A stretch of 64,000 nt of DNA from Vicinamibacterales bacterium (GTDB lineage: Bacteria; Acidobacteriota; Vicinamibacteria; Vicinamibacterales; 2-12-FULL-66-21). This document shows positions 1 to 64,000 of this stretch, one piece after another. The stretch covers positions 4,036-68,035 of the forward strand of contig DASWVN010000240.1 of assembly GCA_036401215.1 (NCBI GenBank). Reading direction: 5' to 3'. The translations under genes and the position numbers were made by a program. The notes below the pieces were generated by a model. The model was not told the DNA's origin. It saw nothing but the letters and a program-made list of their open reading frames with translations, and searched no databases. Numbering within the stretch: position 1 is the first letter of the stretch; each line of letters starts with the position of its first letter.

Positions 1-333
1 TGGGATGTCTGAGAGTGTTGGCGCGTCAAGCGTCACGGACTCGTCCCCTGCGCCCGTGAGCTGGGCTGTGATTTCGTGAAGGATCAACTCCACTAGCCAC
101 TGGTACGGGAGCGCGCACTCATCGAGCACCAGGGCTTGAATGCGCGCACGCACCGTAGTGGCGGATTCTTTTGGGGTGCTGCGTCCTGTGCGCATGGCGC
201 TGAAAGTCTGGCGGCAGTCTTCGGCCGCCGCGATCGTCCGTGGATCGCGTTTCAGCCGGATGAACAACTCGGTCGCGTACCTCGCGGTTCGGGTTGCTGC
301 GCCGGCCGAGGTGATCACGTTCTCGTCCGCCAT
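1..333 (-). CDS. hypothetical protein, N-terminal part only (runs off left edge), translationally coupled to integrase
   Basis: Absent from the ORF track because it is truncated. ATG at 333-331 overlaps the integrase stop (ATGA). Hand translation gives an open frame of 111 codons to position 1: MADENVITSAGAATRTARYATELFIRLKRDPRTIAAAEDCRQTF...TLDAPTLSDIP. Confidence 0.45.
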   Translation of the reverse strand, partial: MADENVITSAGAATRTARYATELFIRLKRDPRTIAAAEDCRQTFSAMRTGRSTPKESATTVRARIQALVLDECALPYQWLVELILHEITAQLTGAGDESVTLDAPTLSDIP

Positions 334-1595
334 CACGCGCCTACCAGCTTCGCGACGGCCGCCGCGCGATGTTCGGGCGCAAGGTGCGCGTACCGAAGCG
401 TCATCTTGAGGTCGCTGTGCCCGAGCAGTTCCCGCACGGTGTTCAAATCGACGCCGGCCATCACGAGCTTGGATGCGAAGTGGTGGCGGCAGTCGTGGAA
501 CCGGAACGCCTCGATCTTCGCCGCCTTGAGCAGCGCGCCCCAGGCCGTTTTGATGTCTTCGAGCCGCGCGCCGTCCGCGCCAGGAAACACGAGGTCTGTC
601 ACCTTCTCCGGCTTCGTGATCTCGCGCCAGGTCGCGAGCACGGTCGCAGCCGTGACGTTTAGGGGGATGTGCCGTGTCTGGTCGCTCTTGGCGGTCTCGC
701 CGCGGACGGTGACGACGGCCTTTGTGGGGTTCACGTCAGCCCAGGTCAGCGCGAACAGTTCGCCTCGGCGCATGCCCGTATGCAGCGCGAGTGTCACCAT
801 TGGGGTCAAGTGATCGGTGTAGGTGCCGTAGACCGGCCACGCAGCATACTTCCGCTCGGTGCGCCAGCGGTTCGCGCGCTCGCGCTCAGCCCGCCGCGCC
901 TCATCCCGCGCGGTGAGTGCCTTCAGGAGTCGCGATTCTTCGGCCGTCGAAAGGTAGCGCACCTGTGCTCGGGTGTCGGTCTTGACAGCCTTCACCTTCG
1001 CGAGCGGATGCACGGTCAGCCCGAGTCCCAGGTCTGCACTCCAGTCGAGCGCTCGCGACAGCGCGCCGCGGAGGGTGTTGAGATCACGATTGACGGTCTC
1101 TGCGCTCTTGCCGGCTTTCAAGCGCGCCGAGCGCCATCGCTCGATGTCGAAGGCGGACAACCGCGCGAGCGGTTTGTCGAGCAGTTCCGCGAATGTCTGG
1201 CGCAGTCGTGCCGTCTGCTCGGCTCCGGTCTTCCGGTTCACCTTCACCCACGGCTCGTAGTGATCCGCGATGAATTGCCGGAGAGTGTAGGCGTCTCGAC
1301 GCGCCTCCATCGCGGCCCGCTCGGCCTCATCGGCCGCCTGCTCGGCCTCCTGCCGTTCGCGCCTGCGTTGCTCGGTCGTCTTGCCGAGTTCCTGCCGGGC
1401 GCGCTCGCGCGCCTCCGGTGCCGTGAGGGTGGCGGTCGTGCCGAGCTTGATCCATTCGCCGCGCGGGTTGGCGAAGTAGGTATGGACGCCGCTCGGCCGC
1501 ACCCGGAGCACGAAGCCTGGCAGCTTGGTGTCGCGGATGTCTTCAGGGCCGGCCGGGAGTTTACGGAGTAGTTCGACGCCGATCAGTGCGCGCAT
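333..1595 (-). CDS. int: tyrosine-type site-specific recombinase / phage integrase
   Basis: 420 aa. C-terminal catalytic region HDCRHHFASKLVMAGVDLNTVRELLGHSDLKMTLRYAHL (H-x-x-R ... Y) is typical of phage integrase family; N-terminal SAM-like/arm-binding region. Confidence 0.95.
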   Translation of the reverse strand: MRALIGVELLRKLPAGPEDIRDTKLPGFVLRVRPSGVHTYFANPRGEWIKLGTTATLTAPEARERARQELGKTTEQRRRERQEAEQAADEAERAAMEARRDAYTLRQFIADHYEPWVKVNRKTGAEQTARLRQTFAELLDKPLARLSAFDIERWRSARLKAGKSAETVNRDLNTLRGALSRALDWSADLGLGLTVHPLAKVKAVKTDTRAQVRYLSTAEESRLLKALTARDEARRAERERANRWRTERKYAAWPVYGTYTDHLTPMVTLALHTGMRRGELFALTWADVNPTKAVVTVRGETAKSDQTRHIPLNVTAATVLATWREITKPEKVTDLVFPGADGARLEDIKTAWGALLKAAKIEAFRFHDCRHHFASKLVMAGVDLNTVRELLGHSDLKMTLRYAHLAPEHRAAAVAKLVGA

Positions 1596-1805
1596 GGATG
1601 CCTCCGAATCGACAACCCTGATTGATTTCCTGCACTACGGAGAGAGCCGGTCGCTGGTGTCCGTAGTGCGCCGGTAGTGCAGAATTTATCACTCAGGGTC
1701 TTAGACGGTGACGGATCGTAACACTTGAACGCGAGGAATGTCTAAGGAAAACGCCCGTATCGTGCTACGGCGTGATATGGCGGGTGATGGTGGGAGAGTG
1801 CCTGA

Positions 1806-1855
1806 GAGCCTTCACACGGCGGGGGTCAGTGGTTCGAATCCACTAGCGCCCACCA
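1806..1855 (+). other. tRNA 3' fragment (anticodon-loop to CCA, Val-CAC-like), putative att site remnant
   Basis: T arm agtgg-ttcgaat-ccact (1828-1844); 3' acceptor strand agcgccc + A + CCA (1845-1855); possible anticodon loop ttCACac (1811-1817). No complementary 5' acceptor strand (gggcgct) anywhere upstream, so this is not a complete tRNA. Confidence 0.5.
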
Positions 1856-1964
1856 ACCTTCGCTCGCGCGCTGCACTTGACGCGCGAGCTACGGCCGCCA
1901 GCTCAATTTCCTCGTAAGCGGAAGGCGTCCGTACTCCAGTCCACCCGAGGCCCGAAGCCCGATC

Positions 1965-2050
1965 CCCGCGCACCCCGCGCACCGCGCACCCCGGACCGCG
2001 CACCGCGCACTGCGCACCGCGCACCGCCCACCGCGCACCGCGCGGACCCC
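1965..2050. repeat. tandem heptamer tract (CGCGCAC-type units), single arm, flanked by direct ccccggacc
   Basis: cgcgcac cgcgcac tgcgcac cgcgcac cgcccac cgcgcac read directly; ccccggacc occurs at about 1990 and about 2046. Confidence 0.85.
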
Positions 2051-2057
2051 GGACCCG

Positions 2058-2912
2058 CTACTTCTTGCGCCGCTGCTCCGGCAGCCGCCGCTCCGATGGA
2101 CCGTCGTAGAGGTGATCCTTCGGATCGATCTGGCGCATCGGCGGATAGCGCTCGAACTCTTCGCGGGCCTGCGCGGTGATGCCAGGCACCCGGGAGATGA
2201 TGAACAGCGCGTTGGCCACCGCCGGCGGGATCCCGATGTCGCCGCAGACGGCAGCGATCGCGCCGTCGATGTTGACCGGCAGCGGCGTGCCGACCGCGCG
2301 CGCGGTGATCACCATCTCCACGGCGCGGATCATCTGGATGTGCTCGCCCTCCATTTCGAGTTCGAGCGCCATCTGGAACAGGCGGGCCGCACGCGGATCG
2401 CGGGTGTGGAAGCGGTGGCCGAAACCCGGCACGCCTTCGTCTGATTTCAAGGCTTCGTCCACGATCGCTTCAGCGGCCTGCTGGTAGCTCGCGCCCTGGC
2501 GCACCCGGGCGAGGCCCGCGTCCAGGAAGTGCATGCAGGATTCGATGTCGCCGCCGTGATAGCGGCCGAATCCCAGCAGGCCCGCGGCGACACACGCCCG
2601 GAGCGACGCCCCGGTCGTCGCCGTGTTCCGCGCCGCCAGCGTGGACGGCGGCGTGGCGCCGTGATCGATGAACGAGACGAGCACCGCCTCCATCAGGCTC
2701 GCGATCGACGGCGACGGAACTTCACCCATGAGCAGCAGGTAGATGGCTTCGCCGAAGGTGAGGCGTCCCATCATTTCGTCGAGCGGGTAGCCGCGCACCA
2801 GGATCTTGTTCGGCTCGATGCGCGTGAGTGCCGTCCGCCAGTTCTCGTCGTCGTGCCCGCGCCGCTCCTGGGCCCGCCGTTCCTTGCCGGGTGGTCGTGC
2901 TACCTTCACCAT
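2058..2912 (-). CDS. citryl-CoA lyase / citrate synthase-like protein
   Basis: 284 aa; citrate-synthase family motif GFGHRFHTRDPRA, small-domain-only architecture. Confidence 0.8.
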   Translation of the reverse strand: MVKVARPPGKERRAQERRGHDDENWRTALTRIEPNKILVRGYPLDEMMGRLTFGEAIYLLLMGEVPSPSIASLMEAVLVSFIDHGATPPSTLAARNTATTGASLRACVAAGLLGFGRYHGGDIESCMHFLDAGLARVRQGASYQQAAEAIVDEALKSDEGVPGFGHRFHTRDPRAARLFQMALELEMEGEHIQMIRAVEMVITARAVGTPLPVNIDGAIAAVCGDIGIPPAVANALFIISRVPGITAQAREEFERYPPMRQIDPKDHLYDGPSERRLPEQRRKK

Positions 2913-2925
2913 CTCGTTCGTCTCG

Positions 2926-3549
2926 CTATTCGGTTCCGTACAAGCGGTCCCCGAAATCTCCCAGGCCGGGCACGATGAACTTCTGTTCGTTGAGGCCGCG
3001 ATCGATGACGGGGGTGTAGATGTGCACGTCGGGATGGTGCCGCTCGACGAGCGCCACCCCTTCGGGAGCCGAGACGATGCAGATCATGCGGACCTGGTGG
3101 GCCCCGGCGTCGCGCAGCATGTCGAGCGCCGCCACGGCGCTGCCGCCCGTGGCGAGCATCGGATCGATCATCAGAACGAAACTGCCGCCGAGCGAGCTCG
3201 GCAGCTTGGCGTAGTACTTCGACGCGATCGCCGTCATCTCGTCGCGCTGCAGGCCGATATGGCCGACCCGGGCGCTCGGGATCAGCTCGAGGATCGCATC
3301 CAGCATGCCGAGACCGGCGCGAAGCACCGGCACGACCACGACATCCCCATTCACCCGCCGCCCCGCGGCCGGTCCGAGCGGGGTCGAGACGGTCAAATTC
3401 TCGGCCGGTAGATCCCGCGTGGCTTCGGCGGCCAGCAGCAGGCTGATCCGGACCGCCATCCGGCGAAACACTTCTGGAGGCGTGGTTTTGTCGCGCAGGA
3501 TGGCGAGCGCGTCGTGGACGAGCGGATGTTCGACAAGGTGAACCGGCAC
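2926..3549 (-). CDS. upp: uracil phosphoribosyltransferase
   Basis: 207 aa; MPVHLVEHPLVHDALAILRDKTT..., PRPP-binding loop VLMIDPMLATGGSA. Confidence 0.95.
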   Translation of the reverse strand: MPVHLVEHPLVHDALAILRDKTTPPEVFRRMAVRISLLLAAEATRDLPAENLTVSTPLGPAAGRRVNGDVVVVPVLRAGLGMLDAILELIPSARVGHIGLQRDEMTAIASKYYAKLPSSLGGSFVLMIDPMLATGGSAVAALDMLRDAGAHQVRMICIVSAPEGVALVERHHPDVHIYTPVIDRGLNEQKFIVPGLGDFGDRLYGTE

Positions 3550-3588
3550 CGGCCAAACTATACATTAGCCAGCTACAATCTAAGGCTC

Positions 3589-4980
3589 ATGCGCAATCGG
3601 ATCGCAGCCCTGGCGGCCGCCCTGGTCGCCGTTGTCACCTCCGTCTCGACACAGCCTCAACAGGTCGACCTGATCGTCCACAACGCCATCGTCGTGACGA
3701 TGGACGGCGCGTCGCGGGTGCTGGACCGGGGCGCCATTGCGATCCGCGGCAACGGCATCGTGGCAGTCGACGCCTCCGACAAGGTCGTCTCCGCGTTCAC
3801 GGCAGCCCAGATGCTGGATGCCGGCGGGCAGATCGCGATGCCCGGACTCGTGAACACCCACACGCATGCCCCGATGGTGCTGTACCGCGGGCTGGCCGAC
3901 GACCTTGCGCTGATGGAATGGCTCCAGAAGTACATCTTCCCGGCCGAAGCGAAGACCGTCACCCGCGAGTTCGTCAGGGCCGGCACGCGCCTCGCCGCCC
4001 TGGAGATGATCGCTTCGGGCACGACGACCTATGCCGACATGTACTACTTCGAGGAGGAGATCGCGCGCGTCACACGCGATGCCGGCCTGCGCGGCGTGCT
4101 GGGGCAGACGATCATCCAGTTCCCGGTGCCGGACGCGAAGACCCCGCAGGAGGAACTCGCGCGCACCGAGGCGTTCCTGAAGGAATTTGCCGGGGACGAA
4201 TTGATCACGCCCGCGGTCGCCCCGCACGCCATGTACACGCTCGACCGTGACACGCTGCGGGCCTCACGCGCGCTCGCCGACAAGTACAACGCTCCGGTGC
4301 TGATCCATCTCGCCGAGACGGCCGACGAGCTGAACACGTCCCAGAAGGACCACAAGATGTCGCCGACTCGATACCTGGAGTCGATCGGCTTCTGGGGCCC
4401 CCGCACGCTCGCCGCGCACGCCGTCTGGCTGGACGACGCCGACATCCGCATACTTGCCGATCGCAAGGTCGGGGTCTCGCACAATCCGGAGAGCAACATG
4501 AAGCTGGCGAGCGGAACCGCGAAAGTACCAGCACTCCGGCAGGCCGGCGTCGAGGTGGGCCTCGGCACGGACGGCGCCGCCAGCAACAACGACCTCGACA
4601 TGTTTGAAGCCATGCGGCAGGCGGCGTTGCTGCACAAGCTGACGACCGGCGATCCGCGCGCGGTGCCCGCGACGACGGCGGTGGCGATGGCGACGATCGA
4701 GGGGGCGCGCGCGCTCGGCATGCAGGACAGGATCGGCTCGCTCGAACCCGGCAAGCGCGCGGATCTGATCCTGGTCTCGATGGCAGGGGCGCGGCAGACG
4801 CCGATGTACGATCCGGTCTCGCACCTTGTCTACGTCGCGCGGGGCACGGACGTGACGAACACGATCGTCAACGGCCGGATCCTGATGCGCGATCGACAGG
4901 TGCTCACGTTGAACGAGGCGAGCGTGATCCGGGAGGCGAACGAGCAGGCCTCCAGGGTGCGGGCCGCCGTCGGCAAGTAG
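3589..4980 (+). CDS. amidohydrolase, MtaD/SsnA-like nucleoside deaminase family, with N-terminal signal-like peptide
   Basis: Metal-binding HTHAPM motif and ...GTDGAASNNDLDMFEAM. The internal ATG at 3589 (MRNRIAALAAALVAV...) is preferred because the track start at 3514 would overlap the upp start. Confidence 0.85.
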   Translation: MRNRIAALAAALVAVVTSVSTQPQQVDLIVHNAIVVTMDGASRVLDRGAIAIRGNGIVAVDASDKVVSAFTAAQMLDAGGQIAMPGLVNTHTHAPMVLYRGLADDLALMEWLQKYIFPAEAKTVTREFVRAGTRLAALEMIASGTTTYADMYYFEEEIARVTRDAGLRGVLGQTIIQFPVPDAKTPQEELARTEAFLKEFAGDELITPAVAPHAMYTLDRDTLRASRALADKYNAPVLIHLAETADELNTSQKDHKMSPTRYLESIGFWGPRTLAAHAVWLDDADIRILADRKVGVSHNPESNMKLASGTAKVPALRQAGVEVGLGTDGAASNNDLDMFEAMRQAALLHKLTTGDPRAVPATTAVAMATIEGARALGMQDRIGSLEPGKRADLILVSMAGARQTPMYDPVSHLVYVARGTDVTNTIVNGRILMRDRQVLTLNEASVIREANEQASRVRAAVGK

Positions 4981-4993
4981 CGAACGAGGCGCG

Positions 4994-5506
4994 ATGAACG
5001 TTCTGTTGGATGCGGAAAAGATCCAGGCCCGCGTGCGGGAACTGGCGCGGGAAATCGAGGCCGATTACCCGGACGGCGAGGAGATCTTCCTGGTCGGTGT
5101 GCTCAAGGGAGGATTCATGTTCATGGCGGACCTGGTCCGCTCGATGAGCACGCGAGTCTCCATCGACTTCATCGCGGTTTCGAGCTACGGAGCCGGAACG
5201 AAGTCGTCGGGTGAGGTCCGGCTGCAGAAGGATCTCGAGACCAGCCTCGAGAACCGCAACGTGATCGTCATCGAAGACATCGTCGATACGGGACTGACGT
5301 TGAAGTATCTGCAGGATATCCTCAGGAGCCGGGCGCCCAAGAGCCTGCGGACGGCGTGCCTGCTGAGCAAGCCGACCCGGCGCCAGGTGGACGTCCCGGT
5401 GGAGTACGTCGGATTCACGATCGAGGATCGCTTCGTCGTGGGCTACGGTCTCGACTACGCGGAGAAATACCGCAACCTGCCGCACATCGCGGTCCTGCAG
5501 GAGTGA
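4994..5506 (+). CDS. hpt: hypoxanthine phosphoribosyltransferase
   Basis: 170 aa; VIVIEDIVDTGLTL PRPP motif, ...VVGYGLDYAEKYRNLPHI. Confidence 0.95.
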   Translation: MNVLLDAEKIQARVRELAREIEADYPDGEEIFLVGVLKGGFMFMADLVRSMSTRVSIDFIAVSSYGAGTKSSGEVRLQKDLETSLENRNVIVIEDIVDTGLTLKYLQDILRSRAPKSLRTACLLSKPTRRQVDVPVEYVGFTIEDRFVVGYGLDYAEKYRNLPHIAVLQE

Positions 5507-6147
5507 TGCGGACGTTCGAGATCATCACCGAAGCCGACGCGCGGACGATCGACATTGGCGCGACGGTCGAACTCGCGAACGGCGGGCACATCACGCCGCT
5601 GGCGCGCGACACGTTGCAGGCGCGTCGCGTCACGGTGATCGCCGCGGGTTCGTTCGACGCGACGCTGCCGGACGGCCTGGCGCCGGTCGCCGACGTGCGC
5701 CGGCTCGCGATCGGCAACGATCACACGGGCGTGGCGATGAAGCAGGCGATCCTTCAGCACCTGCGCGGCAAAGGCATGGCGGTGCTCGATCTCGGCACGA
5801 ACGGGACCGAGCCGGTGGACTATCCCGATGTCGCAGGCCAGGTCGCGCGCAGCGTCGCGCGCGGAGAAACGGATGCCGGCATCGTCATCGACGGCGCGGG
5901 AATCGGATCGTGCATCGCGGCGAACAAGATCCGCGGGATCAGGGCGGCCATGTGCACGGATGAGACGATGGCGCGATACTCGCGCGAGCACAACGGGGCG
6001 AACGTCCTGACGCTGGGGTCCGTGCTGCTGCCGGGCTCCGACGCGGCGATCCGCATCGTGGACACCTGGCTCGGAACGGCCATGCGTGAAGCGCGCTACA
6101 TCCGGCGCTTGCTCAAAGTCCGCCGGCTCGAAGAGAATCCCGAGTGA
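5506..6147 (+). CDS. rpiB: ribose-5-phosphate isomerase B (RpiB/LacA/LacB family) with about 65 aa N-terminal extension
   Basis: Core [17 protein letters not shown]...[27 protein letters not shown] at 5506 overlaps the hpt stop by 1 nt. Extension: [45 protein letters not shown]. Confidence 0.85.
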
Positions 6148-6148
6148 C

Positions 6149-7027
6149 GTGCTGAATCCACACGACCTGCAGCGTCTGATCGACATCATCACGGAAGAGG
6201 TCGTCGCCGCCCAGCGGAGCGGCGGCGGATCCTGCGCGTGTCACGCCGTGCGCGAGGACTGCTGTCCGGACCGGCTGCGCGTCGTCGTGGACGCGGGCGC
6301 AACCCGGCTGGGACTCCACGCGACCGGCGGGACGACGGCGGGCGTGTCGGGCATGATCGATCACACGCTGCTGAAGCCGGACGCGACTCGCCAGGAGATC
6401 GAGAAGCTCTGTCGAGAGGCGGCCGAGTTCCACTTCGCGACCGTCTGCGTGAACCCGGTGTGGGTGTCACTGGCCGCGGCGCGCCTTCGGGGAACCGGAG
6501 TGGGCGTCTGCTCGGTGGTGGGATTCCCGCTCGGCGCCAGCAGCGCCGACGTGAAGAACTTCGAGACCCGGCGCGCCATCTACGACGGCGCGACCGAGAT
6601 CGACATGGTGATCAACGTCGGCGCGCTGAAGTCCGGCGATCTTCGCACGGTGGAGCGCGACATCGAAGCGGTGACGGATCCCTGCCGGCAGTGCGGGGTC
6701 GTCAGCAAGGTGATCATCGAGGCGGCGCTTCTCACCGACGAGGAGAAGGTCACCGCGTGTACGTTGTCGAAGGCCGCCGGCGCGGATTTCGTGAAGACCT
6801 CCACCGGGTTCGGTCCTGGCGGCGCTACCGCGGCGGACGTGGCGTTGATGCGCCGCGTCGTCGGGGCGGAGATGGGCGTGAAGGCCGCCGGCGGCGTGCG
6901 CGATCTCGAAGGGCTGAAGGCGATGGTCGCGGCCGGCGCCAGCCGGGTGGGCGCCAGCGCCGGTGTGAAGATCGTCCAGCAATCGCGCGGCCAGCAGCCT
7001 AGTCCGGGTCCGGCCGCGGGCTACTAG
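6149..7027 (+). CDS. deoC: deoxyribose-phosphate aldolase with about 68 aa N-terminal extension (amphipathic helix, Gly linker, Cys cluster)
   Basis: Core [16 protein letters not shown]...ATVCVNP...FVKTSTGF (Schiff-base Lys). GTG at 6149 lies directly after the rpiB stop. Extension: [43 protein letters not shown]. Confidence 0.9.
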
Positions 7028-8201
7028 GTGCCCCCGAGGGGACGACCTGCTTGACCACGCGGCGCGGGAACGGGAAGTCGATCCCGTTGTCGCGGAAGGC
7101 CTTGAGAATCCTGCGGCGCAGTTCCCGGCCGACCTCCCACTGCTTGAGCGGAACCGTCTTGATCCGCAGCTTGATCGTCACCGACGATTCGCCGAAGGCG
7201 TCCACCCCGACGACCTCGATCGGGCCGAGGATGTTGGGACCGAAACGGTCGTCGGCCTGCAACTCGGCGCCGATCGTCCGCACGATCGCGGTCACGCGAT
7301 CGGGATCCTCGCCATAGGTCACGGCCAGATCGATCACGTAGAAGGAGAAGTCCTTGCTGCGGTTGGCCAGCGTGGTGATGGCCCCGTTCGGGAAGACATG
7401 GACGGTGCCCTCGAAGTCGCGGAGGACGATCGTCCGCAAGTTGATCGCCTCGACCAGCCCGCCTTGTCCGTTGATCGCCGCCACGTCGCCGACCCGCACC
7501 TGGTTTTCGAGGATCAGGAAGAAGCCGCTGATGATGTCGCGGACGAGCGTCTGCGCCCCGAAGCCGATCGCGATTCCGATCACACCGGCGCCGGCGAGGA
7601 CCGGCGCGATGTCGACGCCGAGTTCCCGCAGCACCATCAATGTTGCGACGCCACCGATCAGCGCCGACGAGCCGTTGCGGACGAGGGTGCCCAGCGTGCG
7701 CGCGCGTTTGCCGCGTTCCATCGCGTCGAGCGTGGTCCCGCGGTTCATCTCGTGCTCGAACCGCCGGACCATCAACGTCACGATCCGGATGAGCGCGTAG
7801 GCGAGCGCCGCGATCAACAGGATCCGCAGACCGGATCCGAATGCCCAGGCCGTCAATTGGCTGAGCCGCACGCCGGTGCGCGGCCGAAGACCCGACAACT
7901 CGAGAATCGGCGACGTGATCAGGGCGAGGACGAGAAAGAACACCGCCACTGCGATCAACCGCAGCGGGCCTCGAACCAGCGGGCTGGACGTGGCGATCGT
8001 GTCGCTGACGAGCGACTGGAGCCCCCGCCTGATCAGCTTGCGCGTTACGCGCGCCGCGATCCACGCGAGGATGAAGGCGGAGAGCAGCGCCAGCAGCAGC
8101 GTCTGCCAGTCGGGAGGACTCTCGAACAATCCCTGCCAGAATGTCGAAGCGGATTCCACTGACGGGAGGATAGCAGAGGTTACCAGGGCGGGCGACTGCA
8201 C
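6999..8201 (-). CDS. mechanosensitive ion channel (MscS family)
   Basis: [54 protein letters not shown]. Start is uncertain (GTG at 8201 or 8159); the track start at 8330 would overlap the upstream kinase gene. Confidence 0.85.
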
Positions 8202-8250
8202 GGGTCGTTGTGCCGCAGCCGTTTGGCTCGTGGCAGTGCCGCGAATCAGC

Positions 8251-9633
8251 TCAAGCCGTCGCCTGGACGTCTCTCGATGTCGCGAACGTCTGGATCGGCA
8301 TGCGGAGCGACGCGCGGCAGCCGGTCGCATTGGGACGGTTTTCCAGGAGGAGGCTGCCGCCGTGCGCCTCGGCGATCTGGCGGCTCAGCACCAGACCGAT
8401 GCCGGAGCCTCCGGGCTTCGTCGTGAAGAACGGGACGAACAGATTGCCGGTGTTCGACAGGCCCGGTCCCTCGTCCTCGACCCAGAGTTCGACCGACGGC
8501 GGCGACGATCCGGGCAGACGATCCCAGCCGACCGTGACCGCACCGCCGGTTTCGCGGACCGCGTCCACCGCGTTGCGGATCAAGTTGATCATCAGCTGTT
8601 CCAACTGGTCCCCGTCCCCCTGGACCGTCACGCGCGGCCCCGGCTCGACGCGGATGTGATGCGCCTTCTCGAGCGTGACGACCCGGTCGACGAACGTGCC
8701 GATGTCGAGCGGACCGAGCTTCGGCGGGGGAAGCTTGGCGAGCCGTGCATAGGCGTTCATGAACCGGCTCAGTGATTCCGACCGCGAGGCGATGACTGCA
8801 AGACCGCGGGTCACGTCCTCACGCCAGTCGGGCGGCGGGGGATCGCGATCGATGATCGTGGAAAGGCTTCCTGCAATCGACTTGATCGGCGCGAGCGAGT
8901 TGTTCATCTCGTGGCCGATGACCCGAATCAGCCGCTGGAACGCCTGCCGTTCTTCTTCGCGCAGCGGCCGGCTCAGATCTGAGAGCACGAGCAGTTCGTG
9001 CGGCCGGCCGCCCTGGCGGAACTGGCTCCGCCGGACCTCCCAGCGTCCGACACCGCCGGGAAAGGCAGTGTTGATGACGCGCGGCGCTTCGCCGGCGAGA
9101 TACTGGTCGAGGCCGATCTCGTCCGCCGCACGCCCGAGCAGCCGCTCGACCGGCAGACCCAGAAGGCGCGCGCCCGCATTGTTCACGAATTTCAGTTCGC
9201 TCCTCTCGTCGAAGGTGTAGACGGCCACGTCGATCTCCGCCATCACCTTGCGCAGGAGCGTGGTGGCTTCGAGTGCGTCGAGCCGCTGGTGACGGAGGAT
9301 TTCGACGAGCGCGTTGACCTCGATCATCACCTGCCCGAGCGGGTCGCCGCCGCGGGCGCCGCGGGCGCGAATCGAGAAGTCCCCTTCGCCGAGCGCGGCG
9401 AGCAGGTTGGAGAGCGTCTGCAGCGGCAGCACCACGCGTTCACGTAACGCGAACGCAAATCCCAGGCAGAACACGACGATGAGGACCGAGAGGGTCCACT
9501 GGACCTTCGGCGTGTGGTCGCCGGTCCAGAGAAAGATCAAGGAGATGAGGGCGCCCGGCAGTGCCGAGGCGAGCGCCATCAAGAGGATGCGGCGGTCGTG
9601 ACTTAGACGAGGCTGACGGGGCGAAGTGGCCAC
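8251..9633 (-). CDS. sensor histidine kinase (two TM, HAMP/PAS, HisKA, HATPase_c)
   Basis: 460 aa; H-box VIGHEMNNSLAPIKS; G-boxes ...EDEGPGL...GGSGIGL. Confidence 0.9.
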   Translation of the reverse strand: MATSPRQPRLSHDRRILLMALASALPGALISLIFLWTGDHTPKVQWTLSVLIVVFCLGFAFALRERVVLPLQTLSNLLAALGEGDFSIRARGARGGDPLGQVMIEVNALVEILRHQRLDALEATTLLRKVMAEIDVAVYTFDERSELKFVNNAGARLLGLPVERLLGRAADEIGLDQYLAGEAPRVINTAFPGGVGRWEVRRSQFRQGGRPHELLVLSDLSRPLREEERQAFQRLIRVIGHEMNNSLAPIKSIAGSLSTIIDRDPPPPDWREDVTRGLAVIASRSESLSRFMNAYARLAKLPPPKLGPLDIGTFVDRVVTLEKAHHIRVEPGPRVTVQGDGDQLEQLMINLIRNAVDAVRETGGAVTVGWDRLPGSSPPSVELWVEDEGPGLSNTGNLFVPFFTTKPGGSGIGLVLSRQIAEAHGGSLLLENRPNATGCRASLRMPIQTFATSRDVQATA

Positions 9634-9640
9634 GGCTCTA

Positions 9641-9717
9641 TCAATGCTGAATGCCGAATGCCGAATGCTGAATGTTCATGCCGCATTCAGCATTTAGCAT
9701 TTCGCATTCAGCATTGA
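9641..9717. repeat. heptamer-built palindrome (GAATGCY units) between response-regulator and kinase genes
   Basis: tcaatgctgaatgccgaatgccgaatgctgaatg ... cattcagcatttagcatttcgcattcagcattga; the arms are near-perfect reverse complements. Confidence 0.9.
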
Positions 9718-9727
9718 CAAGCGTCTT

Positions 9728-11137
9728 TCACAGCCCGTATCGCTGCAGTCGCCGATACAGCGCGCTGCGGCTCAGGCCGAGCGCCTTGGCCGCCTGGCTG
9801 ACGTTGCCGTCGTAGCGGGTCATCGCCTTCTTGATCAGGAAGCACTCCACGTCCTCGAGGCTCATGTCCTCGAGCCGCCCCGGGGACGTCTGACCGGTGG
9901 AGCGGAGCCCGAGGTCGCCCGGCTTCACCTGCGGTCCCTGGGCCATGAGCACGGCACGCTCGACGGCGTGATCCAGCTCGCGGACGTTTCCCGGCCAGGC
10001 ATGCTCCAGCAGCATCTGCATGGCGCCGCTTTCGAAGCCGGTGAGCCGCTTGCGATACCGATTGGCATGCTGCCGGAGGAAGTGCTGGGCGAGCAGCGGA
10101 AGGTCTTCGCGCCGGTCGCGCAGCGGCGGGATCCGGATCTCGATCGTGTTGAGGCGGAAGAGCAGGTCCTGCCGGAAGCGTCCGGCGTTGACCTCCTCGT
10201 TGAGGTCGGCGTTGGTCGCCGAGAGGATCCGGACGTTCACGCGCCGCGTGCGCGAAGAACCAAGGCGTTCGAACTCGCCGGTCTCGATGACCCGAAGGAG
10301 CTTGGCCTGCTGGCTGAGGGGGACGTTGGCGATCTCGTCGAGAAAGAGCGTCGCCTGGTCGGCCAGCTCGAACCGTCCGACGCGGTCCGATTTCGCATCG
10401 GTGAATGCGCCGCGCACGTGGCCGAACAGTTCGCTCTCGAAGACGCCTTCGGAGACGCCTCCCGAGTTCACGATCACCATCGGCCTCGAGGCACGGCTCG
10501 ACACCGCATGCAGCGCGCGGGCGACGACTCCTTTGCCGGTGCCGTTCTCACCGAGGATCAGCACGTTGGCGTCGGACGGGCCGACGCGCGAGACGACCTG
10601 CAGCACGTTCTGCATCGCCGGGGATTCGGCGATGACCTTCGGCATCCCCTCGCCTCGCAGCAGCGAGTTCTCCGCTTCGAGCCGTTGCCCCTTGCGGATC
10701 GCCTGGCTCAACTCGATCTGGGTGCGGACGATCGCCAGCAGCCGCGCATTGTCCCACGGCTTCTGGATGAAGTCCCTCGCGCCGCGGCGCATGGCTTCGA
10801 CCGCGACCTCGACGCTGCCCCACGCCGTCATGACGACGACCGGAAGCGTCGGATCGATCCCCTGGATGCGCGACAGCAGATTGAGCCCCTCCTCGCCGGA
10901 GGTTGTATCGCGCGTGTAGTTCAAGTCGATCAGGGCGACGTCGAACTCCCGCGCTTCGACGGCGGCCAGCACGCCGGCGGGGGAGGAGGCGGTCTCGAGC
11001 TGGAACCCTTCTCCCTTCAACAGCAGCCGCAGGGCTTCGAGGACGTCGGACTGATCGTCGGCGATGAGGACGCGCGGGTCCGGCGATCGCAGCGCCGTCC
11101 GCTCGTCGCGGTCCTTGAGGTGATCGGTGATCAACAT
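9728..11137 (-). CDS. sigma-54-dependent Fis-family response regulator (NtrC-like)
   Basis: 469 aa; REC domain, AAA+ with GENGTGKG Walker A and GAFTDA (GAFTGA-type) sigma-54 contact loop, C-terminal HTH. Confidence 0.95.
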   Translation of the reverse strand: MLITDHLKDRDERTALRSPDPRVLIADDQSDVLEALRLLLKGEGFQLETASSPAGVLAAVEAREFDVALIDLNYTRDTTSGEEGLNLLSRIQGIDPTLPVVVMTAWGSVEVAVEAMRRGARDFIQKPWDNARLLAIVRTQIELSQAIRKGQRLEAENSLLRGEGMPKVIAESPAMQNVLQVVSRVGPSDANVLILGENGTGKGVVARALHAVSSRASRPMVIVNSGGVSEGVFESELFGHVRGAFTDAKSDRVGRFELADQATLFLDEIANVPLSQQAKLLRVIETGEFERLGSSRTRRVNVRILSATNADLNEEVNAGRFRQDLLFRLNTIEIRIPPLRDRREDLPLLAQHFLRQHANRYRKRLTGFESGAMQMLLEHAWPGNVRELDHAVERAVLMAQGPQVKPGDLGLRSTGQTSPGRLEDMSLEDVECFLIKKAMTRYDGNVSQAAKALGLSRSALYRRLQRYGL

Positions 11138-11149
11138 AAGCGTGGTGGT

Positions 11150-13597
11150 CTACTCGGTGCGCAGCGCGATCAGCGGATCGATCCGTGTCGCCCGCCGCGC
11201 CGGGATGTAACTCGCAAGCAGCGCGACGGCGCCGAGGATCGCCGAGGTCGCGACGAACGTCCAGGGGTCGCGCGCGCTGACGTTCGGCAGCAGGTCCGGC
11301 GGCATGGCCGATGACAGCCCCAACGCGAGCAGGATGCCGGTCGCGAGTCCGATCCCGACGAGCAGCAGGCCGTGGCCGAGCACGAGCGTCAGCACGCTCT
11401 CCGGCGAGGCCCCGAGCGCCATGCGGACGCCGATCTCGCGCGTCCGCTGTCCGACGGAATAATTCGCGACCCCATACAGCCCGATCGACGCCAGCAGCAG
11501 CGCCAGCCCGCCGAACGTGGCGAGCACGACGACGTTGATGCGGAGCGGCGCGAGCGCGTCGGAGACCTGGTCCTCGAGCGTTCGGATGTTGAAGACCGAC
11601 AGCGTCGGATCGATCTCGAGGATCTGCCGCCGCACGGGAGCGGCGAGCCCGGCGGCGCCGGCGTCCGCACGCACGTGAAGCGTCGCCTGTGGCGTGTAGT
11701 TCTGCCGGATCGGTTGATAGATGAACGGGATCGGCTCTTCCGCAATCCCATTGTATGTGGCGTCTCTCGCGACGCCAATCACCGTCGTGAACTGGTCGTC
11801 GCCGAAGAACTTGAAGCGCTTGCCGATCGCGTCCTGCCCGGGCCAGAAGCGTCCGGCCATTGTCTCGTTGATGACGACGACCAGCGGCGCCCCGGTCGTG
11901 TCGGTGGACGTGAAGTCACGGCCGCGGAGCAGAGGCACGTCGATCGTGTCGAGGTATCCCGGCGAGACCGAGTTGACCTGCACGAGGATCCGGTCCTGCG
12001 TCGTCGTGTCGGCACCCTCGGGGAAGACACTGCGAAGGAATCCGCCGCCGAGCGGCGGGTTCTGGGCGATCGCGGCGTGCCGCACGCCGGGCAGGCCCTG
12101 CACACGCTCGACGACCTGCTCGAAGAACAGCTGTCCGCGATCGGGCGTGTAGCCTTCGCGGCCGAGATTCACGTTCATCACCAGCACGCCGCGCGTCTCG
12201 AACCCGGTGTCGGTCGCCTGCGCGTCACGCAGGCTGCGGAGGAACAATCCCGCGGCGATCAGCGAGACCAGCGACAGGGCGACCTGGCTGACCACGAGTG
12301 CCTGTCTTAGGCTCACGAATCGCCTCCATCCGCGGCCGGTACCGGTCGGGACGATTTCGTTCTTCAGCACGGGGACCACGTCGGGCCGGGACGACTGGAT
12401 GGCGGGCGCGAGCCCGAACAGTACGCCGGTCGCCAGCGCGAGCAGCGCCGTGAAGCCGAGGACGCGTGCGTCGATCGTGACCGTGTCGTCGATCGGGATC
12501 GGCAGCTGGAGATCGGCCGTCACGAGCCACCCGAGCAGCCAGTACGCGAGCAGCAGTCCGAGCGATCCGCCGAGGATCGCGAGCAGGATGCTCTCGGTCA
12601 GCAGCTGGCGGACGAGGCGCGTGCGACCGGCGCCGAGCGCCAGGCGGATCGCGATCTCCTTGCGCCGCTTGTTCGCTCTGGCGAGCAACAGGTTCGCGAT
12701 GTTGGCGCAGGCGATCAGCAGCACGATCCCGACGATCGTCATCAGGATCATCGAGATCTGGACGACCTGCGCGCCGCCCTGACCGCCGGGATTCAGACGC
12801 GCGTCGAGCAGCGGCACGGCGCCGGCGCTGCGGCCCTTGTTGTCGGTCGGGAAGGCCTGTTCGAGCTGGGCGAAGACCGACTGGAGGTTTGCCCTGGCCT
12901 GCTCGATGCTGACGCCGGGCTTCAGGCGCCCGAACGCGAAGAGGAACAGGCCGCGGCGGGTTTCGTACCAGTCGAAGTTCGGTTGCACGACGTCGTGCAT
13001 CGACATCGGAACCCACAGGGAAGGTCCGCCGCCGAGCAGCGTGCCGGTGAATCCCCTGGGCGCCACACCCACGACGGTGAACGGCGTGCGATTCAACGTC
13101 ACCGTCTTGCCGACGATCGAGGGATCGCTGCCGAAGCTGCGCTCCCAGAACCCATGACTCAGGACGGCGACCGGCGTCGGCTTCCCGTCCTCTTCGGCGA
13201 GAAAGCCGCGGCCGATGACCGGTTCTGATCCGAGCAGGGGGAAGTAGTTGCCCGAAACCGCCTGCACCGGGACTGGCTGCGCCTCGCTCCCGGTGCTCCA
13301 GTTCACCTGCGCGAAGGTAAACGCCGCCATGCCGGAGAACACCTGGTTCTGCTCGCGAAGGTCCTTGTAGTTGAGGTGCGAGAGCGGCAGGTTGCCCGGA
13401 TTGCGCTGGTCCGTCGTGAAGACCGACGCGAGCCGCGCGGGTTCCGCGACCGGAATGGGACGCAGCAGCAGGATGTTGATGAGGCTGAAGATCGCGGTGT
13501 TGGCGCCAATGCCGAGCCCCAGTGACAGGGCCGCCACCGCGGTGAAGGCAGGGCTCCGGAAGAGCATCCGGAGCCCGTACTTGATGTCGTGGATCAT
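11150..13597 (-). CDS. ABC transporter permease, MacB/FtsX type (ADOP-like, duplicated FtsX domains)
   Basis: 815 aa; N-terminus MIHDIKYGLRMLFRSPAFTAVAALSLGLGIGANTAIFS, two FtsX/MacB periplasmic modules. Confidence 0.95.
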   Translation of the reverse strand: MIHDIKYGLRMLFRSPAFTAVAALSLGLGIGANTAIFSLINILLLRPIPVAEPARLASVFTTDQRNPGNLPLSHLNYKDLREQNQVFSGMAAFTFAQVNWSTGSEAQPVPVQAVSGNYFPLLGSEPVIGRGFLAEEDGKPTPVAVLSHGFWERSFGSDPSIVGKTVTLNRTPFTVVGVAPRGFTGTLLGGGPSLWVPMSMHDVVQPNFDWYETRRGLFLFAFGRLKPGVSIEQARANLQSVFAQLEQAFPTDNKGRSAGAVPLLDARLNPGGQGGAQVVQISMILMTIVGIVLLIACANIANLLLARANKRRKEIAIRLALGAGRTRLVRQLLTESILLAILGGSLGLLLAYWLLGWLVTADLQLPIPIDDTVTIDARVLGFTALLALATGVLFGLAPAIQSSRPDVVPVLKNEIVPTGTGRGWRRFVSLRQALVVSQVALSLVSLIAAGLFLRSLRDAQATDTGFETRGVLVMNVNLGREGYTPDRGQLFFEQVVERVQGLPGVRHAAIAQNPPLGGGFLRSVFPEGADTTTQDRILVQVNSVSPGYLDTIDVPLLRGRDFTSTDTTGAPLVVVINETMAGRFWPGQDAIGKRFKFFGDDQFTTVIGVARDATYNGIAEEPIPFIYQPIRQNYTPQATLHVRADAGAAGLAAPVRRQILEIDPTLSVFNIRTLEDQVSDALAPLRINVVVLATFGGLALLLASIGLYGVANYSVGQRTREIGVRMALGASPESVLTLVLGHGLLLVGIGLATGILLALGLSSAMPPDLLPNVSARDPWTFVATSAILGAVALLASYIPARRATRIDPLIALRTE

Positions 13598-13791
13598 GGG
13601 ACGCGGACCCTCGAACTCACAAGCCGGTCTACGCCCCCGCCACTGGGCGTTGTTCGACGAGACAGGCCGTTATGCGAGGGAGAACCAACGCATAACGGTG
13701 GCGCGCACGGCGCGCCCGCGAGGGAGCGGCGCGGGGCCAGGGGCCCCCGCGAGCGACCGAGCCGGGGTCCGGGGCGGAGCCCCGGCTACAA

Positions 13792-14535
13792 TTAGTGCTC
13801 AATATGGAAGCCGCTCTCCTCGAGTTCCTTCTCGGCGCGCCGGCTGCCGTCCTCTTCGACGACGCGTCCGTCGAACAGGTGGATCGAGCGATCGGCGTGG
13901 CGCGCGTAGCGCGGGTCGTGCGTCACCATGCAGATCGTCGCCCCTTCGCGATGAAGCTCGCGGAGCAGTTCCATGACCGCTTCGCCGTTCTTCGAGTCGA
14001 GGTTTCCGGTGGGCTCGTCGGCGAGCAGGATCGAGGGGGATCCGGCGACGGCCCGGGCGACCGCGACACGCTGCTGCTGACCGCCGGAGAGCTGGCTCGG
14101 GAGGTGCTTGGCGCGGTGCGCCATGCCGACCTTCTCGAGCGCCGCCATCACGCGCTCCTTCCGTTCGGCCGACTTCATGCCGCGATAGGTGAGCGGCAGC
14201 TCGACGTTCTCGTAGACGTTCAGGTCCCCGATCAGGTTGAAGCTCTGGAAGATGAACCCGATCTCACGGTTACGGACGCGGGCGCGCTCCGACAGCGGGA
14301 GATCCGCCACCGATTTCCCGTTCAGGATGTACTTGCCCTCGGTCGGGGAGTCGAGCAGGCCCAGGATCGAGAGGAGCGTCGACTTGCCGCACCCGGACGG
14401 CCCGGCGATGGCGATGTACTCGCCGCTCTTGATCTCGAGATGAATGCCGGCAAGGGCGTGGGTCTCGACTTCGTCGGTGAAGAACACCTTCGTGACGCCA
14501 TCGAGGTGGATCAGCGTCTGGCCTGAACTGGTCAT
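13792..14535 (-). CDS. ABC transporter ATP-binding protein (MacB/LolD type)
   Basis: 247 aa; Walker A GPSGCGKST, signature LSGGQQQRVAVAR, Walker B ILLADEPTG. Confidence 0.95.
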   Translation of the reverse strand: MTSSGQTLIHLDGVTKVFFTDEVETHALAGIHLEIKSGEYIAIAGPSGCGKSTLLSILGLLDSPTEGKYILNGKSVADLPLSERARVRNREIGFIFQSFNLIGDLNVYENVELPLTYRGMKSAERKERVMAALEKVGMAHRAKHLPSQLSGGQQQRVAVARAVAGSPSILLADEPTGNLDSKNGEAVMELLRELHREGATICMVTHDPRYARHADRSIHLFDGRVVEEDGSRRAEKELEESGFHIEH

Positions 14536-14551
14536 CTTCGCTCCTTTTTGA

Positions 14552-15808
14552 CTAATTCAACCGGATCCTGTCGTACGCGTCGTGCGCCGACATGTCAGAG
14601 AGGATCACCTGGTCGCCGGGCTGGAGCCCCTCCAGGATTTCGATTTCGTTCACCGACGTCCGCCCCAGCCGGACCTGGACGCGGTGCGCTTCACCGGTCG
14701 CATCGAGCTTGAACAGCAGAACGGTGCTGTTTTCCTGGCCGAACGCCGGCCGGCCCACCTTGATGACGTCGGGCAGGCTCTCGAGCGTGATCGTGCCGTC
14801 GACGCTCAGGTCCGGACGCGCGCCAGGCGGCAGATCGCCTTCCAGGGTGATGTCGACACCGACGGTCCCGCCGGTGGCGGTCGGGTCGATGCGGCTGACG
14901 CGCCCCTGGATGATGCCATTTCTCGTATCCACTTCGGCGAGCTGTCCAATCCGGAGGTCCTTCGTCTGCGTTTCCGCGATCCGGACTTCGGCCTTCAGTC
15001 TGGTGGGATCGGCGACGCGCGCGAGGTTGGTGCCAGACCCGACCTGCTGACCGACTTCGACCGGCACCTGCGAGAGCACGCCGGCCATGCCAGCCTTCAC
15101 CTTGAGGTCGTCGAGCTGACGCACGCGCAGCTCGTACTGGGCGCGGCGCTGATCGACTTCCGCCTGCTGCGGCGCGAGCTGTGACGAAATGCCGTTGCGG
15201 GTCATCTCGAGCTGTTTCTTGGCGATGGCCACGCGATTCTCGAGGTCCTTCGTCGCCGACCGCACCTGTTTGACGGTGAGTTCCGACACCAGCCCGTCTT
15301 CGAAGAGCGACTCCTGCGCTTCCAGATTCAGCTTGGAGTTGTTGTACTGAGTCTCGATCTGCGCGAGCTGCGACTGCTGTTCGAGGAGCGAGCGCTCGAG
15401 TTCCGTCTTGCGGTTCGTGTAGTTGGCGAGCGCGGAGGCGTGAGCCAGCCTCGCGTCCATGACTTGTTGCTCGAGTTCTGGATTGCTGAGCTCCAGAATG
15501 ACCGTTGTCGGCGTAACCTTCGCCCCAGGCCGCAAGAGGATCCGTTCAACGCGGCCCTGAGTCGTGGTATTGATCCACCGGATGTCTTCGGGAACGAGCG
15601 TCCCCGATCCTCGGACCGCACGCACCATCGGTCCGCGCTTGACGGTGTCGACCCAGACGGAGGCGCGATCGACCGACGGCGCGGCGGGTTTCAACTGCGA
15701 GACGCCGAAGGTGATCAGCATGATGACGACCAGACCAGAGGTCGCCAGAACGGCACGCTTGATCTTCTTCCTCTTCGCGATAGCAGGGGAGCGGGCAATA
15801 TCGACCAT
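14552..15808 (-). CDS. efflux periplasmic adaptor subunit (HlyD/MacA family)
   Basis: 418 aa; N-terminal TM anchor, coiled-coil hairpin, beta-barrel region. Confidence 0.9.
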   Translation of the reverse strand: MVDIARSPAIAKRKKIKRAVLATSGLVVIMLITFGVSQLKPAAPSVDRASVWVDTVKRGPMVRAVRGSGTLVPEDIRWINTTTQGRVERILLRPGAKVTPTTVILELSNPELEQQVMDARLAHASALANYTNRKTELERSLLEQQSQLAQIETQYNNSKLNLEAQESLFEDGLVSELTVKQVRSATKDLENRVAIAKKQLEMTRNGISSQLAPQQAEVDQRRAQYELRVRQLDDLKVKAGMAGVLSQVPVEVGQQVGSGTNLARVADPTRLKAEVRIAETQTKDLRIGQLAEVDTRNGIIQGRVSRIDPTATGGTVGVDITLEGDLPPGARPDLSVDGTITLESLPDVIKVGRPAFGQENSTVLLFKLDATGEAHRVQVRLGRTSVNEIEILEGLQPGDQVILSDMSAHDAYDRIRLN

Positions 15809-15866
15809 TTAAAAGCCTCTGGCTGTTTCCGGGAGCCCGGATGGAAACCCGGTCAGTCCAGATCAA

Positions 15867-15881
15867 CCAAATGCAGTGCCA
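15867..15881 (-). promoter_or_regulatory. candidate sigma-54 (-24/-12) promoter upstream of the adaptor gene
   Basis: The minus strand reads TGGCAC-tgcat-TTGG about 60-75 nt upstream of the start at 15808. Spacing matches TGGCAC-N5-TTGC, but the -12 element is GG rather than GC. Confidence 0.3.
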
Positions 15882-16137
15882 CGAATTTGGCAGCTCGCAT
15901 CTTGTTGTATACCACTAACTTACGGATCGTGGCCGGTGTAGTCTGGAGGCCAACGTGACCGCCTGCGACACTGGCTCGTCCCGAAACCGGACAGTCAGGT
16001 CATTCCCGACTCAGCCGACAGTTTCCGGGCAGATCGACGAATTGGACGAAAGGGCGACGCTTCTGGTTTAGCCCAATTTGCCGCCGGCACGTGATTCGTC
16101 CCGAACGGGCACGCGCCGTGCGAGCGGAAAGCACGAC

Positions 16138-16881
16138 ATGGGTGAGTTCAGCGACAGGCTGGTAGGCGAGTTGATCGATGCCGTCAAGGCGGCGCTGAGA
16201 AAAGAGCAGGCGGAGAAGCTTCGCGACGTCTACCTGATTGGTGATATCGACAAGGACAGCGCTCGCGCGGCCATCGAACGGATTCGCGACCTGGCGAGCG
16301 AGGGACCGGCGCCGATCACCCTCTATCTCAATACCGCGGGCGGCAACGTCACGGACGGCCTGGCGCTCCACGATGCCATCGTCCAGCTCGTCGCGGAAGG
16401 ACGCGAGGTGCGGATCGTCGTGCAGGGCATGGCCTACTCGATGGGTTCCGTGGTGCTCCAGGCGGCGAGCCCCGGCGGCCGTCTGTGCTTCCCGCACTCG
16501 TGGATCATGATCCACGAACCGGCCAAGTGGGCAGGCTGGCAGTCGACGACCGCGGCGGCGCAGCATCTCGAGCGCCTCAAACAGATGCAGAGCCAGATCT
16601 ACCGCATCCTGTCCTCGCGGTCGGGCAAGCCCCTCCGGCAGATCATTCGAGATACCAAGCGCAACGACTTTTATCTCGATGCGAGCCGTGCGCTCGAGTA
16701 CGGGCTGGTTGATCGCGTTCTCGGCGTGACGCACGCCTCGACGCCGATCGTCGCCGAGTCAGCAGACCGTCCAACTCGTCCGCGGACGACCACGACGGCC
16801 GATCTGCCTGGTTCCGAGGCTGCAGCTGCGGTCGAAGGTACGCAGCCGCCAGACCACTCGGGCGCCGAGCCGCGGCACTGA
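16138..16881 (+). CDS. ClpP-family (S14) serine peptidase-like protein with disordered C-terminal tail
   Basis: YLNTAGGNVTDGLALHDAI, GMAYSMGSVVL (Ser), IMIHEP (His), RNDFYLDASRALEYGLVDRVL (Asp). The start at 16138 is chosen from MGEFSD... Confidence 0.8.
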   Translation: MGEFSDRLVGELIDAVKAALRKEQAEKLRDVYLIGDIDKDSARAAIERIRDLASEGPAPITLYLNTAGGNVTDGLALHDAIVQLVAEGREVRIVVQGMAYSMGSVVLQAASPGGRLCFPHSWIMIHEPAKWAGWQSTTAAAQHLERLKQMQSQIYRILSSRSGKPLRQIIRDTKRNDFYLDASRALEYGLVDRVLGVTHASTPIVAESADRPTRPRTTTTADLPGSEAAAAVEGTQPPDHSGAEPRH

Positions 16882-16939
16882 TCGGGGCCGTGGCACGCCG
16901 GTTGCGACCCCGCTCGGCGGGAGTCAGCAATCGGCGCAC

Positions 16940-18502
16940 ATGGTCGGCACCACAGCAGGCGCACCGAGCGCGTTTACAGGTCAAACCTTCACCCCATCCG
17001 TGCGTCTGGCCATCGGGGCGGCCGGGATCGCAACCGTCACGGTGCTGGACCGGTTCGCCGGGACTGCGCTCGACAACGGCAGCCTCTTCCTGCTCATGCA
17101 CCTGCTGGTGGTGGCGACCGCGTGGTTTGCCGGCACGGGCGCCGCCCTGGCGACGACGGTCGTTGCGGCCGCGCTGGGCGCGCTCCGGGCGGCCGGGGAC
17201 GCCGGCGACACCTACACCCATCTCGCCCTCTTCATCGTCAATGCCCTCGTGATCACCGCGATGGTGGCCGAGTTGCGCCGGACGCGGCGGCAGGCGGAAA
17301 TACGCGCCCATGAGGCGCAGACCGCCCGGGAGCGAGAGGGGGCGGCGAACCGAATGAAAGATGAGTTCCTCGCGACGATTTCCCATGAACTGCGGACCCC
17401 GCTGAACGCGGTGCTCGGCTGGGTGCACCTGTTGAAGACCGGCAAGCTCGACGACGAGACGGCCTGGCGCGGACTGGAGTCGATCGATCGCAACGTCCGG
17501 CTCCAGGCCCAACTGACGTCCGATCTGCTGGACGTGTCGAAGGCGCTGACCGGGAAGCTGCGCGTCGAATCGCAGCCGACATCGCTCGACGAGGCGGCGC
17601 GACAGGCGGTGACGTCGGCGCGACTGGCGGCCGAGGCCAGGGGCGTGCGTATCGAATCAGCGATCACCGAGGGGCTCATCGTCCAGGGGGATCCGGAACG
17701 GCTGCGGCAGATTGCATGGCAGCTCCTGTCGAACGCGGTCAAGTTCTCCCCCCGGGACTCGACCGTCGAGATCGCCGTCGATTGCTTCGGGCAGGACGCG
17801 CGGCTGATCGTCCGCGACAACGGTCCGGGGATCGATCCGCAATTCCTGCCGCGCGTGTTCGAGCGATTCACGATGGCCGACTCGTCGACCACGCGCCGGA
17901 CCGGCGGCCTCGGGGTCGGGCTCGCGCTGGTGCGCGAACTGGTGGAGCTGCATGGCGGCGAGATCGAGGCGCGAAATCGCAACGATGGATCCGGCACGAT
18001 CTTCCTCGTCCGCTTCCCATTGCAGTCGATCGCGGCGAGCCGTGCGGTCGTCCCTGCCGAGTATCCGGAGGCGCAACGCATCGATGGCGTTCCGCATCGT
18101 CCGCTGCTGGAGGGCCTTCGGGTTCTGGTCTTCGATCAGGAGCCGGAAGCGCGCGATCTGCTGCGGACGATTCTCCAGCACCGCGGTGCGGTCGTCCAGG
18201 CGGTGGGCTCGATGACGGATGCGCTTCAGCGCCTCGAGAACTGGCGTCCCGACGTGCTGATCAGCGATCTCTCACCCGAACACGACTGTTACGCCCTCGT
18301 CGGGAAGGTCCATACACTGGAGGCGAATCGCGGCGGACGAATTCCTGCCGTCGCCCTCACCGATCTGGCGCGCATCGACGAGCGGCTGCGAGACATGCTC
18401 GCGAGCGCGCATACCGACGTACCCAAACCGGTCGAACCTGCCATTCTGACGACCGAGATCGCGCGTCTCTCCGGGCGCGAGCGGCGGAAGGCGAGACGTT
18501 GA
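16940..18502 (+). CDS. hybrid sensor histidine kinase (membrane N-terminal domain, HisKA, HATPase_c, REC)
   Basis: 520 aa; H-box FLATISHELRTPLNAV; C-terminal receiver LRVLVFDQEPEARDLL...DVLISDL. Confidence 0.9.
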   Translation: MVGTTAGAPSAFTGQTFTPSVRLAIGAAGIATVTVLDRFAGTALDNGSLFLLMHLLVVATAWFAGTGAALATTVVAAALGALRAAGDAGDTYTHLALFIVNALVITAMVAELRRTRRQAEIRAHEAQTAREREGAANRMKDEFLATISHELRTPLNAVLGWVHLLKTGKLDDETAWRGLESIDRNVRLQAQLTSDLLDVSKALTGKLRVESQPTSLDEAARQAVTSARLAAEARGVRIESAITEGLIVQGDPERLRQIAWQLLSNAVKFSPRDSTVEIAVDCFGQDARLIVRDNGPGIDPQFLPRVFERFTMADSSTTRRTGGLGVGLALVRELVELHGGEIEARNRNDGSGTIFLVRFPLQSIAASRAVVPAEYPEAQRIDGVPHRPLLEGLRVLVFDQEPEARDLLRTILQHRGAVVQAVGSMTDALQRLENWRPDVLISDLSPEHDCYALVGKVHTLEANRGGRIPAVALTDLARIDERLRDMLASAHTDVPKPVEPAILTTEIARLSGRERRKARR

Positions 18503-18506
18503 GGCG

Positions 18507-20399
18507 ATGACCTCGGCCGCTGCGCACCGCCGGTTGCCCTGCGGGGTGGAGGTCCAGACGGACCGCGGCGTCCACGTGCGTGTGTGGGCTCCGTCCTGCC
18601 GGCGTGTCGAGGTGGTGCGCGACGATCGCTCGCAAGCATGGGCGCTCACTCCGGAAGACGGAGGGTATCACTCGGGACTGGTGCCGCTGTCGCGTGGCGA
18701 CCGCTATTGGTTCGATCTCGGGAAAGGCCGGCTCCGGCCGGATCCCTGCTCGCGCTGGCAGCCCGATGGGCCACACGGTCCATCCGCGGTCGTCGATCCA
18801 TCCGCATTCCGGTGGACGGATGCAGGCTGGACTGGCGTGGATCGCACGGGACAGGTGGTGTACGAGATGCACGTCGGCACCTTCACGCCGACGGGCACCT
18901 GGCGCGCCGCGATGGAGGAATTGCCTGCGCTGGCGGACCTCGGCATCACGATCGTCGAGATGATGCCGGTGAACGACTTTCCCGGGGAATTCGGCTGGGG
19001 GTATGACGGCGTCTGCCTGTACGCTCCGGCCCACCAGTACGGCACGCCCGACGATCTGCGCGCGTTCGTGGATCGTGCCCACGGTCTCGGTCTCGGCGTG
19101 ATCCTCGACGTCGTCTACAACCATCTCGGGCCAGACGGCAACTACCTCGAGGAGTACTCGTCCGACTACTTCACCGAGAAGTACGACAACGACTGGGGGG
19201 AGGCGATCAACTTCGAAGGGCCGCGTGCGGCCCGCGAGTTCTTCGTGGCCAACGCGGGCTACTGGATCGACGAGTTCCATTTCGATGGCTTGCGGATCGA
19301 TGCGACGCAGGACATCCACGACGCCTCTCCCGTCCACGTGCTCCGTGACATCACGCAGTGCGCCCGTGCGGCCGCGCCACGGCGGCGGCTGTATATCGTT
19401 GGCGAGAACGAACCGCAGGAAACGCGCCTCGTGCGTCCGCCTTCGCGCGGAGGATACGGCCTGGACGCCCTCTGGAACGACGACTTCCACCACTCGACCG
19501 TCGTCGCGCTCACCGGGCGGCGCGAGGCCTATTACCTGGATTATCGGGGCCGGGCGCAGGAGCTTGCCGCCTGCGTGAAGTACGGGTTCCTCTATCAGGG
19601 GCAGTACTACGCGTGGCAGAAGAAAGCGCGGGGGACGCCAACCTTCGATCTGGATCCCGCGAGCTTCGTGGCTTATCTCGAGAACCACGACCAGGTTGCG
19701 AACTCGCCGTTCGGCAAGCGTCTGCACCAGGTGTGCTCGCCGCGCGAGCTGCGGGCGATGACCGCATTCCTGCTCCTGGGCCCGGCGACGCCGATGCTCT
19801 TTCAGGGGCAGGAGTTCAATGCGTCCGCGCCATTCCTCTATTTCGCCGACCACAAACCCGAACTGCGCGAGTCGATCGAGACGGGACGTCGAGAGTTCCT
19901 GACGCAGTTTGCGAGCGTGCAGGATCCCGACGTCATGTCGCTGCTCCCCAGCCCGGTCGAGCGCTCGACGTTCGAAGAGTCCCGGCTGGATCCCCGGGAG
20001 CGCGAAACGCACGCGGAGGCGGTCGCGCTGCACCGGGACCTGATCGCGCTGCGGCGCGAGGATCCCGTCATCGCCAATGCGAGCCGCCGCCTCGACGCCG
20101 TCGCGCTCAACTCGGATCTGCTGGTCCTGCGGTACTTCGGAGAGGCGGCAGGAGATCGGTTGCTGCTGGTGAATCTCGGCGGCGACGTGGAACTGGCTCC
20201 CATCCCGGAGCCGCTCCTCGCCCCTCCCGCGGGACGCACCTGGAGCGTGATCTGGAACAGCGAGGCGGCCGGGTACGGCGGGCAGGGCGTGCCGCCGTTG
20301 CGCCCCGATCGCGAATGGCACGTACCGGGGGAGTGCGCGCTGCTGCTGGCAGACGAAGCGCTCGACGCCTCACCGCCCACGGAAAGTACGGACGATTGA
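18507..20399 (+). CDS. treZ: malto-oligosyltrehalose trehalohydrolase (GH13)
   Basis: 630 aa; VYEMHVGTFT, GVILDVVYNH, FDGLRIDA, GENEP, NHD motifs of the GH13 TreZ type. Confidence 0.88.
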   Translation: MTSAAAHRRLPCGVEVQTDRGVHVRVWAPSCRRVEVVRDDRSQAWALTPEDGGYHSGLVPLSRGDRYWFDLGKGRLRPDPCSRWQPDGPHGPSAVVDPSAFRWTDAGWTGVDRTGQVVYEMHVGTFTPTGTWRAAMEELPALADLGITIVEMMPVNDFPGEFGWGYDGVCLYAPAHQYGTPDDLRAFVDRAHGLGLGVILDVVYNHLGPDGNYLEEYSSDYFTEKYDNDWGEAINFEGPRAAREFFVANAGYWIDEFHFDGLRIDATQDIHDASPVHVLRDITQCARAAAPRRRLYIVGENEPQETRLVRPPSRGGYGLDALWNDDFHHSTVVALTGRREAYYLDYRGRAQELAACVKYGFLYQGQYYAWQKKARGTPTFDLDPASFVAYLENHDQVANSPFGKRLHQVCSPRELRAMTAFLLLGPATPMLFQGQEFNASAPFLYFADHKPELRESIETGRREFLTQFASVQDPDVMSLLPSPVERSTFEESRLDPRERETHAEAVALHRDLIALRREDPVIANASRRLDAVALNSDLLVLRYFGEAAGDRLLLVNLGGDVELAPIPEPLLAPPAGRTWSVIWNSEAAGYGGQGVPPLRPDREWHVPGECALLLADEALDASPPTESTDD

Positions 20400-22453
20400 T
20401 GACCCAGACGAAGGATCTCACGCGCACGCTGGCGAGCCCGCGGGATGCCGCGGCAGAAGAGCCGATGCTGCCTCGCCGCGAATGGCTGGTGACGAACGGA
20501 CTTGGCGGGTACGCCGCGGGGACCGTCGCCGGTGTCGTGACGCGCCGCTACCACGGCCTGCTGGTCGCGGCGCTCCCGGCGCCGCTCGGCCGGGTCGTGA
20601 TGCTGAACCACCTGCTCGAGCGGGTGCGCATCCGCGGCGGCGATCCGCTCTGGCTCGGCGATGAAGATGAAGTCGCCGGTCCGAACGCGGCGGACCGGAC
20701 CGGCCACCTTGCCGAGTTCCTGCTCGAACTCGGCTTGCCGGTGTGGCACTACCGGCTGGGCGGCGTCGAGATCGAGAAGCGTGTGCTGATGCCGCACGGG
20801 CAGAACACGGTGCACGTGAGCTATCGCCTTCTGTCCGGCGAAGGGCCAGTGCGTCTGACGCTGCGGCCGTCCGTCCACTTCCGGCCCTACGAGGCGCCGG
20901 TCGACGCCTCGTCATCACTGCAGTACGTCGTGTCTGCCTCGATCGACGGGTACGAACTCAAGTCGGATGGCGAGTTCCCGCCGCTCCGGATGAACATCCA
21001 CGGACCGGGGGCGGCATTGACGCTCGATGCCCGCGGACGCGCGGACGTGCCGTATCAGATGGAGGCGAACCGCGGCTACGAGTCGGTCGGCGCGCTCTGG
21101 AGTCCGGGGTACTTCCGGGCGGATCTCGAACGGGACCAACCCGTCACGCTCGTGGCCTCGACGGAATCGTGGGAGCAGATCCAGGCGATCCCGCCGCACG
21201 AGGCGGTCCTGGCCGAGGCCGAGCGCAAGCGGACGCTCCTGGAGATCGCGGGCCGGGCGGCGCGCAGCGATCTCGGCTCCGAGCTGGTGCTCGCCGCCGA
21301 TCAGTTCATCATCACGCCGGCAGGACGCGTCGAGGAAGCCGCTCGCGCGCTGGCGGCCGGCGACGAGGTGCGCACCATCATCGCCGGGTACCACTGGTTC
21401 ACCGACTGGGGCCGCGACACGATGATCAGCCTCGAAGGGCTCACCGTGTGCACCGGACGGCTGCGTGAAGCCGACTACATCCTGCGAACCTTCGCCCACT
21501 ACGTCCGGGACGGGCTGATCCCGAACATGTTCCCCGATGGCGCGCGCGAGGGGCTCTACCACACCGCGGACGCGACGCTCTGGTACTTTCATGCGCTCGA
21601 GCGCTTCGTCCGCGCGAGACCCGAAACCGGCACGCTGCGCCGTCTGCTGCCGACCATGCTCGAGATCGCCCGTCGTCACATCCACGGCACCCGCTTCGGC
21701 ATCGGGGTGGATCCCGAGGACGGCCTGCTGCGGCAGGGGGCCGAAGGCTACCAGCTCACGTGGATGGATGCGAAGGTCGACGACTGGGTGGTCACGCCGA
21801 GGCGTGGCAAGGCCGTCGAGATCAACGCGCTCTGGTACAACGCCCTGTGCCTGCTCGACGGATGGCTGCAGCAGGAGGGCATGAGCGACGAGGGGCTCGG
21901 GATCGCGGATCACGCGCGCCGCGCGCGCGAGTCGTTCAATCGCCGGTTCTGGTTCAGCGAAGGGGGGTACCTGTACGACGTAGTGGACGGTGAGAGCGGC
22001 GATGACTCCGCCTGCCGTCCCAATCAGATTCTGGCCCTCTCGCTCGAGCATCCGGTGCTCGAACGCCAGTGGTGGGAACCGGTGGTGCGCACGGTGCACG
22101 ATCGCCTCCTCACCCCCGTGGGGCTGCGCTCGCTCGCGCCCGACCATCCCGACTACAAGCCGAAGTACTACGGCGACTTGCGCGCGCGTGACGCCGCCTA
22201 CCACCAGGGCACGGTCTGGGCGTGGTTGATCGGTCCTTTCATCGACGCCTGGTTGCGCGTATATCCGGAGGACCTGCAGGGCGCCCGGCGGATGCTCGAC
22301 GGGTTCGAACACCACCTCAACGAGGCGTGTGTCGGATCCATCAGCGAGATCTTCGACGCCGAAGAGCCCTACGTGCCGCGCGGTTGCGTCGCCCAGGCGT
22401 GGAGCGTCGCCGAGGTCCTGCGCTGTCTTTCGCGCATCGACCGCCAGTCGTGA
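20399..22453 (+). CDS. glycogen debranching enzyme, amylo-alpha-1,6-glucosidase (GDE_C) family
   Basis: ATG at 20399 overlaps the treZ stop; MTQTKDLTRTL...; motifs ...IIAGYHWFTDWGRDTMISLEGL... and ...YHQGTVWAWLIGPF. The upstream part of the 1031 aa track ORF is out-of-frame overlap with treZ. Confidence 0.85.
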   Translation: MTQTKDLTRTLASPRDAAAEEPMLPRREWLVTNGLGGYAAGTVAGVVTRRYHGLLVAALPAPLGRVVMLNHLLERVRIRGGDPLWLGDEDEVAGPNAADRTGHLAEFLLELGLPVWHYRLGGVEIEKRVLMPHGQNTVHVSYRLLSGEGPVRLTLRPSVHFRPYEAPVDASSSLQYVVSASIDGYELKSDGEFPPLRMNIHGPGAALTLDARGRADVPYQMEANRGYESVGALWSPGYFRADLERDQPVTLVASTESWEQIQAIPPHEAVLAEAERKRTLLEIAGRAARSDLGSELVLAADQFIITPAGRVEEAARALAAGDEVRTIIAGYHWFTDWGRDTMISLEGLTVCTGRLREADYILRTFAHYVRDGLIPNMFPDGAREGLYHTADATLWYFHALERFVRARPETGTLRRLLPTMLEIARRHIHGTRFGIGVDPEDGLLRQGAEGYQLTWMDAKVDDWVVTPRRGKAVEINALWYNALCLLDGWLQQEGMSDEGLGIADHARRARESFNRRFWFSEGGYLYDVVDGESGDDSACRPNQILALSLEHPVLERQWWEPVVRTVHDRLLTPVGLRSLAPDHPDYKPKYYGDLRARDAAYHQGTVWAWLIGPFIDAWLRVYPEDLQGARRMLDGFEHHLNEACVGSISEIFDAEEPYVPRGCVAQAWSVAEVLRCLSRIDRQS

Positions 22454-22497
22454 GGTTTCGGTCCGCGCCAGCCCGCCGACTCGTGTCATCATCCATC

Positions 22498-23574
22498 GTG
22501 CATTCGCGCCTCGAGCACTACGGCTGGAACGACCGCTTCGCGGCGGCGTTCGCCGAGTACGCCGCCCCCAATCGGGTCCCTGCGCGCGTGACCCTCGAGC
22601 ACACGCACATCTACCGGGTCGTGACCGAGGAGGGGGAACTGCTGGCCCGCGTGTCGGGACGCCTGCGGCATCGGGCCGAAGCCCGCGCGGATTTTCCTGC
22701 CGTCGGTGACTGGGTCGTGCTCGAACCCGTCGCCCACAGCGACGCCCGGATCCACGCCGTGCTGCCGCGCGTCAGCCGATTCTCACGTCGCGCCGCCGGA
22801 GACGTCACCGAAGAGCAGGTCGTGGCGGCGAACATCGACACCGTCTTCCTCGTGGGTGGTCTCGATCGCGACTTCAATCCACGGCGGCTCGAGCGATACC
22901 TCGTGGTCGGGTGGGAGAGCGGCGCGACGCCGGTGATCGTGCTGAATAAGGCGGACCTCGTCGAGGATCCGCAGCCATTCGTCGCGGAGGTCCAGGCGAT
23001 CGCTCCGGGCGTGGACGTGTTCGCCGTCTCCACGCGGCAGGCGCCGTCGCTCGACGTCCTCCGGCGGTTCCTCGGCGCCGGCCGCACCGCGGCGCTCCTC
23101 GGGTCGTCAGGCGTGGGCAAGTCCTCGATCGTCAATTGTCTCGTCGGCTACGACCTGCTGCGCACGCAGGACGTCCGCGTGACCGACCAGCGCGGACGCC
23201 ACACCAGCACGTCGCGGCAGATGGTGGTGCTCGAGGACGGAGGGATCCTCATCGACACACCCGGGATGCGCGAACTGCAACTCTGGGAGACGGGGGAGAC
23301 GTCCCTCGACGCCTTCGCCGACATCCACGAACTCGCCGGGTCGTGCCGGTTCCGGGACTGCCGTCACCTCCAGGAGCCGGGGTGCGCCGTCCGTGCGGCG
23401 GTGGTTTCCGGGGAGCTGTCCCAGGCGCGGTATGACAGCTTCCAGAAGCTCGCCTCCGAGCGCGAGCACCAGGAGCGGCAGATGGACGTCCGGGCGATGC
23501 TCGAGCAGAAACGCCAGGCGAAGGTGATGGGCAAGGCGCTCCACAAGCGGCTCAAGGACAAAGGCGTGAAGTAG
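22498..23574 (+). CDS. rsgA: ribosome small-subunit-dependent GTPase A
   Basis: In-frame GTG at 22498 (VHSRLEHYGWNDRF); NKADL, GSSGVGKSS, C-terminal Zn knuckle CRFRDCRHLQEPGC. Confidence 0.9.
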   Translation: MHSRLEHYGWNDRFAAAFAEYAAPNRVPARVTLEHTHIYRVVTEEGELLARVSGRLRHRAEARADFPAVGDWVVLEPVAHSDARIHAVLPRVSRFSRRAAGDVTEEQVVAANIDTVFLVGGLDRDFNPRRLERYLVVGWESGATPVIVLNKADLVEDPQPFVAEVQAIAPGVDVFAVSTRQAPSLDVLRRFLGAGRTAALLGSSGVGKSSIVNCLVGYDLLRTQDVRVTDQRGRHTSTSRQMVVLEDGGILIDTPGMRELQLWETGETSLDAFADIHELAGSCRFRDCRHLQEPGCAVRAAVVSGELSQARYDSFQKLASEREHQERQMDVRAMLEQKRQAKVMGKALHKRLKDKGVK

Positions 23575-23601
23575 CGCCGGCCGAAGAGACCACCGGCAAA
23601 C

Positions 23602-23663
23602 GGGGACACTCACCGTGTTCAGCAGGATCAACAACTTAGCGAAAAGGTGACTGTCCCCTTTTT
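23602..23663 (+). terminator. candidate intrinsic terminator after rsgA
   Basis: ggggacactcacc ... ggtgactgtcccc (13 nt arms, 1 mismatch, long loop) followed by ttttt. Confidence 0.45.
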
Positions 23664-23680
23664 GTTGATAGCCTTGTGGG

Positions 23681-24502
23681 ATGCAGATTGCGCTGGTCCA
23701 GCAGCATGCGTCGGCCGACAAGGCCGGGAACGTTTCGCGGGGGATCGCGGCGCTCGAGCGCGCCGCGCGCGAGGGGGCGTCGGTGGTCGCGTACGCGGAA
23801 CTGGCCTTCGAACGCTTTCATCCGCAGCGTCCCGCGAGCGGTGATCCGCTCACCCTGGCGGAACCGATTCCCGGTCCGACGACCGACCAGTTCGCCCGCA
23901 AGGCGCGCGAGCTTGGCGTCGTCGTGGTCCTGAATCTGTACGAGCGCGATGGGGATCGCGCCTACGACTCGTCCCCGGTCATCGATGCGGATGGCTCGTT
24001 GCTCGGCGTGACCCGGATGATTCACATCACGGATTACCCGTGCTTCCACGAACAGGGCTATTACACACCGGGCGACAAAGGGGCGCCGGTCTATCGCACG
24101 CGCGCCGGCAATATCGGCGTCGCGATCTGCTATGACCGGCACTATCCGGAGTACATGAGGGCGCTGGCGCTCGGCGGGGCCGATCTCGTGATCGTGCCGC
24201 AGGCGGGCGCGGTCGGGGAGTGGCCCGACGGGCTCTACGAAGCGGAGATGCAGGTGGCGGCGTTCCAGAACGGGTACTTCGTTGCTCTGTGCAACCGGGT
24301 CGGCGAGGAGGATTGTCTGACCTTCTCGGGCGAGTCGTTCGTGTGCGCGCCCGACGGACGGGTGATTGCCCGGGCCGACACGCTCCGCGACCAGGTCCTG
24401 ACCGCCTCGCTCGATCTCGAACAGACGTCGCGCTCGCACGCGCGGCGCCTGTTTCTGCAACATCGCCGGCCGGCCCTGTACGCGGACTGGGTCGCCCGCT
24501 GA
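23681..24502 (+). CDS. carbon-nitrogen hydrolase (nitrilase superfamily)
   Basis: 273 aa; E-K-C triad context ...AYAELAFERF..., ...GVAICYD... Confidence 0.9.
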   Translation: MQIALVQQHASADKAGNVSRGIAALERAAREGASVVAYAELAFERFHPQRPASGDPLTLAEPIPGPTTDQFARKARELGVVVVLNLYERDGDRAYDSSPVIDADGSLLGVTRMIHITDYPCFHEQGYYTPGDKGAPVYRTRAGNIGVAICYDRHYPEYMRALALGGADLVIVPQAGAVGEWPDGLYEAEMQVAAFQNGYFVALCNRVGEEDCLTFSGESFVCAPDGRVIARADTLRDQVLTASLDLEQTSRSHARRLFLQHRRPALYADWVAR

Positions 24503-24519
24503 ACCCCCACAAGGATGTC

Positions 24520-24975
24520 ATGGTGAACGAACAGGTGAGCGCACGGGAGGAGACCGTGCGGGAGCGGCTGGTTGGAAGCTGGACGTTGCTGTCCTACACG
24601 ACCGAGGCGCCGGACGGCTCGACCGGCAAGCCCTACGGCGAGGCCGTGGGGCGGCTCAATTACGATGATCTGGGACACATGGCCGGACAGGTGATGCGCC
24701 CGAATCGACTCGCCGTGGCGCCGGGGCAGTGGGGCACGCAGGAAGTGCGGTCCGCGTATGCCGGTTACATCGCGTACTTCGGGACCTACGAAGTGAACGA
24801 GGCCGGTGATACGGTGGTGCATCACGTGGAAGGCGCCCTGAATCCCGGGTGGGTCGGCGGCCGGCAGGTGCGCCGCCTGCGGTTCGAGGGTGATCTGCTC
24901 GTGCTGTCGACCGACGTTCCCAAGGCGGGCGCCATGGTCCGCCATACGCTGACGTGGAAAAAACTCGAACGCTGA
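24520..24975 (+). CDS. lipocalin-like domain protein
   Basis: 151 aa from the in-frame ATG at 24520; LVGSWTLLSY...GRLNYDDLGHM...AYFGTYEVNEAGDTVVHHVEG is typical of this family. Confidence 0.75.
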   Translation: MVNEQVSAREETVRERLVGSWTLLSYTTEAPDGSTGKPYGEAVGRLNYDDLGHMAGQVMRPNRLAVAPGQWGTQEVRSAYAGYIAYFGTYEVNEAGDTVVHHVEGALNPGWVGGRQVRRLRFEGDLLVLSTDVPKAGAMVRHTLTWKKLER

Positions 24976-25406
24976 TCGTTGCCGCCGCGCTGCTGACGCT
25001 TGCCGCGTGCGGACGCGCGGTGGAAACCGCGAACTTCGCGAGCTTCGCCGAAGCCCGCCAGTCGGGCGCCGTCGAGCAGGGATGGGTGCCGGCCATCATC
25101 CCGGAAGGCGCGTACGAACTCCGGGCGGCGTACGACCGCCGCGGCACCCAGCGCTGGGGCCTCTTCAACTTCAGACCGGCCGACGCCGACGCCTTGCGCG
25201 CGGTCCTCGAGCCGGAGGAGATCTCCCTGGACGGCACGGTCATCGACATCCCGCCGCGCATCGAGTGGTGGCCGGTCCAGCTGCGCGCGACGCTCGACGG
25301 CGAACGCATTCAGCTCACCGGGCTCCGGGCCTATCACGTCCGCTCCGAGCCGCTGGTCATCGCCATCAATTGGAATCAAGGACGCGCGTATTACTGGACG
25401 CGCTGA
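24954..25406 (+). CDS. hypothetical lipoprotein
   Basis: 150 aa; GTG start; lipobox LTLAAC; its stop codon sits in the loop of the 25391-25420 hairpin. Confidence 0.6.
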   Translation: MEKTRTLIVAAALLTLAACGRAVETANFASFAEARQSGAVEQGWVPAIIPEGAYELRAAYDRRGTQRWGLFNFRPADADALRAVLEPEEISLDGTVIDIPPRIEWWPVQLRATLDGERIQLTGLRAYHVRSEPLVIAINWNQGRAYYWTR

Positions 25407-25420
25407 CGCGCGTCCAGTAA
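25391..25420 (+). terminator. 13 bp perfect stem hairpin enclosing a stop codon
   Basis: ttactggacgcgc-tgac-gcgcgtccagtaa. Confidence 0.5.
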
Positions 25421-25429
25421 CACGCGCGC

Positions 25430-25548
25430 GGTGCTGGGTGCTTGGTGCTGGTGCTGGGTGCCCGGGGGGGCTGGTGCTGGTGCGGTGCTGGTGCGCGTGC
25501 TGGGGTGCTGGTGCGGTGCTGGTGCTGGTGCTGGTGCTGCGTGCTCGG
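25430..25548. repeat. simple-sequence arm A (GGTGCTG/GGTGCG units), inverted partner of 25959-26070
   Basis: Read directly. The reverse complement shares a long run with arm B, including cccccgggcacccagcacc. Confidence 0.9.
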
Positions 25549-25633
25549 CGTAAGGCTGTTGCGGTCTGAAATCCTTGTGGCCGTCGTGGGTGCGCTGGTA
25601 TGATTGGGGTTCTGCCGAACGTCGTGAGACCGT

Positions 25634-25709
<76 letters not shown>

Positions 25710-25737
25710 TTCATCCATCGCCCCCTCATCCGGTCCC

Positions 25738-25932
25738 TTAGAAAGTCACGAGCGCCATCAGGGCTGCCATAAGCAGCACTGCAGTGACGCCGAAGCGGAT
25801 GATCGACCTTCGATAGCCTGCCGGGTCCAATCGTCGGAACTCTTCGTGTATTTGCAACGCCTGAAACGGTCCCGCACCGGCCATCTGAAATCGCGTTTCC
25901 GGCGGCCGGGACTGATTCACCGTTTGAAGCAT
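25738..25932 (-). CDS. possible small tail-anchored membrane protein
   Basis: 64 aa from the internal ATG: MLQTVNQSRPPETRF...IIRFGVTAVLLMAALMALVTF. No homology recognised. Confidence 0.3.
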   Translation of the reverse strand: MLQTVNQSRPPETRFQMAGAGPFQALQIHEEFRRLDPAGYRRSIIRFGVTAVLLMAALMALVTF

Positions 25933-25958
25933 CCGTTCCGCCCAGCGATACTGCGCCT

Positions 25959-26070
25959 CCCAGCACCCGCACCAGCACCCGCACCCGCACCAGCACCACG
26001 CACCGCACCAGCACCGCACCGGCACCCAGCACCCCCGGGCACCCAGCACCTAGCACCCAGCACCTAGCAC
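25959..26070. repeat. simple-sequence arm B (GCACCAG/GCACCC units), inverted partner of 25430-25548
   Basis: Read directly. Confidence 0.9.
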
Positions 26071-26099
26071 CGGTCCGTCGGTGGTACCATCACAGCCGC

Positions 26100-26495
26100 A
26101 TGCGCCAGCGAATCGTCGTCGCCACGCTCCTCGCCACGATTTTGATGTCCTCGGCCTGCGCCTCGGATCTGCGCGTGACCACGATTCAGCTCGGACGCTC
26201 GATCAACACCGACAACACCGTCGCGAACCATACGACGACGTTCGGACCGAACGATACGGTCTACGTTTCGGTCCAGATGGCGGGGAGCGGGTCAGGAACG
26301 GTCGGCGTTCGCTGGACCTACATGGGACGGGTCGTGGGGGAACCCAGGAAGCAGGTCTCGTTCCGCGGCGGCGGCGCGACGGAGTTCCATCTGCAGAACG
26401 CCGGCGGATTCCCTCCGGGCGAATACACGGTCGAAGTCCTGATGAACGATCAGCCGGCCGGGACGCGGAACTTTCGCGTCGAAACCGATCGCTGA
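26100..26495 (+). CDS. hypothetical lipoprotein
   Basis: 131 aa; signal plus lipobox LMSSAC. Confidence 0.65.
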   Translation: MRQRIVVATLLATILMSSACASDLRVTTIQLGRSINTDNTVANHTTTFGPNDTVYVSVQMAGSGSGTVGVRWTYMGRVVGEPRKQVSFRGGGATEFHLQNAGGFPPGEYTVEVLMNDQPAGTRNFRVETDR

Positions 26496-26559
26496 AGCGG
26501 GCCCCTCTCAACCACTAAAAAGCCCTTGTACTTTCGCGCGCGGATTGCTAGATTACGCT

Positions 26560-26652
26560 GCGCGCAGAAACTCCGAACTATGAACGCCGAACTATGAACT
26601 ATGAACGCGAGTTCTTAGTTCGGCGTTCATAGTTCAGAGTTTCACCGCGCGC
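26560..26652. repeat. heptamer-built palindrome (GAACTAT/GAACGCC units)
   Basis: gaaactccgaactatgaacgccgaactatgaactatgaacgc ... gttcttagttcggcgttcatagttcagagtttc. Confidence 0.9.
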
Positions 26653-26710
26653 TCTACGAACTTTTCACTTGTACTTTGTCGTGCGCTCTGGTACGTTGCT
26701 CACGCACTCG

Positions 26711-27058
26711 ATGCCGACTCCATTCGACTCGCCGGTCGTCAACCCGCTTCCTCGCGCGAGGAACCGCCGGAACGTCTGGATCCGCCGGATCCTGATCTTC
26801 GCGATCGTCGTGGTGTTCGTCGACGCAGTGGTGGGGAAGAACGGGTTGGCGCAAAGCTTCCGCGCGACGCACGAGTACGAGCAGGCGCTGGCGGAACTCG
26901 AGGCGCTCCGCGCGCAGAATGCAGCCCTGACCGTGCGGGCGCGCCAGTTGGATCACGACGCCGGCGCGATCGAAGACCTTGCCCGCGAGGAACTCGGGTT
27001 TCTGCGGCGCGGAGAAATCGTCTTCGTCGTGAAATCCACCGGACCGGCCGATCGCTGA
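26711..27058 (+). CDS. ftsB: septum formation initiator (FtsB/DivIC family)
   Basis: Single TM plus coiled coil, then C-terminal IEDLAREELGFLRRGEIVF motif. Start is 26711 or 26669. Confidence 0.8.
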   Translation: MPTPFDSPVVNPLPRARNRRNVWIRRILIFAIVVVFVDAVVGKNGLAQSFRATHEYEQALAELEALRAQNAALTVRARQLDHDAGAIEDLAREELGFLRRGEIVFVVKSTGPADR

Positions 27059-27089
27059 TCGGCCGGCCGGCGGATGGATCGGCCGCTGA

Positions 27090-28124
27090 CTAAACCGCCG
27101 CGGTCTCTTCCTTCAGCATCCCGAGTTCGACGCGCACCTTCTGCTCGATCTGCTTGAACATCTCGGGGTTGTCGCGGAGGAACTGCTTCACGTTCTCACG
27201 CCCCTGGCCGAGGCGTTCGCCGCTGTACGAGAACCAGGTGCCGCTCTTGTCGACGATGCGCCGGTCGACCGCCAGATCGAGCAGGTCCCCTTCCCTGGAG
27301 ATCCCTTCGCCGTACATCACGTCGAACTCGGCCTCGCGGAACGGGGGAGCGACCTTGTTCTTGACGACCTTCACGCGCGTGCGGCCGCCCACGACCGAGT
27401 CGCCGTCTTTGATGGCGCCGATCCGGCGGATGTCGATGCGCACCGAGGAGTAGAACTTCAACGCGCGGCCGCCCGTCGTCGTTTCGGGGTTGCCGAACAT
27501 GACGCCGATCTTCTCGCGAAGCTGGTTGATGAAGATCAGGCAGGTCTTCGACTTCGACACCACGCCGGTGAGCTTGCGCAGCGCCTGCGACATGAGGCGG
27601 GCCTGGAGACCCATCTGCGCTTCGCCCATTTCCCCTTCGATCTCGGCGCGGGGCACCAGCGCCGCAACCGAGTCGACGACGACGACGTCGACGCTGTTCG
27701 AGCGGACGAGCACCTCGACGATCTCGAGGGCCTGCTCGCCGTTGTCGGGCTGTGAGACCAGGAGGTTCTCGAGATCGACCCCGAGCTTTTTGGCGTATTG
27801 CGCGTCGAGCGCGTGCTCCGCGTCGACGAATGCCGCCATCCCGCCGGCTTTCTGGGCCTCGGCGATGATCTGCAGGGTGAGCGTCGTCTTGCCCGACGAC
27901 TCGGGCCCGAAGATCTCGATGACGCGGCCGCGCGGCACGCCGCCGATCCCGAGCGCGTAGTCGAGGCTCACCGCGCCAGTGGAGATGGCCGGGATGGCGT
28001 TGACGGCATCCTTGCCGCCGAGCCGCATGATCGACCCCTTGCCAAACTGCTTCTCGATTTGCCCGACGGCGGCTTCGATGGCCTTCAGGCGTTCACGGTC
28101 GTTGCGATCTTCAACTGGCGGCAT
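27090..28124 (-). CDS. recA: recombinase RecA
   Basis: [22 protein letters not shown], Walker [10 protein letters not shown]. The ATG at 28124 is preceded by AAGGAG 4 nt upstream, so it is preferred over the track start at 28184. Confidence 0.97.
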
Positions 28125-28473
28125 AACGCTCCTTGTCAGTGCTCCAAGACGGTTTCTGGGTTCGGCGGCTCTCATGACGTCCACTATCCCCGGAGGATGT
28201 GACAGGGGAGGTCATTTCATGCCCGGCTCCCGGCGGAAGCTCGGCGCGCGGCGCCGCCGTGGTGAATGGAGCGGGAGCATGATAGGTTCGTGCCGCGGCG
28301 AAAGTCAAGCGCAATAATGTAAACGCTCTGGCGCTATCTCGCTGTGAATCATGGCGTTATGGCAAAAGCGCGACTTTCGCCTCGCGACCCGTTGGGTGGC
28401 AGTTTCGGCAGCGCGGTCGGCCCGGACAGGTGGCCAAAAGCGCTGCGCCTCAGCAGTGTGGCATCATCGGCGG

Positions 28474-28983
28474 ATGCCCTCTCCGGTAGGCCATGCGCTG
28501 GGCGGGCTGGCTGCGGGATGCTTCGTTTCGCGCCGGCTCGATCCCCGCATCCTCGTGACGTTCGCCGTTGTCGGCACGCTGCCCGACTTCGACTTCCTCC
28601 TCCCGATCCAGCATCGCGGCCCGTCGCACAGTGTCACCGCCGCGGCTGGCGCCTTCGTCGTGGCGCTTCTCCTGCTCGAGTTCGTCTGGCCGACGCGGCA
28701 CCGCTTCAGGCTCGCGGTCGCCATCGGGGCTGCGTATCTGTCGCATACCGTGCTCGACTGGCTTGGCGAAGATACCTGGTCGCCGAACGGCATCATGGCG
28801 CTCTGGCCCTTCTCGCTGACCTTCTACATCTCGGGACTCGACGTCTTCAACTCCGTGAACCGGAGGTATTGGGTCGCGGGCTTCTGGCGCGACAACACCA
28901 TCGCCGTGATCCGCGAGATCGTGGTGCTGGGCCCTATCGCCGCACTCGCGTGGGTCGTGTCGCGACGGCGCGGCGACGGGTAG
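28474..28983 (+). CDS. membrane-bound metal-dependent hydrolase (YdjM/YbcI-like)
   Basis: Begins MPSPVGHALGGLAAG; multiple TM segments with conserved His/Asp (SHTVLDWLGEDT). Confidence 0.7.
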   Translation: MPSPVGHALGGLAAGCFVSRRLDPRILVTFAVVGTLPDFDFLLPIQHRGPSHSVTAAAGAFVVALLLLEFVWPTRHRFRLAVAIGAAYLSHTVLDWLGEDTWSPNGIMALWPFSLTFYISGLDVFNSVNRRYWVAGFWRDNTIAVIREIVVLGPIAALAWVVSRRRGDG

Positions 28984-28998
28984 CCCTGCCGGTTCAGC

Positions 28999-29850
28999 TC
29001 AGTACGTGTAGAACCCGCGTCCGCTCTTGCGACCGAGATGTCCGGCCGCCACCATTCGCTTCAGCAGCGGGCAGGGCCGGTACTTGGGATCGCCGAGCCC
29101 CTCGTGCAGGACGTTGAGGATCGCCAGGCAGACGTCGAGACCGATGAAATCGGCGAGCGTGAGCGGCCCCATCGGGTGATTCATCCCGAGTTTCATGATG
29201 CCGTCGATCGCTTCCGGCGTGCCGACCCCCTCCATCAGCGCGTAGATCGCTTCGTTGATCATCGGCATCAGGATCCGGTTCGCGATGAAGCCGGGATAGT
29301 CGGCTGCCTCGAGCGCCGTTTTTCCGAGCCTGGCACACAGTTCGGAAGCGACCGCCATCGACTCGGTCGACGTGGCCTGGCCTCGGATCAACTCGACGAG
29401 CGACATCAGCGGGACCGGGTTCATGAAGTGCATCCCGAGCACCTTGTCCGGGCGCCCGGTCGCCGCTCCCAGCAGCGTGATCGAGATCGAAGAGGTATTC
29501 GAGGAGAGGATGACGTCGGGCCGCGTCAGCGCATCGAGGTGGCGGAACAGGGTCCGCTTCGCCTCGACGTCTTCGACGATCGCCTCGACGACGAAGTCGA
29601 CATCGGCGAGCGCTTCGACGCTGGTGCCCGTGGTGAGCCGGCCCAGCGCGGCGTCACGGTCTTCGGCCTTCAGCTTGCCCTTCTCGACGAACTTCCCCAG
29701 GCTCTTCTCGATCGTGGCCCGTGCCCGCCCGAGCGCCGGCTCCACCGCGTCGACGAGCTGCACCTGGAAGCCCGATTGGGCGAACACCTGCGCGATCCCG
29801 TTGCCCATCGTGCCGGCGCCGATCACGCCGACCCGTTTGATATCAGCCAT
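28999..29850 (-). CDS. hbd: 3-hydroxybutyryl-CoA dehydrogenase
   Basis: [21 protein letters not shown] Rossmann motif, ...NTSSISIT..., C-terminal [11 protein letters not shown]. Confidence 0.93.
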
Positions 29851-29889
29851 CCCGCGATTATCCCTTTGCGCGGCGTGCCAGCACAACAG

Positions 29890-30090
29890 GCGACGGCAGC
29901 CACAGCATCCGATTCAACGACAGCCACAGGGCCGGCGTCGTGGATGGGGAGTCACAGGCGGCCACGAGCCGCTCACGATCCAGCTGCGGCTCGGGGCCGC
30001 CAGTGACTCCCCATCCACACCGCGCTTCGCGCGGCCGCGGGCCGGTACTGATTTGCAGCTCTCCGTGTTTCTTCTGTGGTTCTTCTGCGG
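29890..30090. repeat. structured intergenic element: 2x ACGrCAGCCACAG, then 24 nt inverted repeat with nested hairpin
   Basis: cgacggcagccacag and caacgacagccacag. Arms: gtggatggggagtcacaggcggcc (29940-29963) and ggccgccagtgactccccatccac (29995-30018), 23/24 complementary. Inner stem: gagccgc...gcggctc. Confidence 0.85.
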
Positions 30091-30091
30091 C

Positions 30092-31270
30092 TTACATTTC
30101 GACCGCGAGCGCGACGCCGTTGCCGCCGCCGAGGCACAGGGAGGCGATACCGCGGCGCGCGCCGCGGCGCTTCATCGCATACAGCAGCGTGGTCAGGACG
30201 CGCGCGCCGGAGGCGCCGATCGGGTGGCCCAGCGCGACGGCGCCGCCGTGGACGTTGACGCGGGCGGGATCGATGCCAAGCTCGCGCATTACCGCGACGA
30301 GCTGCACCGAGAAGGCTTCGTTGATCTCGAAGAGGTCGACGTCCTTCAGGTCCCAGCCGATCTTCTTCGCCACCTTCCGCACCGCTTCGACCGGCGTCAT
30401 CATCACCATGCCGGGCGCCAGGCCGCTGGTCGCCTGGCCGATGATCCGCGCGATCGGCGTGATCCCGAGCGCGGCCGCCCGCGATTCGGATGCGATCACG
30501 AGCGCCGCCGCGCCGTCGTTGACGCCTGGCGCATTGCCCGCGGTGACGGTGCCGTCCTTCTTGAACGCGGGCTTCAGGCGGGCGAGCACGTCGACCGTCG
30601 TGTCGGGGCGGATCGGCTCGTCGGTGTCGACGATGATCGGGTCCCCCTTCTTCTGGGGGATCGAGATCGGCAGGATCTCGTCCTTGAACCATCCCTCACG
30701 CGTCGCGTGCGCCGCCTTGCGGTGCGAGTCGGCCGCGTAGGCGTCCTGCTCGGTGCGGCTGACGGAGTACTTTTCGGCGACGGTCTCGCCCGACATGCCC
30801 ATGTGGCAGTTGTCGAACGCGCACCAGAGACCGTCCTGGATCATCGTGTCGACCAGCGTGCCGTGGCCCATGCGCAGCCCTTCCCGGACGCGGGGGGCGA
30901 TGTAGGGCGCGTTGCTCATCGATTCCATACCGCCGGCCACCGCGATCTCGATGTCGCCGGTGGCGATGCCCTGGGCCGCGAGCATGACCGCCTTCAAACC
31001 GGACCCGCACACCTTGTTGACCGTCAACGCCGCGACGTGCTCGGCGAGACCGCCGTTGAGCGCGGCCTGCCGGGCGGGATTCTGACCGGCGCCGGCCTGG
31101 ATGACGTTGCCCATGATGCACTCGTCCACGAGCGCGGGATCGATGCCGGCCCGGGCGACGGCTTCGCGGACGGCGAGCGCACCGAGCTGCGGCGCGGTGA
31201 ACTCCTTGAGCGCGCCGAGGAACTTTCCGGTCGGGGTACGGACGGCGGAGAGGATGACGGAGTGATTCAT
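30092..31270 (-). CDS. acetyl-CoA C-acetyltransferase (thiolase II)
   Basis: Starts [17 protein letters not shown]; active-site contexts [10 protein letters not shown], ...[28 protein letters not shown]. Confidence 0.95.
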
Positions 31271-31275
31271 GGGAT

Positions 31276-31551
31276 TCAGAGCTGCACCGAGATGCGCGTA
31301 ATCGTGTGTTCGCCGAGCAGATCCTGGAGCTTGGGGAGGATGACCGCCTTTGCCCGGTCGATCTCCTTCAGCCATCGCGGATCCGCGGACCGGACGCGCA
31401 GTGTCGCGCCGTCCAACTCTACAGACGTCACGCGGGCGAGTGCGGGTCCCACCGCGAGGTGCCACGCAAAGCTCGTGCGTGCAGGGGATGGCGGCTGCCG
31501 TCGCACGACGCCGGCGATCACGCCACCCGCAAAGGTCCCGATCGGTCGCAT
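31276..31551 (-). CDS. DUF721 (DciA-like) domain protein
   Basis: 91 aa; [35 protein letters not shown] pattern. Confidence 0.7.
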
Positions 31552-31578
31552 GGATCCAATCGCCGATAGTATCAGGTG

Positions 31579-32142
31579 ATGCGGCTCATCCTGGCATCGG
31601 CGTCACCACGGCGCTCCGAACTACTCCAATCGGCAGGGTTCGCATGCGAGGTCGAACCGGCGGATATCGACGAGGTGCCGCAGGAAGGCGAGGCGCCGGT
31701 GGCCTACACCCTGCGCGTGGCCCGCGAGAAAGCGGAAACGGTAGCGGCCCGTCATCGCGGAGAGGAGGACGTCGTCGTGCTCGGCGCGGACACGGAAGTC
31801 GTGCGCGGCCAGCGAATCCTTGGCAAGCCGTCCGACGTCGCCGGCGCCCGGCGTATGCTCGAGATGCTCTCCGGGCAGGACCACTGGGTTTATACGGGCG
31901 TGGTGGTGATCGGACCGGGCCACCAGGCATCGGAGGTGGGATCCACGCTCGTCTCGTTCTCCCCGATGACGCCGGAGGAGATCGAGTGGTATCTCGAGTC
32001 CGGCGAACCGATGGGGAAGGCGGGCGCGTACGCGATCCAGGGGCTCGGCGCGCGGTTCATCGAGCGTATCGAAGGCTCCTGGTCCAACGTCGTCGGACTG
32101 CCGATCGCGATCGTCCACCGCCTGCTGCGTGAAGTACAATGA
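31579..32142 (+). CDS. maf: Maf-like nucleoside triphosphate pyrophosphatase
   Basis: [16 protein letters not shown]..., [14 protein letters not shown] at 31576 is an alternative start. Confidence 0.93.
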
Positions 32143-32178
32143 AATCCGTTCATTTCACCCGATGAGCGAGTGCCGCTG

Positions 32179-32592
32179 ATGAAGTCCAAAACAATCAAGA
32201 TCCTGCTCACGGTCGTCGTGATGGTGGGCGCGTTGAGTTCCCTGATGTACACCACCCTCGTCGAGGGGACCGAATACTACAAGCACGTCGAAGAGGTGAT
32301 GGTGGATCCAGAGCCATGGCATGGCAAGAAGCTGCAGCTTCACGGATTCGTCGTCCCCAAATCGATCATGCGGAAGCCGGGCACGCTCGAACACATCTTC
32401 CAGGTCCAGAGCAAGGGATATGTCGTGAACGCTCGCTACACCGGAACCGTGCCCGACACGTTCCAGGACAATTCCGAGGTCGTGATCAAGGGGCACCTCG
32501 GACCGGACGGGTTCATCGTCGACCCGGGAGGCGTGATGGCGAAATGTCCCTCGAAATATGAGGCCGCGCCGGCGCAGCCGACCGGGAACTAG
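32179..32592 (+). CDS. ccmE: cytochrome c maturation haem chaperone CcmE, Cys-type (CxxxY instead of HxxxY)
   Basis: N-terminal TM anchor and OB-fold. Aligns with E. coli ...YEGILPDLFREGQGVVVQG...LAKHDENY as YTGTVPDTFQDNSEVVIKG...MAKCPSKY. Confidence 0.9.
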   Translation: MKSKTIKILLTVVVMVGALSSLMYTTLVEGTEYYKHVEEVMVDPEPWHGKKLQLHGFVVPKSIMRKPGTLEHIFQVQSKGYVVNARYTGTVPDTFQDNSEVVIKGHLGPDGFIVDPGGVMAKCPSKYEAAPAQPTGN

Positions 32593-32595
32593 GTC

Positions 32596-35070
32596 GTGGC
32601 CGCCCTCGGCACCTTCGTCCTTCTCGCCAGCTTCGTCGCCTGCGCCTACGCGATCGCGGTCTCCGTCGCGGGCGCGCGACGACGTTCCACTCGCCTCGTC
32701 GAAAGCGGCGTCGGCGCCTTCTATCTCGTCAGCGCGTTGCTGACCGTCGCGACCGGCGTCCTTCTGCACGCGCTCGTCACGGGCAACTACGCGATCAAGT
32801 ACGTCCAGCGCGTGTCGAACGACCAGCAGCCGCTCGCCTACAAGATCGCGGCGTACTGGGGCGGCCTCGACGGCTCGATCCTGTTCTGGGCCTTTCTGCT
32901 CGGGCTCTTCGGCGCGGTCGCGGTCCACATCAATCGGGAGCGGCACCGGGAGCTGATTCCGTACGTCGTCGCGGTGGTCGCCGCCACGGAGATGTTCTTC
33001 GTCTTCCTGATGGTGGTCCACAACAATCCGTTCTCGACGTTCCTGGCCAGCGCGCCGGCGGAAGGCGCCGGGCTGAACCCGCTGCTCCAGAACTTCTACA
33101 TGGCGATCCATCCGCCCGCGCTGTATCTCGGGTTCGTCGGCATGACGATTCCGTTTGCGTTCGGGATGGCGGCGCTGATCACCGGACATCTCGACGACGC
33201 CTGGATTCGCGCGGTCCGCCGCTGGACGATGATCGGCTGGATGTTCCTCACGATCGGCCTGGGGCTCGGCATGCTCTGGGCGTACGAGGAACTCGGCTGG
33301 GGCGGTTACTGGGCCTGGGACCCGGTCGAGAACGCGGCGTTGCTCCCGTGGTTCACGGCCACCGCGTTTCTGCACTCGGTGATGGTCCAGGAACGCCGCG
33401 GGATGCTGCGCGTCTGGAACGTGACGCTGGTGATCCTCACGTTCTTCCTGACGATCTTCGGCACGTTCATGACCCGGTCTGGCGTCGTCCAGTCGGTGCA
33501 CGCCTTCGGTGAAGACCCGGAACTCGCCATGATGTTCACGGTCTTCATGGCCGCGCTCCTCGTGTTCAGCTTCGGCTTCGTGATCTACCGGCTGCCGCTG
33601 CTGCGCTCCCGCAACGAGCTGGATTCGTGGGCCTCGCGCGAAGCGGCCTTCCTCGCCAACAACTGGATCCTGCTCTTCTCGGCGTTCTTCGTGCTGTTTG
33701 CGACGATGTATCCGACGCTGAGCGAAGCGATCCGCGGCGAGCGGCTCACGGTCGGCGCGCCGTTCTTCAACACGTGGATGCTGCCGGTCGGGCTCGTCCT
33801 GCTGCTGCTCACCGGCATCGGACCGCTGCTCGCGTGGCGCAAGTCCACGATGCGGAATCTCGTCCACCAGTTCCTCTGGCCCTTTGTCGCGACTGTGGTG
33901 ACCGGCGTGGCGGTCGTCGCGGCCGGCATCCGCATCTGGGCATCCGGAATCTGCTTTGCGTTGTGCGCGTGGGTGCTCGTGACGATCGTGCAGGAGTTCG
34001 TGCGCGGCGCGCGGGTGCGCAAGCAGACGACCGGAACCGACCTGTTCACCGCGCTCGTGGGGCTCTTCGGCCGCTCCCGGCGGCGCTATGCCGGCTACAT
34101 CGTGCACCTCGGCATCGTCCTGCTGTTCTTCGGCTTCGCGGGTGAAGGTTTGAAGAACGAGCTGGAAGTGAACATGTCGCCGGGTCAGGAGGTCACCGTC
34201 GGGGCGTTCACCGTCCGCCATGATGCGCTGCGCGTCACGGCTGACGCCCAGAAGCAGATGGTGACCGGGCACGTGACGGTCACCGAGGGGAGCAAGGCGC
34301 TGGGCACGATGACCCCGGCGAAGTGGTTCTTCGAACGGCGTCCGCAGGAACCGACGACTGAGGTCGCGATCCGCCGCGCCATCGGCGAAGACCTGTACAT
34401 CGTGCTCGCCGGCTTCGAAGTCGCGAACCAGAGCGCGTTCTACACCATCACGGTGAACCCGCTCGTCAACTGGGTCTGGTTCGGCCTGGGAATCATGGTG
34501 GTCGGCTGCGTCATTTCGATGCTGCCCGAGTCGATGTTTGCGGTGGCGATCGCGAAGATCCCGGAAGGGGCGGCGACGACCACGATGCTGGCACTTGCGC
34601 TGCTGCTGCCCGCATCGCTCAGCGCCCAGGGGGCCGACGCGCAAGCTGCGAGTGTCAACCCGAAGAGCGAACTCTACCAGTCGCTCGAACGGGAGATCAT
34701 GTGCACCTGCGGCGGGTGCCGGGCGCCGATGAGCGATTGCCCGATGGGCCCGAGCTGTCATGGGCTTGCGAGTCAGCGTGAGAAGCTCGCCGGGTTCCTG
34801 GCGGAGGGGATGACGCGCGACGAGGTGCTGGCCGCGTTCGTGCGCGACCATGGCAGCCAGGAAGTGCTCATGCGTCCGATCGACAAGGGCTTCAACCGGG
34901 TGCTGTGGCTGTTTCCGTACATGCTCGGCGGCACCGCGCTCGCCGGTGTGGCGCTGCTCGCGCGCCGCTGGTCGCACCGCGACCCCGAAGCGCCAACGCC
35001 GTTGCCGGACACGCCTGAGGACCAGGCGCTCAACGAGAGATTGAACGATGAGCTCCGGGATCTCGATTGA
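32596..35070 (+). CDS. ccmF: CcmF haem lyase fused to a C-terminal CcmH/NrfF-like thiol-redox domain
   Basis: 824 aa, GTG start. CcmF W-rich motif WGGYWAWDPVENAALLPW. C-terminal part LYQSLEREIMCTCGGCRAPMSDC...MTRDEVLAAFVRDHG...TM resembles CcmH. Confidence 0.9.
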   Translation: MAALGTFVLLASFVACAYAIAVSVAGARRRSTRLVESGVGAFYLVSALLTVATGVLLHALVTGNYAIKYVQRVSNDQQPLAYKIAAYWGGLDGSILFWAFLLGLFGAVAVHINRERHRELIPYVVAVVAATEMFFVFLMVVHNNPFSTFLASAPAEGAGLNPLLQNFYMAIHPPALYLGFVGMTIPFAFGMAALITGHLDDAWIRAVRRWTMIGWMFLTIGLGLGMLWAYEELGWGGYWAWDPVENAALLPWFTATAFLHSVMVQERRGMLRVWNVTLVILTFFLTIFGTFMTRSGVVQSVHAFGEDPELAMMFTVFMAALLVFSFGFVIYRLPLLRSRNELDSWASREAAFLANNWILLFSAFFVLFATMYPTLSEAIRGERLTVGAPFFNTWMLPVGLVLLLLTGIGPLLAWRKSTMRNLVHQFLWPFVATVVTGVAVVAAGIRIWASGICFALCAWVLVTIVQEFVRGARVRKQTTGTDLFTALVGLFGRSRRRYAGYIVHLGIVLLFFGFAGEGLKNELEVNMSPGQEVTVGAFTVRHDALRVTADAQKQMVTGHVTVTEGSKALGTMTPAKWFFERRPQEPTTEVAIRRAIGEDLYIVLAGFEVANQSAFYTITVNPLVNWVWFGLGIMVVGCVISMLPESMFAVAIAKIPEGAATTTMLALALLLPASLSAQGADAQAASVNPKSELYQSLEREIMCTCGGCRAPMSDCPMGPSCHGLASQREKLAGFLAEGMTRDEVLAAFVRDHGSQEVLMRPIDKGFNRVLWLFPYMLGGTALAGVALLARRWSHRDPEAPTPLPDTPEDQALNERLNDELRDLD

Positions 35071-35683
35071 CGAAAGCGCGGCGGCGCCCGCGCCGCGGGT
35101 CCGCCCTCGCGTCAGCGACGGCGGCGACCAGGGGTTCCGTCCCTGGCACTTCTTCGTCCTGGCCTCCATCCTGGTCGCGACCGTCGCGGTCATCGTGGCG
35201 CGCAGGTCGACGCCCGAACACCTGATCCTCATGAGTCTCACGATCGCGGCGGCCGGGGCGGCCGCGGCGGCGTTCTACCGCACCCTGGCGCCGCTCGTCG
35301 CGCCGCTGTTTCTCCCCCGGTCCGGTCCCGTCGACGATCGCACGCGCGACGCGCTCGAGCGCGAGAAGATGCTCGTGCTCCGCTCGATCAAGGAACTCGA
35401 GTTCGATCGCGCGATGGGGAAGCTGTCGCAGAAGGACTTCGACGAAATGGCTGGACGGCTTCGCGCGCGGGCCGTCTCGCTCATGAAACAGCTCGATCGC
35501 GGATCGCTGGGTTACACGGGTGCGATCGAAGAGGAGTTGAACGCGCGGCTGGCGTCGGCTCCGAAAGAGGCTGCGGACCCGGCGACGGAAGGCGCGATCA
35601 ACGCTTGCCCGTCCTGCGCCGTGGCGAACGACCTCGACGCAGTGTTCTGCAAGAAGTGCGGAACGAGGCTGGTGGCGTCGTGA
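35048..35683 (+). CDS. membrane protein with coiled-coil and C-terminal zinc ribbon (CcmI-like N-terminal module?)
   Basis: 211 aa; two TM segments; LRSIKELEFDRAMGKLSQKDFDEMAGRLRARA; CPSCAVANDLDAVFCKKCGTRL. Confidence 0.6.
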   Translation: MSSGISIDESAAAPAPRVRPRVSDGGDQGFRPWHFFVLASILVATVAVIVARRSTPEHLILMSLTIAAAGAAAAAFYRTLAPLVAPLFLPRSGPVDDRTRDALEREKMLVLRSIKELEFDRAMGKLSQKDFDEMAGRLRARAVSLMKQLDRGSLGYTGAIEEELNARLASAPKEAADPATEGAINACPSCAVANDLDAVFCKKCGTRLVAS

Positions 35684-36876
35684 GGCTGCGCTGCGCGCTG
35701 GTGCTCTCTCTCGTGTGGGCATTGCTCGCGCTCCCCGCGGCGGCGCAGATGCCGGATCCGAGACAGATGTCGGGCGTGCCGCTGCCCACCACCGAGATCC
35801 CCGCCGGCACGGTCACCGTACGCGTCGTGCGCGGCTCCTTGTCGAATCTCGTCGTCGATCAGCGCGTGGAGCTTTCCGGCGACGTCTCGGCGACGGCGAC
35901 CACCAACGATGCCGGGCGCGCCGAGTTCACCGGGTTGAAGCCCGGCGTGAGGCTGAAGGCGTCGACTACGGTCGATGGGGAGCGTCTCGAGTCGGAGGCG
36001 TTCACGTTGCCGGCCCAGGCTGGCGTGCGCCTGATGCTGGTCGCCACGGATCCTGAGGCTGCCGCGCGGCTCGAGGAGGATCGCCAGCTGGCCGAAGGCC
36101 CGGCAAAGACCGGTGTCGTGATCTTCGGCGAGCAAACGAGATACGTGATCGAGCTGGGGCAGGACGGCCTGAACGTCTTCAGCATCTACGAGATCGTCAA
36201 TACCGCGCGGGTGCCGGTCCAGCCGGCCGTCCCCATCGTCTTCGACGTGCCCGCCGGCGGCCGCGGCGTCTCGCTGCTCGAGGGAACGACCCCGATGGCG
36301 AAGGTCGAAGGGGATCGGGTCACGGTCAGCGGTCCGTTCCCGCCCGGAATGACGCTGGTGCAGTTCGGCTACACGGTTCCGTACTCGTCCAGCTCGCTGA
36401 CGATCTCGCATCGCATCCCCGCGGCGCTCGCACAACTCTCCGTCGCCCTGCAGAAGACCGGCAGCATGCGGCTGGATTCGCCGCAGCTGTCACAGCAGCG
36501 GGAACTGAGCGCCGAAGGCCAGACCTACATCGTCGGCAACGGACCGCCGCTACCCGCCGGCACCACGATCGCGCTCGACATCAGCGGACTTCCACACACG
36601 CCCTTCTGGCCGCGCAACCTGGCGGTGGCACTCGCGATCGTCATCCTCCTTGCCGGGGCGTGGAGTGCGGCAGCCGGTGGAAGCGCCGGCCGGGCCGCCG
36701 CGGAACGCCAGCGGCTCGAAGCCGAACGGGAGCGTCTGTTCGGAGAGCTGACCGCGCTCGAAGGATCCAAACGCGCCGGACGCGTCGAAGAGGAGGCGTA
36801 CAGCGTGCGCCGCCGGGAGCTGGTCGCGTCGCTCGAGCGGGTGTACGCCGCGCTCGACGACACCCTTGCCGCGTGA
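35680..36876 (+). CDS. exported protein with carboxypeptidase-regulatory-like beta domains, C-terminal TM and coiled coil
   Basis: GTG at 35680 overlaps the upstream stop (GTGA). Signal VRLRCALVLSLVWALLALPAAAQ; C-terminus ...LAVALAIVILLAGAW...LFGELTALEGSKRAGRVEEEAYSVRRRELV. Confidence 0.6.
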   Translation: MRLRCALVLSLVWALLALPAAAQMPDPRQMSGVPLPTTEIPAGTVTVRVVRGSLSNLVVDQRVELSGDVSATATTNDAGRAEFTGLKPGVRLKASTTVDGERLESEAFTLPAQAGVRLMLVATDPEAAARLEEDRQLAEGPAKTGVVIFGEQTRYVIELGQDGLNVFSIYEIVNTARVPVQPAVPIVFDVPAGGRGVSLLEGTTPMAKVEGDRVTVSGPFPPGMTLVQFGYTVPYSSSSLTISHRIPAALAQLSVALQKTGSMRLDSPQLSQQRELSAEGQTYIVGNGPPLPAGTTIALDISGLPHTPFWPRNLAVALAIVILLAGAWSAAAGGSAGRAAAERQRLEAERERLFGELTALEGSKRAGRVEEEAYSVRRRELVASLERVYAALDDTLAA

Positions 36877-37577
36877 CCGTGGACTTCACATCGATCACGT
36901 TCAAGGGCGTGTCCCGGAACTTCGGTCGACGACGGGCACTCGTCAACATCTCGTTCAGCATCGAAGCGGGGCAGCTCGTCGCGCTCCTCGGAGCCAACGG
37001 CTCGGGCAAGTCCACGCTGCTGTCGATTGCCGCCACGTTGCTGGCCCCGACATCGGGTGAGATCCGCTACGGCGAGACGACGGCCCAGGATGCCGGTGGA
37101 GCGCTTCGCCGCAGCATCGGCCTGCTGGGACACGATCTCTACCTTTACCAGGAGCTGACCGCCGTCGAGAACCTCCGCTTCTTCTCGGACCTCTACGGCC
37201 TGTCCGACCGCGAACGCCGGGTGCGTGAGGCCCTCGAACACGCCGCGCTCGTGGAGCGCGGCGACGATCCGGTCCACACCTACTCCCGGGGCATGCGCCA
37301 GCGGCTCGCGCTCGAGCGTGCGCTGCTGCACGAGCCGCGGCTGTTGCTGCTCGACGAACCGTTTACGGGGCTCGACGACGCCTCGGCGGCCGCGTTGCGC
37401 ACTCGGCTGACCGGGATCCGCAGCCGCGGAGCGATCGTCATCGTGACCACGCACGAACTCGAGGCGATCGACACGCTCGTCGATGCGGCCTACGTGCTGT
37501 CGCGCGGGCGGGCCGAGCGGCTGCCCGAGGGCGCGGGGTCGCTGCGGGAGCGCTATCGCAGGCAGGTGCAGGCGTGA
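36873..37577 (+). CDS. ccmA: haem exporter ATP-binding protein CcmA
   Basis: GTG at 36873 overlaps the upstream stop. Walker A GANGSGKST; signature YSRGMRQRLAL; LLLDEP. Confidence 0.88.
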   Translation: MTVDFTSITFKGVSRNFGRRRALVNISFSIEAGQLVALLGANGSGKSTLLSIAATLLAPTSGEIRYGETTAQDAGGALRRSIGLLGHDLYLYQELTAVENLRFFSDLYGLSDRERRVREALEHAALVERGDDPVHTYSRGMRQRLALERALLHEPRLLLLDEPFTGLDDASAAALRTRLTGIRSRGAIVIVTTHELEAIDTLVDAAYVLSRGRAERLPEGAGSLRERYRRQVQA

Positions 37578-38257
37578 GTTTTCTCTCGACCGTGGCACTC
37601 GTCGCGCACAAGGACCTGCTGGTCGAGACGCGCAGCCGCGAGGTCATCTACACCTCGATCCTGTTTGCGATCTCCTGCATCCTGGTGTTTTCGTTCGGGC
37701 TGGTGAAGGAGGGAAGGCTCGTCGCCGACGCGGCCGCCGCGATTCTCTGGATCACGATTGCGTTCGCCGGCACGCTGGCGCTCAACCGCATCTTCGACCG
37801 CGAGCGTCAGAACGAGACGCTTCGCGCGCTGCTGCTCGCGCCCGCATCGCGTGCCGCCATCTACGTGGGCAAGCTCGCCGGCGTTCTCGGGCTGCTCCTG
37901 CTCGTCGAGATCATCGTCGCGCCGCTGGTCATGCTGATGTTCAACGCGGCGTTGTTCCGTCATCCCAGCTACATGCTGGCGCTGCTGGTCGCCGGGAGCA
38001 TCGGCTACGCCGCCGTGGGCACGCTGTTCGCCGCCATGCTGGCACGATCTGCCGGCCGCGGCGCGCTGCTGCCGGTCCTGCTCTATCCAATCACGGTGCC
38101 GGTGATCATTGGCGGGGTCCGCGGCACGGCGGCGCTGCTGCAGCCCGACGCGGACCTGGCGATGGCGCGCGCGTGGCTCTCGATGCTGATTGCGTTCGAC
38201 GCGGTCTTCATCACGCTGTCGCTCTGGACGTTCGAACCGGTCATGACGGAGGGCTGA
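37574..38257 (+). CDS. ccmB: haem exporter permease CcmB
   Basis: 227 aa; six TM segments; overlaps the ccmA stop. Confidence 0.85.
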   Translation: MSFLSTVALVAHKDLLVETRSREVIYTSILFAISCILVFSFGLVKEGRLVADAAAAILWITIAFAGTLALNRIFDRERQNETLRALLLAPASRAAIYVGKLAGVLGLLLLVEIIVAPLVMLMFNAALFRHPSYMLALLVAGSIGYAAVGTLFAAMLARSAGRGALLPVLLYPITVPVIIGGVRGTAALLQPDADLAMARAWLSMLIAFDAVFITLSLWTFEPVMTEG

Positions 38258-38262
38258 CGCGT

Positions 38263-38311
38263 GTCAACTCCAAACTTCAAACTCCAAACTCCAAACTCCA
38301 AACTCCAAAAG
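38263..38311. repeat. heptamer tract CCAAACT x about 6 (half-element of the 51 kb palindrome family)
   Basis: caactccaaacttcaaactccaaactccaaactccaaactccaaaa, preceded by ctgacgcgtgt. Confidence 0.9.
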
Positions 38312-38321
38312 GGATGAGGCC

Positions 38322-38978
38322 TTGAAGAAGCTCTTTCCCGTTCTGCTCGTCATTGCCATCGGGCTCTTCGCGTACGCGCCGTTTGCGATCGTCAATGCGC
38401 CCTACGAAGCGACGATGGGGCTCGTGCAGAAGATCTTCTACTTCCACGTCTCGACGGCGATCACGATGTTCGTCGCCGCGTTCACCTGCGGGATCGCGAG
38501 TGCGATCTACCTGTTCGGGGGGCGCCCCGGCGCGGATCGCGTGGGATTTGCGGCGGCGGAGATCACCGTGCTGCTCGGGCTCATCGTGCTGGTGTCGGGG
38601 CCGCTGTGGGCGAGAAAGGCGTGGGGCGTCTGGTGGCAGTGGGACGCGCGGCTGACGTCGACGCTCGTGATGTGGCTCGTGTTCCAGGCCTACCTGCTGC
38701 TGCGGCGATTTGGGGGACCTGGATCGGAGAAGCTGTCGGCGGCGGTCGCGATGTTCGGTGCGGCACTCGTGCCGTTCGTCTACTGGTCGGTGAACCTCTG
38801 GCGGACCGTGCATCCGACGACGAACGTGCTGCCGACGCTCGATCCGTCGATGCGCGGACCGTTTCTCTGGTGCCTGGCTGCCTTCATGTGCCTGTTCGTC
38901 ATGCTGATGGCGGCGCGCGTGGAACTCGAGAAGCGCCGCGCCAGGCTCGACGATCTGTATCTCACTCTCGAGGACTGA
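38322..38978 (+). CDS. ccmC: haem exporter/haem-handling protein CcmC
   Basis: TTG start; W-rich motif WGVWWQWDARLTS. Confidence 0.9.
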   Translation: MKKLFPVLLVIAIGLFAYAPFAIVNAPYEATMGLVQKIFYFHVSTAITMFVAAFTCGIASAIYLFGGRPGADRVGFAAAEITVLLGLIVLVSGPLWARKAWGVWWQWDARLTSTLVMWLVFQAYLLLRRFGGPGSEKLSAAVAMFGAALVPFVYWSVNLWRTVHPTTNVLPTLDPSMRGPFLWCLAAFMCLFVMLMAARVELEKRRARLDDLYLTLED

Positions 38979-38983
38979 GGCTG

Positions 38984-39274
38984 ATGATGACCTGTGTTCG
39001 ATTCGTTCGCGTGGCGCTGGTGGCGATCCTCCTCGCCGGCGCGCCTGCGATTGCAATGGCCCAGACACAGCCCCCGCAGCAGGAGGGCTTCGTCCCCGTC
39101 GATCAGCTGCCGGGCCAGGAGGAACTGCCTGCCGCTCCGCTCGTCGCGGCCGCCTACGGCGTGGCCTGGGCCGCGGTGTTGATTTACCTCTTCTCGATCT
39201 GGAAGCGCCTCGGCACGGTCGAGCGTGAACTCGCCGACGTCACCCGGCGCCTCGAGAGCGGACGGTCCCAATGA
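38984..39274 (+). CDS. ccmD: CcmD-family small membrane protein with N-terminal signal-like segment
   Basis: 96 aa from the in-frame ATG at 38984; AAAYGVAWAAVLIYLFSIWKRLGTVERELADVTRRLE. Confidence 0.65.
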   Translation: MMTCVRFVRVALVAILLAGAPAIAMAQTQPPQQEGFVPVDQLPGQEELPAAPLVAAAYGVAWAAVLIYLFSIWKRLGTVERELADVTRRLESGRSQ

Positions 39275-39438
39275 TCGAAGGGATGACCTCGGCGCACTTC
39301 ATCTTCATCCCCGCCGTCCTGCTCGTCGGCATCGTCATCGGCTGGATCCTCGGTTCCAGAGCCGCCCGCGACGCCTACGCCGCCGAACTCCGTCGAAGAG
39401 AAGAACGCACCCGCAAAGCCACCGGCCGGGCAGAATAG
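39271..39438 (+). CDS. unannotated 55 aa single-TM microprotein, translationally coupled to ccmD-like gene
   Basis: Hand-translated (below the track cut-off): ATGA overlap at 39271-39274; MIEGMTSAHFIFIPAVLLVGIVIGWILGSRAARDAYAAELRRREERTRKATGRAE; stop TAG at 39436-39438. Confidence 0.45.
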   Translation: MIEGMTSAHFIFIPAVLLVGIVIGWILGSRAARDAYAAELRRREERTRKATGRAE

Positions 39439-39439
39439 C

Positions 39440-39790
39440 GACGACAGCCACAGGCCTCAGTCGGACGACAGCCACAGCGGGCTGGATCTCGCGGAGTCCG
39501 CAGAGTTCGCAAAGGGCGCCCCGGGTCGAGCGACGCCTGCGGCCCGCGCTGCGCGCGGGTGTGGCTGGTGGGCAACCGCGCACACGAGCCGCATCCGGCG
39601 CCCCGTAAAGGGGCGCCTACTCCCAGCGGTTCGTGTGCGCGGTTGCCCACCAGCCGCTCCGCCGGCCGCAGGCCGGCGCCGCAGGCTTCGTGGCGCTTCG
39701 ACTTCCAGGCTGCTCCGTGGTCTCTGCGCGCTCTGCGAGTTTCGAACCGGCTGTGAATGCCGTTCGATTGTGTGCTGTGACTGTCGTGGA
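39440..39790. repeat. structured intergenic element: 2x GACGACAGCCACAG, perfect 25 nt inverted repeat with nested GGCGCCCC-GTAAA-GGGGCGCC hairpin, distal partial complement
   Basis: Arms ggctggtgggcaaccgcgcacacga (39563-39587) and tcgtgtgcgcggttgcccaccagcc (39631-39655) are exact reverse complements. Inner hairpin at 39597-39617. Distal ctgtgactgtcgt pairs with acgacagccacag. Confidence 0.9.
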
Positions 39791-39792
39791 CT

Positions 39793-40539
39793 TCAGCGTC
39801 CGAGTGCGAGGCGGTGGGCGAGGCTCGGGGGCAGGCCGGCGCTGAAGATGCGTTTCTGGGCGGCCTCGACGGGGTAGGGGACGCGGCGGAGCGTCAGCAC
39901 CCGCAGGTCGCCGTCGTAGATCGCGAACGCCGCGCGCGGATCGCCGTCGCGGGGCTGGCCGACCGAGCCGGGGTTCACGAGGTAGCGCGCCTCCGCATCG
40001 AAGGGCACCTGCAGTTCTTCGTCGTCCATATGTGGAACGAAGCCCGCGTCGCCGGTCTTGTCCCGGCGATAGATGATCGGCAGGTGCGTGTGACCGAAGA
40101 GGCAGACGGGACGCGAGGCCGCGTCCAGCGCGCGCGACGCGTCGTGGGGATCGAAGACGTAATGGTCCTCGTCGAACGGGGAGCCGTGACAGATCTCGAG
40201 CGAGTCGTCGATGGTCCGCGGCCCCGGCGGCAGGCGCTCGAGGTACATGCGGTTCTCGGGCGTGAGCGTCTGCGCCGTCCATAAGGCGGCGGTTCGAGCG
40301 ACGTGATTGAAGTCGCTGGCATCGGCGAGGCGGCATGCGGCCTTGTCGTGATTGCCGCGGATCACGGCGAGCGGATCGAGGGCGATCACGCGCTCGATGA
40401 CGGCGTTCGGCTCGGCGCCATAACCGACCAGGTCCCCGAGCACCAGCACGCGGTCCCACGTCGTTCGCGGCGCGGCCGCGAGCACGGTGTCGAGGGCATC
40501 GACGTTGGCGTGGATGTCGGAGAGGATCAGGAAACGCAT
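39793..40539 (-). CDS. metallophosphoesterase (YfcE/MJ0936-like)
   Basis: Starts MRFLILSDIHANVDAL; GDLVGYG, GNHD, GHTH motifs. Confidence 0.88.
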   Translation of the reverse strand: MRFLILSDIHANVDALDTVLAAAPRTTWDRVLVLGDLVGYGAEPNAVIERVIALDPLAVIRGNHDKAACRLADASDFNHVARTAALWTAQTLTPENRMYLERLPPGPRTIDDSLEICHGSPFDEDHYVFDPHDASRALDAASRPVCLFGHTHLPIIYRRDKTGDAGFVPHMDDEELQVPFDAEARYLVNPGSVGQPRDGDPRAAFAIYDGDLRVLTLRRVPYPVEAAQKRIFSAGLPPSLAHRLALGR

Positions 40540-41033
40540 TCGATGATTCGCTCGGCGACTTCCTCCGGCCGCGCCGTGCCGTCGACGCGAAACCGGGCCG
40601 CGTGATAGCCGGTCATCCGTGCCGCGAAGAGTCGCTCCATCGCCTGCCGGTCCGCGGCAAGCGGACGCCGGCCATCCTGCGGCATGCGCGCGACCAGCAA
40701 CTCGAACGGGACGTCGAGCCAGACCGACACCCCGTCGCGGTTGATCGCCGCCCGGTTCTCCGGATCCATGAACGTGCCTCCTCCCGTCGCGACCACGACG
40801 TGGCGGAGCGGCAGCAGGAGCTTGAGGATCTCGCGCTCGACCGTCCTGAAGTACGGCTCCCCGTGCTTCTGAAAGATCTCCGCGACCGTCTTCCGCTCGC
40901 GCGCCTCGATCAGTTCGTCGATGTCCTCGGCCCGCCATCCGAGGCGATCGGCGAGCGCACGGGCGACGGTACTCTTGCCCGCCGCCATGAAGCCGACCAG
41001 GTAGATTTTATCGGTGCTGCCGACAGGGCTCAC
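40527..41033 (-). CDS. aroK: shikimate kinase
   Basis: 168 aa; IYLVGFMAAGKSTVARALA. Confidence 0.93.
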   Translation of the reverse strand: MSPVGSTDKIYLVGFMAAGKSTVARALADRLGWRAEDIDELIEARERKTVAEIFQKHGEPYFRTVEREILKLLLPLRHVVVATGGGTFMDPENRAAINRDGVSVWLDVPFELLVARMPQDGRRPLAADRQAMERLFAARMTGYHAARFRVDGTARPEEVAERIIECVS

Positions 41034-41038
41034 GGGTC

Positions 41039-42340
41039 TTATTCCTGCCCGGTGAGCGTGCCGAGCGTTTCGAAGAACGCCGGGTACGACACGGCGGCGG
41101 CGTCCACGCCGATAAGGGAGACCGGACCGGATGCCCGGGTCGCGGCAACCGCGAACGCCATCGCGAGACGATGATCGTGTGCGGCGTCGACCACCCCGGC
41201 GCGAAGCGGACGCGCGGTCAGCGTGAAGCCGTCCTCGTACTCTTCGATCTCGCTTCCGAGCGCGCGGAAGCCCGCTGCGAGGGCGCTGATGCGATCGCTT
41301 TCCTTGACCCTGAGTTCACGGGCGCCTCGAACGGTGAAGGTGTGGCCGGCAGGCATCATGGCCCCGAGTGCGGCAAGCGCGGGGATCTCGTCGATGATGC
41401 CTGGAACTTCGGCCGGGGAGACCTCGAAGCTGCGGGGATCTCCGAACTCGACGCGCAGGCTCCCCATCGGCTCGGCGGACGTTTCATCGTCCAGCCGCGT
41501 CGTCACGCGGGCGCCGGCGCGGCGAAGGACGTCGAGCAGCCCGGTCCTCGTCGGATTCAGGCCAACCGCCTCGACGGTGATATCGCCGCCGGGGGTGCCA
41601 GCCGCCAGGGCGCACCAGAAGGCCGCACCCGAGATGTCCCCGGGGACGTGGAGGTCCCTCGCCTCGAGCGACTGGCCTCCGGCAATCGTGACCGACGAAG
41701 GCGTCCGCACCACCCGGGCACCGAACGTCTGGAATGCGCGCTCCGTATGATCACGAGTCGGCACCGGTTCGTGGACGGTCGTTTCTCCGTCGGTGAGCAG
41801 GCCGGCGAGCAGCACGCAGCTCTTGACTTGCGCGCTCGGAACTTCGGGTGTGTATGAAATGCCGCGCAACCGTCCGCCGTCGATGACCAGGGGAGGACGG
41901 CCATCATGCGAGCCGATGCGAGCCCCCATCGCGGTCAGCGGCGCGATGATCCGGCGCATGGGACGGCGGCGGAGCGAGTCATCGCCGGTGATGACGGTTC
42001 TGAAAGGACGGGCCGCGACGATCCCCGAGAGGAGCCGCATGGTCGTGCCGGAGTTGCCGGCGTCGAGCGGACCCGTCGAAGCCGTCAGCCCGGACGGGCC
42101 GCGGCCCGTGATGCTGACGAGGCCGGGCTCCCATTCGATGCCCACGCCGAGCGCCCGGAGGCATGCCAGCGTGGACCGGCAGTCGAAACCGTCGGAGTAG
42201 CCGCGGATCGTCGAGGTTCCATGCGCGAGAGCCGCCAGCAGGGCGTACCGGTGGGAGATGGATTTGTCGCCGGGCACGGTCACCCGGCCGGCCGCCCGAA
42301 TCGACGGACCGAAGGGACCGATCTGCGCGGTCGTGCACAT
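41039..42340 (-). CDS. aroA: 3-phosphoshikimate 1-carboxyvinyltransferase (EPSP synthase)
   Basis: 433 aa; VPGDKSISHRYALLAAL, LDAGNSGTTMRLL, ...HDHRLAMAFAVA. Confidence 0.95.
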   Translation of the reverse strand: MCTTAQIGPFGPSIRAAGRVTVPGDKSISHRYALLAALAHGTSTIRGYSDGFDCRSTLACLRALGVGIEWEPGLVSITGRGPSGLTASTGPLDAGNSGTTMRLLSGIVAARPFRTVITGDDSLRRRPMRRIIAPLTAMGARIGSHDGRPPLVIDGGRLRGISYTPEVPSAQVKSCVLLAGLLTDGETTVHEPVPTRDHTERAFQTFGARVVRTPSSVTIAGGQSLEARDLHVPGDISGAAFWCALAAGTPGGDITVEAVGLNPTRTGLLDVLRRAGARVTTRLDDETSAEPMGSLRVEFGDPRSFEVSPAEVPGIIDEIPALAALGAMMPAGHTFTVRGARELRVKESDRISALAAGFRALGSEIEEYEDGFTLTARPLRAGVVDAAHDHRLAMAFAVAATRASGPVSLIGVDAAAVSYPAFFETLGTLTGQE

Positions 42341-42474
42341 TCTTCGGACTATAGCATTCGCGTACTGGCGGAATTCGGTTTAGTATTGCTGATCGAACCC
42401 GTGCACCCGGAGACCGTTCTGTTGTCCACGTTCCCTGCGCCGCGCGCTCGGCGTGCCGCCGGAGGCTCGCGCTG

Positions 42475-42918
42475 ATGCCGGTTCGCGGCGGTACCGTCCG
42501 GCTGGAAATCCCCAGCAACTTCGAACTGCTCGACGTGATCCAGGCGGCCAGCGACCGGCTCGCGGTGCTCGCCGGGCTCGACGAGGACGCCGTCCACTGG
42601 ATCGGCGTGGCCGTGCGCGAGTCGGTCATCAATGCCATCAAGCATGGGAACCGGGAAGACTACGGCAAGCTCGTGATGATCGAGTTCTCGATCGCCCCCG
42701 TCATCGCCCCCACCGAGTTCGTCGTCCGCGTCGTCGACCAGGGTGAGGGGTTCGAGCCCGAAGAAGTCGCCGATCCCCTGGCCCCCGAGAACATCCTGAA
42801 GTCGAGCGGACGCGGCATCTTCTTCATGCGCAGCTTCATGGACGATGTCGTCCTGCGACGCGGGTCTGAAGGCGGGATGGAAGTACGCATGGTCAAGAAG
42901 CTCGCTGCCGGTGCCTGA
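42475..42918 (+). CDS. anti-sigma regulatory factor type Ser/Thr kinase (RsbW/SpoIIAB-like HATPase_c)
   Basis: 147 aa; ESVINAIKHGN, VVDQGEGF, SGRGIFFM. Confidence 0.8.
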   Translation: MPVRGGTVRLEIPSNFELLDVIQAASDRLAVLAGLDEDAVHWIGVAVRESVINAIKHGNREDYGKLVMIEFSIAPVIAPTEFVVRVVDQGEGFEPEEVADPLAPENILKSSGRGIFFMRSFMDDVVLRRGSEGGMEVRMVKKLAAGA

Positions 42919-43741
42919 CCGGATCCCACCCGAATACCTCGCGACAGCCATCGAAGCCGTGATCCGCGCCGGTGACGTGCAGATGACGCGGGTCGGCGAG
43001 GCCATGCAGATCGAGAAGAAGGGGCTCATCGATCTCGTCACCGAGACCGATCGCGAGATCGAGCGCGAGTTCCGGGAGCTGATCGCGGCGCGGTTCCCCC
43101 ATCATGACGTGCTGGGCGAGGAGTACTCGGCGGCGGGGGAACGCGAGCGCGTTCCGGAGTTCTGCTGGTTGTTCGATCCGATCGACGGCACCACGAACTT
43201 CGCGCACGGGCTGCCGATCTTCTGCTCCTCACTCGCGCTCGAGATCAACGGGCAGGCGGTCGTCGCCGCCGTGTACGATCCCAACCGGCGCGAGTTGTTT
43301 ACAGCCGAACGCGGGAGCGGGGCCTGGTTGAACGGCACGCCGATCCGCGTGACGGCGGAGAAGCGGTTGATCGATTCGCTCCTGTGCACGGGCTTCCCGT
43401 ATCACGTCCAGCAGAAGCCGGACGAACTCGTCGGACTCTTCGCGCATTTTCTCGGCATTGCACGCGCGGTGCGCCGGCTCGGATCGGCCGCCATCGACCT
43501 GTGCTACGTCGCGGCCGGGCGGCTCGACGGGTTCTGGGAAATGCATCTCGGTCCATGGGACATCGCGGCCGGGGCGCTGCTCGTCGAGGAGGCTGGCGGC
43601 CGTGTGACGGCCACCGACGGCGCCCCGTTCTCGGCGCGAAAGGGGAACGTCCTGGCGACCAACGGCGGGATTCACGAGCAGATGCTCACCGCCATTGCCG
43701 AGTATCAAGCGGACTTCCGTTCACGAAACCGGACGGACTGA
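42911..43741 (+). CDS. inositol monophosphatase family protein
   Basis: In-frame GTG at 42911; DLVTETDREIE, WLFDPIDGTTNF, ...WDIAAGALLVEEAGG. Confidence 0.9.
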   Translation: MPDRIPPEYLATAIEAVIRAGDVQMTRVGEAMQIEKKGLIDLVTETDREIEREFRELIAARFPHHDVLGEEYSAAGERERVPEFCWLFDPIDGTTNFAHGLPIFCSSLALEINGQAVVAAVYDPNRRELFTAERGSGAWLNGTPIRVTAEKRLIDSLLCTGFPYHVQQKPDELVGLFAHFLGIARAVRRLGSAAIDLCYVAAGRLDGFWEMHLGPWDIAAGALLVEEAGGRVTATDGAPFSARKGNVLATNGGIHEQMLTAIAEYQADFRSRNRTD

Positions 43742-43934
43742 CGCTCGCGCAGGACACCGCCGAACGCCGCGACTTTCAGGATCCAACTGCCAAATGCCCG
43801 TCTCCAACGTTCGAGATTCGGGTATAACGGCAACGATTTCCTTCCCAAAGGGTCTCCGGCTCGAGTGCCCGGGCCCTTGGCATCCTTCCTGCTGAGCAGC
43901 AAAGCGAATGCATGAATCGCGCGGAGCAGACATC

Positions 43935-44681
43935 ATGAGAAAAAGTGTGTGGCGACCCCTGCAGATCATCTTTGGCGCCCTGGCCATCATCACCGTGGTG
44001 GCACCGTCGCCGGCGGACGCCCAGATCAGGCGGGTGAGCAGCAGCAGCGACTGGCGTCAGGCCATCGGGTTCAACATCGGCTACTTCGTCGTGAAGGGGG
44101 AAGACTCGCGCGGCGAAGACGACGTCCTCTTCCGGGACCTGGACTCGCTGCTGTTCGACATCAAGGATTTCAACGGCCCGACGTTCGGCGCCGAATGGCT
44201 GGTGGGCGTCACGGACTACATCGAAGTCGGCGCCGGGGTGAACTACTACCAGCAGACGGTTCCGAGCATCTATCGCTTCCTCCAGCATGAGTCCGGGGCC
44301 GAGATCGAGCAGGACCTGAAACTCCGTCAGGTTCCGATCAATGCGACCGTCCGCTTCCTGCCGATCGGCCGCAACGCCGCCGTGCAGCCGTACATCGGCG
44401 CGGGCATTGGGTTCATCAACTGGCGCTACACGGAAACCGGTGAGTTCGTCGACGCCAACAGCGAGACCTTCCGCGCGACGTTCGAAGCCAACGGCACGGA
44501 GGTCGGTCCGGTGATCCTGGGCGGCATCCGGTTCCCCGTCTCAGACGTGTGGCTCGCCGGCGCGGAATTCCGCTGGCACTCGGCAGAGGGGGATACCGGC
44601 GGATTCGACGAAGGCTTCCTCGGCGAGAAGATCGAACTGGGCGGCTGGTCAACGAACTTCGCGATCCACTTCCGGTTCTGA
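43935..44681 (+). CDS. outer-membrane beta-barrel protein (OmpW/OmpA-like porin family)
   Basis: Signal MRKSVWRPLQIIFGALAIITVVAPSPADAQ; alternating beta pattern; C-terminal ...FAIHFRF. Confidence 0.8.
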   Translation: MRKSVWRPLQIIFGALAIITVVAPSPADAQIRRVSSSSDWRQAIGFNIGYFVVKGEDSRGEDDVLFRDLDSLLFDIKDFNGPTFGAEWLVGVTDYIEVGAGVNYYQQTVPSIYRFLQHESGAEIEQDLKLRQVPINATVRFLPIGRNAAVQPYIGAGIGFINWRYTETGEFVDANSETFRATFEANGTEVGPVILGGIRFPVSDVWLAGAEFRWHSAEGDTGGFDEGFLGEKIELGGWSTNFAIHFRF

Positions 44682-44690
44682 TCGCGTGTA

Positions 44691-44946
44691 GGGAACAGGG
44701 AACAGGGAACAGGGATCAGGGAACAGGGAACAGGGAACAGGGATCAGGGAACAGGGATCAGGGAACAGGGAACAGGGAACAGGGAGCAGGGAACAGGGAG
44801 CAGGGAACAGGGAACAGGGAACAGGGAACAGGGAACAGGGAGCAGGGAGCAGGGAACAGGGAACAGGGAACAGGGAACAGGGAGCAGGGAACAGGGAGCA
44901 GGGAACAGGGAGCAGGGAACAGGGAACAGAGAGACAGGGAACAGGG
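44691..44946. repeat. about 36 tandem heptamers GGGAACA (variants GGGATCA, GGGAGCA)
   Basis: Read directly. Preceded by tgatcgcgtgta, immediately after the OMP stop. Confidence 0.95.
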
Positions 44947-45003
44947 GGGCTCAGGGAATTGGTCCAGGAACGGTGAAGGGCGCGGCTTCAGTCTGCGCCG
45001 GCT

Positions 45004-45108
45004 CCCTAATCCCTAATCCCTAATCCCTAATCCCTAATCCCTAATCCCTAATCCCTGATCCCTGATCCCTGATCCCTGATCCCTGATCCCCGATCCCTGA
45101 TCCCTACT
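45004..45108. repeat. about 15 tandem heptamers: CCCTAAT x7, then CCCTGAT x about 7
   Basis: Read directly. Roughly 6/7 complementary per unit to the GGGAACA array. Overlaps the 3' end of the 45034-46656 CDS. Confidence 0.95.
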
Positions 45109-46656
45109 CGCTCGATACAGCCTGGCGCCGCCGCCTTCAGCCACCTTCTCGAATCCATCCAGCCAGCGCTCCCGCTGCGACGCGTGATGCAGCGTATCGC
45201 CGCCTTCCGCCGATCCCTCGATGACCAGCCAGCCGGCATGGCCGCGCGGCCGCAGCATCGCGAAGTGCCAAATCTCGCCATTCCCCTCGTGCAGGAAGTC
45301 CTTGATGTCGAACCCGGCGAGCGAGAGATCGTGCATGTAGTGCCCGAGGGAGCCCATGCTCATCATGATCTCGGTGCCGTCGTAGTGGTCCTGGAGGTAG
45401 GCCGTGATGGCGCGCCGGCCGGCCATGTTCCTGGCCTCGCGCTGTGACTCGCGGACGAGCGGCGCCTCGTGATCGAGCGGCCACGCCTGCCGCACCGTGA
45501 CGAGGACCAGCACGATCGCGACGATCGGACGCAGCGGACGCCACAGCACCGCGATCCCGCCGGCCGCCGCCGCCGCGCACGCGATGACCAGCGGCGTGTC
45601 GTAACGGATCCGGAACGGATGCCCTTCCATGTACGCGGAGATCGGCAGGGCCGCCGCCGCGAACAATGCGGTGATCAGCACCAGCGACGCGCGGTGCTTC
45701 GAGCGGACCATCGCCCACGCCAGCAGCGCGGCGCCCACGAACCCTGCGCGTGGGAGCGCCGTGCCCGCCAGGTCATAAAGTCCCTCTCGCAGCTGTCGCC
45801 ACGCAACGAGCGGACGACCCATTGCTTCCGTGTTCTCCGGCACGAAGAAGTCTCTCGGGACGAACCACGAACCGATGACCCACCGGCTGTTGGCCGAAAA
45901 GACGAGGATCGCAATGGCCGGCCACAGCGCAAGCCGCAGCACATCGGTGAGCGCCCGGCGTACCGGCACACCCCGGCGGAGCATCACGCCGAAGGCGAGC
46001 AGAAGGATCGCGGCCGTGATCGGCCAGGCTTCGTAACGGGTCAGGCACGCGGCCGCGAGCGCGATCCCGGGCAGGGTGTGACGTCTTTGGCTCTCGCTCG
46101 CGCCGCTTCCGCCTTCAGCCGGAACGCGGGCGTCCGCCCAGGCGGCGGTCGTCGCCACGGCGAACAACGTGAGTCCGAACAAGAGCGGTTCGGTCATCGG
46201 CGTGCTCTGAAGGTAGAGCACGTTCGGATTGATCATCAGCAGCACTGCGCCCGTGCCGGCCGCGACGACGGATCCGGTCGTCCGCAGCACGAGCGAGGCG
46301 AGCGAGCCTGCGCCAAGCGCCATCGAGAGGATCGAGATCGCGACCGCTGACACGCCGCTGCGATACCAGGCGTCCACCTGCACGGGCAGCATGTTCAGCA
46401 GGTGCGGCAGCGGCAGCCACACGGCCCCGATCTGCTGCCATCCCGGCGTGAGGCTGTCGAGGATCCGGCGCGCGACGACGAGATGCGCGCGCGCGTCGTA
46501 GTGGGCCAGCGTCAGACCGAGGGCGGAGTAGTGGAGCGCCGCGAGGGTCCCGGCGAGCGCCACGCACACGGCGAGGCCGAGCGTGATGATGCGATGTCGG
46601 TGCAGGGCCACTACCAGGCCGCTGGAATATGCCGGCCTGGATGGTAAATGGAACAT
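45034..46656 (-). CDS. polytopic membrane protein, GT-C fold glycosyltransferase-like (ArnT/PMT-like)
   Basis: 540 aa, many TM segments with a first-loop acidic motif region (HYDARAHLVVARRI) and a C-terminal soluble domain. The last about 25 aa (RDQGSGIRDQGSGIRDQGLGIRD) are encoded by the heptamer array. Start is uncertain (it lies inside a repeat). Confidence 0.7.
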   Translation of the reverse strand: MFHLPSRPAYSSGLVVALHRHRIITLGLAVCVALAGTLAALHYSALGLTLAHYDARAHLVVARRILDSLTPGWQQIGAVWLPLPHLLNMLPVQVDAWYRSGVSAVAISILSMALGAGSLASLVLRTTGSVVAAGTGAVLLMINPNVLYLQSTPMTEPLLFGLTLFAVATTAAWADARVPAEGGSGASESQRRHTLPGIALAAACLTRYEAWPITAAILLLAFGVMLRRGVPVRRALTDVLRLALWPAIAILVFSANSRWVIGSWFVPRDFFVPENTEAMGRPLVAWRQLREGLYDLAGTALPRAGFVGAALLAWAMVRSKHRASLVLITALFAAAALPISAYMEGHPFRIRYDTPLVIACAAAAAGGIAVLWRPLRPIVAIVLVLVTVRQAWPLDHEAPLVRESQREARNMAGRRAITAYLQDHYDGTEIMMSMGSLGHYMHDLSLAGFDIKDFLHEGNGEIWHFAMLRPRGHAGWLVIEGSAEGGDTLHHASQRERWLDGFEKVAEGGGARLYRASRDQGSGIRDQGSGIRDQGLGIRD

Positions 46657-46748
46657 GGCAAATGGAAAAGCCCCCTTGATTGGGGGAGCTTAACCATCTT
46701 CCATTTACCATCTTCCATGCAGGATGCGGTTTCCAGCATCCTGCCTAG
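46641..46748 (+). repeat. repeat family B copy 1 (GGTAAATGG/CCATCTT heptamer hairpin plus gcaggatgc...gcatcctgc hairpin plus CTAG)
   Basis: The core ccatcttccatttaccatcttccatgcaggatgcggtttccagcatcctgcctag is nearly identical to 63529-63582. Confidence 0.9.
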
Positions 46749-46762
46749 TCTACACTTTGCGT

Positions 46763-47389
46763 GTGCGTCGTTTCCTCGACTGGGTCATGGGCGTCGCCGA
46801 GGCGCTCGGGGGGCCCGGCCTCGCGTTGCTCGCGTTTCTCGATTCGTCCTTTCTTTCGTTTCCGCAGGTCGTCGACGTCCTGATGATGGGACTCGCGGCG
46901 AAGTATCCAGAGCGGCTGGTGTGGTACGCGGCGCTGCCGATGATCGGGTCCGTCGCCGGATCGTATCTGCTGTACTTCGTGGCGCGGCGGGGCGGCGAAG
47001 CGTTCGTCCGGCGTCGCGTCGGCGAGCGCCACATGAACCGGGCGTTCGGCGTGTTCCGCCGCTACGGGCTGCTGGCGGTGGCGGTGCCGGCGATCCTGCC
47101 GCCGCCGGTGCCGTTCAAGCTGTTCGTGCTCGCGGCCGGAGCCTCGGGGATGCGCACGCGGGACTTTCTGATCGCGACCGCGATCGGCCGCAGCGTCCGT
47201 TACTTCGGCGAGGCGCTGCTGGCCGCCTGGTTCGGCGCCACCGCGCTCGCCCGGCTCGAACTCTTCGTCGAAGAGAACAAGGCGCTATCGGGGGCCATCG
47301 TGGTCCTGGCGGTCGGCGGCATCGCGTTGTGGATCTGGTGGTCCGGGCGCCGGACGAGGTTTGACTCCGATGCCGGAAGCTCCCTATAA
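46763..47389 (+). CDS. DedA/YqaA (VTT domain) membrane protein
   Basis: GGPGLALLAFLDSSFLSFPQVVDVLMM... The GTG at 46763 is preferred; the track ATG at 46724 lies in a hairpin stem. Confidence 0.8.
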   Translation: MRRFLDWVMGVAEALGGPGLALLAFLDSSFLSFPQVVDVLMMGLAAKYPERLVWYAALPMIGSVAGSYLLYFVARRGGEAFVRRRVGERHMNRAFGVFRRYGLLAVAVPAILPPPVPFKLFVLAAGASGMRTRDFLIATAIGRSVRYFGEALLAAWFGATALARLELFVEENKALSGAIVVLAVGGIALWIWWSGRRTRFDSDAGSSL

Positions 47390-47415
47390 TCAAACGTTTA
47401 CCTGACATCCCGAGC

Positions 47416-48363
47416 ATGACGCCAGAGATCTCGGTCGTAGTACCGATGCGCAACGAGGCGCCCAACATAGGGCAGCTCTACCAGGAGTTGACGACGACCC
47501 TCGAGGCGTTTGGCCGTCCCTACGAAGTGCTCGCCATCGACGACGGAAGCACCGACGAGACGTTCCCGTTGCTCGCCGCCCTGCAGAAGAAGGATTGCCG
47601 CCTCCGCGTCATCCGCTTCCGCCGCAACTTCGGACAGACGGCGGCGTTCGCGGCCGGCTTCCAGCACGCGCGCGGCCGCTACATCGTCACGTCGGACGGC
47701 GACCTCCAGAACAATCCGAAGGACATCCCCGCGATGATCGGTCTGATCGAGCAGGGGCCCGACATCGTCGCCGGCTGGCGCAAGGACCGGAAGGATCCAT
47801 TCCTCAGCCGGCGCCTGCCGTCGATCGTCGCCAACGCCATCATTTCGTTCGCGACCGGCGTGAAGCTGCACGACTACGGATGCTCGCTCAAGGTGTTCCG
47901 GTCCGAGATCGTCAAACCGATGCGGCTGTACGGGGAGATGCACCGCTTTCTCCCCGCCATTGCCAGCGAGCAGGGGGTGGAGATCGTCGAACACGTCGTC
48001 GATCACCGGCCGCGGATCCATGGCCGGTCCAAGTACGGCATCTCGCGCACGATCCGCGTCGTGCTCGACCTGCTGACCGTGAAGTTCCTGAGCAGCTACT
48101 CGACGCGTCCGCTGCAGATGTTCGGCAGCATCGGCGTGACCATGGGGGCGATCGGCACGCTGATCGTGCTCTACCTCGCCTACGTGCGGTTGATCGCGCT
48201 CCAACCGATCGCCGACCGCACGCCGCTGCTGCTGCTCGGGATCTCGCTCGCCCTCGGCGGTGTGCAACTCGTCATGACGGGCCTCCTCGGCGAGATGCTG
48301 TCGCGTACGTACCACGAGTCACAGAACAAGCCGACGTACGTCATCCGCGAGATCCTCGAGTGA
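47416..48363 (+). CDS. GT2 polyprenyl-phosphate glycosyltransferase (ArnC/GtrB/DPM1-like)
   Basis: 315 aa; SVVVPMRNE, AIDDGSTDET, TSDGDLQN, two C-terminal TM segments. Confidence 0.92.
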   Translation: MTPEISVVVPMRNEAPNIGQLYQELTTTLEAFGRPYEVLAIDDGSTDETFPLLAALQKKDCRLRVIRFRRNFGQTAAFAAGFQHARGRYIVTSDGDLQNNPKDIPAMIGLIEQGPDIVAGWRKDRKDPFLSRRLPSIVANAIISFATGVKLHDYGCSLKVFRSEIVKPMRLYGEMHRFLPAIASEQGVEIVEHVVDHRPRIHGRSKYGISRTIRVVLDLLTVKFLSSYSTRPLQMFGSIGVTMGAIGTLIVLYLAYVRLIALQPIADRTPLLLLGISLALGGVQLVMTGLLGEMLSRTYHESQNKPTYVIREILE

Positions 48364-49136
48364 CGGCCAGAGAACGCACGGCGCGGGAAGCGGACCCGCA
48401 GATCACCGACATCCAGAAGGAGTTCGGCGCGCAGCGCTCGAAGCGCCAGCGCTACGCGGATCTCGTCATCGGCGAGGACGGATGGTGGCCGCTCGTCCGC
48501 TACGAGCTGGTCATGCTGCTGTCCTCGTGGGTGCCAGGTGCGCTGGGCCTCTTCCTGCGGTCGAAGCTCTATCCGTTGATCCTCGGACGCGTGGGCCGGA
48601 ACGTCGCGTTCGGGATGAACGTCGTGCTCCGTCATCCGAAGAAGATCGCCATCGGCGACAACGTGGTCGTCGACGATCAGTGCTGCCTCGACGCCAAGGG
48701 GAGCACGAACCACGGGATCGTGCTCGAGGACGGCGTGTTCGTCGGCCGCAATACGATCCTGAGCTGCAAGAACGGCGACATCCTGCTGGAAAAGGACGCG
48801 AACATCGGCTTCAACGTCGAAGTCTTCTCGGCCGCGCGAGTGCGCGTCGGCGCGCGGACGCTGATTGCCGCCTACACCTATCTCGTCGGCGGCGACCACC
48901 TCTACGACCGCACCGACGTGCCGGTCCTGCACCAGGGGCGAACGGCGCGCGGGATCGACGTCGGCGAGAACTGCTGGCTGGGCGCCCATGTCGTCGTGAC
49001 CGATGGCGCGACGATCGGCCGCGACGTCATCGTCGGCGCCGGATCCGTCGTGATCGGTGAAGTGCCCGAGTTCCACATCGTGGCCGGTTCCCCGGCCCGC
49101 GTCATCCGCGACCGGCGGGCGGCGGAATCCATCTAG
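48360..49136 (+). CDS. hexapeptide-repeat (LbH) acyl/acetyltransferase with N-terminal hydrophobic segment
   Basis: GTG at 48360 overlaps the GT2 stop; IGDNVVVDD..., VGENCWLGAHVVVTDGATIGRDVIVGAGSVV. Confidence 0.85.
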   Translation: MTARERTAREADPQITDIQKEFGAQRSKRQRYADLVIGEDGWWPLVRYELVMLLSSWVPGALGLFLRSKLYPLILGRVGRNVAFGMNVVLRHPKKIAIGDNVVVDDQCCLDAKGSTNHGIVLEDGVFVGRNTILSCKNGDILLEKDANIGFNVEVFSAARVRVGARTLIAAYTYLVGGDHLYDRTDVPVLHQGRTARGIDVGENCWLGAHVVVTDGATIGRDVIVGAGSVVIGEVPEFHIVAGSPARVIRDRRAAESI

Positions 49137-49140
49137 CTCC

Positions 49141-51030
49141 ATGTGCGGCATCGTCGGGATCGTCGAACGTGACCTGACGCGCCAGGTGCCTCCCGGCGCC
49201 GTCGAGCGCATGGTGCAGACGCTCCATCATCGCGGGCCCGACGAAGAGGGAGCCATCAACCTTCCCGGGGTCGCGCTGGCGATGCGCCGGCTGGCGATCG
49301 TCGATCTTGCCGGCGGCCAGCAGCCGCTCAGCAACGAGGACGGCACCATCCACATGGTGGCCAACGGCGAGATCTACAACTTCGAGGAGGTCAAGCAGGA
49401 GCTGATCGCGAAGGGCCACCGGTTCCGCTCGCGGGTGGACGTCGAGGTCATCGTCCACGGCTACGAGGAGTGGGGTCCGCAGTTCCTCTCGCGGCTGAAG
49501 GGGATGTTCGCGCTCGCCGTGTGGGACAGCCGGACGAAGACGCTGCTGGCGGCGCGCGATCGGGCCGGCGAGAAGCCGCTCTACTACACGACGACGGCTG
49601 AGGGGCTCCTGCTCGGATCCGAGATCAAGGCGATCCTCGCGCGCCCGGGTGTGGATCGCTCGCTGGACCTCGAGGCGCTCGATCAGTTCCTCACCTACGA
49701 GTACATCATCGCGCCGCGGACGATCTTCTCGTCCATCCGCAAGCTGCCGCCGGCGCACTACCTGCTGTATCGCGACAGCCAGGTCAGCGTCCATCGCTAC
49801 TGGGACGCGGCCGACGTTCGCGTCCGCGAGTGGAGCGACGCGGATGCCGCGGACGCGCTGCGCGACTCGCTTCGCCGCGCCGTGAACAGCCAGATGATGG
49901 CCGATGTGCCCGTCGGTGTGTTCCTGTCGGGCGGGATCGATTCGAGCACCATCGCCGTGCTCATGCAGAAGGAGACCGCGGGCGAGCGCGTCCGCAGCTT
50001 CAGCATGGGGTTCGACGACGGGAGCTACAACGAGCTGCCGTACGCGCGCGAGATTGCGGCGCTCTGTGGCACGCAGCACATCGAGGGGATGGTGACGCCC
50101 GACGTCGAAACGCTGTTCGACCGTCTCGTCGTCCATCTCGACGAACCGTTCGCCGACGTGTCGCTCTTCCCGACGTTCATGGTCTCGCAGATGGCGCGGG
50201 AGCACGTGAAGGTGGTGCTCAGCGGGGACGGTGGCGATGAGTTGTTCGGCGGCTACGACGCCTACGAGGCGCAGGCGCTGGCCGCGAAGTGGGGAAGCCT
50301 CGCGCCTGGATCGGCGGTCCGCGCCATGGATACGCTGCTCGAGGCCGTGCCTCCGACATCGAAGAAGAAGGGGCTCGTCAACAAGACGCGGCGCTTCGTT
50401 GCCGGCCTTGCGGGCGCGCCTGCCGACATCGAGCACTACCGCTGGATGACGTTTCTGTCGCCAGATGCCAGGCGGCGCCTGTACACCCGGCGCTTCCAGG
50501 ACGCGTTGATCGCCTCCGACGTCTACGAGCCGGTGCGATCCGCGCTGCGGCGGGCGGGAGGGGACGATCTGCTCAACCGTCAGCTGTACGCGGACCTGTG
50601 CATCTACCTCGCCGACGACATCCTCGTGAAAGTGGATCGCATGAGCATGGCGACCTCCCTCGAGACGCGGGCGCCGTTTCTCGACGTCGACGTCATGGAG
50701 CTGGCGTTCTCGATGCCGGGCCATCTCAAGATTCGGGACGGCCAGCGGAAGTTCGTCCTCAAGGAGGCGCTGCGCGGCCTCGTCCCCGATCGCATCCTGA
50801 AGCGCAAGAAGGAAGGCTTCAGCATCCCGATGAAGAACTGGCTGCGCAAGGAGCTTGCGCCGCTGATGGAATCGTTGCTGTCGGAGGAGCGGGTGGAGGC
50901 GCGCGGACTGTTGGAACCGGCGGAAGTCCGCAAGCTGATGGTTCAACACAAGGCCGGACGGGCCAATCACGCGCACGTCCTCTTCAGCCTGATGGTCTTC
51001 GAGAGGTGGGCGCAAGCCTTTGTGGACTGA
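49141..51030 (+). CDS. asnB: asparagine synthase (glutamine-hydrolysing) family amidotransferase
   Basis: MCGIVGI Ntn start; SGGIDSS PP-loop. Confidence 0.93.
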   Translation: MCGIVGIVERDLTRQVPPGAVERMVQTLHHRGPDEEGAINLPGVALAMRRLAIVDLAGGQQPLSNEDGTIHMVANGEIYNFEEVKQELIAKGHRFRSRVDVEVIVHGYEEWGPQFLSRLKGMFALAVWDSRTKTLLAARDRAGEKPLYYTTTAEGLLLGSEIKAILARPGVDRSLDLEALDQFLTYEYIIAPRTIFSSIRKLPPAHYLLYRDSQVSVHRYWDAADVRVREWSDADAADALRDSLRRAVNSQMMADVPVGVFLSGGIDSSTIAVLMQKETAGERVRSFSMGFDDGSYNELPYAREIAALCGTQHIEGMVTPDVETLFDRLVVHLDEPFADVSLFPTFMVSQMAREHVKVVLSGDGGDELFGGYDAYEAQALAAKWGSLAPGSAVRAMDTLLEAVPPTSKKKGLVNKTRRFVAGLAGAPADIEHYRWMTFLSPDARRRLYTRRFQDALIASDVYEPVRSALRRAGGDDLLNRQLYADLCIYLADDILVKVDRMSMATSLETRAPFLDVDVMELAFSMPGHLKIRDGQRKFVLKEALRGLVPDRILKRKKEGFSIPMKNWLRKELAPLMESLLSEERVEARGLLEPAEVRKLMVQHKAGRANHAHVLFSLMVFERWAQAFVD

Positions 51031-51126
51031 CGCGTGTCAACTTCCAGGCGGCCAACTTCCAACTCCCAAAATGATTGGAATTTGGAATTTGGAACTTGGG
51101 AGTTGGAAGTTGGAAGTTGGGAGTTA
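51027..51126. repeat. heptamer-built palindrome (CCAACTT/GGAAGTT units) between convergent asnB-like and glpD-like genes
   Basis: ctgacgcgtgtcaacttccaggcggccaacttccaactcccaaa...tttggaacttgggagttggaagttggaagttgggagtt. Confidence 0.9.
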
Positions 51127-52686
51127 GACAGCGAGCTCACGTTCGAGCGAAGCGATCTCGCGCGAGACTCTTTCCGAGTCCCACCCGCATTCGACGGCCA
51201 TGACGATGGCGGCGGCGCGTAGCACGTCGGGACCGGGGTGGCCGCCGGCGGCGAGGTCGGTCCGCCGCAGAGCGGCGTCCGCGAGCGTGTGGGCCATCTC
51301 GCGGCGGACTGCGTAGAGGATCTCCGCGCGGGTCACATGGGTGCCGGGGGACACCGGGTCGAGAGCGTCGGCAGGGAGTTCGGTGAACAGGGTTCCGTAG
51401 CGGGAGATGAGCCGCTCACGTCCGGGATGCTGCTGCCGGTATCGGGCCAGGCCGGCAAAGGATGCGCCGGTCAGCGGTTCGATCGGCGGATCCTGCACAG
51501 GACGGCCAAGGATTTCGCAGGCGAGCCGTGCGGCCTGTTGCGCCGTCGCACCCGCGGTCGTATAACGAACGCCGACGACCGACAGCAGGCCGGCCACGCC
51601 GTCGGCGCGGTGATCGCGGACGATGCTGTGTTTCAGGAGCGCGCCATGCGCCGATCCGTTCGGCTGGGCGGGCAGCAGGCCGCGGTGCACGAGGCGGATC
51701 GCGCCGGGGTTCAGGCGGGCGCCCGGGAACGCTTCGGCGCCGTCCCGCAGCAGCGCCTCGACGTCGGCTGGCGTCGGCGCGTGCCGCGGATCCTGCACGA
51801 AGCCCTCGTGCGAGGTGCCGAGGATCGAGCGATCGCGCCACGGGACGAGAAAGAGGAACCGCCCTCTGGAAAGGCCGCCGATCGCATGGCGCAGCGGAGA
51901 ATGATCGACGACGAGGTTCATGGCGAGCGAGAATCCGGCTTCGGTTTCCGCCGTGATGCCGCTGGCGGCCAGCAGTTGCCAGGTCCACGGACCGGCGGCG
52001 TTGATGACGAGCCGTCCGCGAACGTCGAGGGCGGTGCCGGTGAGCCGGTCGACCGCGTGCACGCCGGAGATGTGATCGTTGCGGCGAATGAGGTGGCGGA
52101 CCTCGACGTAGTTCGCCGCCGCCGCGCCGGCGTCGGTCATCGTCCGCAGGAGGGCGATCGCGAGCCGTTCGGGGCTATGGAGTTGATAGTCGTGCCAGAC
52201 CGCCGCGCCGGTCAGCCCGCGGCGGCCGACGAGCGGATTCAGCTCGAGTGCCCGCCGGCGGCCGACGGTGTAGCTCGCCGGCAGGTGGACGGCGGCATCG
52301 AGGTCGTCGTTGCGGTCACGGGAGATCGCGTCGTAGGCGAGCAGGAACAGGCGCATCGCGGTCCGGTTGCGGATCGGATGCCGCGCCGTCGGCACGACGA
52401 AGGGCATCACGCGGACCAGATGCGGCGCCATCGCGGCAATGGCGCGGCGCTCGCGGACGAACTGGCGGGCCTCGTCGATCGCGCCGTGCTGGAGCGGGCG
52501 GATGCCGCCGTGGACGGTTTTCAGGCTGTTGAAGGACGTGGCGCCGCCGAAATCGCGGCGTTCGAGGAGCGCGACCGACAGGCCGCGCCGGGTCAGCGCG
52601 TGCGCGGTGGAGAGGCCGTAAATGCCTCCGCCCACGACGATCACATCGAAGGTGTCGTCGGCCAGTCGCGCGAGGGTACGTTGCAT
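51124..52686 (-). CDS. FAD-dependent glycerol-3-phosphate dehydrogenase/oxidase family protein
   Basis: 520 aa; DVIVVGGGIYGLSTA dinucleotide fold, ...GGATSFNSLKTVHGGIR. Confidence 0.88.
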   Translation of the reverse strand: MQRTLARLADDTFDVIVVGGGIYGLSTAHALTRRGLSVALLERRDFGGATSFNSLKTVHGGIRPLQHGAIDEARQFVRERRAIAAMAPHLVRVMPFVVPTARHPIRNRTAMRLFLLAYDAISRDRNDDLDAAVHLPASYTVGRRRALELNPLVGRRGLTGAAVWHDYQLHSPERLAIALLRTMTDAGAAAANYVEVRHLIRRNDHISGVHAVDRLTGTALDVRGRLVINAAGPWTWQLLAASGITAETEAGFSLAMNLVVDHSPLRHAIGGLSRGRFLFLVPWRDRSILGTSHEGFVQDPRHAPTPADVEALLRDGAEAFPGARLNPGAIRLVHRGLLPAQPNGSAHGALLKHSIVRDHRADGVAGLLSVVGVRYTTAGATAQQAARLACEILGRPVQDPPIEPLTGASFAGLARYRQQHPGRERLISRYGTLFTELPADALDPVSPGTHVTRAEILYAVRREMAHTLADAALRRTDLAAGGHPGPDVLRAAAIVMAVECGWDSERVSREIASLERELAV

Positions 52687-52688
52687 TG

Positions 52689-53669
52689 ATGAAGTATTTT
52701 AGAGCGTGCGTCGCCCCAATGGCGGCGTCGTTGACGATCGTGATGATCCTTGCGGCGTGCGGGTCGAGCCCCACCGCGCCTCCGCCGCCGAATCGATTGA
52801 CGTTGACGTGCCCCGCCGCCGTGGAAGGGCAGTCTCCTGACGGCGAACCGGTGTCGGTGACGTTCGGATCCCCGATCCCGAATGGCGGCACGCCGCCCGT
52901 GAACCTGTCCTGCTCGCCGGTCTCCGGATCCCTGTTTCCCGGCGGCACGACCCAGGTGGTGTGCACGGCCACCGACTCGCGCGGCCTCACGGCGGCGTGC
53001 AATACATCGGTGTTCGTACGGCTGCCGGCTCGCCTGGCCGGCACGAAGTTCATGGCGTTTGGAGACAGCATCACCGCGGGACGCTATTCGGATCCCGTGC
53101 GTTCGCTCATCGTCGACGGCGGGATCGCCTATACGACGATCCTGGAGGCCCGGCTGAAGTCCGAATACCCCGGCCAGGCCTCGTCCATCCTGATCGTGAA
53201 CGAAGGCGTGCCGGGTGACATGGCGCATGTAGACGGGATTGCGCGGATCCGCACTACCCTCGTTCAGCATCGACCTGAGATCGTCCTGCTGATGATGGGG
53301 ACCAACGACCTCCTCGTCCCCGACGGGGTCGAGCGTGGAATCCTGGGGTTGCGACAGATCATCGCCGAGATCCGCGCGCCGGAGTTCAATGCCCGTGTCG
53401 TGCTGGCGACGATCCCCCCGCAACGCCCGGACCCCCGCCGCTTTCCGCACCTGGTCCCGGTGCTGAACGACCGCATCAGGCAGCTCGCGACACAGGAGAA
53501 CATTCCTCTGGCCGACGTCTACGAGGCGATGAAGGACGACCTGTCGCTCATCGGCGAAGACAATCTGCATCCCACGCCGGCAGGCATGGACGTCATCGCG
53601 AAGGTCTTTTTCGACACGATCAAGGCCAAACTGGAGGTCCCCCAGCCGGCCGCGCAGGGCGTTCGATGA
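52689..53669 (+). CDS. lipoprotein: HYR-like Ig domain plus SGNH/GDSL hydrolase
   Basis: Lipobox ILAAC; FMAFGDSITAG block I; GTNDL; DNLHPT block V. Confidence 0.85.
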   Translation: MKYFRACVAPMAASLTIVMILAACGSSPTAPPPPNRLTLTCPAAVEGQSPDGEPVSVTFGSPIPNGGTPPVNLSCSPVSGSLFPGGTTQVVCTATDSRGLTAACNTSVFVRLPARLAGTKFMAFGDSITAGRYSDPVRSLIVDGGIAYTTILEARLKSEYPGQASSILIVNEGVPGDMAHVDGIARIRTTLVQHRPEIVLLMMGTNDLLVPDGVERGILGLRQIIAEIRAPEFNARVVLATIPPQRPDPRRFPHLVPVLNDRIRQLATQENIPLADVYEAMKDDLSLIGEDNLHPTPAGMDVIAKVFFDTIKAKLEVPQPAAQGVR

Positions 53670-54445
53670 CCGGGCCGGACATGACTGAGAAGACCCGCGA
53701 GGTCAGGGCCTACTGGAATGCGAGGATCCACGACCTCGAGATGACCGACCAGCCTCCGGGCTCGAAGGCGTTCTTCGAAGAGCTGGACGACTACCGCTTC
53801 GACAAGCTTGCGTATCTGCCGAAGGTCATCGACTTCAACGGCTTTAGCGGCCAGCGGCTCGTCGAGGTGGGCTGCGGGATCGGGACGGACCTCGTCCGAT
53901 TCGCCAAAGGCGGGGCGCGCGTCATCGGCGTGGACCTCTCCGAGACCGCGATCCGGCTGGCGCGGCGGAACCTCGAGGTCCACGGCTTCGCGCCGGACCG
54001 GTTCATCACCGGCGACGGCAGCCGGTTGCCGCTCCCGGACCGGTCGATGGACGTGTTCTACGCCCACGGCGTGCTCCAGTACTCGGCCGATCCGCGCGGC
54101 ATCGTGACCGAAGCGCAGCGCGTCCTCCGGCCCGGCGGCACGGCGATCTTCATGGTCTACAACCGCGTATCGTGGCTGATGGCGATGTCGAAGGTGATGA
54201 AGGTCCCGCTCGAGCACCAGGACGCGCCGGGCCTGCGCATGTACTCGATCCCCGAGTACCGCGAGCTGCTTCAGGGCTTCACGTCCACGGAGATCATCCC
54301 GGAGCGGTTCCCGGTCAAGTCACGCCTGCATCGCGGCTGGAAGGGGATGCTCTTCAACACGTTCTTCGTCGGCGCCTTCAACGCGGTGCCGCGTGCGCTG
54401 GTGCGGCCGTACGGCTGGCACCTGATGGCGATCTGCCGCACATGA
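53666..54445 (+). CDS. class I SAM-dependent methyltransferase
   Basis: LVEVGCGIGTD motif I; overlaps the upstream stop (ATGA). Confidence 0.9.
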   Translation: MTGPDMTEKTREVRAYWNARIHDLEMTDQPPGSKAFFEELDDYRFDKLAYLPKVIDFNGFSGQRLVEVGCGIGTDLVRFAKGGARVIGVDLSETAIRLARRNLEVHGFAPDRFITGDGSRLPLPDRSMDVFYAHGVLQYSADPRGIVTEAQRVLRPGGTAIFMVYNRVSWLMAMSKVMKVPLEHQDAPGLRMYSIPEYRELLQGFTSTEIIPERFPVKSRLHRGWKGMLFNTFFVGAFNAVPRALVRPYGWHLMAICRT

Positions 54446-56085
54446 CCGGTTCGGTCGAGCGCGCGAGCGTGCGCTCGTCGCTCGCGGCGCTGGCGTTGTT
54501 CGTCGCGCTGACGGCCCTTCACACCTGGCCGCTGGCAGCCAACATCAGCACGCTCTCACGGCACGACAATGCCGATGCGGTCCTGAACGAGTGGGCCGTG
54601 GCGTGGGTGGCGCACCAGTTGCCGCGCGATCCGGTCCACCTGTTCGACGCCAACATCTTCTATCCGGAACCAAACACGCTCGCGTTCTCCGAGCACCTCT
54701 TCGTCCAGGCCCTGATGGGCGCGCCGCTGCTCTGGGCCGGTGTGCCGACGCTCGTCGTGCACAACCTGCTGATCCTCGCCGGGTTCACGCTGACGGGCTG
54801 GGTGATGGCGCTGGTGATGCGCCGTTGGACCGGCAGCTGGACGGCCGGGATCCTCGCCGGGATGATCCTCGCGTTCAACTCGCACAGCCTGAGCCGGATC
54901 GCGCATCTTCAGGCCGTCCACGTCGAATTCCTGCCGCTGGCGATGCTCGCGCTCGATCGCCTGCTCGCGTTTCCGAAGGTGGCGAACGCGCTGAAACTCT
55001 CGCTCGCGTTCGTCCTGCAGTCGCTGACGTCGAACTACCTGCTGGTGTTCATGACGTTCGGCATGGCGGGCGCGGGCCTGTCGCGGGCGGACGAGTGGCT
55101 GAGGAAGGACCGCTCGCGCGTGTTCGGGTTGCTCGCGCTCGGCGCGGCGGTCGCGGTCCTGGCGCTCGCGCCGTTCCTCCTGCCGTACGTGCAGGCGCAG
55201 CAGGAGCAGGGGCTGACGCGCTCGCTCGAGGAAACGTCGCGCTACGCCGCGTCGTGGCAGGACTACCTGAGCGCCGCCGGGAACGTCCATTACCGCACGT
55301 GGAGCGCGCCGTTGTGGCGCGGCGAAGGCGCGCCGCTGTTTCCGGGGTTCATCGCGATCCTGCTGGCCGGCGTGTCGTGCGCGAGCGGTCTCGTCTGGCG
55401 CAACCGGGCCGCGCGCATGTGGCTTGCCCTCGGCATCGTCGGCCTCGCGCTCTCGTTCGGGACGTCGCTGCCCGGCTATCGCGTGTTGTATCACGTCGTT
55501 CCGCTGCTGCAGGGGATCCGTGCGTCGGTCCGTTTCGGCTTTCTCGCAATCGCCGCCACCGCCGCGCTCGCGGGTTTCGGGCTCGCATTCCTGCAGTCAC
55601 GCTATCGGCAACGTCCGTGGTCGCGGGCGCTCACGGCCGCGGCGCTCGTGCTCGTCACGGGGGAGGCGCTGCGGATCCCGGTGGGTTACCGCGAGCCGCA
55701 TCGCACGCCGGCTGTCTACGACGTGCTGCGATCGGAACCGAACGCAATACTCGTCGAACTCCCGATGCCGGAACCGGCGAACTTCCACGAGAACGGCCCG
55801 TTCATGCTCCACGCAGCGGTCCACTGGCGGCCGATGCTGAACGGCTACAGCGGCTTCCTGCCGCAGTCGTACAGGACGCACTACGAACGGCTCAGAAGCT
55901 TTCCCGATAAGGGCTCGATCGCCTACCTGCGTCAAGTGGGGGTAACGCACGTCGCGGTGCACGCGAACCTCTTCGCGGCGAAGTGGGGAAGGGAACAGCT
56001 CGAGGCAATCGATCGATCAGCGGACGTCAGGCCCGCGATCAAGAGCCCGGGGCTGACGATCTATACGGTGGAGCCGCGACGATGA
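54442..56085 (+). CDS. polytopic membrane protein, GT-C-like, with C-terminal periplasmic domain
   Basis: 547 aa from the ATG at 54442 (ATGA overlap); more than 10 TM segments. The N-terminal part of the track ORF is out-of-context extension. Confidence 0.7.
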   Translation: MTGSVERASVRSSLAALALFVALTALHTWPLAANISTLSRHDNADAVLNEWAVAWVAHQLPRDPVHLFDANIFYPEPNTLAFSEHLFVQALMGAPLLWAGVPTLVVHNLLILAGFTLTGWVMALVMRRWTGSWTAGILAGMILAFNSHSLSRIAHLQAVHVEFLPLAMLALDRLLAFPKVANALKLSLAFVLQSLTSNYLLVFMTFGMAGAGLSRADEWLRKDRSRVFGLLALGAAVAVLALAPFLLPYVQAQQEQGLTRSLEETSRYAASWQDYLSAAGNVHYRTWSAPLWRGEGAPLFPGFIAILLAGVSCASGLVWRNRAARMWLALGIVGLALSFGTSLPGYRVLYHVVPLLQGIRASVRFGFLAIAATAALAGFGLAFLQSRYRQRPWSRALTAAALVLVTGEALRIPVGYREPHRTPAVYDVLRSEPNAILVELPMPEPANFHENGPFMLHAAVHWRPMLNGYSGFLPQSYRTHYERLRSFPDKGSIAYLRQVGVTHVAVHANLFAAKWGREQLEAIDRSADVRPAIKSPGLTIYTVEPRR

Positions 56086-57689
56086 ATCGCGCGCTCCTGC
56101 CGCTCGTCCTTGGGCTGGGTCTGGCGGTCCGGCTCTGGGGGATCGGCTTCGGCCTGCCGCACGTGCTCGCGCGTCCGGACGAACTGTTCATCCTCGGCGC
56201 CGTCATCAAGATGCACGAGGGGAACGCGAACCCCGGCTTCTTCGATTACCCCGGCCTCTACATGTATGTCGTGGCCGGGCTCTACTCGCTGTTCTACGGC
56301 GTCGGCCTGATCGCCGGCTGGTTCACGGATTCGGCGCACTTCGTCCGGAACTTCGCGCTGAACTGGGAACCGTATTTCCTGCTCCCGAGGATCGCGGGCG
56401 CGCTGTTCGGGACGGCGACGATCGCCGTCGTGTATGCGATCGCCCGGCAGTACTTCGACCGGATCGTTGCCGTGCTGGCCGCGCTGTTCATCGCCCTGGC
56501 GTTTCTGCACGTGCGTGATTCGCACTATGCGACGACGGACGTGCCGATGACGTTCTTCGTGGTGGCGGCGATGCTCGCGACCGTGTACGTCCACCGCGGA
56601 CGCTCCGCGACGGACGCCTGGCTCGCCGGCGCGCTCGCGGGCTGCGCCGCGAGCACGAAGTACAACGCCGTCCTCATCGTCCTGCCGATGGCGCTCGTCG
56701 AAGCGTTCCACGCGTGGGACAACCGGCGCGACTGGCGGAAGGCGCTTCGCGAGACGCACATCGTCCGGATGGCCGCGGGATCGATCCTCATCTTCGCGCT
56801 CACGAACCCCTACCTGTTCCTCGACTTCGAGCACGCGATGAGCGACCTGCGCGCGCTCCAGGCGTCCACGGCGGGCGGGATGACGCCGCCCGAGATGCTC
56901 GGACGCGGCTGGACCTACCACCTGCCGCACTCGCTGCGCTACGGACTCGGGATCCCAATGCTCGCCGCCGGGCTCTTCGGGATGATCTGGATGGCGGCGC
57001 GCGCGCCGCGGACCGCCGCGATCCTCGCGCTCTTTCCCATTGCGTACTACGCCGCCGCCGGCGCCGGGCACAACGTCTTCGTCCGCTACATGATCCCGGT
57101 CGTGCCATTCCTGTGCCTGTTCGCCGGCTACGTCGTCGGCGAGATCGCCGCTGCCATGTCCCGCATGAGCGTGCGATTGCGGGAGCCCGCGATGGCTGCC
57201 GTTCTCGCGGGAGTTGTCGTCGGACCGTCCGCAGCGAGCGTCGTCCAGTTCGACTACCTCCTGTCGCAGCCTGACAATCGACTCGTCGCCGCCGGCTGGG
57301 TGCACGAGCATGTTCCAGCCGGCAGTCTGATCTTCATGAGCGGCAATCTGTACGGACGGCTGCAGCTCGAACGCGGGCCGGACAAGAAGTATCAATATCT
57401 CGATTGGGACTATCGCGGCGAAACATTCACACGCGATCATCGTCCGACCGGCGAGCTGCCGGACTGGATCGTCGTCCAGCGGTCCGGGATCCCGTACAGC
57501 CACATCTCGCCAAAGGTGGAGGCGCTGATCAAGCGGGAGTACGACCTGATCCAGACGTTCCGTGCGGCGGATCTGTCGAAGGACAACTTCTACGACATCC
57601 AGGACGGGTTCTACGGCGCGTTCGGCGGCTTCGACGGCGTGAAGCGGTTCGGGCCCAACTTCGAGGTGTATCGAAAGCGCGATCGGTAG
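56082..57689 (+). CDS. GT-C glycosyltransferase, family 39 / ArnT-PMT_2-like
   Basis: 535 aa from the ATG at 56082 (ATGA overlap); ...RPDELFILGAV...FFDYPGLYMY..., HVRDSHYATTDVPMTFF. Confidence 0.8.
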   Translation: MNRALLPLVLGLGLAVRLWGIGFGLPHVLARPDELFILGAVIKMHEGNANPGFFDYPGLYMYVVAGLYSLFYGVGLIAGWFTDSAHFVRNFALNWEPYFLLPRIAGALFGTATIAVVYAIARQYFDRIVAVLAALFIALAFLHVRDSHYATTDVPMTFFVVAAMLATVYVHRGRSATDAWLAGALAGCAASTKYNAVLIVLPMALVEAFHAWDNRRDWRKALRETHIVRMAAGSILIFALTNPYLFLDFEHAMSDLRALQASTAGGMTPPEMLGRGWTYHLPHSLRYGLGIPMLAAGLFGMIWMAARAPRTAAILALFPIAYYAAAGAGHNVFVRYMIPVVPFLCLFAGYVVGEIAAAMSRMSVRLREPAMAAVLAGVVVGPSAASVVQFDYLLSQPDNRLVAAGWVHEHVPAGSLIFMSGNLYGRLQLERGPDKKYQYLDWDYRGETFTRDHRPTGELPDWIVVQRSGIPYSHISPKVEALIKREYDLIQTFRAADLSKDNFYDIQDGFYGAFGGFDGVKRFGPNFEVYRKRDR

Positions 57690-57881
57690 GGCGCCCCTTT
57701 ATCGCCCTTTATAGGGGCTTTGGCCAGTTTCAGAGCCGGCCTTCGGCCGGGGTTCCAGAGGGTTCCAGAAGGTTCTCGAGGGTTCCAGTCGGTTCCAGTG
57801 GTTCCGGGTTCTTCGTGGCGGCGCGCGTGGTACGTGCGGTACCCCTCGGCTGTAGGGCGCCCCTTTACGGGGCGCCGGAAC
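57686..57881. repeat. intergenic element bounded by 16 nt direct repeat GTAGGGCGCCCCTTTA, with GGTTCCAGNG decamer tract and GGCGCCCC-TTTAC-GGGGCGCC hairpin
   Basis: Direct repeats at 57686-57701 and 57852-57867. Hairpin at 57856-57876 is identical (as reverse complement) to 39597-39617. Confidence 0.9.
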
Positions 57882-59133
57882 TGGGGAACCTGCCCTGCAG
57901 CACCAGCATCCCCGATCCCCTGACGCTCGTCTTCTCACCGGGCGCGAGCGTCTTCGATTCGCGCTTCGCGCCGGTCAGCGGATCGATCGTCTCGAACTCG
58001 ATCCCGCGCCGCGCGGTGAACTCGGCGGCGCCGTCGACTCCGATCGCGATCACGAAGAAGCGATCCTCCTTCACCGAGGCGAACGTGTCGATCGCGCCGT
58101 CGACGGTGAATGGATGCCCCTTCGAGGCACGCCGGTGGTGGTCCCAGTTGGCGATGTCGCCCGGCACGTAGCGGCGGGCGTTGCCGAGGCCATCGAGGAT
58201 GGCGTTCGCTCCGGGCATGTCGGTGATCGACTCGCGTCCCCAGACGCCCGCGTCGGTGTGGAAGACGTAAAGCCCGACGCCCGCCATCCACGACGAGACG
58301 GCTGCAGCAACGACCTTGACCGGATCGGTCTCGCTTGCCACCGAGCTGAGCGGACCAATGGGTTCGTTGTTCGAGACGACCGGCGGCAGTCCCTTGCACT
58401 CGCGCACGTCCCAGGGTGCGACCACCGGCGCCCAGCGGCCTGCCGGACCCTCCGCGGAGCGAGGGAAGTGCTCGGTGAGGATCTGCAGGTTCAGGCCGCG
58501 GTACATCGCGAGATGATCGGCGCAATCGTGGCCGTCAGAGTCGCTGGCCGCGACCGGAATCTCGGTGCCTTCGTCGAGGCGCCGGGCCAGCGTGCGTAGC
58601 TCCTCGAGACCGTCGGGGCCTTCGAAGCCGTTCTGCCAGCTCTCGTTGGCGACCTCGAAGTGCATGATCTTGTGCTCGCGTCCCTTGCTCATCGCCAGGA
58701 ACCGATCCACCAGCTTCGCACGATCCGCGGATTCGGGGACCATCTGATCGGCATCACCGAAGATCGTCCACTCGATCCGCAGACCATAGAAATCGAACGC
58801 GTGGTCCGTCAGCCCGGCGATCATCTCGTCGTAATCGGGCCATCGCGAATCGATCACACGGCCGGCCCATGCAGGCTGCCGTCCCACGACTCCGAGCGCG
58901 CGGATGTAGTCGAAGTTGTGCTCTGACAGAAGCTTCAGGTGCGCATCGAGACGGGCAGGATCGTGCTTGTAGGCCCACAGCGCCCAGAACAGCGATGCGC
59001 CGAGAGCAGGGAAGGGGCCGCGGTCATCCGCGACCGCACGTCCACTGACGCGGACGATGCCGGATGGCGTCTGGACCAACAGCGTCGCGGTGGCAAGGGC
59101 TGTGGTCATGAGGATGGCGAGAAAGCGCTGCAT
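57865..59133 (-). CDS. secreted clan GH-A (GH5-like) glycoside hydrolase
   Basis: 422 aa; signal peptide; HFEVANESWQNG (acid/base NE) and SNNEPIG (candidate nucleophile). Confidence 0.75.
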   Translation of the reverse strand: MQRFLAILMTTALATATLLVQTPSGIVRVSGRAVADDRGPFPALGASLFWALWAYKHDPARLDAHLKLLSEHNFDYIRALGVVGRQPAWAGRVIDSRWPDYDEMIAGLTDHAFDFYGLRIEWTIFGDADQMVPESADRAKLVDRFLAMSKGREHKIMHFEVANESWQNGFEGPDGLEELRTLARRLDEGTEIPVAASDSDGHDCADHLAMYRGLNLQILTEHFPRSAEGPAGRWAPVVAPWDVRECKGLPPVVSNNEPIGPLSSVASETDPVKVVAAAVSSWMAGVGLYVFHTDAGVWGRESITDMPGANAILDGLGNARRYVPGDIANWDHHRRASKGHPFTVDGAIDTFASVKEDRFFVIAIGVDGAAEFTARRGIEFETIDPLTGAKRESKTLAPGEKTSVRGSGMLVLQGRFPSSGAP

Positions 59134-59179
59134 ACGGCCGTTGCTGCAAAGCCGACGCCCAAACGCGAACGATCGTGGA

Positions 59180-61309
59180 CTACGGCTCTACATTGCCCGT
59201 GTTCGCGACGGCATAGATCGAGATCGTAGGGTTACGGTAGACCGGAACAAAAAGAGAGGGATCAGAGGCGAATCGCTCGTCCACGCCGGGGTGCGCTTCC
59301 CGCTCGGGAGGGCCGACGAGGACATATTTCACGTGCGCCCGCGACGCTCGGTGATGTGCGGCGGCCGGATCGAGGTCGTAAATCTCGCGGATGCGCCTGG
59401 ACCGTTCCTCGTACTTGTGGAGCGGCACCATCGAGATTGGCAGGCCCGCGGACATCCGCCGGCCGGCGAATGCCGGCAGGTACGCCCAGGTGCTCGAGTC
59501 GCGCGCGACCGGATCGACCTGGAACACATCGGCCGGGAACGTGTGGCGCTGAATCCAGGCGAAGGCATCAAGCTCTTCCCGCGACAGGATCAATGTCCAG
59601 CGGAAGCCCGGCCCCATCTCCCGGTTCGTGATGTCTTGTGTGTTGTAGAGGTCGATCACCAGCGTGGGCGCGGATGCCACGATGATCAGCAGGACGACGC
59701 CCCAGCTCCGGTGACGCCATCGGCTGGCAGAGGCGAGGCGCTCGAACGCGAAACCAATCAGAACGGCGCTGACGATGAAGGTCAAGTGCCCGGCCCGCCA
59801 TCCCACGTAGACGTTCTGGTGATCGCGGATGTCGAGGAAGAAATAGAAGACCACACAGATCGCCAGGACCGCGAGCACCGGGCTCAGATCCTCGCGGCGG
59901 GTGCGCCACGCCACCGCGGCGCCGGCGCCGGCGAGAGCAAGTACGGGTCCGAAACTCAGGAGGGTTGCGATCCCGACGTTGTGCGTCGCGACCGGGTTCA
60001 GGCCGAACATGATCACCTGGCCGCCGCGGTCAACGTACTGAAGGAGGATCACGGACGCGATCGAGATCGCGAGCGGTACGGCGGCGGCCGTGACGTGCAG
60101 TCCGACCCGCTGCCAGTCGCGCCACCGTATGACCGAGACGGCTTCGTGCAGGGCAGCTGCGGAGGTGAACATCAGTCCCGCGAAGGAGCTGATGAGGGTA
60201 CTGAGTCCCAGGAGAAAGGCGCCGCACCCCATCGCCGCCGGGTCGAGACGGCGCCGGCGCAGCGTGATGAGCAGCAGCCCGAGTACCCCCGCCCCATATC
60301 CCAAAGCGTGATGCGGCTGATACCACAGCAACCGGTGAAGCCCGTCGATCGGCATACTTCCCAGCAGCCAGCGCGAAACCGCATCGATGTTGAAGGCACG
60401 CAGGTAGACGAGGGGGACCCCCTGGCGCCAGTGCTCCCACATGCCGTATAGCCCTTCAAAACTGGTGAACAGCAGGCTGCAGGCCACGGCTGCCGCCGCT
60501 GCCCAGGGCGTGCGCACGAACTGGCGCGTCATCCCGTACAGCAGCGCCACGAACATCGCATCGGTGAGCACGGACCGCACCAGGAGCACGTCGTCGAGAT
60601 CGGCTGCCAACGGGGCCAGCATCGTGTACTCGACGGCCGAGTGGAGATGCGGAAGCCAATAGTAGTGCAGCGTATCGCCGTGGTAGAAGGGATTGACCGG
60701 CAGGAAGCTTCCCTTCACGAGCTCGAGTACGACCGCGCGTCGCCACACGTAGTCAGCCGTGAAGTAGGCGCGGTACGCCTGGCCGTCGCCGACCTCGGCA
60801 CCGACGCGCCAGAATGGCAGCGTGACGAGCAGCGGCACGATCGACAGAATCAACAGCAGCCAGATCCTGTCGGAAGGGAGGGGAGACGCGAGCCGCCAGC
60901 GATCTCGCATGCGCCCGGCTGGAACCGCCAGCAGCGCTGTCAATGCTGGCGCTGCGGCGAACAACCAGGCCTCTCGCCCTCCAGCCGCCCACAATCCGAG
61001 GAGGGCGAGGCTGCCGAACGCGTGGCCGAGTATTGGCCCAAACGTCAGGGGCACCAGCCAACCCGCGCCGGGCGCCGCGCGCCGCACGATCAGGACGCCG
61101 GGCGCCGCGATCAGTCCGTGCGTGAGCAAGCCGGCGATCGCCACAACGGGCTCACTGGAGGCCAGGAGCGCAACCGCATAGGCCCCCGCGACCAGTCCGG
61201 CAAGCGCTCCAAGGTGCCGGCGGCCGGCGACCGTGCCGTTCCGGACATCACCTGGAACGATCCTGTCCGTGACAGCCTGTCCGGAGGCTGGTGAGGCCTG
61301 ATCAATCAC
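59180..61309 (-). CDS. large polytopic membrane protein (GT-C / polymerase-like) with C-terminal periplasmic domain
   Basis: 709 aa; more than 14 predicted TM segments by eye; no family motif recognised with certainty. Confidence 0.7.
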   Translation of the reverse strand: MIDQASPASGQAVTDRIVPGDVRNGTVAGRRHLGALAGLVAGAYAVALLASSEPVVAIAGLLTHGLIAAPGVLIVRRAAPGAGWLVPLTFGPILGHAFGSLALLGLWAAGGREAWLFAAAPALTALLAVPAGRMRDRWRLASPLPSDRIWLLLILSIVPLLVTLPFWRVGAEVGDGQAYRAYFTADYVWRRAVVLELVKGSFLPVNPFYHGDTLHYYWLPHLHSAVEYTMLAPLAADLDDVLLVRSVLTDAMFVALLYGMTRQFVRTPWAAAAAVACSLLFTSFEGLYGMWEHWRQGVPLVYLRAFNIDAVSRWLLGSMPIDGLHRLLWYQPHHALGYGAGVLGLLLITLRRRRLDPAAMGCGAFLLGLSTLISSFAGLMFTSAAALHEAVSVIRWRDWQRVGLHVTAAAVPLAISIASVILLQYVDRGGQVIMFGLNPVATHNVGIATLLSFGPVLALAGAGAAVAWRTRREDLSPVLAVLAICVVFYFFLDIRDHQNVYVGWRAGHLTFIVSAVLIGFAFERLASASRWRHRSWGVVLLIIVASAPTLVIDLYNTQDITNREMGPGFRWTLILSREELDAFAWIQRHTFPADVFQVDPVARDSSTWAYLPAFAGRRMSAGLPISMVPLHKYEERSRRIREIYDLDPAAAHHRASRAHVKYVLVGPPEREAHPGVDERFASDPSLFVPVYRNPTISIYAVANTGNVEP

Positions 61310-61349
61310 GATGTCGGTTCCGGGGGGCCGTTAGAGATTGGCCAGCGTT

Positions 61350-62504
61350 CTACCGGGCATCCGCCAGCGCCGCCGCCGCCTTGTGCTGATGCCGGCGCCG
61401 CTCTCCCTGAGCCCGGACCAGGAACTTCGCGTAGGGGACGATCTGCTTGATCGCGGCCACGTTCATCTGGCACGGGCTCAGGCAGGTGGGGCACTTGTGG
61501 TCGCGGATGAAGTCGCGGTGCTCCTGGCTGGCGGCGGCGAAGTACAACGCCTCGGGATCCGTGTCCTTGACGTTGCCGACCACGTCGCTGTTCTCGCAGA
61601 AGAAGAGGCCGCCGTCAGGGTTCAGCATGATCCCCTGCGTCTGGAACGGGCAGGGGGCCGTGCGGTGATAGCCGTTGGCGATCATGTCCGCGTAGTGCAT
61701 GTAGATGTAGTTCTGCCCGTCCATCAACGGATCCATGCGGACCCGGTCCAGGAAGAACTGCCGCATCCGCTCCTCCTCGGGGCCGATGGGCTTCCACTTC
61801 ACTTCGAGCTGCTCGTTCCCGAGCATGGCATCGGTGAACCGCACCATGTTGAAGACGATGTCGAGCTTTTCCTTCTTCGCCCAGGCGAGGATGTTCTCGG
61901 CGTCATCCAGGTTCATGTGGAAGATGGTCGTCGAGACGCCGAAGTTGAAGCGGTGCTTCTTCTGCAGCTCCTGCATCGCCCGGATCGTCTGGTTCGCCTT
62001 CTCGAACCCGCGCTTCACCTTCCGCACCTGGTTGTGCATCTCGCCGACGCCGTCGATCGAAACGCGGAAGCTGAAGATGACGTTGCGCTCCTCGCAGAGT
62101 TCCACGATCTTCGTCAGCATCGGGATGGCGCGGTGAGGCGTCAGCCCCGTCGTGTTGAGCCCGAACTTGCGCAGACGCGGAAGCTTGTCGAGCATCACCC
62201 GCGCGATATCGACGAGGTCGTTTCGCGTCGTCGGTTCGCCGCCGGAGATGTTGGCGTTCTCGATGTTCTTCCAGAGCGGCGAGTCGAAGCACTTCTCGAT
62301 CTCGGCCAGCGTCATGTCTTTCTTGCGGTCCCCCCTCGTCCAGTTGCTGCACATCTCGCAGCGCGCATCGCAGACGAACGTGCAGTGAAAGATCAGCACG
62401 GTCGGATGGATGGGCTTCATTTTTGCGACGACGCTGTTGACGAGGTCCCGGGGGGCCGAGACGGCAGCCTTGGCGAGATATTTCAGGGCGTAGACTTGCG
62501 CCAT
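61350..62504 (-). CDS. radical SAM enzyme with SPASM/twitch-like C-terminal Cys motifs
   Basis: 384 aa; CDARCEMC (CxxxCxxC), GGEPT; C-terminal CPFQ...FFCENS...CPTCLSPCQ. Confidence 0.88.
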   Translation of the reverse strand: MAQVYALKYLAKAAVSAPRDLVNSVVAKMKPIHPTVLIFHCTFVCDARCEMCSNWTRGDRKKDMTLAEIEKCFDSPLWKNIENANISGGEPTTRNDLVDIARVMLDKLPRLRKFGLNTTGLTPHRAIPMLTKIVELCEERNVIFSFRVSIDGVGEMHNQVRKVKRGFEKANQTIRAMQELQKKHRFNFGVSTTIFHMNLDDAENILAWAKKEKLDIVFNMVRFTDAMLGNEQLEVKWKPIGPEEERMRQFFLDRVRMDPLMDGQNYIYMHYADMIANGYHRTAPCPFQTQGIMLNPDGGLFFCENSDVVGNVKDTDPEALYFAAASQEHRDFIRDHKCPTCLSPCQMNVAAIKQIVPYAKFLVRAQGERRRHQHKAAAALADAR

Positions 62505-62516
62505 AAGTGATTGATT

Positions 62517-63443
62517 TTAGGACTTTTTCTGGCGCAGGTAAAGAATGGCGCCGGGCACGTTGGTCGCGATACCGCTCAGCACGATGAGCGTCGTGAGCGC
62601 GAGTGCCTCGCTTTCCGGGACCCCCACCGGGGTCAGCAGCCACACCATGAGGGCCTGCGGCGCGCCGAATCCGCTGATCGAGATCGGAAGAAGCAGCGCG
62701 ATCAGGCCCACCGGCATGAACAACAGGTAGTACCCGAACGGCACGTCGATGCCGATCCCCTGGCCGAGCACATAGGCCTGGAAGATTCGCAGGAGCTGCA
62801 CGCCGACCGACAGCGCCAGCACGAGCGCGACGGCGCCGCGGTGGCCCCGGTAGGCGGCCAGCGCGTCGGCGTAGCGGAGCGCGCGGATCCCGATCCGCCG
62901 CTCCGCAAGCGCCGGCGGCATCAGCGCCCGGACCCAGGAGTCGGCCCACAGGAACGCGACCGAAGCAACGACGCCGAGAGCCGCGCCCGACATCAGGACG
63001 GCCTGGCCGTCCGCGCCGCGCCGCCAGAACGCCGCCCCGACGAGCCCGACGAGCAGGATCGAGATGAGCCCGAGCAGGCGATCGGCTGCCACAGAGGCGA
63101 TCGCCGCGCCACCCTGTGAGGTGCGCTGCGTGAGCGTGTACGCACGCGCGAGATCGGCGCCCACCCCGGCGGGCAGAAAGCTGCCGACGAACGAGCTGAC
63201 GAGATAGATCCAGGTCGCCGATTTGGTGGAAATGGGTTGACCGGCGGCGCGCAGCAACACGAGCCAGCGCGTGACCATGACGGCGCGGTCGATGACCAGC
63301 AGCCCGCCGACGAGCGCCAGCGTCCAGAGGTCCAGCCGGCCGATCGCGCGGAGCGTCTCGCCGCCGTCGATCTTGCGCAGGATCAACGCGAGCACCGCAA
63401 CGGTGACGAGGGCGCGGATCCAGAACGACCGGCTGAGCGTCAC
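62517..63443 (-). CDS. UPF0104 / lysyl-PG-synthase-TM-like flippase-like membrane protein
   Basis: 308 aa; 8 TM pattern, ...LVSSFVGSFLPAGVGADLARAY... Confidence 0.8.
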   Translation of the reverse strand: MTLSRSFWIRALVTVAVLALILRKIDGGETLRAIGRLDLWTLALVGGLLVIDRAVMVTRWLVLLRAAGQPISTKSATWIYLVSSFVGSFLPAGVGADLARAYTLTQRTSQGGAAIASVAADRLLGLISILLVGLVGAAFWRRGADGQAVLMSGAALGVVASVAFLWADSWVRALMPPALAERRIGIRALRYADALAAYRGHRGAVALVLALSVGVQLLRIFQAYVLGQGIGIDVPFGYYLLFMPVGLIALLLPISISGFGAPQALMVWLLTPVGVPESEALALTTLIVLSGIATNVPGAILYLRQKKS

Positions 63444-63476
63444 GTCACACCAGGCCGGTGGCAGCTCTCAGCCTGA

Positions 63477-63582
63477 ATGGGAAATGGTAAATGGAAAATG
63501 GCAAAGCGTCCGGATGATGACCGGTTTGCCATCTTCCATCTACCATCTTCCATGCAGGATGCGTTCTTCAGCATCCTGCTAG
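63477..63582 (+). repeat. repeat family B copy 2
   Basis: atgggaaatggtaaatggaaaatggcaaa...tttgccatcttccatctaccatcttccatgcaggatgcgttcttcagcatcctgctag. The terminal CTA is the stop codon of the upstream methyltransferase. Confidence 0.9.
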
Positions 63583-64000
63583 GCCGGTTTGCGCGCGACG
63601 AACTCGAGTGTTTCGAAGAGGTTCTTCCGGACCTTGAAGAGCAGGTCCTCGGTCCCGGTATAGCGCGACAAGGTGTTCAGACCGGGCAGATTGGTGAACA
63701 GGGCGCCGGCCGCCAGCAGGTCACGCTTGAGACCCTTGGCCGCGCCGATGCTGCGAACCACCTCGAGGATCTCGAAGCCGCCGTCGTAGAGCAGCTGCCG
63801 GACCCGCCGCTCCGTGGTCACGAAGTTGTGGGTGTAGTCGACGTCCCAGAAGAACGTCCGCTCTTTCAGGTAATCGGGAACGACGACGAAGAACGTGCCG
63901 CCCGGCTCGAGCACGCGCCGGGCTTCGGCGACGAACTCGCGCGCGGCGTCGATGCCCGACATGTGCTCGAGCACCTGGTCGGCGTAGACGACATGGGTGC
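63579..64000 (-). CDS. class I SAM-dependent methyltransferase, C-terminal part (runs off right edge)
   Basis: ...VVYADQVLEHMSGIDAAREFVAEARRVLEPGGTFFVVVPD. The frame is open to position 64000. Confidence 0.85.
   Translation of the reverse strand, partial: THVVYADQVLEHMSGIDAAREFVAEARRVLEPGGTFFVVVPDYLKERTFFWDVDYTHNFVTTERRVRQLLYDGGFEILEVVRSIGAAKGLKRDLLAAGALFTNLPGLNTLSRYTGTEDLLFKVRKNLFETLEFVARKPA

Follow-up and report, generated by a model that had tools for sequence, protein, structure and literature searches.

The tandem arrays in the 64-kb window (the whole stretch of DNA that we analyzed) are probably heptanucleotide long simple-sequence repeats, mostly arranged as palindromic pairs, with a life cycle that runs at the DNA level and with transcripts that would fold into stem-loops. 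The anatomy, period bias, turnover, and placement of the arrays are directly observed. A known but little-understood class of repeats is now found in a new lineage, that of a soil acidobacterium of the Vicinamibacterales.

The first-pass annotation of this DNA had not recognized the elements as a described class, a view that we abandon because the same repeats are documented in cyanobacteria, in Xanthomonas and Nostoc, and in Geobacter. Among the long simple-sequence repeats of many prokaryotes, heptanucleotides are reported to be the most strongly over-represented (Mrazek et al. 2007, as cited in PMC4679880 and PMC4692102). The window arrays are the Vicinamibacterales (Acidobacteriota) counterpart of cyanobacterial STRRs, which are 7-bp repeats forming intergenic hairpins, for example between hupS and hupL (PMC2670836). 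They also resemble the GGGNATC (GGGAATC-type) repeats of Xanthomonas and Nostoc in forming inverted pairs just 3′ of ORFs; Xanthomonas has ~186 such arrays, 70 of them as inverted pairs, at a mean of 28 nt from the upstream ORF (PMC4692102). The several heptanucleotide families of Geobacter metallireducens, some paired on opposite strands (PMC2700814), have the same anatomy.

Arrays and hairpins in the window

Tandem Repeats Finder (TRF) and direct reading place repeat tracts at all nine sites flagged in the first-pass annotation. The claim of strict 7-nt periodicity at nine or more sites stands for eight; at 25430/25960, units of 6 and 7 nt (GGTGCT and GGGTGCT) are mixed. The features are as follows, with strand given where one was assigned.

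1964..2043: single array (CCGCGCA), ~10-11 copies (TRF score 110 at 1975-2043; sequence)
9641..9715: heptamer hairpin, GAATGCY arm, 9-nt loop, GCATTYN arm (TRF, fold, Pfam)
25428..25550: left arm of long-range inverted repeat, mixed 6/7-nt units GGTGCT/GGGTGCT (TRF periods 6/11/31/54, scores 91-126)
25634..25709, plus: tRNA-Phe (GAA) gene (Rfam RF00005, 75 bits; ARAGORN)
25960..26071: right arm, CCAGCA/CCAGCAC units (TRF scores 93-108; sequence)
26560..26645: heptamer hairpin, AAACTCC, GAACTAT, GAACGCC, GAACTAT and mirror image (TRF, fold)
38255..38309, plus: single array (AACTCCA) x6-6.3 at 38266-38309, after TGA and leader CGCGTGTC (TRF score 81)
44690..44946: (AGGGAAC) x36.6 with GGGATCA and GGGAGCA variants (TRF score 428)
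45003..45106: (TCCCTAA)7 then (TCCCTGA)8, x14.9 (TRF score 152)
46612..46745: ~130-nt composite element, copy 1 (alignment, BLAST, fold)
51031..51123: leader CGCGTGTC and heptamer hairpin, CAACTTC/CAACTCC vs TTGGAAK/TTGGGAG arms (TRF, fold)
63452..63582: ~130-nt composite element, copy 2 (alignment, BLAST, fold)

RNA fold energies were compared with those of 200 shuffles. Long hairpins of about -38 to -70 kcal/mol form at 9634-9727, 26555-26655, 46636-46723, 51031-51123, and 63468-63590, with z from -4.7 to -11.5 and none of the 200 shuffles folding equally well. At palindromic loci, the plus and minus strands are similar in folding strength (z down to -11.5). The earlier statement that most tracts consist of two reverse-complementary arms is right for these five hairpins and for two inverted arm pairs and wrong for two single arrays (1975 and 38266).

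The single array at 1964..2043, which has no inverted partner, folds no better than its shuffles do (z -1.8). Its neighbours (both Pfam) are two minus-strand genes: a citrate-synthase-like gene, whose stop codon (2058-2060) is 14 nt upstream of the array, and a phage-type integrase gene (333-1595), upstream of which the array lies. The G-free array at 38255..38309 makes up the spacer between ccmB (37574-38257) and ccmC (38322-38978), which match Pfam CcmB and Cytochrom_C_asm; it is unstructured and has no inverted partner (z +1.3 vs shuffles).

The first arm pair flanks the tRNA-Phe (GAA) gene on both sides with GGTGCTG/CAGCACC arms. Its left arm begins 8-22 nt past an upstream stop codon, and its right arm is the reverse complement of the left, 414 nt apart; on direct reading, the two are mirror copies with the common landmark GGGTGCCCGGGGG, and TRF reports periods of 6, 11, 18, 31, and 54 at 25430-25545/25960-26071. 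In the second pair, the array at 44690..44946 starts 8 nt past the stop of an outer-membrane beta-barrel gene (43908-44681, plus; Pfam OMP_b-brl) and places a G3N4 repeat on that gene's sense strand. Its near-complementary partner at 45003..45106 (5 of 7 positions pair; arm alignment score 116) codes, on the minus strand, for the C-terminal ~24 residues (RDQGSGI repeats) and stop codon of a 540-aa membrane protein gene (45034-46656, minus), which is convergent with the beta-barrel gene.

Among the folded hairpins, that at 9641..9715 (TRF arms 9643-9674 and 9683-9715, AATGCCG and GCATTCA) fills a 94-nt gap in a two-component operon, between the genes for a sigma-54 response regulator (9728-11137, minus) and a histidine kinase (8251-9633, minus; Pfam), and folds at -52.8 (minus) and -51.7 (plus) kcal/mol (z -8.4 and -9.5). 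The hairpin at 26560..26645 (TRF arms 26575-26606 and 26609-26641, GAACTAT and GAGTTCA) carries its variant units in mirrored order on direct reading, folds at -63.7 (plus) and -67.0 (minus) kcal/mol with z ~ -11.4 on each strand, and separates a hypothetical gene (26081-26518, plus) from an FtsB-like gene (26669-27058, plus; NCBIfam FtsB). The hairpin at 51031..51123 (TRF array 51075-51125, complementary left arm 51039-51069; -42.5 and -36.2 kcal/mol, z -6.2 and -6.7) exactly occupies the space between the stop codons of two convergent genes, for asparagine synthase (49057-51030, plus) and a glycerol-3-phosphate dehydrogenase-like protein (51124-52686, minus; Pfam).

Copy 1 of the composite element comprises a short stem (CCAGGC..GCCTGG), a heptamer hairpin at 46641-46718 (ATGGNAA units; arms 46641-46669 and 46693-46718 by TRF and direct reading) capped by a GC-rich apical stem-loop, and a further hairpin, GCAGGATGC..GCATCCTGC. 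The copy folds at -38.4 and -44.4 kcal/mol and lies between the divergent genes for the 540-aa protein (minus) and a DedA/VTT protein (plus); on the minus strand, its apex is marked as resembling a terminator. Copy 2 comprises a heptamer hairpin at 63476-63553 (AATGGNA/CCATCTN; arms 63476-63505 and 63529-63553 by the same means) and a second hairpin at 63554-63582 whose sequence overlaps the stop codon of gene 63579-63974 (minus). This copy, upstream of an LPG-synthase-like gene (62517-63443, minus), folds at -70.0 kcal/mol on the minus (sense) strand vs -60.5 on the plus strand.

Period 7 predominates across the order

Perfect arrays with three or more copies number 60 for 7-mers and 1-7 each for 5-, 6-, 8-, 9-, and 10-mers in 1.87 Mb of Vicinamibacterales DNA; 1.21 Mb of outgroup DNA contains two such arrays. 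A strict lag-autocorrelation scan of 1.04 Mb (the window plus loci of 80 relatives) gave 24 runs at lag 7, 16 at lag 14, and at most 2 at each of the other lags from 4 to 13; shuffled sequence gave none. TRF found 28 non-redundant arrays of period 7 in 1.04 Mb at a score of at least 50, with no more than four at each of periods 5, 6, and 8-12, and period 7 ranked top again in a separate metagenome sample. A small RecA-neighbourhood sample of Vicinamibacterales-like contigs (136 kb) held far fewer arrays, and all array densities here are those of a few gene neighbourhoods, not of whole genomes. From these counts we conclude that the period-7 excess, on which the first-pass annotation had made its case depend, is far above chance and order-wide in Vicinamibacterales. 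The period is not constant across loci as had been claimed, since some relatives have 8-nt units with the same architecture.

Assembly artefacts, from collapsed or chimeric reads, are effectively refuted as a source of the arrays. Assembly of tandem repeats is difficult, and short-read MAGs may give wrong copy numbers, but arrays of this kind sit at orthologous positions in >100 independent MAG and metagenome assemblies from different projects, which in practice excludes an artefact; heterogeneous variant units are also mirrored between arms, and arrays are read through within conserved ORFs.

Arrays turn over rapidly between genomes

At the ccmB-ccmC junction, 39 of 81 genomes are compact (<=30 nt) and 28 are expanded; tandem periodicity is present in 14, with 7 the best period in every one and the units differing. 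Downstream of a phosphoesterase gene, about 25 of 64 orthologous 3′ regions bear arrays, again with differing units; L010, a close relative of one array-bearing pair (~88% protein identity to L014), has no array there. Comparison of orthologous regions, suggested earlier as a check on unit number, revealed whole-unit differences in both arms at once (14 nt and 29 nt) between L008 and L094, which are 98.7% identical. The whole hairpin of L085 is missing in L005, between 7-nt direct repeats (CGCTCTA); since L085 still has the conserved ...ALYR C-terminus, a deletion is the better reading of this indel. In L255, the unit CGAGGTY corresponds to 'TGA CGAGG' found at that place in relatives, and so appears to be derived in situ. 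We conclude that the arrays behave as hypermutable DNA palindromes with very fast turnover, that the same junctions are hit in many genomes with different units, and that arrays can be deleted.

Footprints of 7-bp staggered cuts by a transposase, integrase, or repair nuclease, each insertion-excision or fill-in event adding a 7-bp duplication of the local target, would account for both the sharp period 7 and the locus-specific units. The CGCTCTA repeat flanking the L085 indel and the apparently local origin of the L255 unit agree with this mechanism, which we nevertheless hold to be highly improbable: the data here contain no such enzyme, 36-copy arrays and the patterns of unit variants fit slippage, and period-8 arrays coexist. 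We know of no enzyme that makes arrays of this kind. Moreover, the predominance of heptamers in unrelated phyla (PMC4679880) speaks for a cause that is general and not confined to one lineage.

Unit composition and sequence shared between loci

GGG or CCC occurs in 51% of units and in 20% of neighbouring 7-mers (p = 2e-7), and strand G/C skew is 0.55 in units vs 0.33 in flanking 7-mers. The units AACTCCC, GGTTCAG, AATGCTG, GGGTGCT, and GGGATYN are found again at unrelated loci in other genomes; units recur across genomes, with GGGNNNN favoured.

This composition permits a possible but unlikely reading, proposed for the Xanthomonas and Nostoc GGGNATC repeats (PMC4692102), in which a G3N4 unit is selected for G-quadruplex or i-motif structure that modulates transcription, termination, or replication at the gene end. 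Besides the triplet excess and the skew, the largest window arrays, (GGGAACA)36 and, on the other strand, (TYAGGGA)15, are each G-rich on the adjacent gene's sense strand, the ccmB-ccmC sense strand is G-rich in 11 arrays vs C-rich in 3, and such heptamers form G-quadruplexes in vitro (PMC4692102). However, about half of the units (GAATGCY, GAACTAT, AATGGNA, CCGCGCA, CAAAGTT) are incapable of forming a G-quadruplex, the G-rich arm is fully paired to the C-rich arm in folds of palindromic loci, and no regulatory role emerged from the Xanthomonas study itself (PMC4692102). A quadruplex needs no 4-nt loop, so period 7 is left unexplained.

Iterons, with one 7-nt unit bound per monomer of a global regulator, nucleoid protein, or OB-fold RNA/ssDNA binder such as a cold-shock protein, seem to us improbable. 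Geobacter heptanucleotide families, some of them opposite-strand pairs, are annotated as putative global-regulator sites (PMC2700814), and the cold-shock protein CspB binds heptamer repeats with one protein per unit (as cited in PMC4679880). Dozens of unrelated units could not be read by one sequence-specific protein, though; arrays appear and vanish at the same junction among close relatives, they lie mostly at 3′ ends and not at promoters, and no candidate binding protein was found.

A different unit at each locus, as first described, is only partly what we see, since sequence is shared within two pairs of window loci and genomes have units in common. The composite copies at 46612-46745 and 63452-63582 are one ~130-nt element present twice, with identity ending at the element's edges in the alignment (BLAST 92% over 51 nt). 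The 38255 and 51029 loci have in common the 16-mer CTGACGCGTGTCAACT and AACTYCC units, and their leader is found again in L007 and L244, in the latter with an array orthologous to that at 38255..38309. This sharing beyond the repeat, with the recurrence of units at unrelated loci in other genomes, leaves the contrast drawn earlier with REP/BIME families unsupported.

Both pairs would suit non-autonomous MITE- or REP-like mobile elements with heptad arms, moved in trans by an enzyme whose gene lies elsewhere in the genome, the different units being different families, although we think this unlikely. The composite copies have sharp homology boundaries, the leader and its units stand at two unlinked loci, identical units occur at non-orthologous loci of many genomes, the whole L085/L005 hairpin is present or absent with a flanking 7-nt direct repeat, and arrays are inserted in a protein loop where other genomes have REP-like palindromes inserted. 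Against this, the families are without conserved termini, the 130-nt core has no exact match in 185,579 species genomes, and the L085/L005 difference is better taken as a deletion. The search for a RAYT, TnpA(REP), or other mobilizing enzyme, proposed earlier, turned up no transposase or RAYT in the window, where the phage integrase is the only mobile-type gene. Unit-by-unit copy change and the local source of the L255 unit indicate in-situ growth.

A proposed life cycle for palindromic heptamer arrays

In the slippage-based life cycle that we favor, an array would begin by tandem duplication of a local 7-nt string; the preference for 7 itself is observed. To our knowledge, the sole published idea for this preference is a DNA-polymerase footprint that favours slippage. 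The array would then grow and shrink by whole units through slipped-strand mispairing, and many arrays would gain a mirror-image partner, turning the locus into a long DNA palindrome in which both arms change in concert. Loss would occur by deletion between short direct repeats, with occasional copying to other loci, and arrays would survive only where selection permits (after stops, between convergent genes, in operon spacers, and in a tolerant protein loop), advancing to the last constrained codon and sometimes past it. Transcribed palindromes are predicted to form stem-loops of very high stability (-32 to -70 kcal/mol) that lack U-tracts and would most plausibly act as transcript-end or insulator hairpins that block read-through or 3′ exonucleases, and G-rich single arrays would be tolerated within operons. 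Simple slippage leaves unexplained the sharp optimum at 7, the GGG/CCC excess (51% vs 20%), the origin of the mirror-image arms, and the identical leader-plus-array and 130-nt composite copies at unlinked loci.

Placement relative to genes and transcripts

The window gene map bears out the placement first described: arrays follow stop codons, separate convergent genes, and occur within operons. Across the 58 array clusters, 24 lie <=15 nt from a stop codon, and a partner arm is present in about 25, which is roughly half of those that are non-coding. Only 4 of 46 hairpins have T-rich tails, which agrees with the earlier view that these are no rho-independent terminators of the canonical kind. 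Of nine co-directional cases, only three have their better fold on the sense strand, and therefore G-U asymmetry shows no sign of selection on RNA; since T-tracts and a sense-strand bias are both lacking, the role as 3′ stem-loops in transcripts is one that we infer. Many orthologous junctions have no hairpin at all, so a hairpin is not needed at such sites, and we saw no evidence that any individual array is required. Some arrays provide the stop codon or C-terminal tail of genes, and four relatives have in-frame array insertions in a protein loop.

Heptanucleotide arrays of the window

The observation of intergenic arrays with a period of 7 nt is confirmed: Tandem Repeats Finder (TRF) and direct reading both recover such arrays at every site where the first-pass annotation had placed one, and the interpretation offered there is partly supported. 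The units are joined head to tail in at least 3-4 copies, as in LSSRs, by both TRF and a count of perfect arrays. The largest arrays, and a pair that flanks a tRNA gene, are as follows.

44690-44946, (AGGGAAC) x36.6, the largest array
45003-45106, (TCCCTRA) x15, the second-largest array
25428-25550 and 25960-26071, GGTGCTG / CAGCACC arms, about 115 nt each
25634-25709, tRNA-Phe(GAA), bracketed by these two arms

The periodicity had been described as strict, and this holds except in the two arms that bracket the tRNA gene, where GGTGCT and GGGTGCT units mix. The proposed architecture of two inverted arms at most sites also stands, with seven of the nine sites being inverted pairs. In folding, long hairpins form on both strands at five loci (9641, 26560, 46641, 51031 and 63476) with energies of -38 to -70 kcal/mol and z scores of -4.7 to -11.5, and none of the shuffled sequences folds equally well; the two sites at 1975 and 38266 have a single array each, unstructured when compared with shuffles. 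At 26560 and 25430/25960, variant units occur in mirrored order between the arms, and the hairpins fold equally well on both strands. The pairs are therefore true DNA palindromes and not arrays that grew independently.

The mirror arms around tRNA-Phe could pair across the pre-tRNA or let the 414-nt segment between them invert. Arrays do not bracket a tRNA as a rule, because similar GGGTGCT palindromes at three loci of relatives (L043, L150 and L157) lack one.

Predominance of period 7

Four independent counts, made on gene neighbourhoods rather than whole genomes and on loci some of which overlap, single out period 7. TRF run on the window together with 80 loci of relatives (1.04 Mb) finds, at a score of at least 50, 28 non-redundant arrays of period 7; none of the periods 5, 6 and 8-12 has more than 4. 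A strict autocorrelation scan gives 24 runs at lag 7 and 16 at lag 14; the other lags between 4 and 13 have no more than 2 each, and shuffled sequence has 0. Eighty metagenome contigs (0.53 Mb), sampled independently, again put period 7 first, with 16 arrays, followed by period 8 with 10. Finally, in 1.87 Mb of Vicinamibacterales-type DNA there are 60 perfect 7-mer arrays of at least three copies, versus 1, 5, 7, 4 and 1 for 5-, 6-, 8-, 9- and 10-mers; when at least four copies are required, 25 remain for 7-mers and at most 2 for any other unit length from 4 to 12. Neither assembly or other artefact, nor iterons, nor a 7-bp staggered cut accounts for so sharp a preference.

As an outgroup control, 1.21 Mb around recA of other bacteria contains two perfect 7-mer arrays. 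The 0.88-Mb non-acidobacterial subset of the recA sample contains six period-7 arrays by TRF, five of them in Geobacter/Desulfuromonadales-type contigs, in agreement with the Geobacter literature. The Vicinamibacterales-like contigs among the recA neighbourhoods, a small sample of 136 kb, are poor in arrays by TRF.

The period had been taken to be constant across loci. It is predominantly 7, but some relatives have octamer arrays of like architecture, and the period-8 arrays of the metagenome sample form hairpins in the same manner as the heptamers. Hairpin arrays of 8-nt units occur at L063 12234-12347, L154 9227-9259, L143 699-732, L100 9050-9316, L136 3274-3448 and L160 152-187 (all loci of relatives); the octamer unit TCATCTGG is found in three contigs, and the octamer hairpins are placed and built like the heptamer hairpins. 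The sole clear non-7 intergenic array of the window is a period-10 array at 57750-57798 (GGGTTCCAGA x4.9), between convergent genes and flanked by REP-like hairpins.

Placement at gene ends

The arrays had been reported after stop codons, between convergent genes and inside operons, and these settings are seen at 51031, 9641 and 38266. Every window array except that at 46641, which lies between divergent genes, is on the 3′ side of at least one gene, at a distance from the stop codon of 0-22 nt for most and 41 nt for 26560. The hairpin at 51031-51123 occupies the exact gap between two convergent stop codons, that at 9641 occupies a 94-nt gap within a two-component operon, and (AACTCCA)6 makes up the ccmB-ccmC spacer. 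Among relatives, a stop codon, as called by a crude GC3-based gene finder, is no more than 15 nt away from 24 of 58 array clusters.

This placement is constrained by coding sequence: the arrays reach the last conserved codon and at times go past it. The 540-aa membrane protein encoded at 45034-46656 (minus strand) ends, on translation, in ...GGGARLYRAS and then a run of RDQGSGI repeats; the array encodes its stop codon as well. Several relatives have the stop codon within the first unit of the repeat. An array-encoded C-terminal tail (in the window RDQGSGI x3, 45034-45106, minus strand) or stop codon is also present at L008, L012, L076, L022 and L037. In four relatives a single variable loop of the 540-aa protein, bounded by ...AAW.. 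and ..LACLTRYEAWP, carries in-frame insertions.

L051 6503-6567, heptamer array
L064 6521-6650, heptamer array
L069 6505-6545, REP-like palindrome
L079 5514-5570, 21-nt tandem repeat beside REP-like palindromes

At the other end of this gene, the predicted longest-ORF starts of the 540-aa gene (46656) and of the neighbouring DedA/VTT gene (46724) both fall inside a repeat element of about 130 nt at 46612-46745. Because homologues of the 540-aa protein align only from residue ~17 onward, the true start codons of the two genes are probably further in. The DedA gene had seemed to be frameshifted near 46.7 kb, but this proved not to be real. Automatic annotation will present repeat DNA as lineage-specific low-complexity tails, and the consequences extend from spurious C-terminal tails and array-supplied stops to hidden true starts and broken short-read assemblies.

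Turnover at orthologous junctions

We compared two junctions across relatives. The first lies downstream of a YfcE-type phosphoesterase gene, between convergent genes, and has 64 orthologues. About 25 of these have heptamer arrays or hairpins with units that are nearly all different (GGTTCAG, CGGGATC, GAATGCT, CCAACTC, CGCTGTT, AATTGGG and others); the remainder have REP-like palindromes or nothing. Two of the loci, whose orthologues are 98% identical in protein, have the unit in common and differ in copy number and neighbouring sequence, and the junction is free of arrays in a relative at 88% protein identity.

The second junction, ccmB-ccmC, was examined in 81 genomes. The spacer is compact in 39 (30 nt or less, with stop and start overlapping in some) and longer than 60 nt in 28. 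Clear tandem periodicity is present in 14, and the best period is 7 in all 14, with different units. The array of one relative, L244, has the same leader and unit as the window (CTGACGCGTGTCAAYTCCAAAC) and is therefore inherited. That of another, L255, has the unit CGAGGTY; other genomes read 'TGA CGAGG' at this position, a match that points to in-situ duplication of local sequence. The sense strand is G-rich in 11 of the arrays and C-rich in 3; such sense-strand G-richness of operon-internal arrays, reported for Xanthomonas too, is suggestive of a bias.

In addition, expanded ccmB-ccmC spacers (L256, L264, L269, L270, L272, L288, L295 and L307) contain a conserved hairpin adjoining the heptamer arrays, with the core GCG(C/T)GGGGGTGGGGCCCC(A/G)CGC followed by AGTAA or similar. 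It may be a further dispersed element or a conserved RNA.

Change between near-identical loci

An exact-protein search recovered no contig matching the window's own species, and strain-level dynamics were measured instead on near-identical pairs among relatives. In locus pairs that are 89-99.9% identical, many of the indels of at least 5 nt are located in arrays. Unit number varies between relatives, and the copy-number changes between close relatives are of whole units, as in LSSRs. The pair L008 and L094, which is 98.7% identical, illustrates this: its octamer array differs by exactly one unit (8 nt), and its GGTTCAR hairpin differs by 14 nt in the left arm together with 29 nt in the right arm, so that the two arms change in a coupled manner. 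Likewise, a GGTTCAG array has been remodelled between L014 and L018, which are 95% identical, and L043 and L157 differ by multiple indels within arrays.

One further difference removes a whole hairpin. L085 has a 57-nt heptamer hairpin between 7-nt direct repeats (CGCTCTA), and L005 has the empty site. Since L085 retains the conserved ...ALYR C-terminus, the difference is best read as a deletion between the direct repeats across the hairpin.

Unit composition and copying between loci

A GGG or CCC triplet occurs in 51% of the units from 59 independent period-7 loci, compared with 20% of neighbouring 7-mers (p = 2e-7), and the strand skew of G against C is 0.55 versus 0.33. The commonest unit is AACTCCC / GGGAGTT. 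A G-quadruplex explanation could draw on this enrichment, but it does not account for the sharp preference for 7 nt. A G3 tract is present in about half of the units overall. In the window the G4-competent pattern, a G3 tract in every one of at least four units, is present at 44690 and 45003 and missing at 9641, 26560, 46641, 63476 and 1975.

Each locus had been said to carry a different unit and the family to share no sequence, unlike REP/BIME families. Units do differ among loci, and there is no single conserved palindromic sequence, but two locus pairs within the 64 kb have sequence in common. In the first pair, the element of about 130 nt at 46612-46745, which is made up of a heptamer hairpin and a second hairpin, has another copy at 63452-63582, with ~80% identity and unrelated flanks. 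In the second, a 16-mer leader and AACTYCC units are common to the arrays at about 38254 and 51028. Some copying between loci therefore occurs. An exact-match search of 185,579 species genomes did not recover the core of the ~130-nt element.

At several arrays the stop codon and the first unit are separated by a near-palindromic leader, (T)GACGCGTGTC (window 38256, 51029, and, each with one mismatch, 9716 and 25405; L007 12750; L244 upstream of ccmC). As a general or family-wide element terminus it is not supported: in 1 Mb, 4 of 154 matches with at most one mismatch are adjacent to an array, plus the exact copy at 51029, which went unscored because TRF missed the left arm there.

Terminator, RNA-level and mobile-element tests

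Hairpin partners were delimited by arm alignment, giving about 25 hairpin pairs. The arrays had been distinguished from rho-independent terminators, and the distinction holds. An intrinsic terminator is a short GC-rich stem-loop with a U tract behind it; the stems here measure 25-40 bp, and at least 5 T in 8 nt are found in only 4 of 46 hairpin tails. A scan for a terminator-like consensus found 11 matches against 7.7 +/- 2.7 expected, which is no enrichment, and the only match among arrays is at the apex of the 46641 hairpin on the minus strand. Selection on the RNA was assessed through G-U asymmetry and is not supported, with the sense strand folding better in only three of nine co-directional loci; the hairpin at 63468, where the sense strand is ahead by 9.5 kcal/mol, is a single case. 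Rfam has no family at any array, and its sole match in the window is tRNA-Phe.

We also considered whether the arrays are mobilised in trans in the manner of MITEs or REPs. The dispersed copies, two plus two in the window, and one indel with flanking 7-nt direct repeats are in line with a MITE, but the polarity of that indel is that of a deletion, and the arrays have no family-wide ends of the MITE type. A REP/BIME family would have one conserved palindrome of 20-40 nt in many copies, and here the units vary among loci. No RAYT (Y1 transposase) is seen among the window genes. Mobilisation of this kind likewise leaves the sharp preference for 7 nt unaccounted for.

REP-like GC-rich hairpins form a separate family in the window (39563-39660, 57690-57718 and 57856-57879). 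The 24-nt GGCGCCCCGTAAAGGGGCGCC is identical at 39594-39617 and, inverted, at 57856-57879; at 39.6 kb it is the apex of a non-periodic palindrome of ~100 nt downstream of the phosphoesterase gene. At this site relatives have heptamer hairpins or other REP-like palindromes (the GCAGGCCTTCAGGCCTGC type).

Comparison with known heptamer repeats

The first-pass annotation had proposed an undescribed element class. Prior reports of heptamer arrays in cyanobacteria, Xanthomonas, Nostoc and Geobacter show that the class is already known, and a full-text literature search found nothing linking Acidobacteria with heptamer repeats. The novelty lies in the lineage, in how varied the units are, in the high share of palindromes and in the clear view of given junctions gaining arrays repeatedly and independently.

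In cyanobacteria, the 7-bp STRRs form intergenic hairpins, for example between hupS and hupL, and roles in transcript stability or translational coupling have been proposed (PMC2670836); Calothrix has three heptanucleotide families, as cited in PMC4692102. Like the STRRs of heterocystous cyanobacteria, and in line with their description in PMC2670836, the arrays here are tandem 7-bp units, of several families per genome, that are intergenic or intra-operonic and capable of forming hairpins. However, the phylum and the units are different, the variety of units in Vicinamibacterales is larger, and most arrays are full palindromes abutting stops. The conservation of a few consensus units that is typical of STRR fingerprinting is absent, as are the STRR consensus units themselves and the restriction to heterocystous cyanobacteria. 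Because the organism is one of the Vicinamibacterales and the units differ, we regard the window arrays as analogous to STRRs and not as strict members.

Xanthomonas has ~186 GGGAATC-type arrays, ~90% of them intergenic and on average 28 nt from the upstream ORF; a regulatory role was looked for and none found (PMC4692102). Xanthomonas and Nostoc arrays have 2-26 units, with 70-75 inverted pairs per genome (Rehm et al. 2015, PMC4692102). The window shares with them 3′-end proximity and frequent inverted pairs as well as G3N4 units (GGGAACA / GGGATCA / GGGATTA, compared with GGGAATC in Xanthomonas and GGGGAYT in Nostoc). Unlike Xanthomonas, which has essentially one unit (GGGANTN), Vicinamibacterales have dozens, half of them without a G tract, and period-8 versions in addition.

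Geobacter metallireducens has several families of heptamers in 3-5 tandem copies, GGGACCG and MTYCTGA among them, both between and within genes, and some of the sites form pairs on opposite strands (PMC2700814). These are conserved, multicopy and fixed in copy number and have been read as regulator sites or RNA elements, whereas in Vicinamibacterales copy number and unit vary freely. The TAACTGA repeats of Beggiatoaceae and cyanobacteria are likewise intergenic heptamers in tandem, with 2-6 copies and in some cases an overlap with the end of an ORF, but they have a single conserved unit, lie mostly directly upstream of start codons and are almost never inverted (PMC4679880). REP/BIME elements resemble the arrays in being intergenic palindromes after stops or between convergent genes that are tolerated in operons and able to stabilise upstream mRNA, and REP-like hairpins both share the window with the arrays and occupy the same permissive sites in relatives; REPs differ in being 20-40 nt long, in keeping a single conserved sequence within each family and in lacking a 7-nt period inside the unit.

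More generally, Mrazek, Guo & Shah 2007, as summarised in PMC4679880 and PMC4692102, found heptanucleotides to be the most abundant class of long SSR in most prokaryotes, with a non-coding bias, and suggested that 7 nt is perhaps the stretch contacted by the polymerase, favouring slippage. That survey describes neither palindromic pairing nor recurrence at orthologous junctions, both of which are seen here.

Interpretation

To the period bias, palindromy, whole-unit and coupled arm changes, direct-repeat deletion and coding-constrained placement that we observe, we would add a mechanism in which slippage is the engine of array change and the arms are mirrored by template switching or a similar replication error. 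In RNA, the palindromes may act as stem-loops that mark ends without a U tract or serve as insulators. Because the RNA-selection test failed and many orthologous junctions have no hairpin, we view the arrays as mainly fast-evolving, tolerated DNA structures, with effects on transcripts that are probable but dispensable.

A more active origin is also conceivable, in which Vicinamibacterales have a process that seeds 7-nt tandem duplications and then mirrors them, either a replication or repair trait or an unrecognised nuclease that makes 7-bp staggered cuts. We consider this improbable, even though the period of 7 in 14 of 14 ccmB-ccmC arrays and the coupled arm change in the 98.7% pair are compatible with it. 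If it were true, permissive gene ends would be constantly re-supplied with new palindromic hairpins, and position would persist while sequence is replaced, giving self-renewing, sequence-independent stem-loops at gene ends.

The main value of the arrays is as a comparative dataset for an old question, more than as a surprise. The 7-nt preference and the role of STRR-type hairpins have been a question since the 1990s in cyanobacteria and since the pan-prokaryote survey of 2007. Vicinamibacterales are abundant soil bacteria with hundreds of MAGs and offer a natural experiment, in which one and the same tightly packed junction, such as ccmB-ccmC, has been enlarged in many independent events, each time at period 7 but with units that differ. 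Comparative genomics, and in time experiments, can measure the seeding step, the expansion rate, arm mirroring and the selective filters (strand G-richness, stop-codon adjacency).

Genomic setting

The window has a G+C content of 66% and ordinary chromosomal gene content: citrate synthase, an NtrC-type two-component pair, MacB/HlyD efflux, RsgA, tRNA-Phe, FtsB, RecA, thiolase, ccm cytochrome c maturation, EPSP synthase, asparagine synthase and glycerol-3-phosphate dehydrogenase. Its only mobile-type gene encodes a phage-family tyrosine integrase (333-1595, minus strand) and lies directly downstream of the (CCGCGCA) array and a citrate-synthase-like gene.

The best relatives of the 540-aa protein, at 72-74% identity, are in MAGs labelled Vicinamibacterales or Acidobacteriota, and the metagenome contigs searched with this protein contained nothing closer. 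More distant relatives, at 47-50% identity, are encoded by four contigs titled Bifidobacterium or Bifidobacteriaceae MAGs (L036, L048, L060 and L072), three of which also have the syntenic phosphoesterase. Because these contigs carry relatives of the 540-aa protein and the same repeat types as Vicinamibacterales, their taxon labels are probably wrong.
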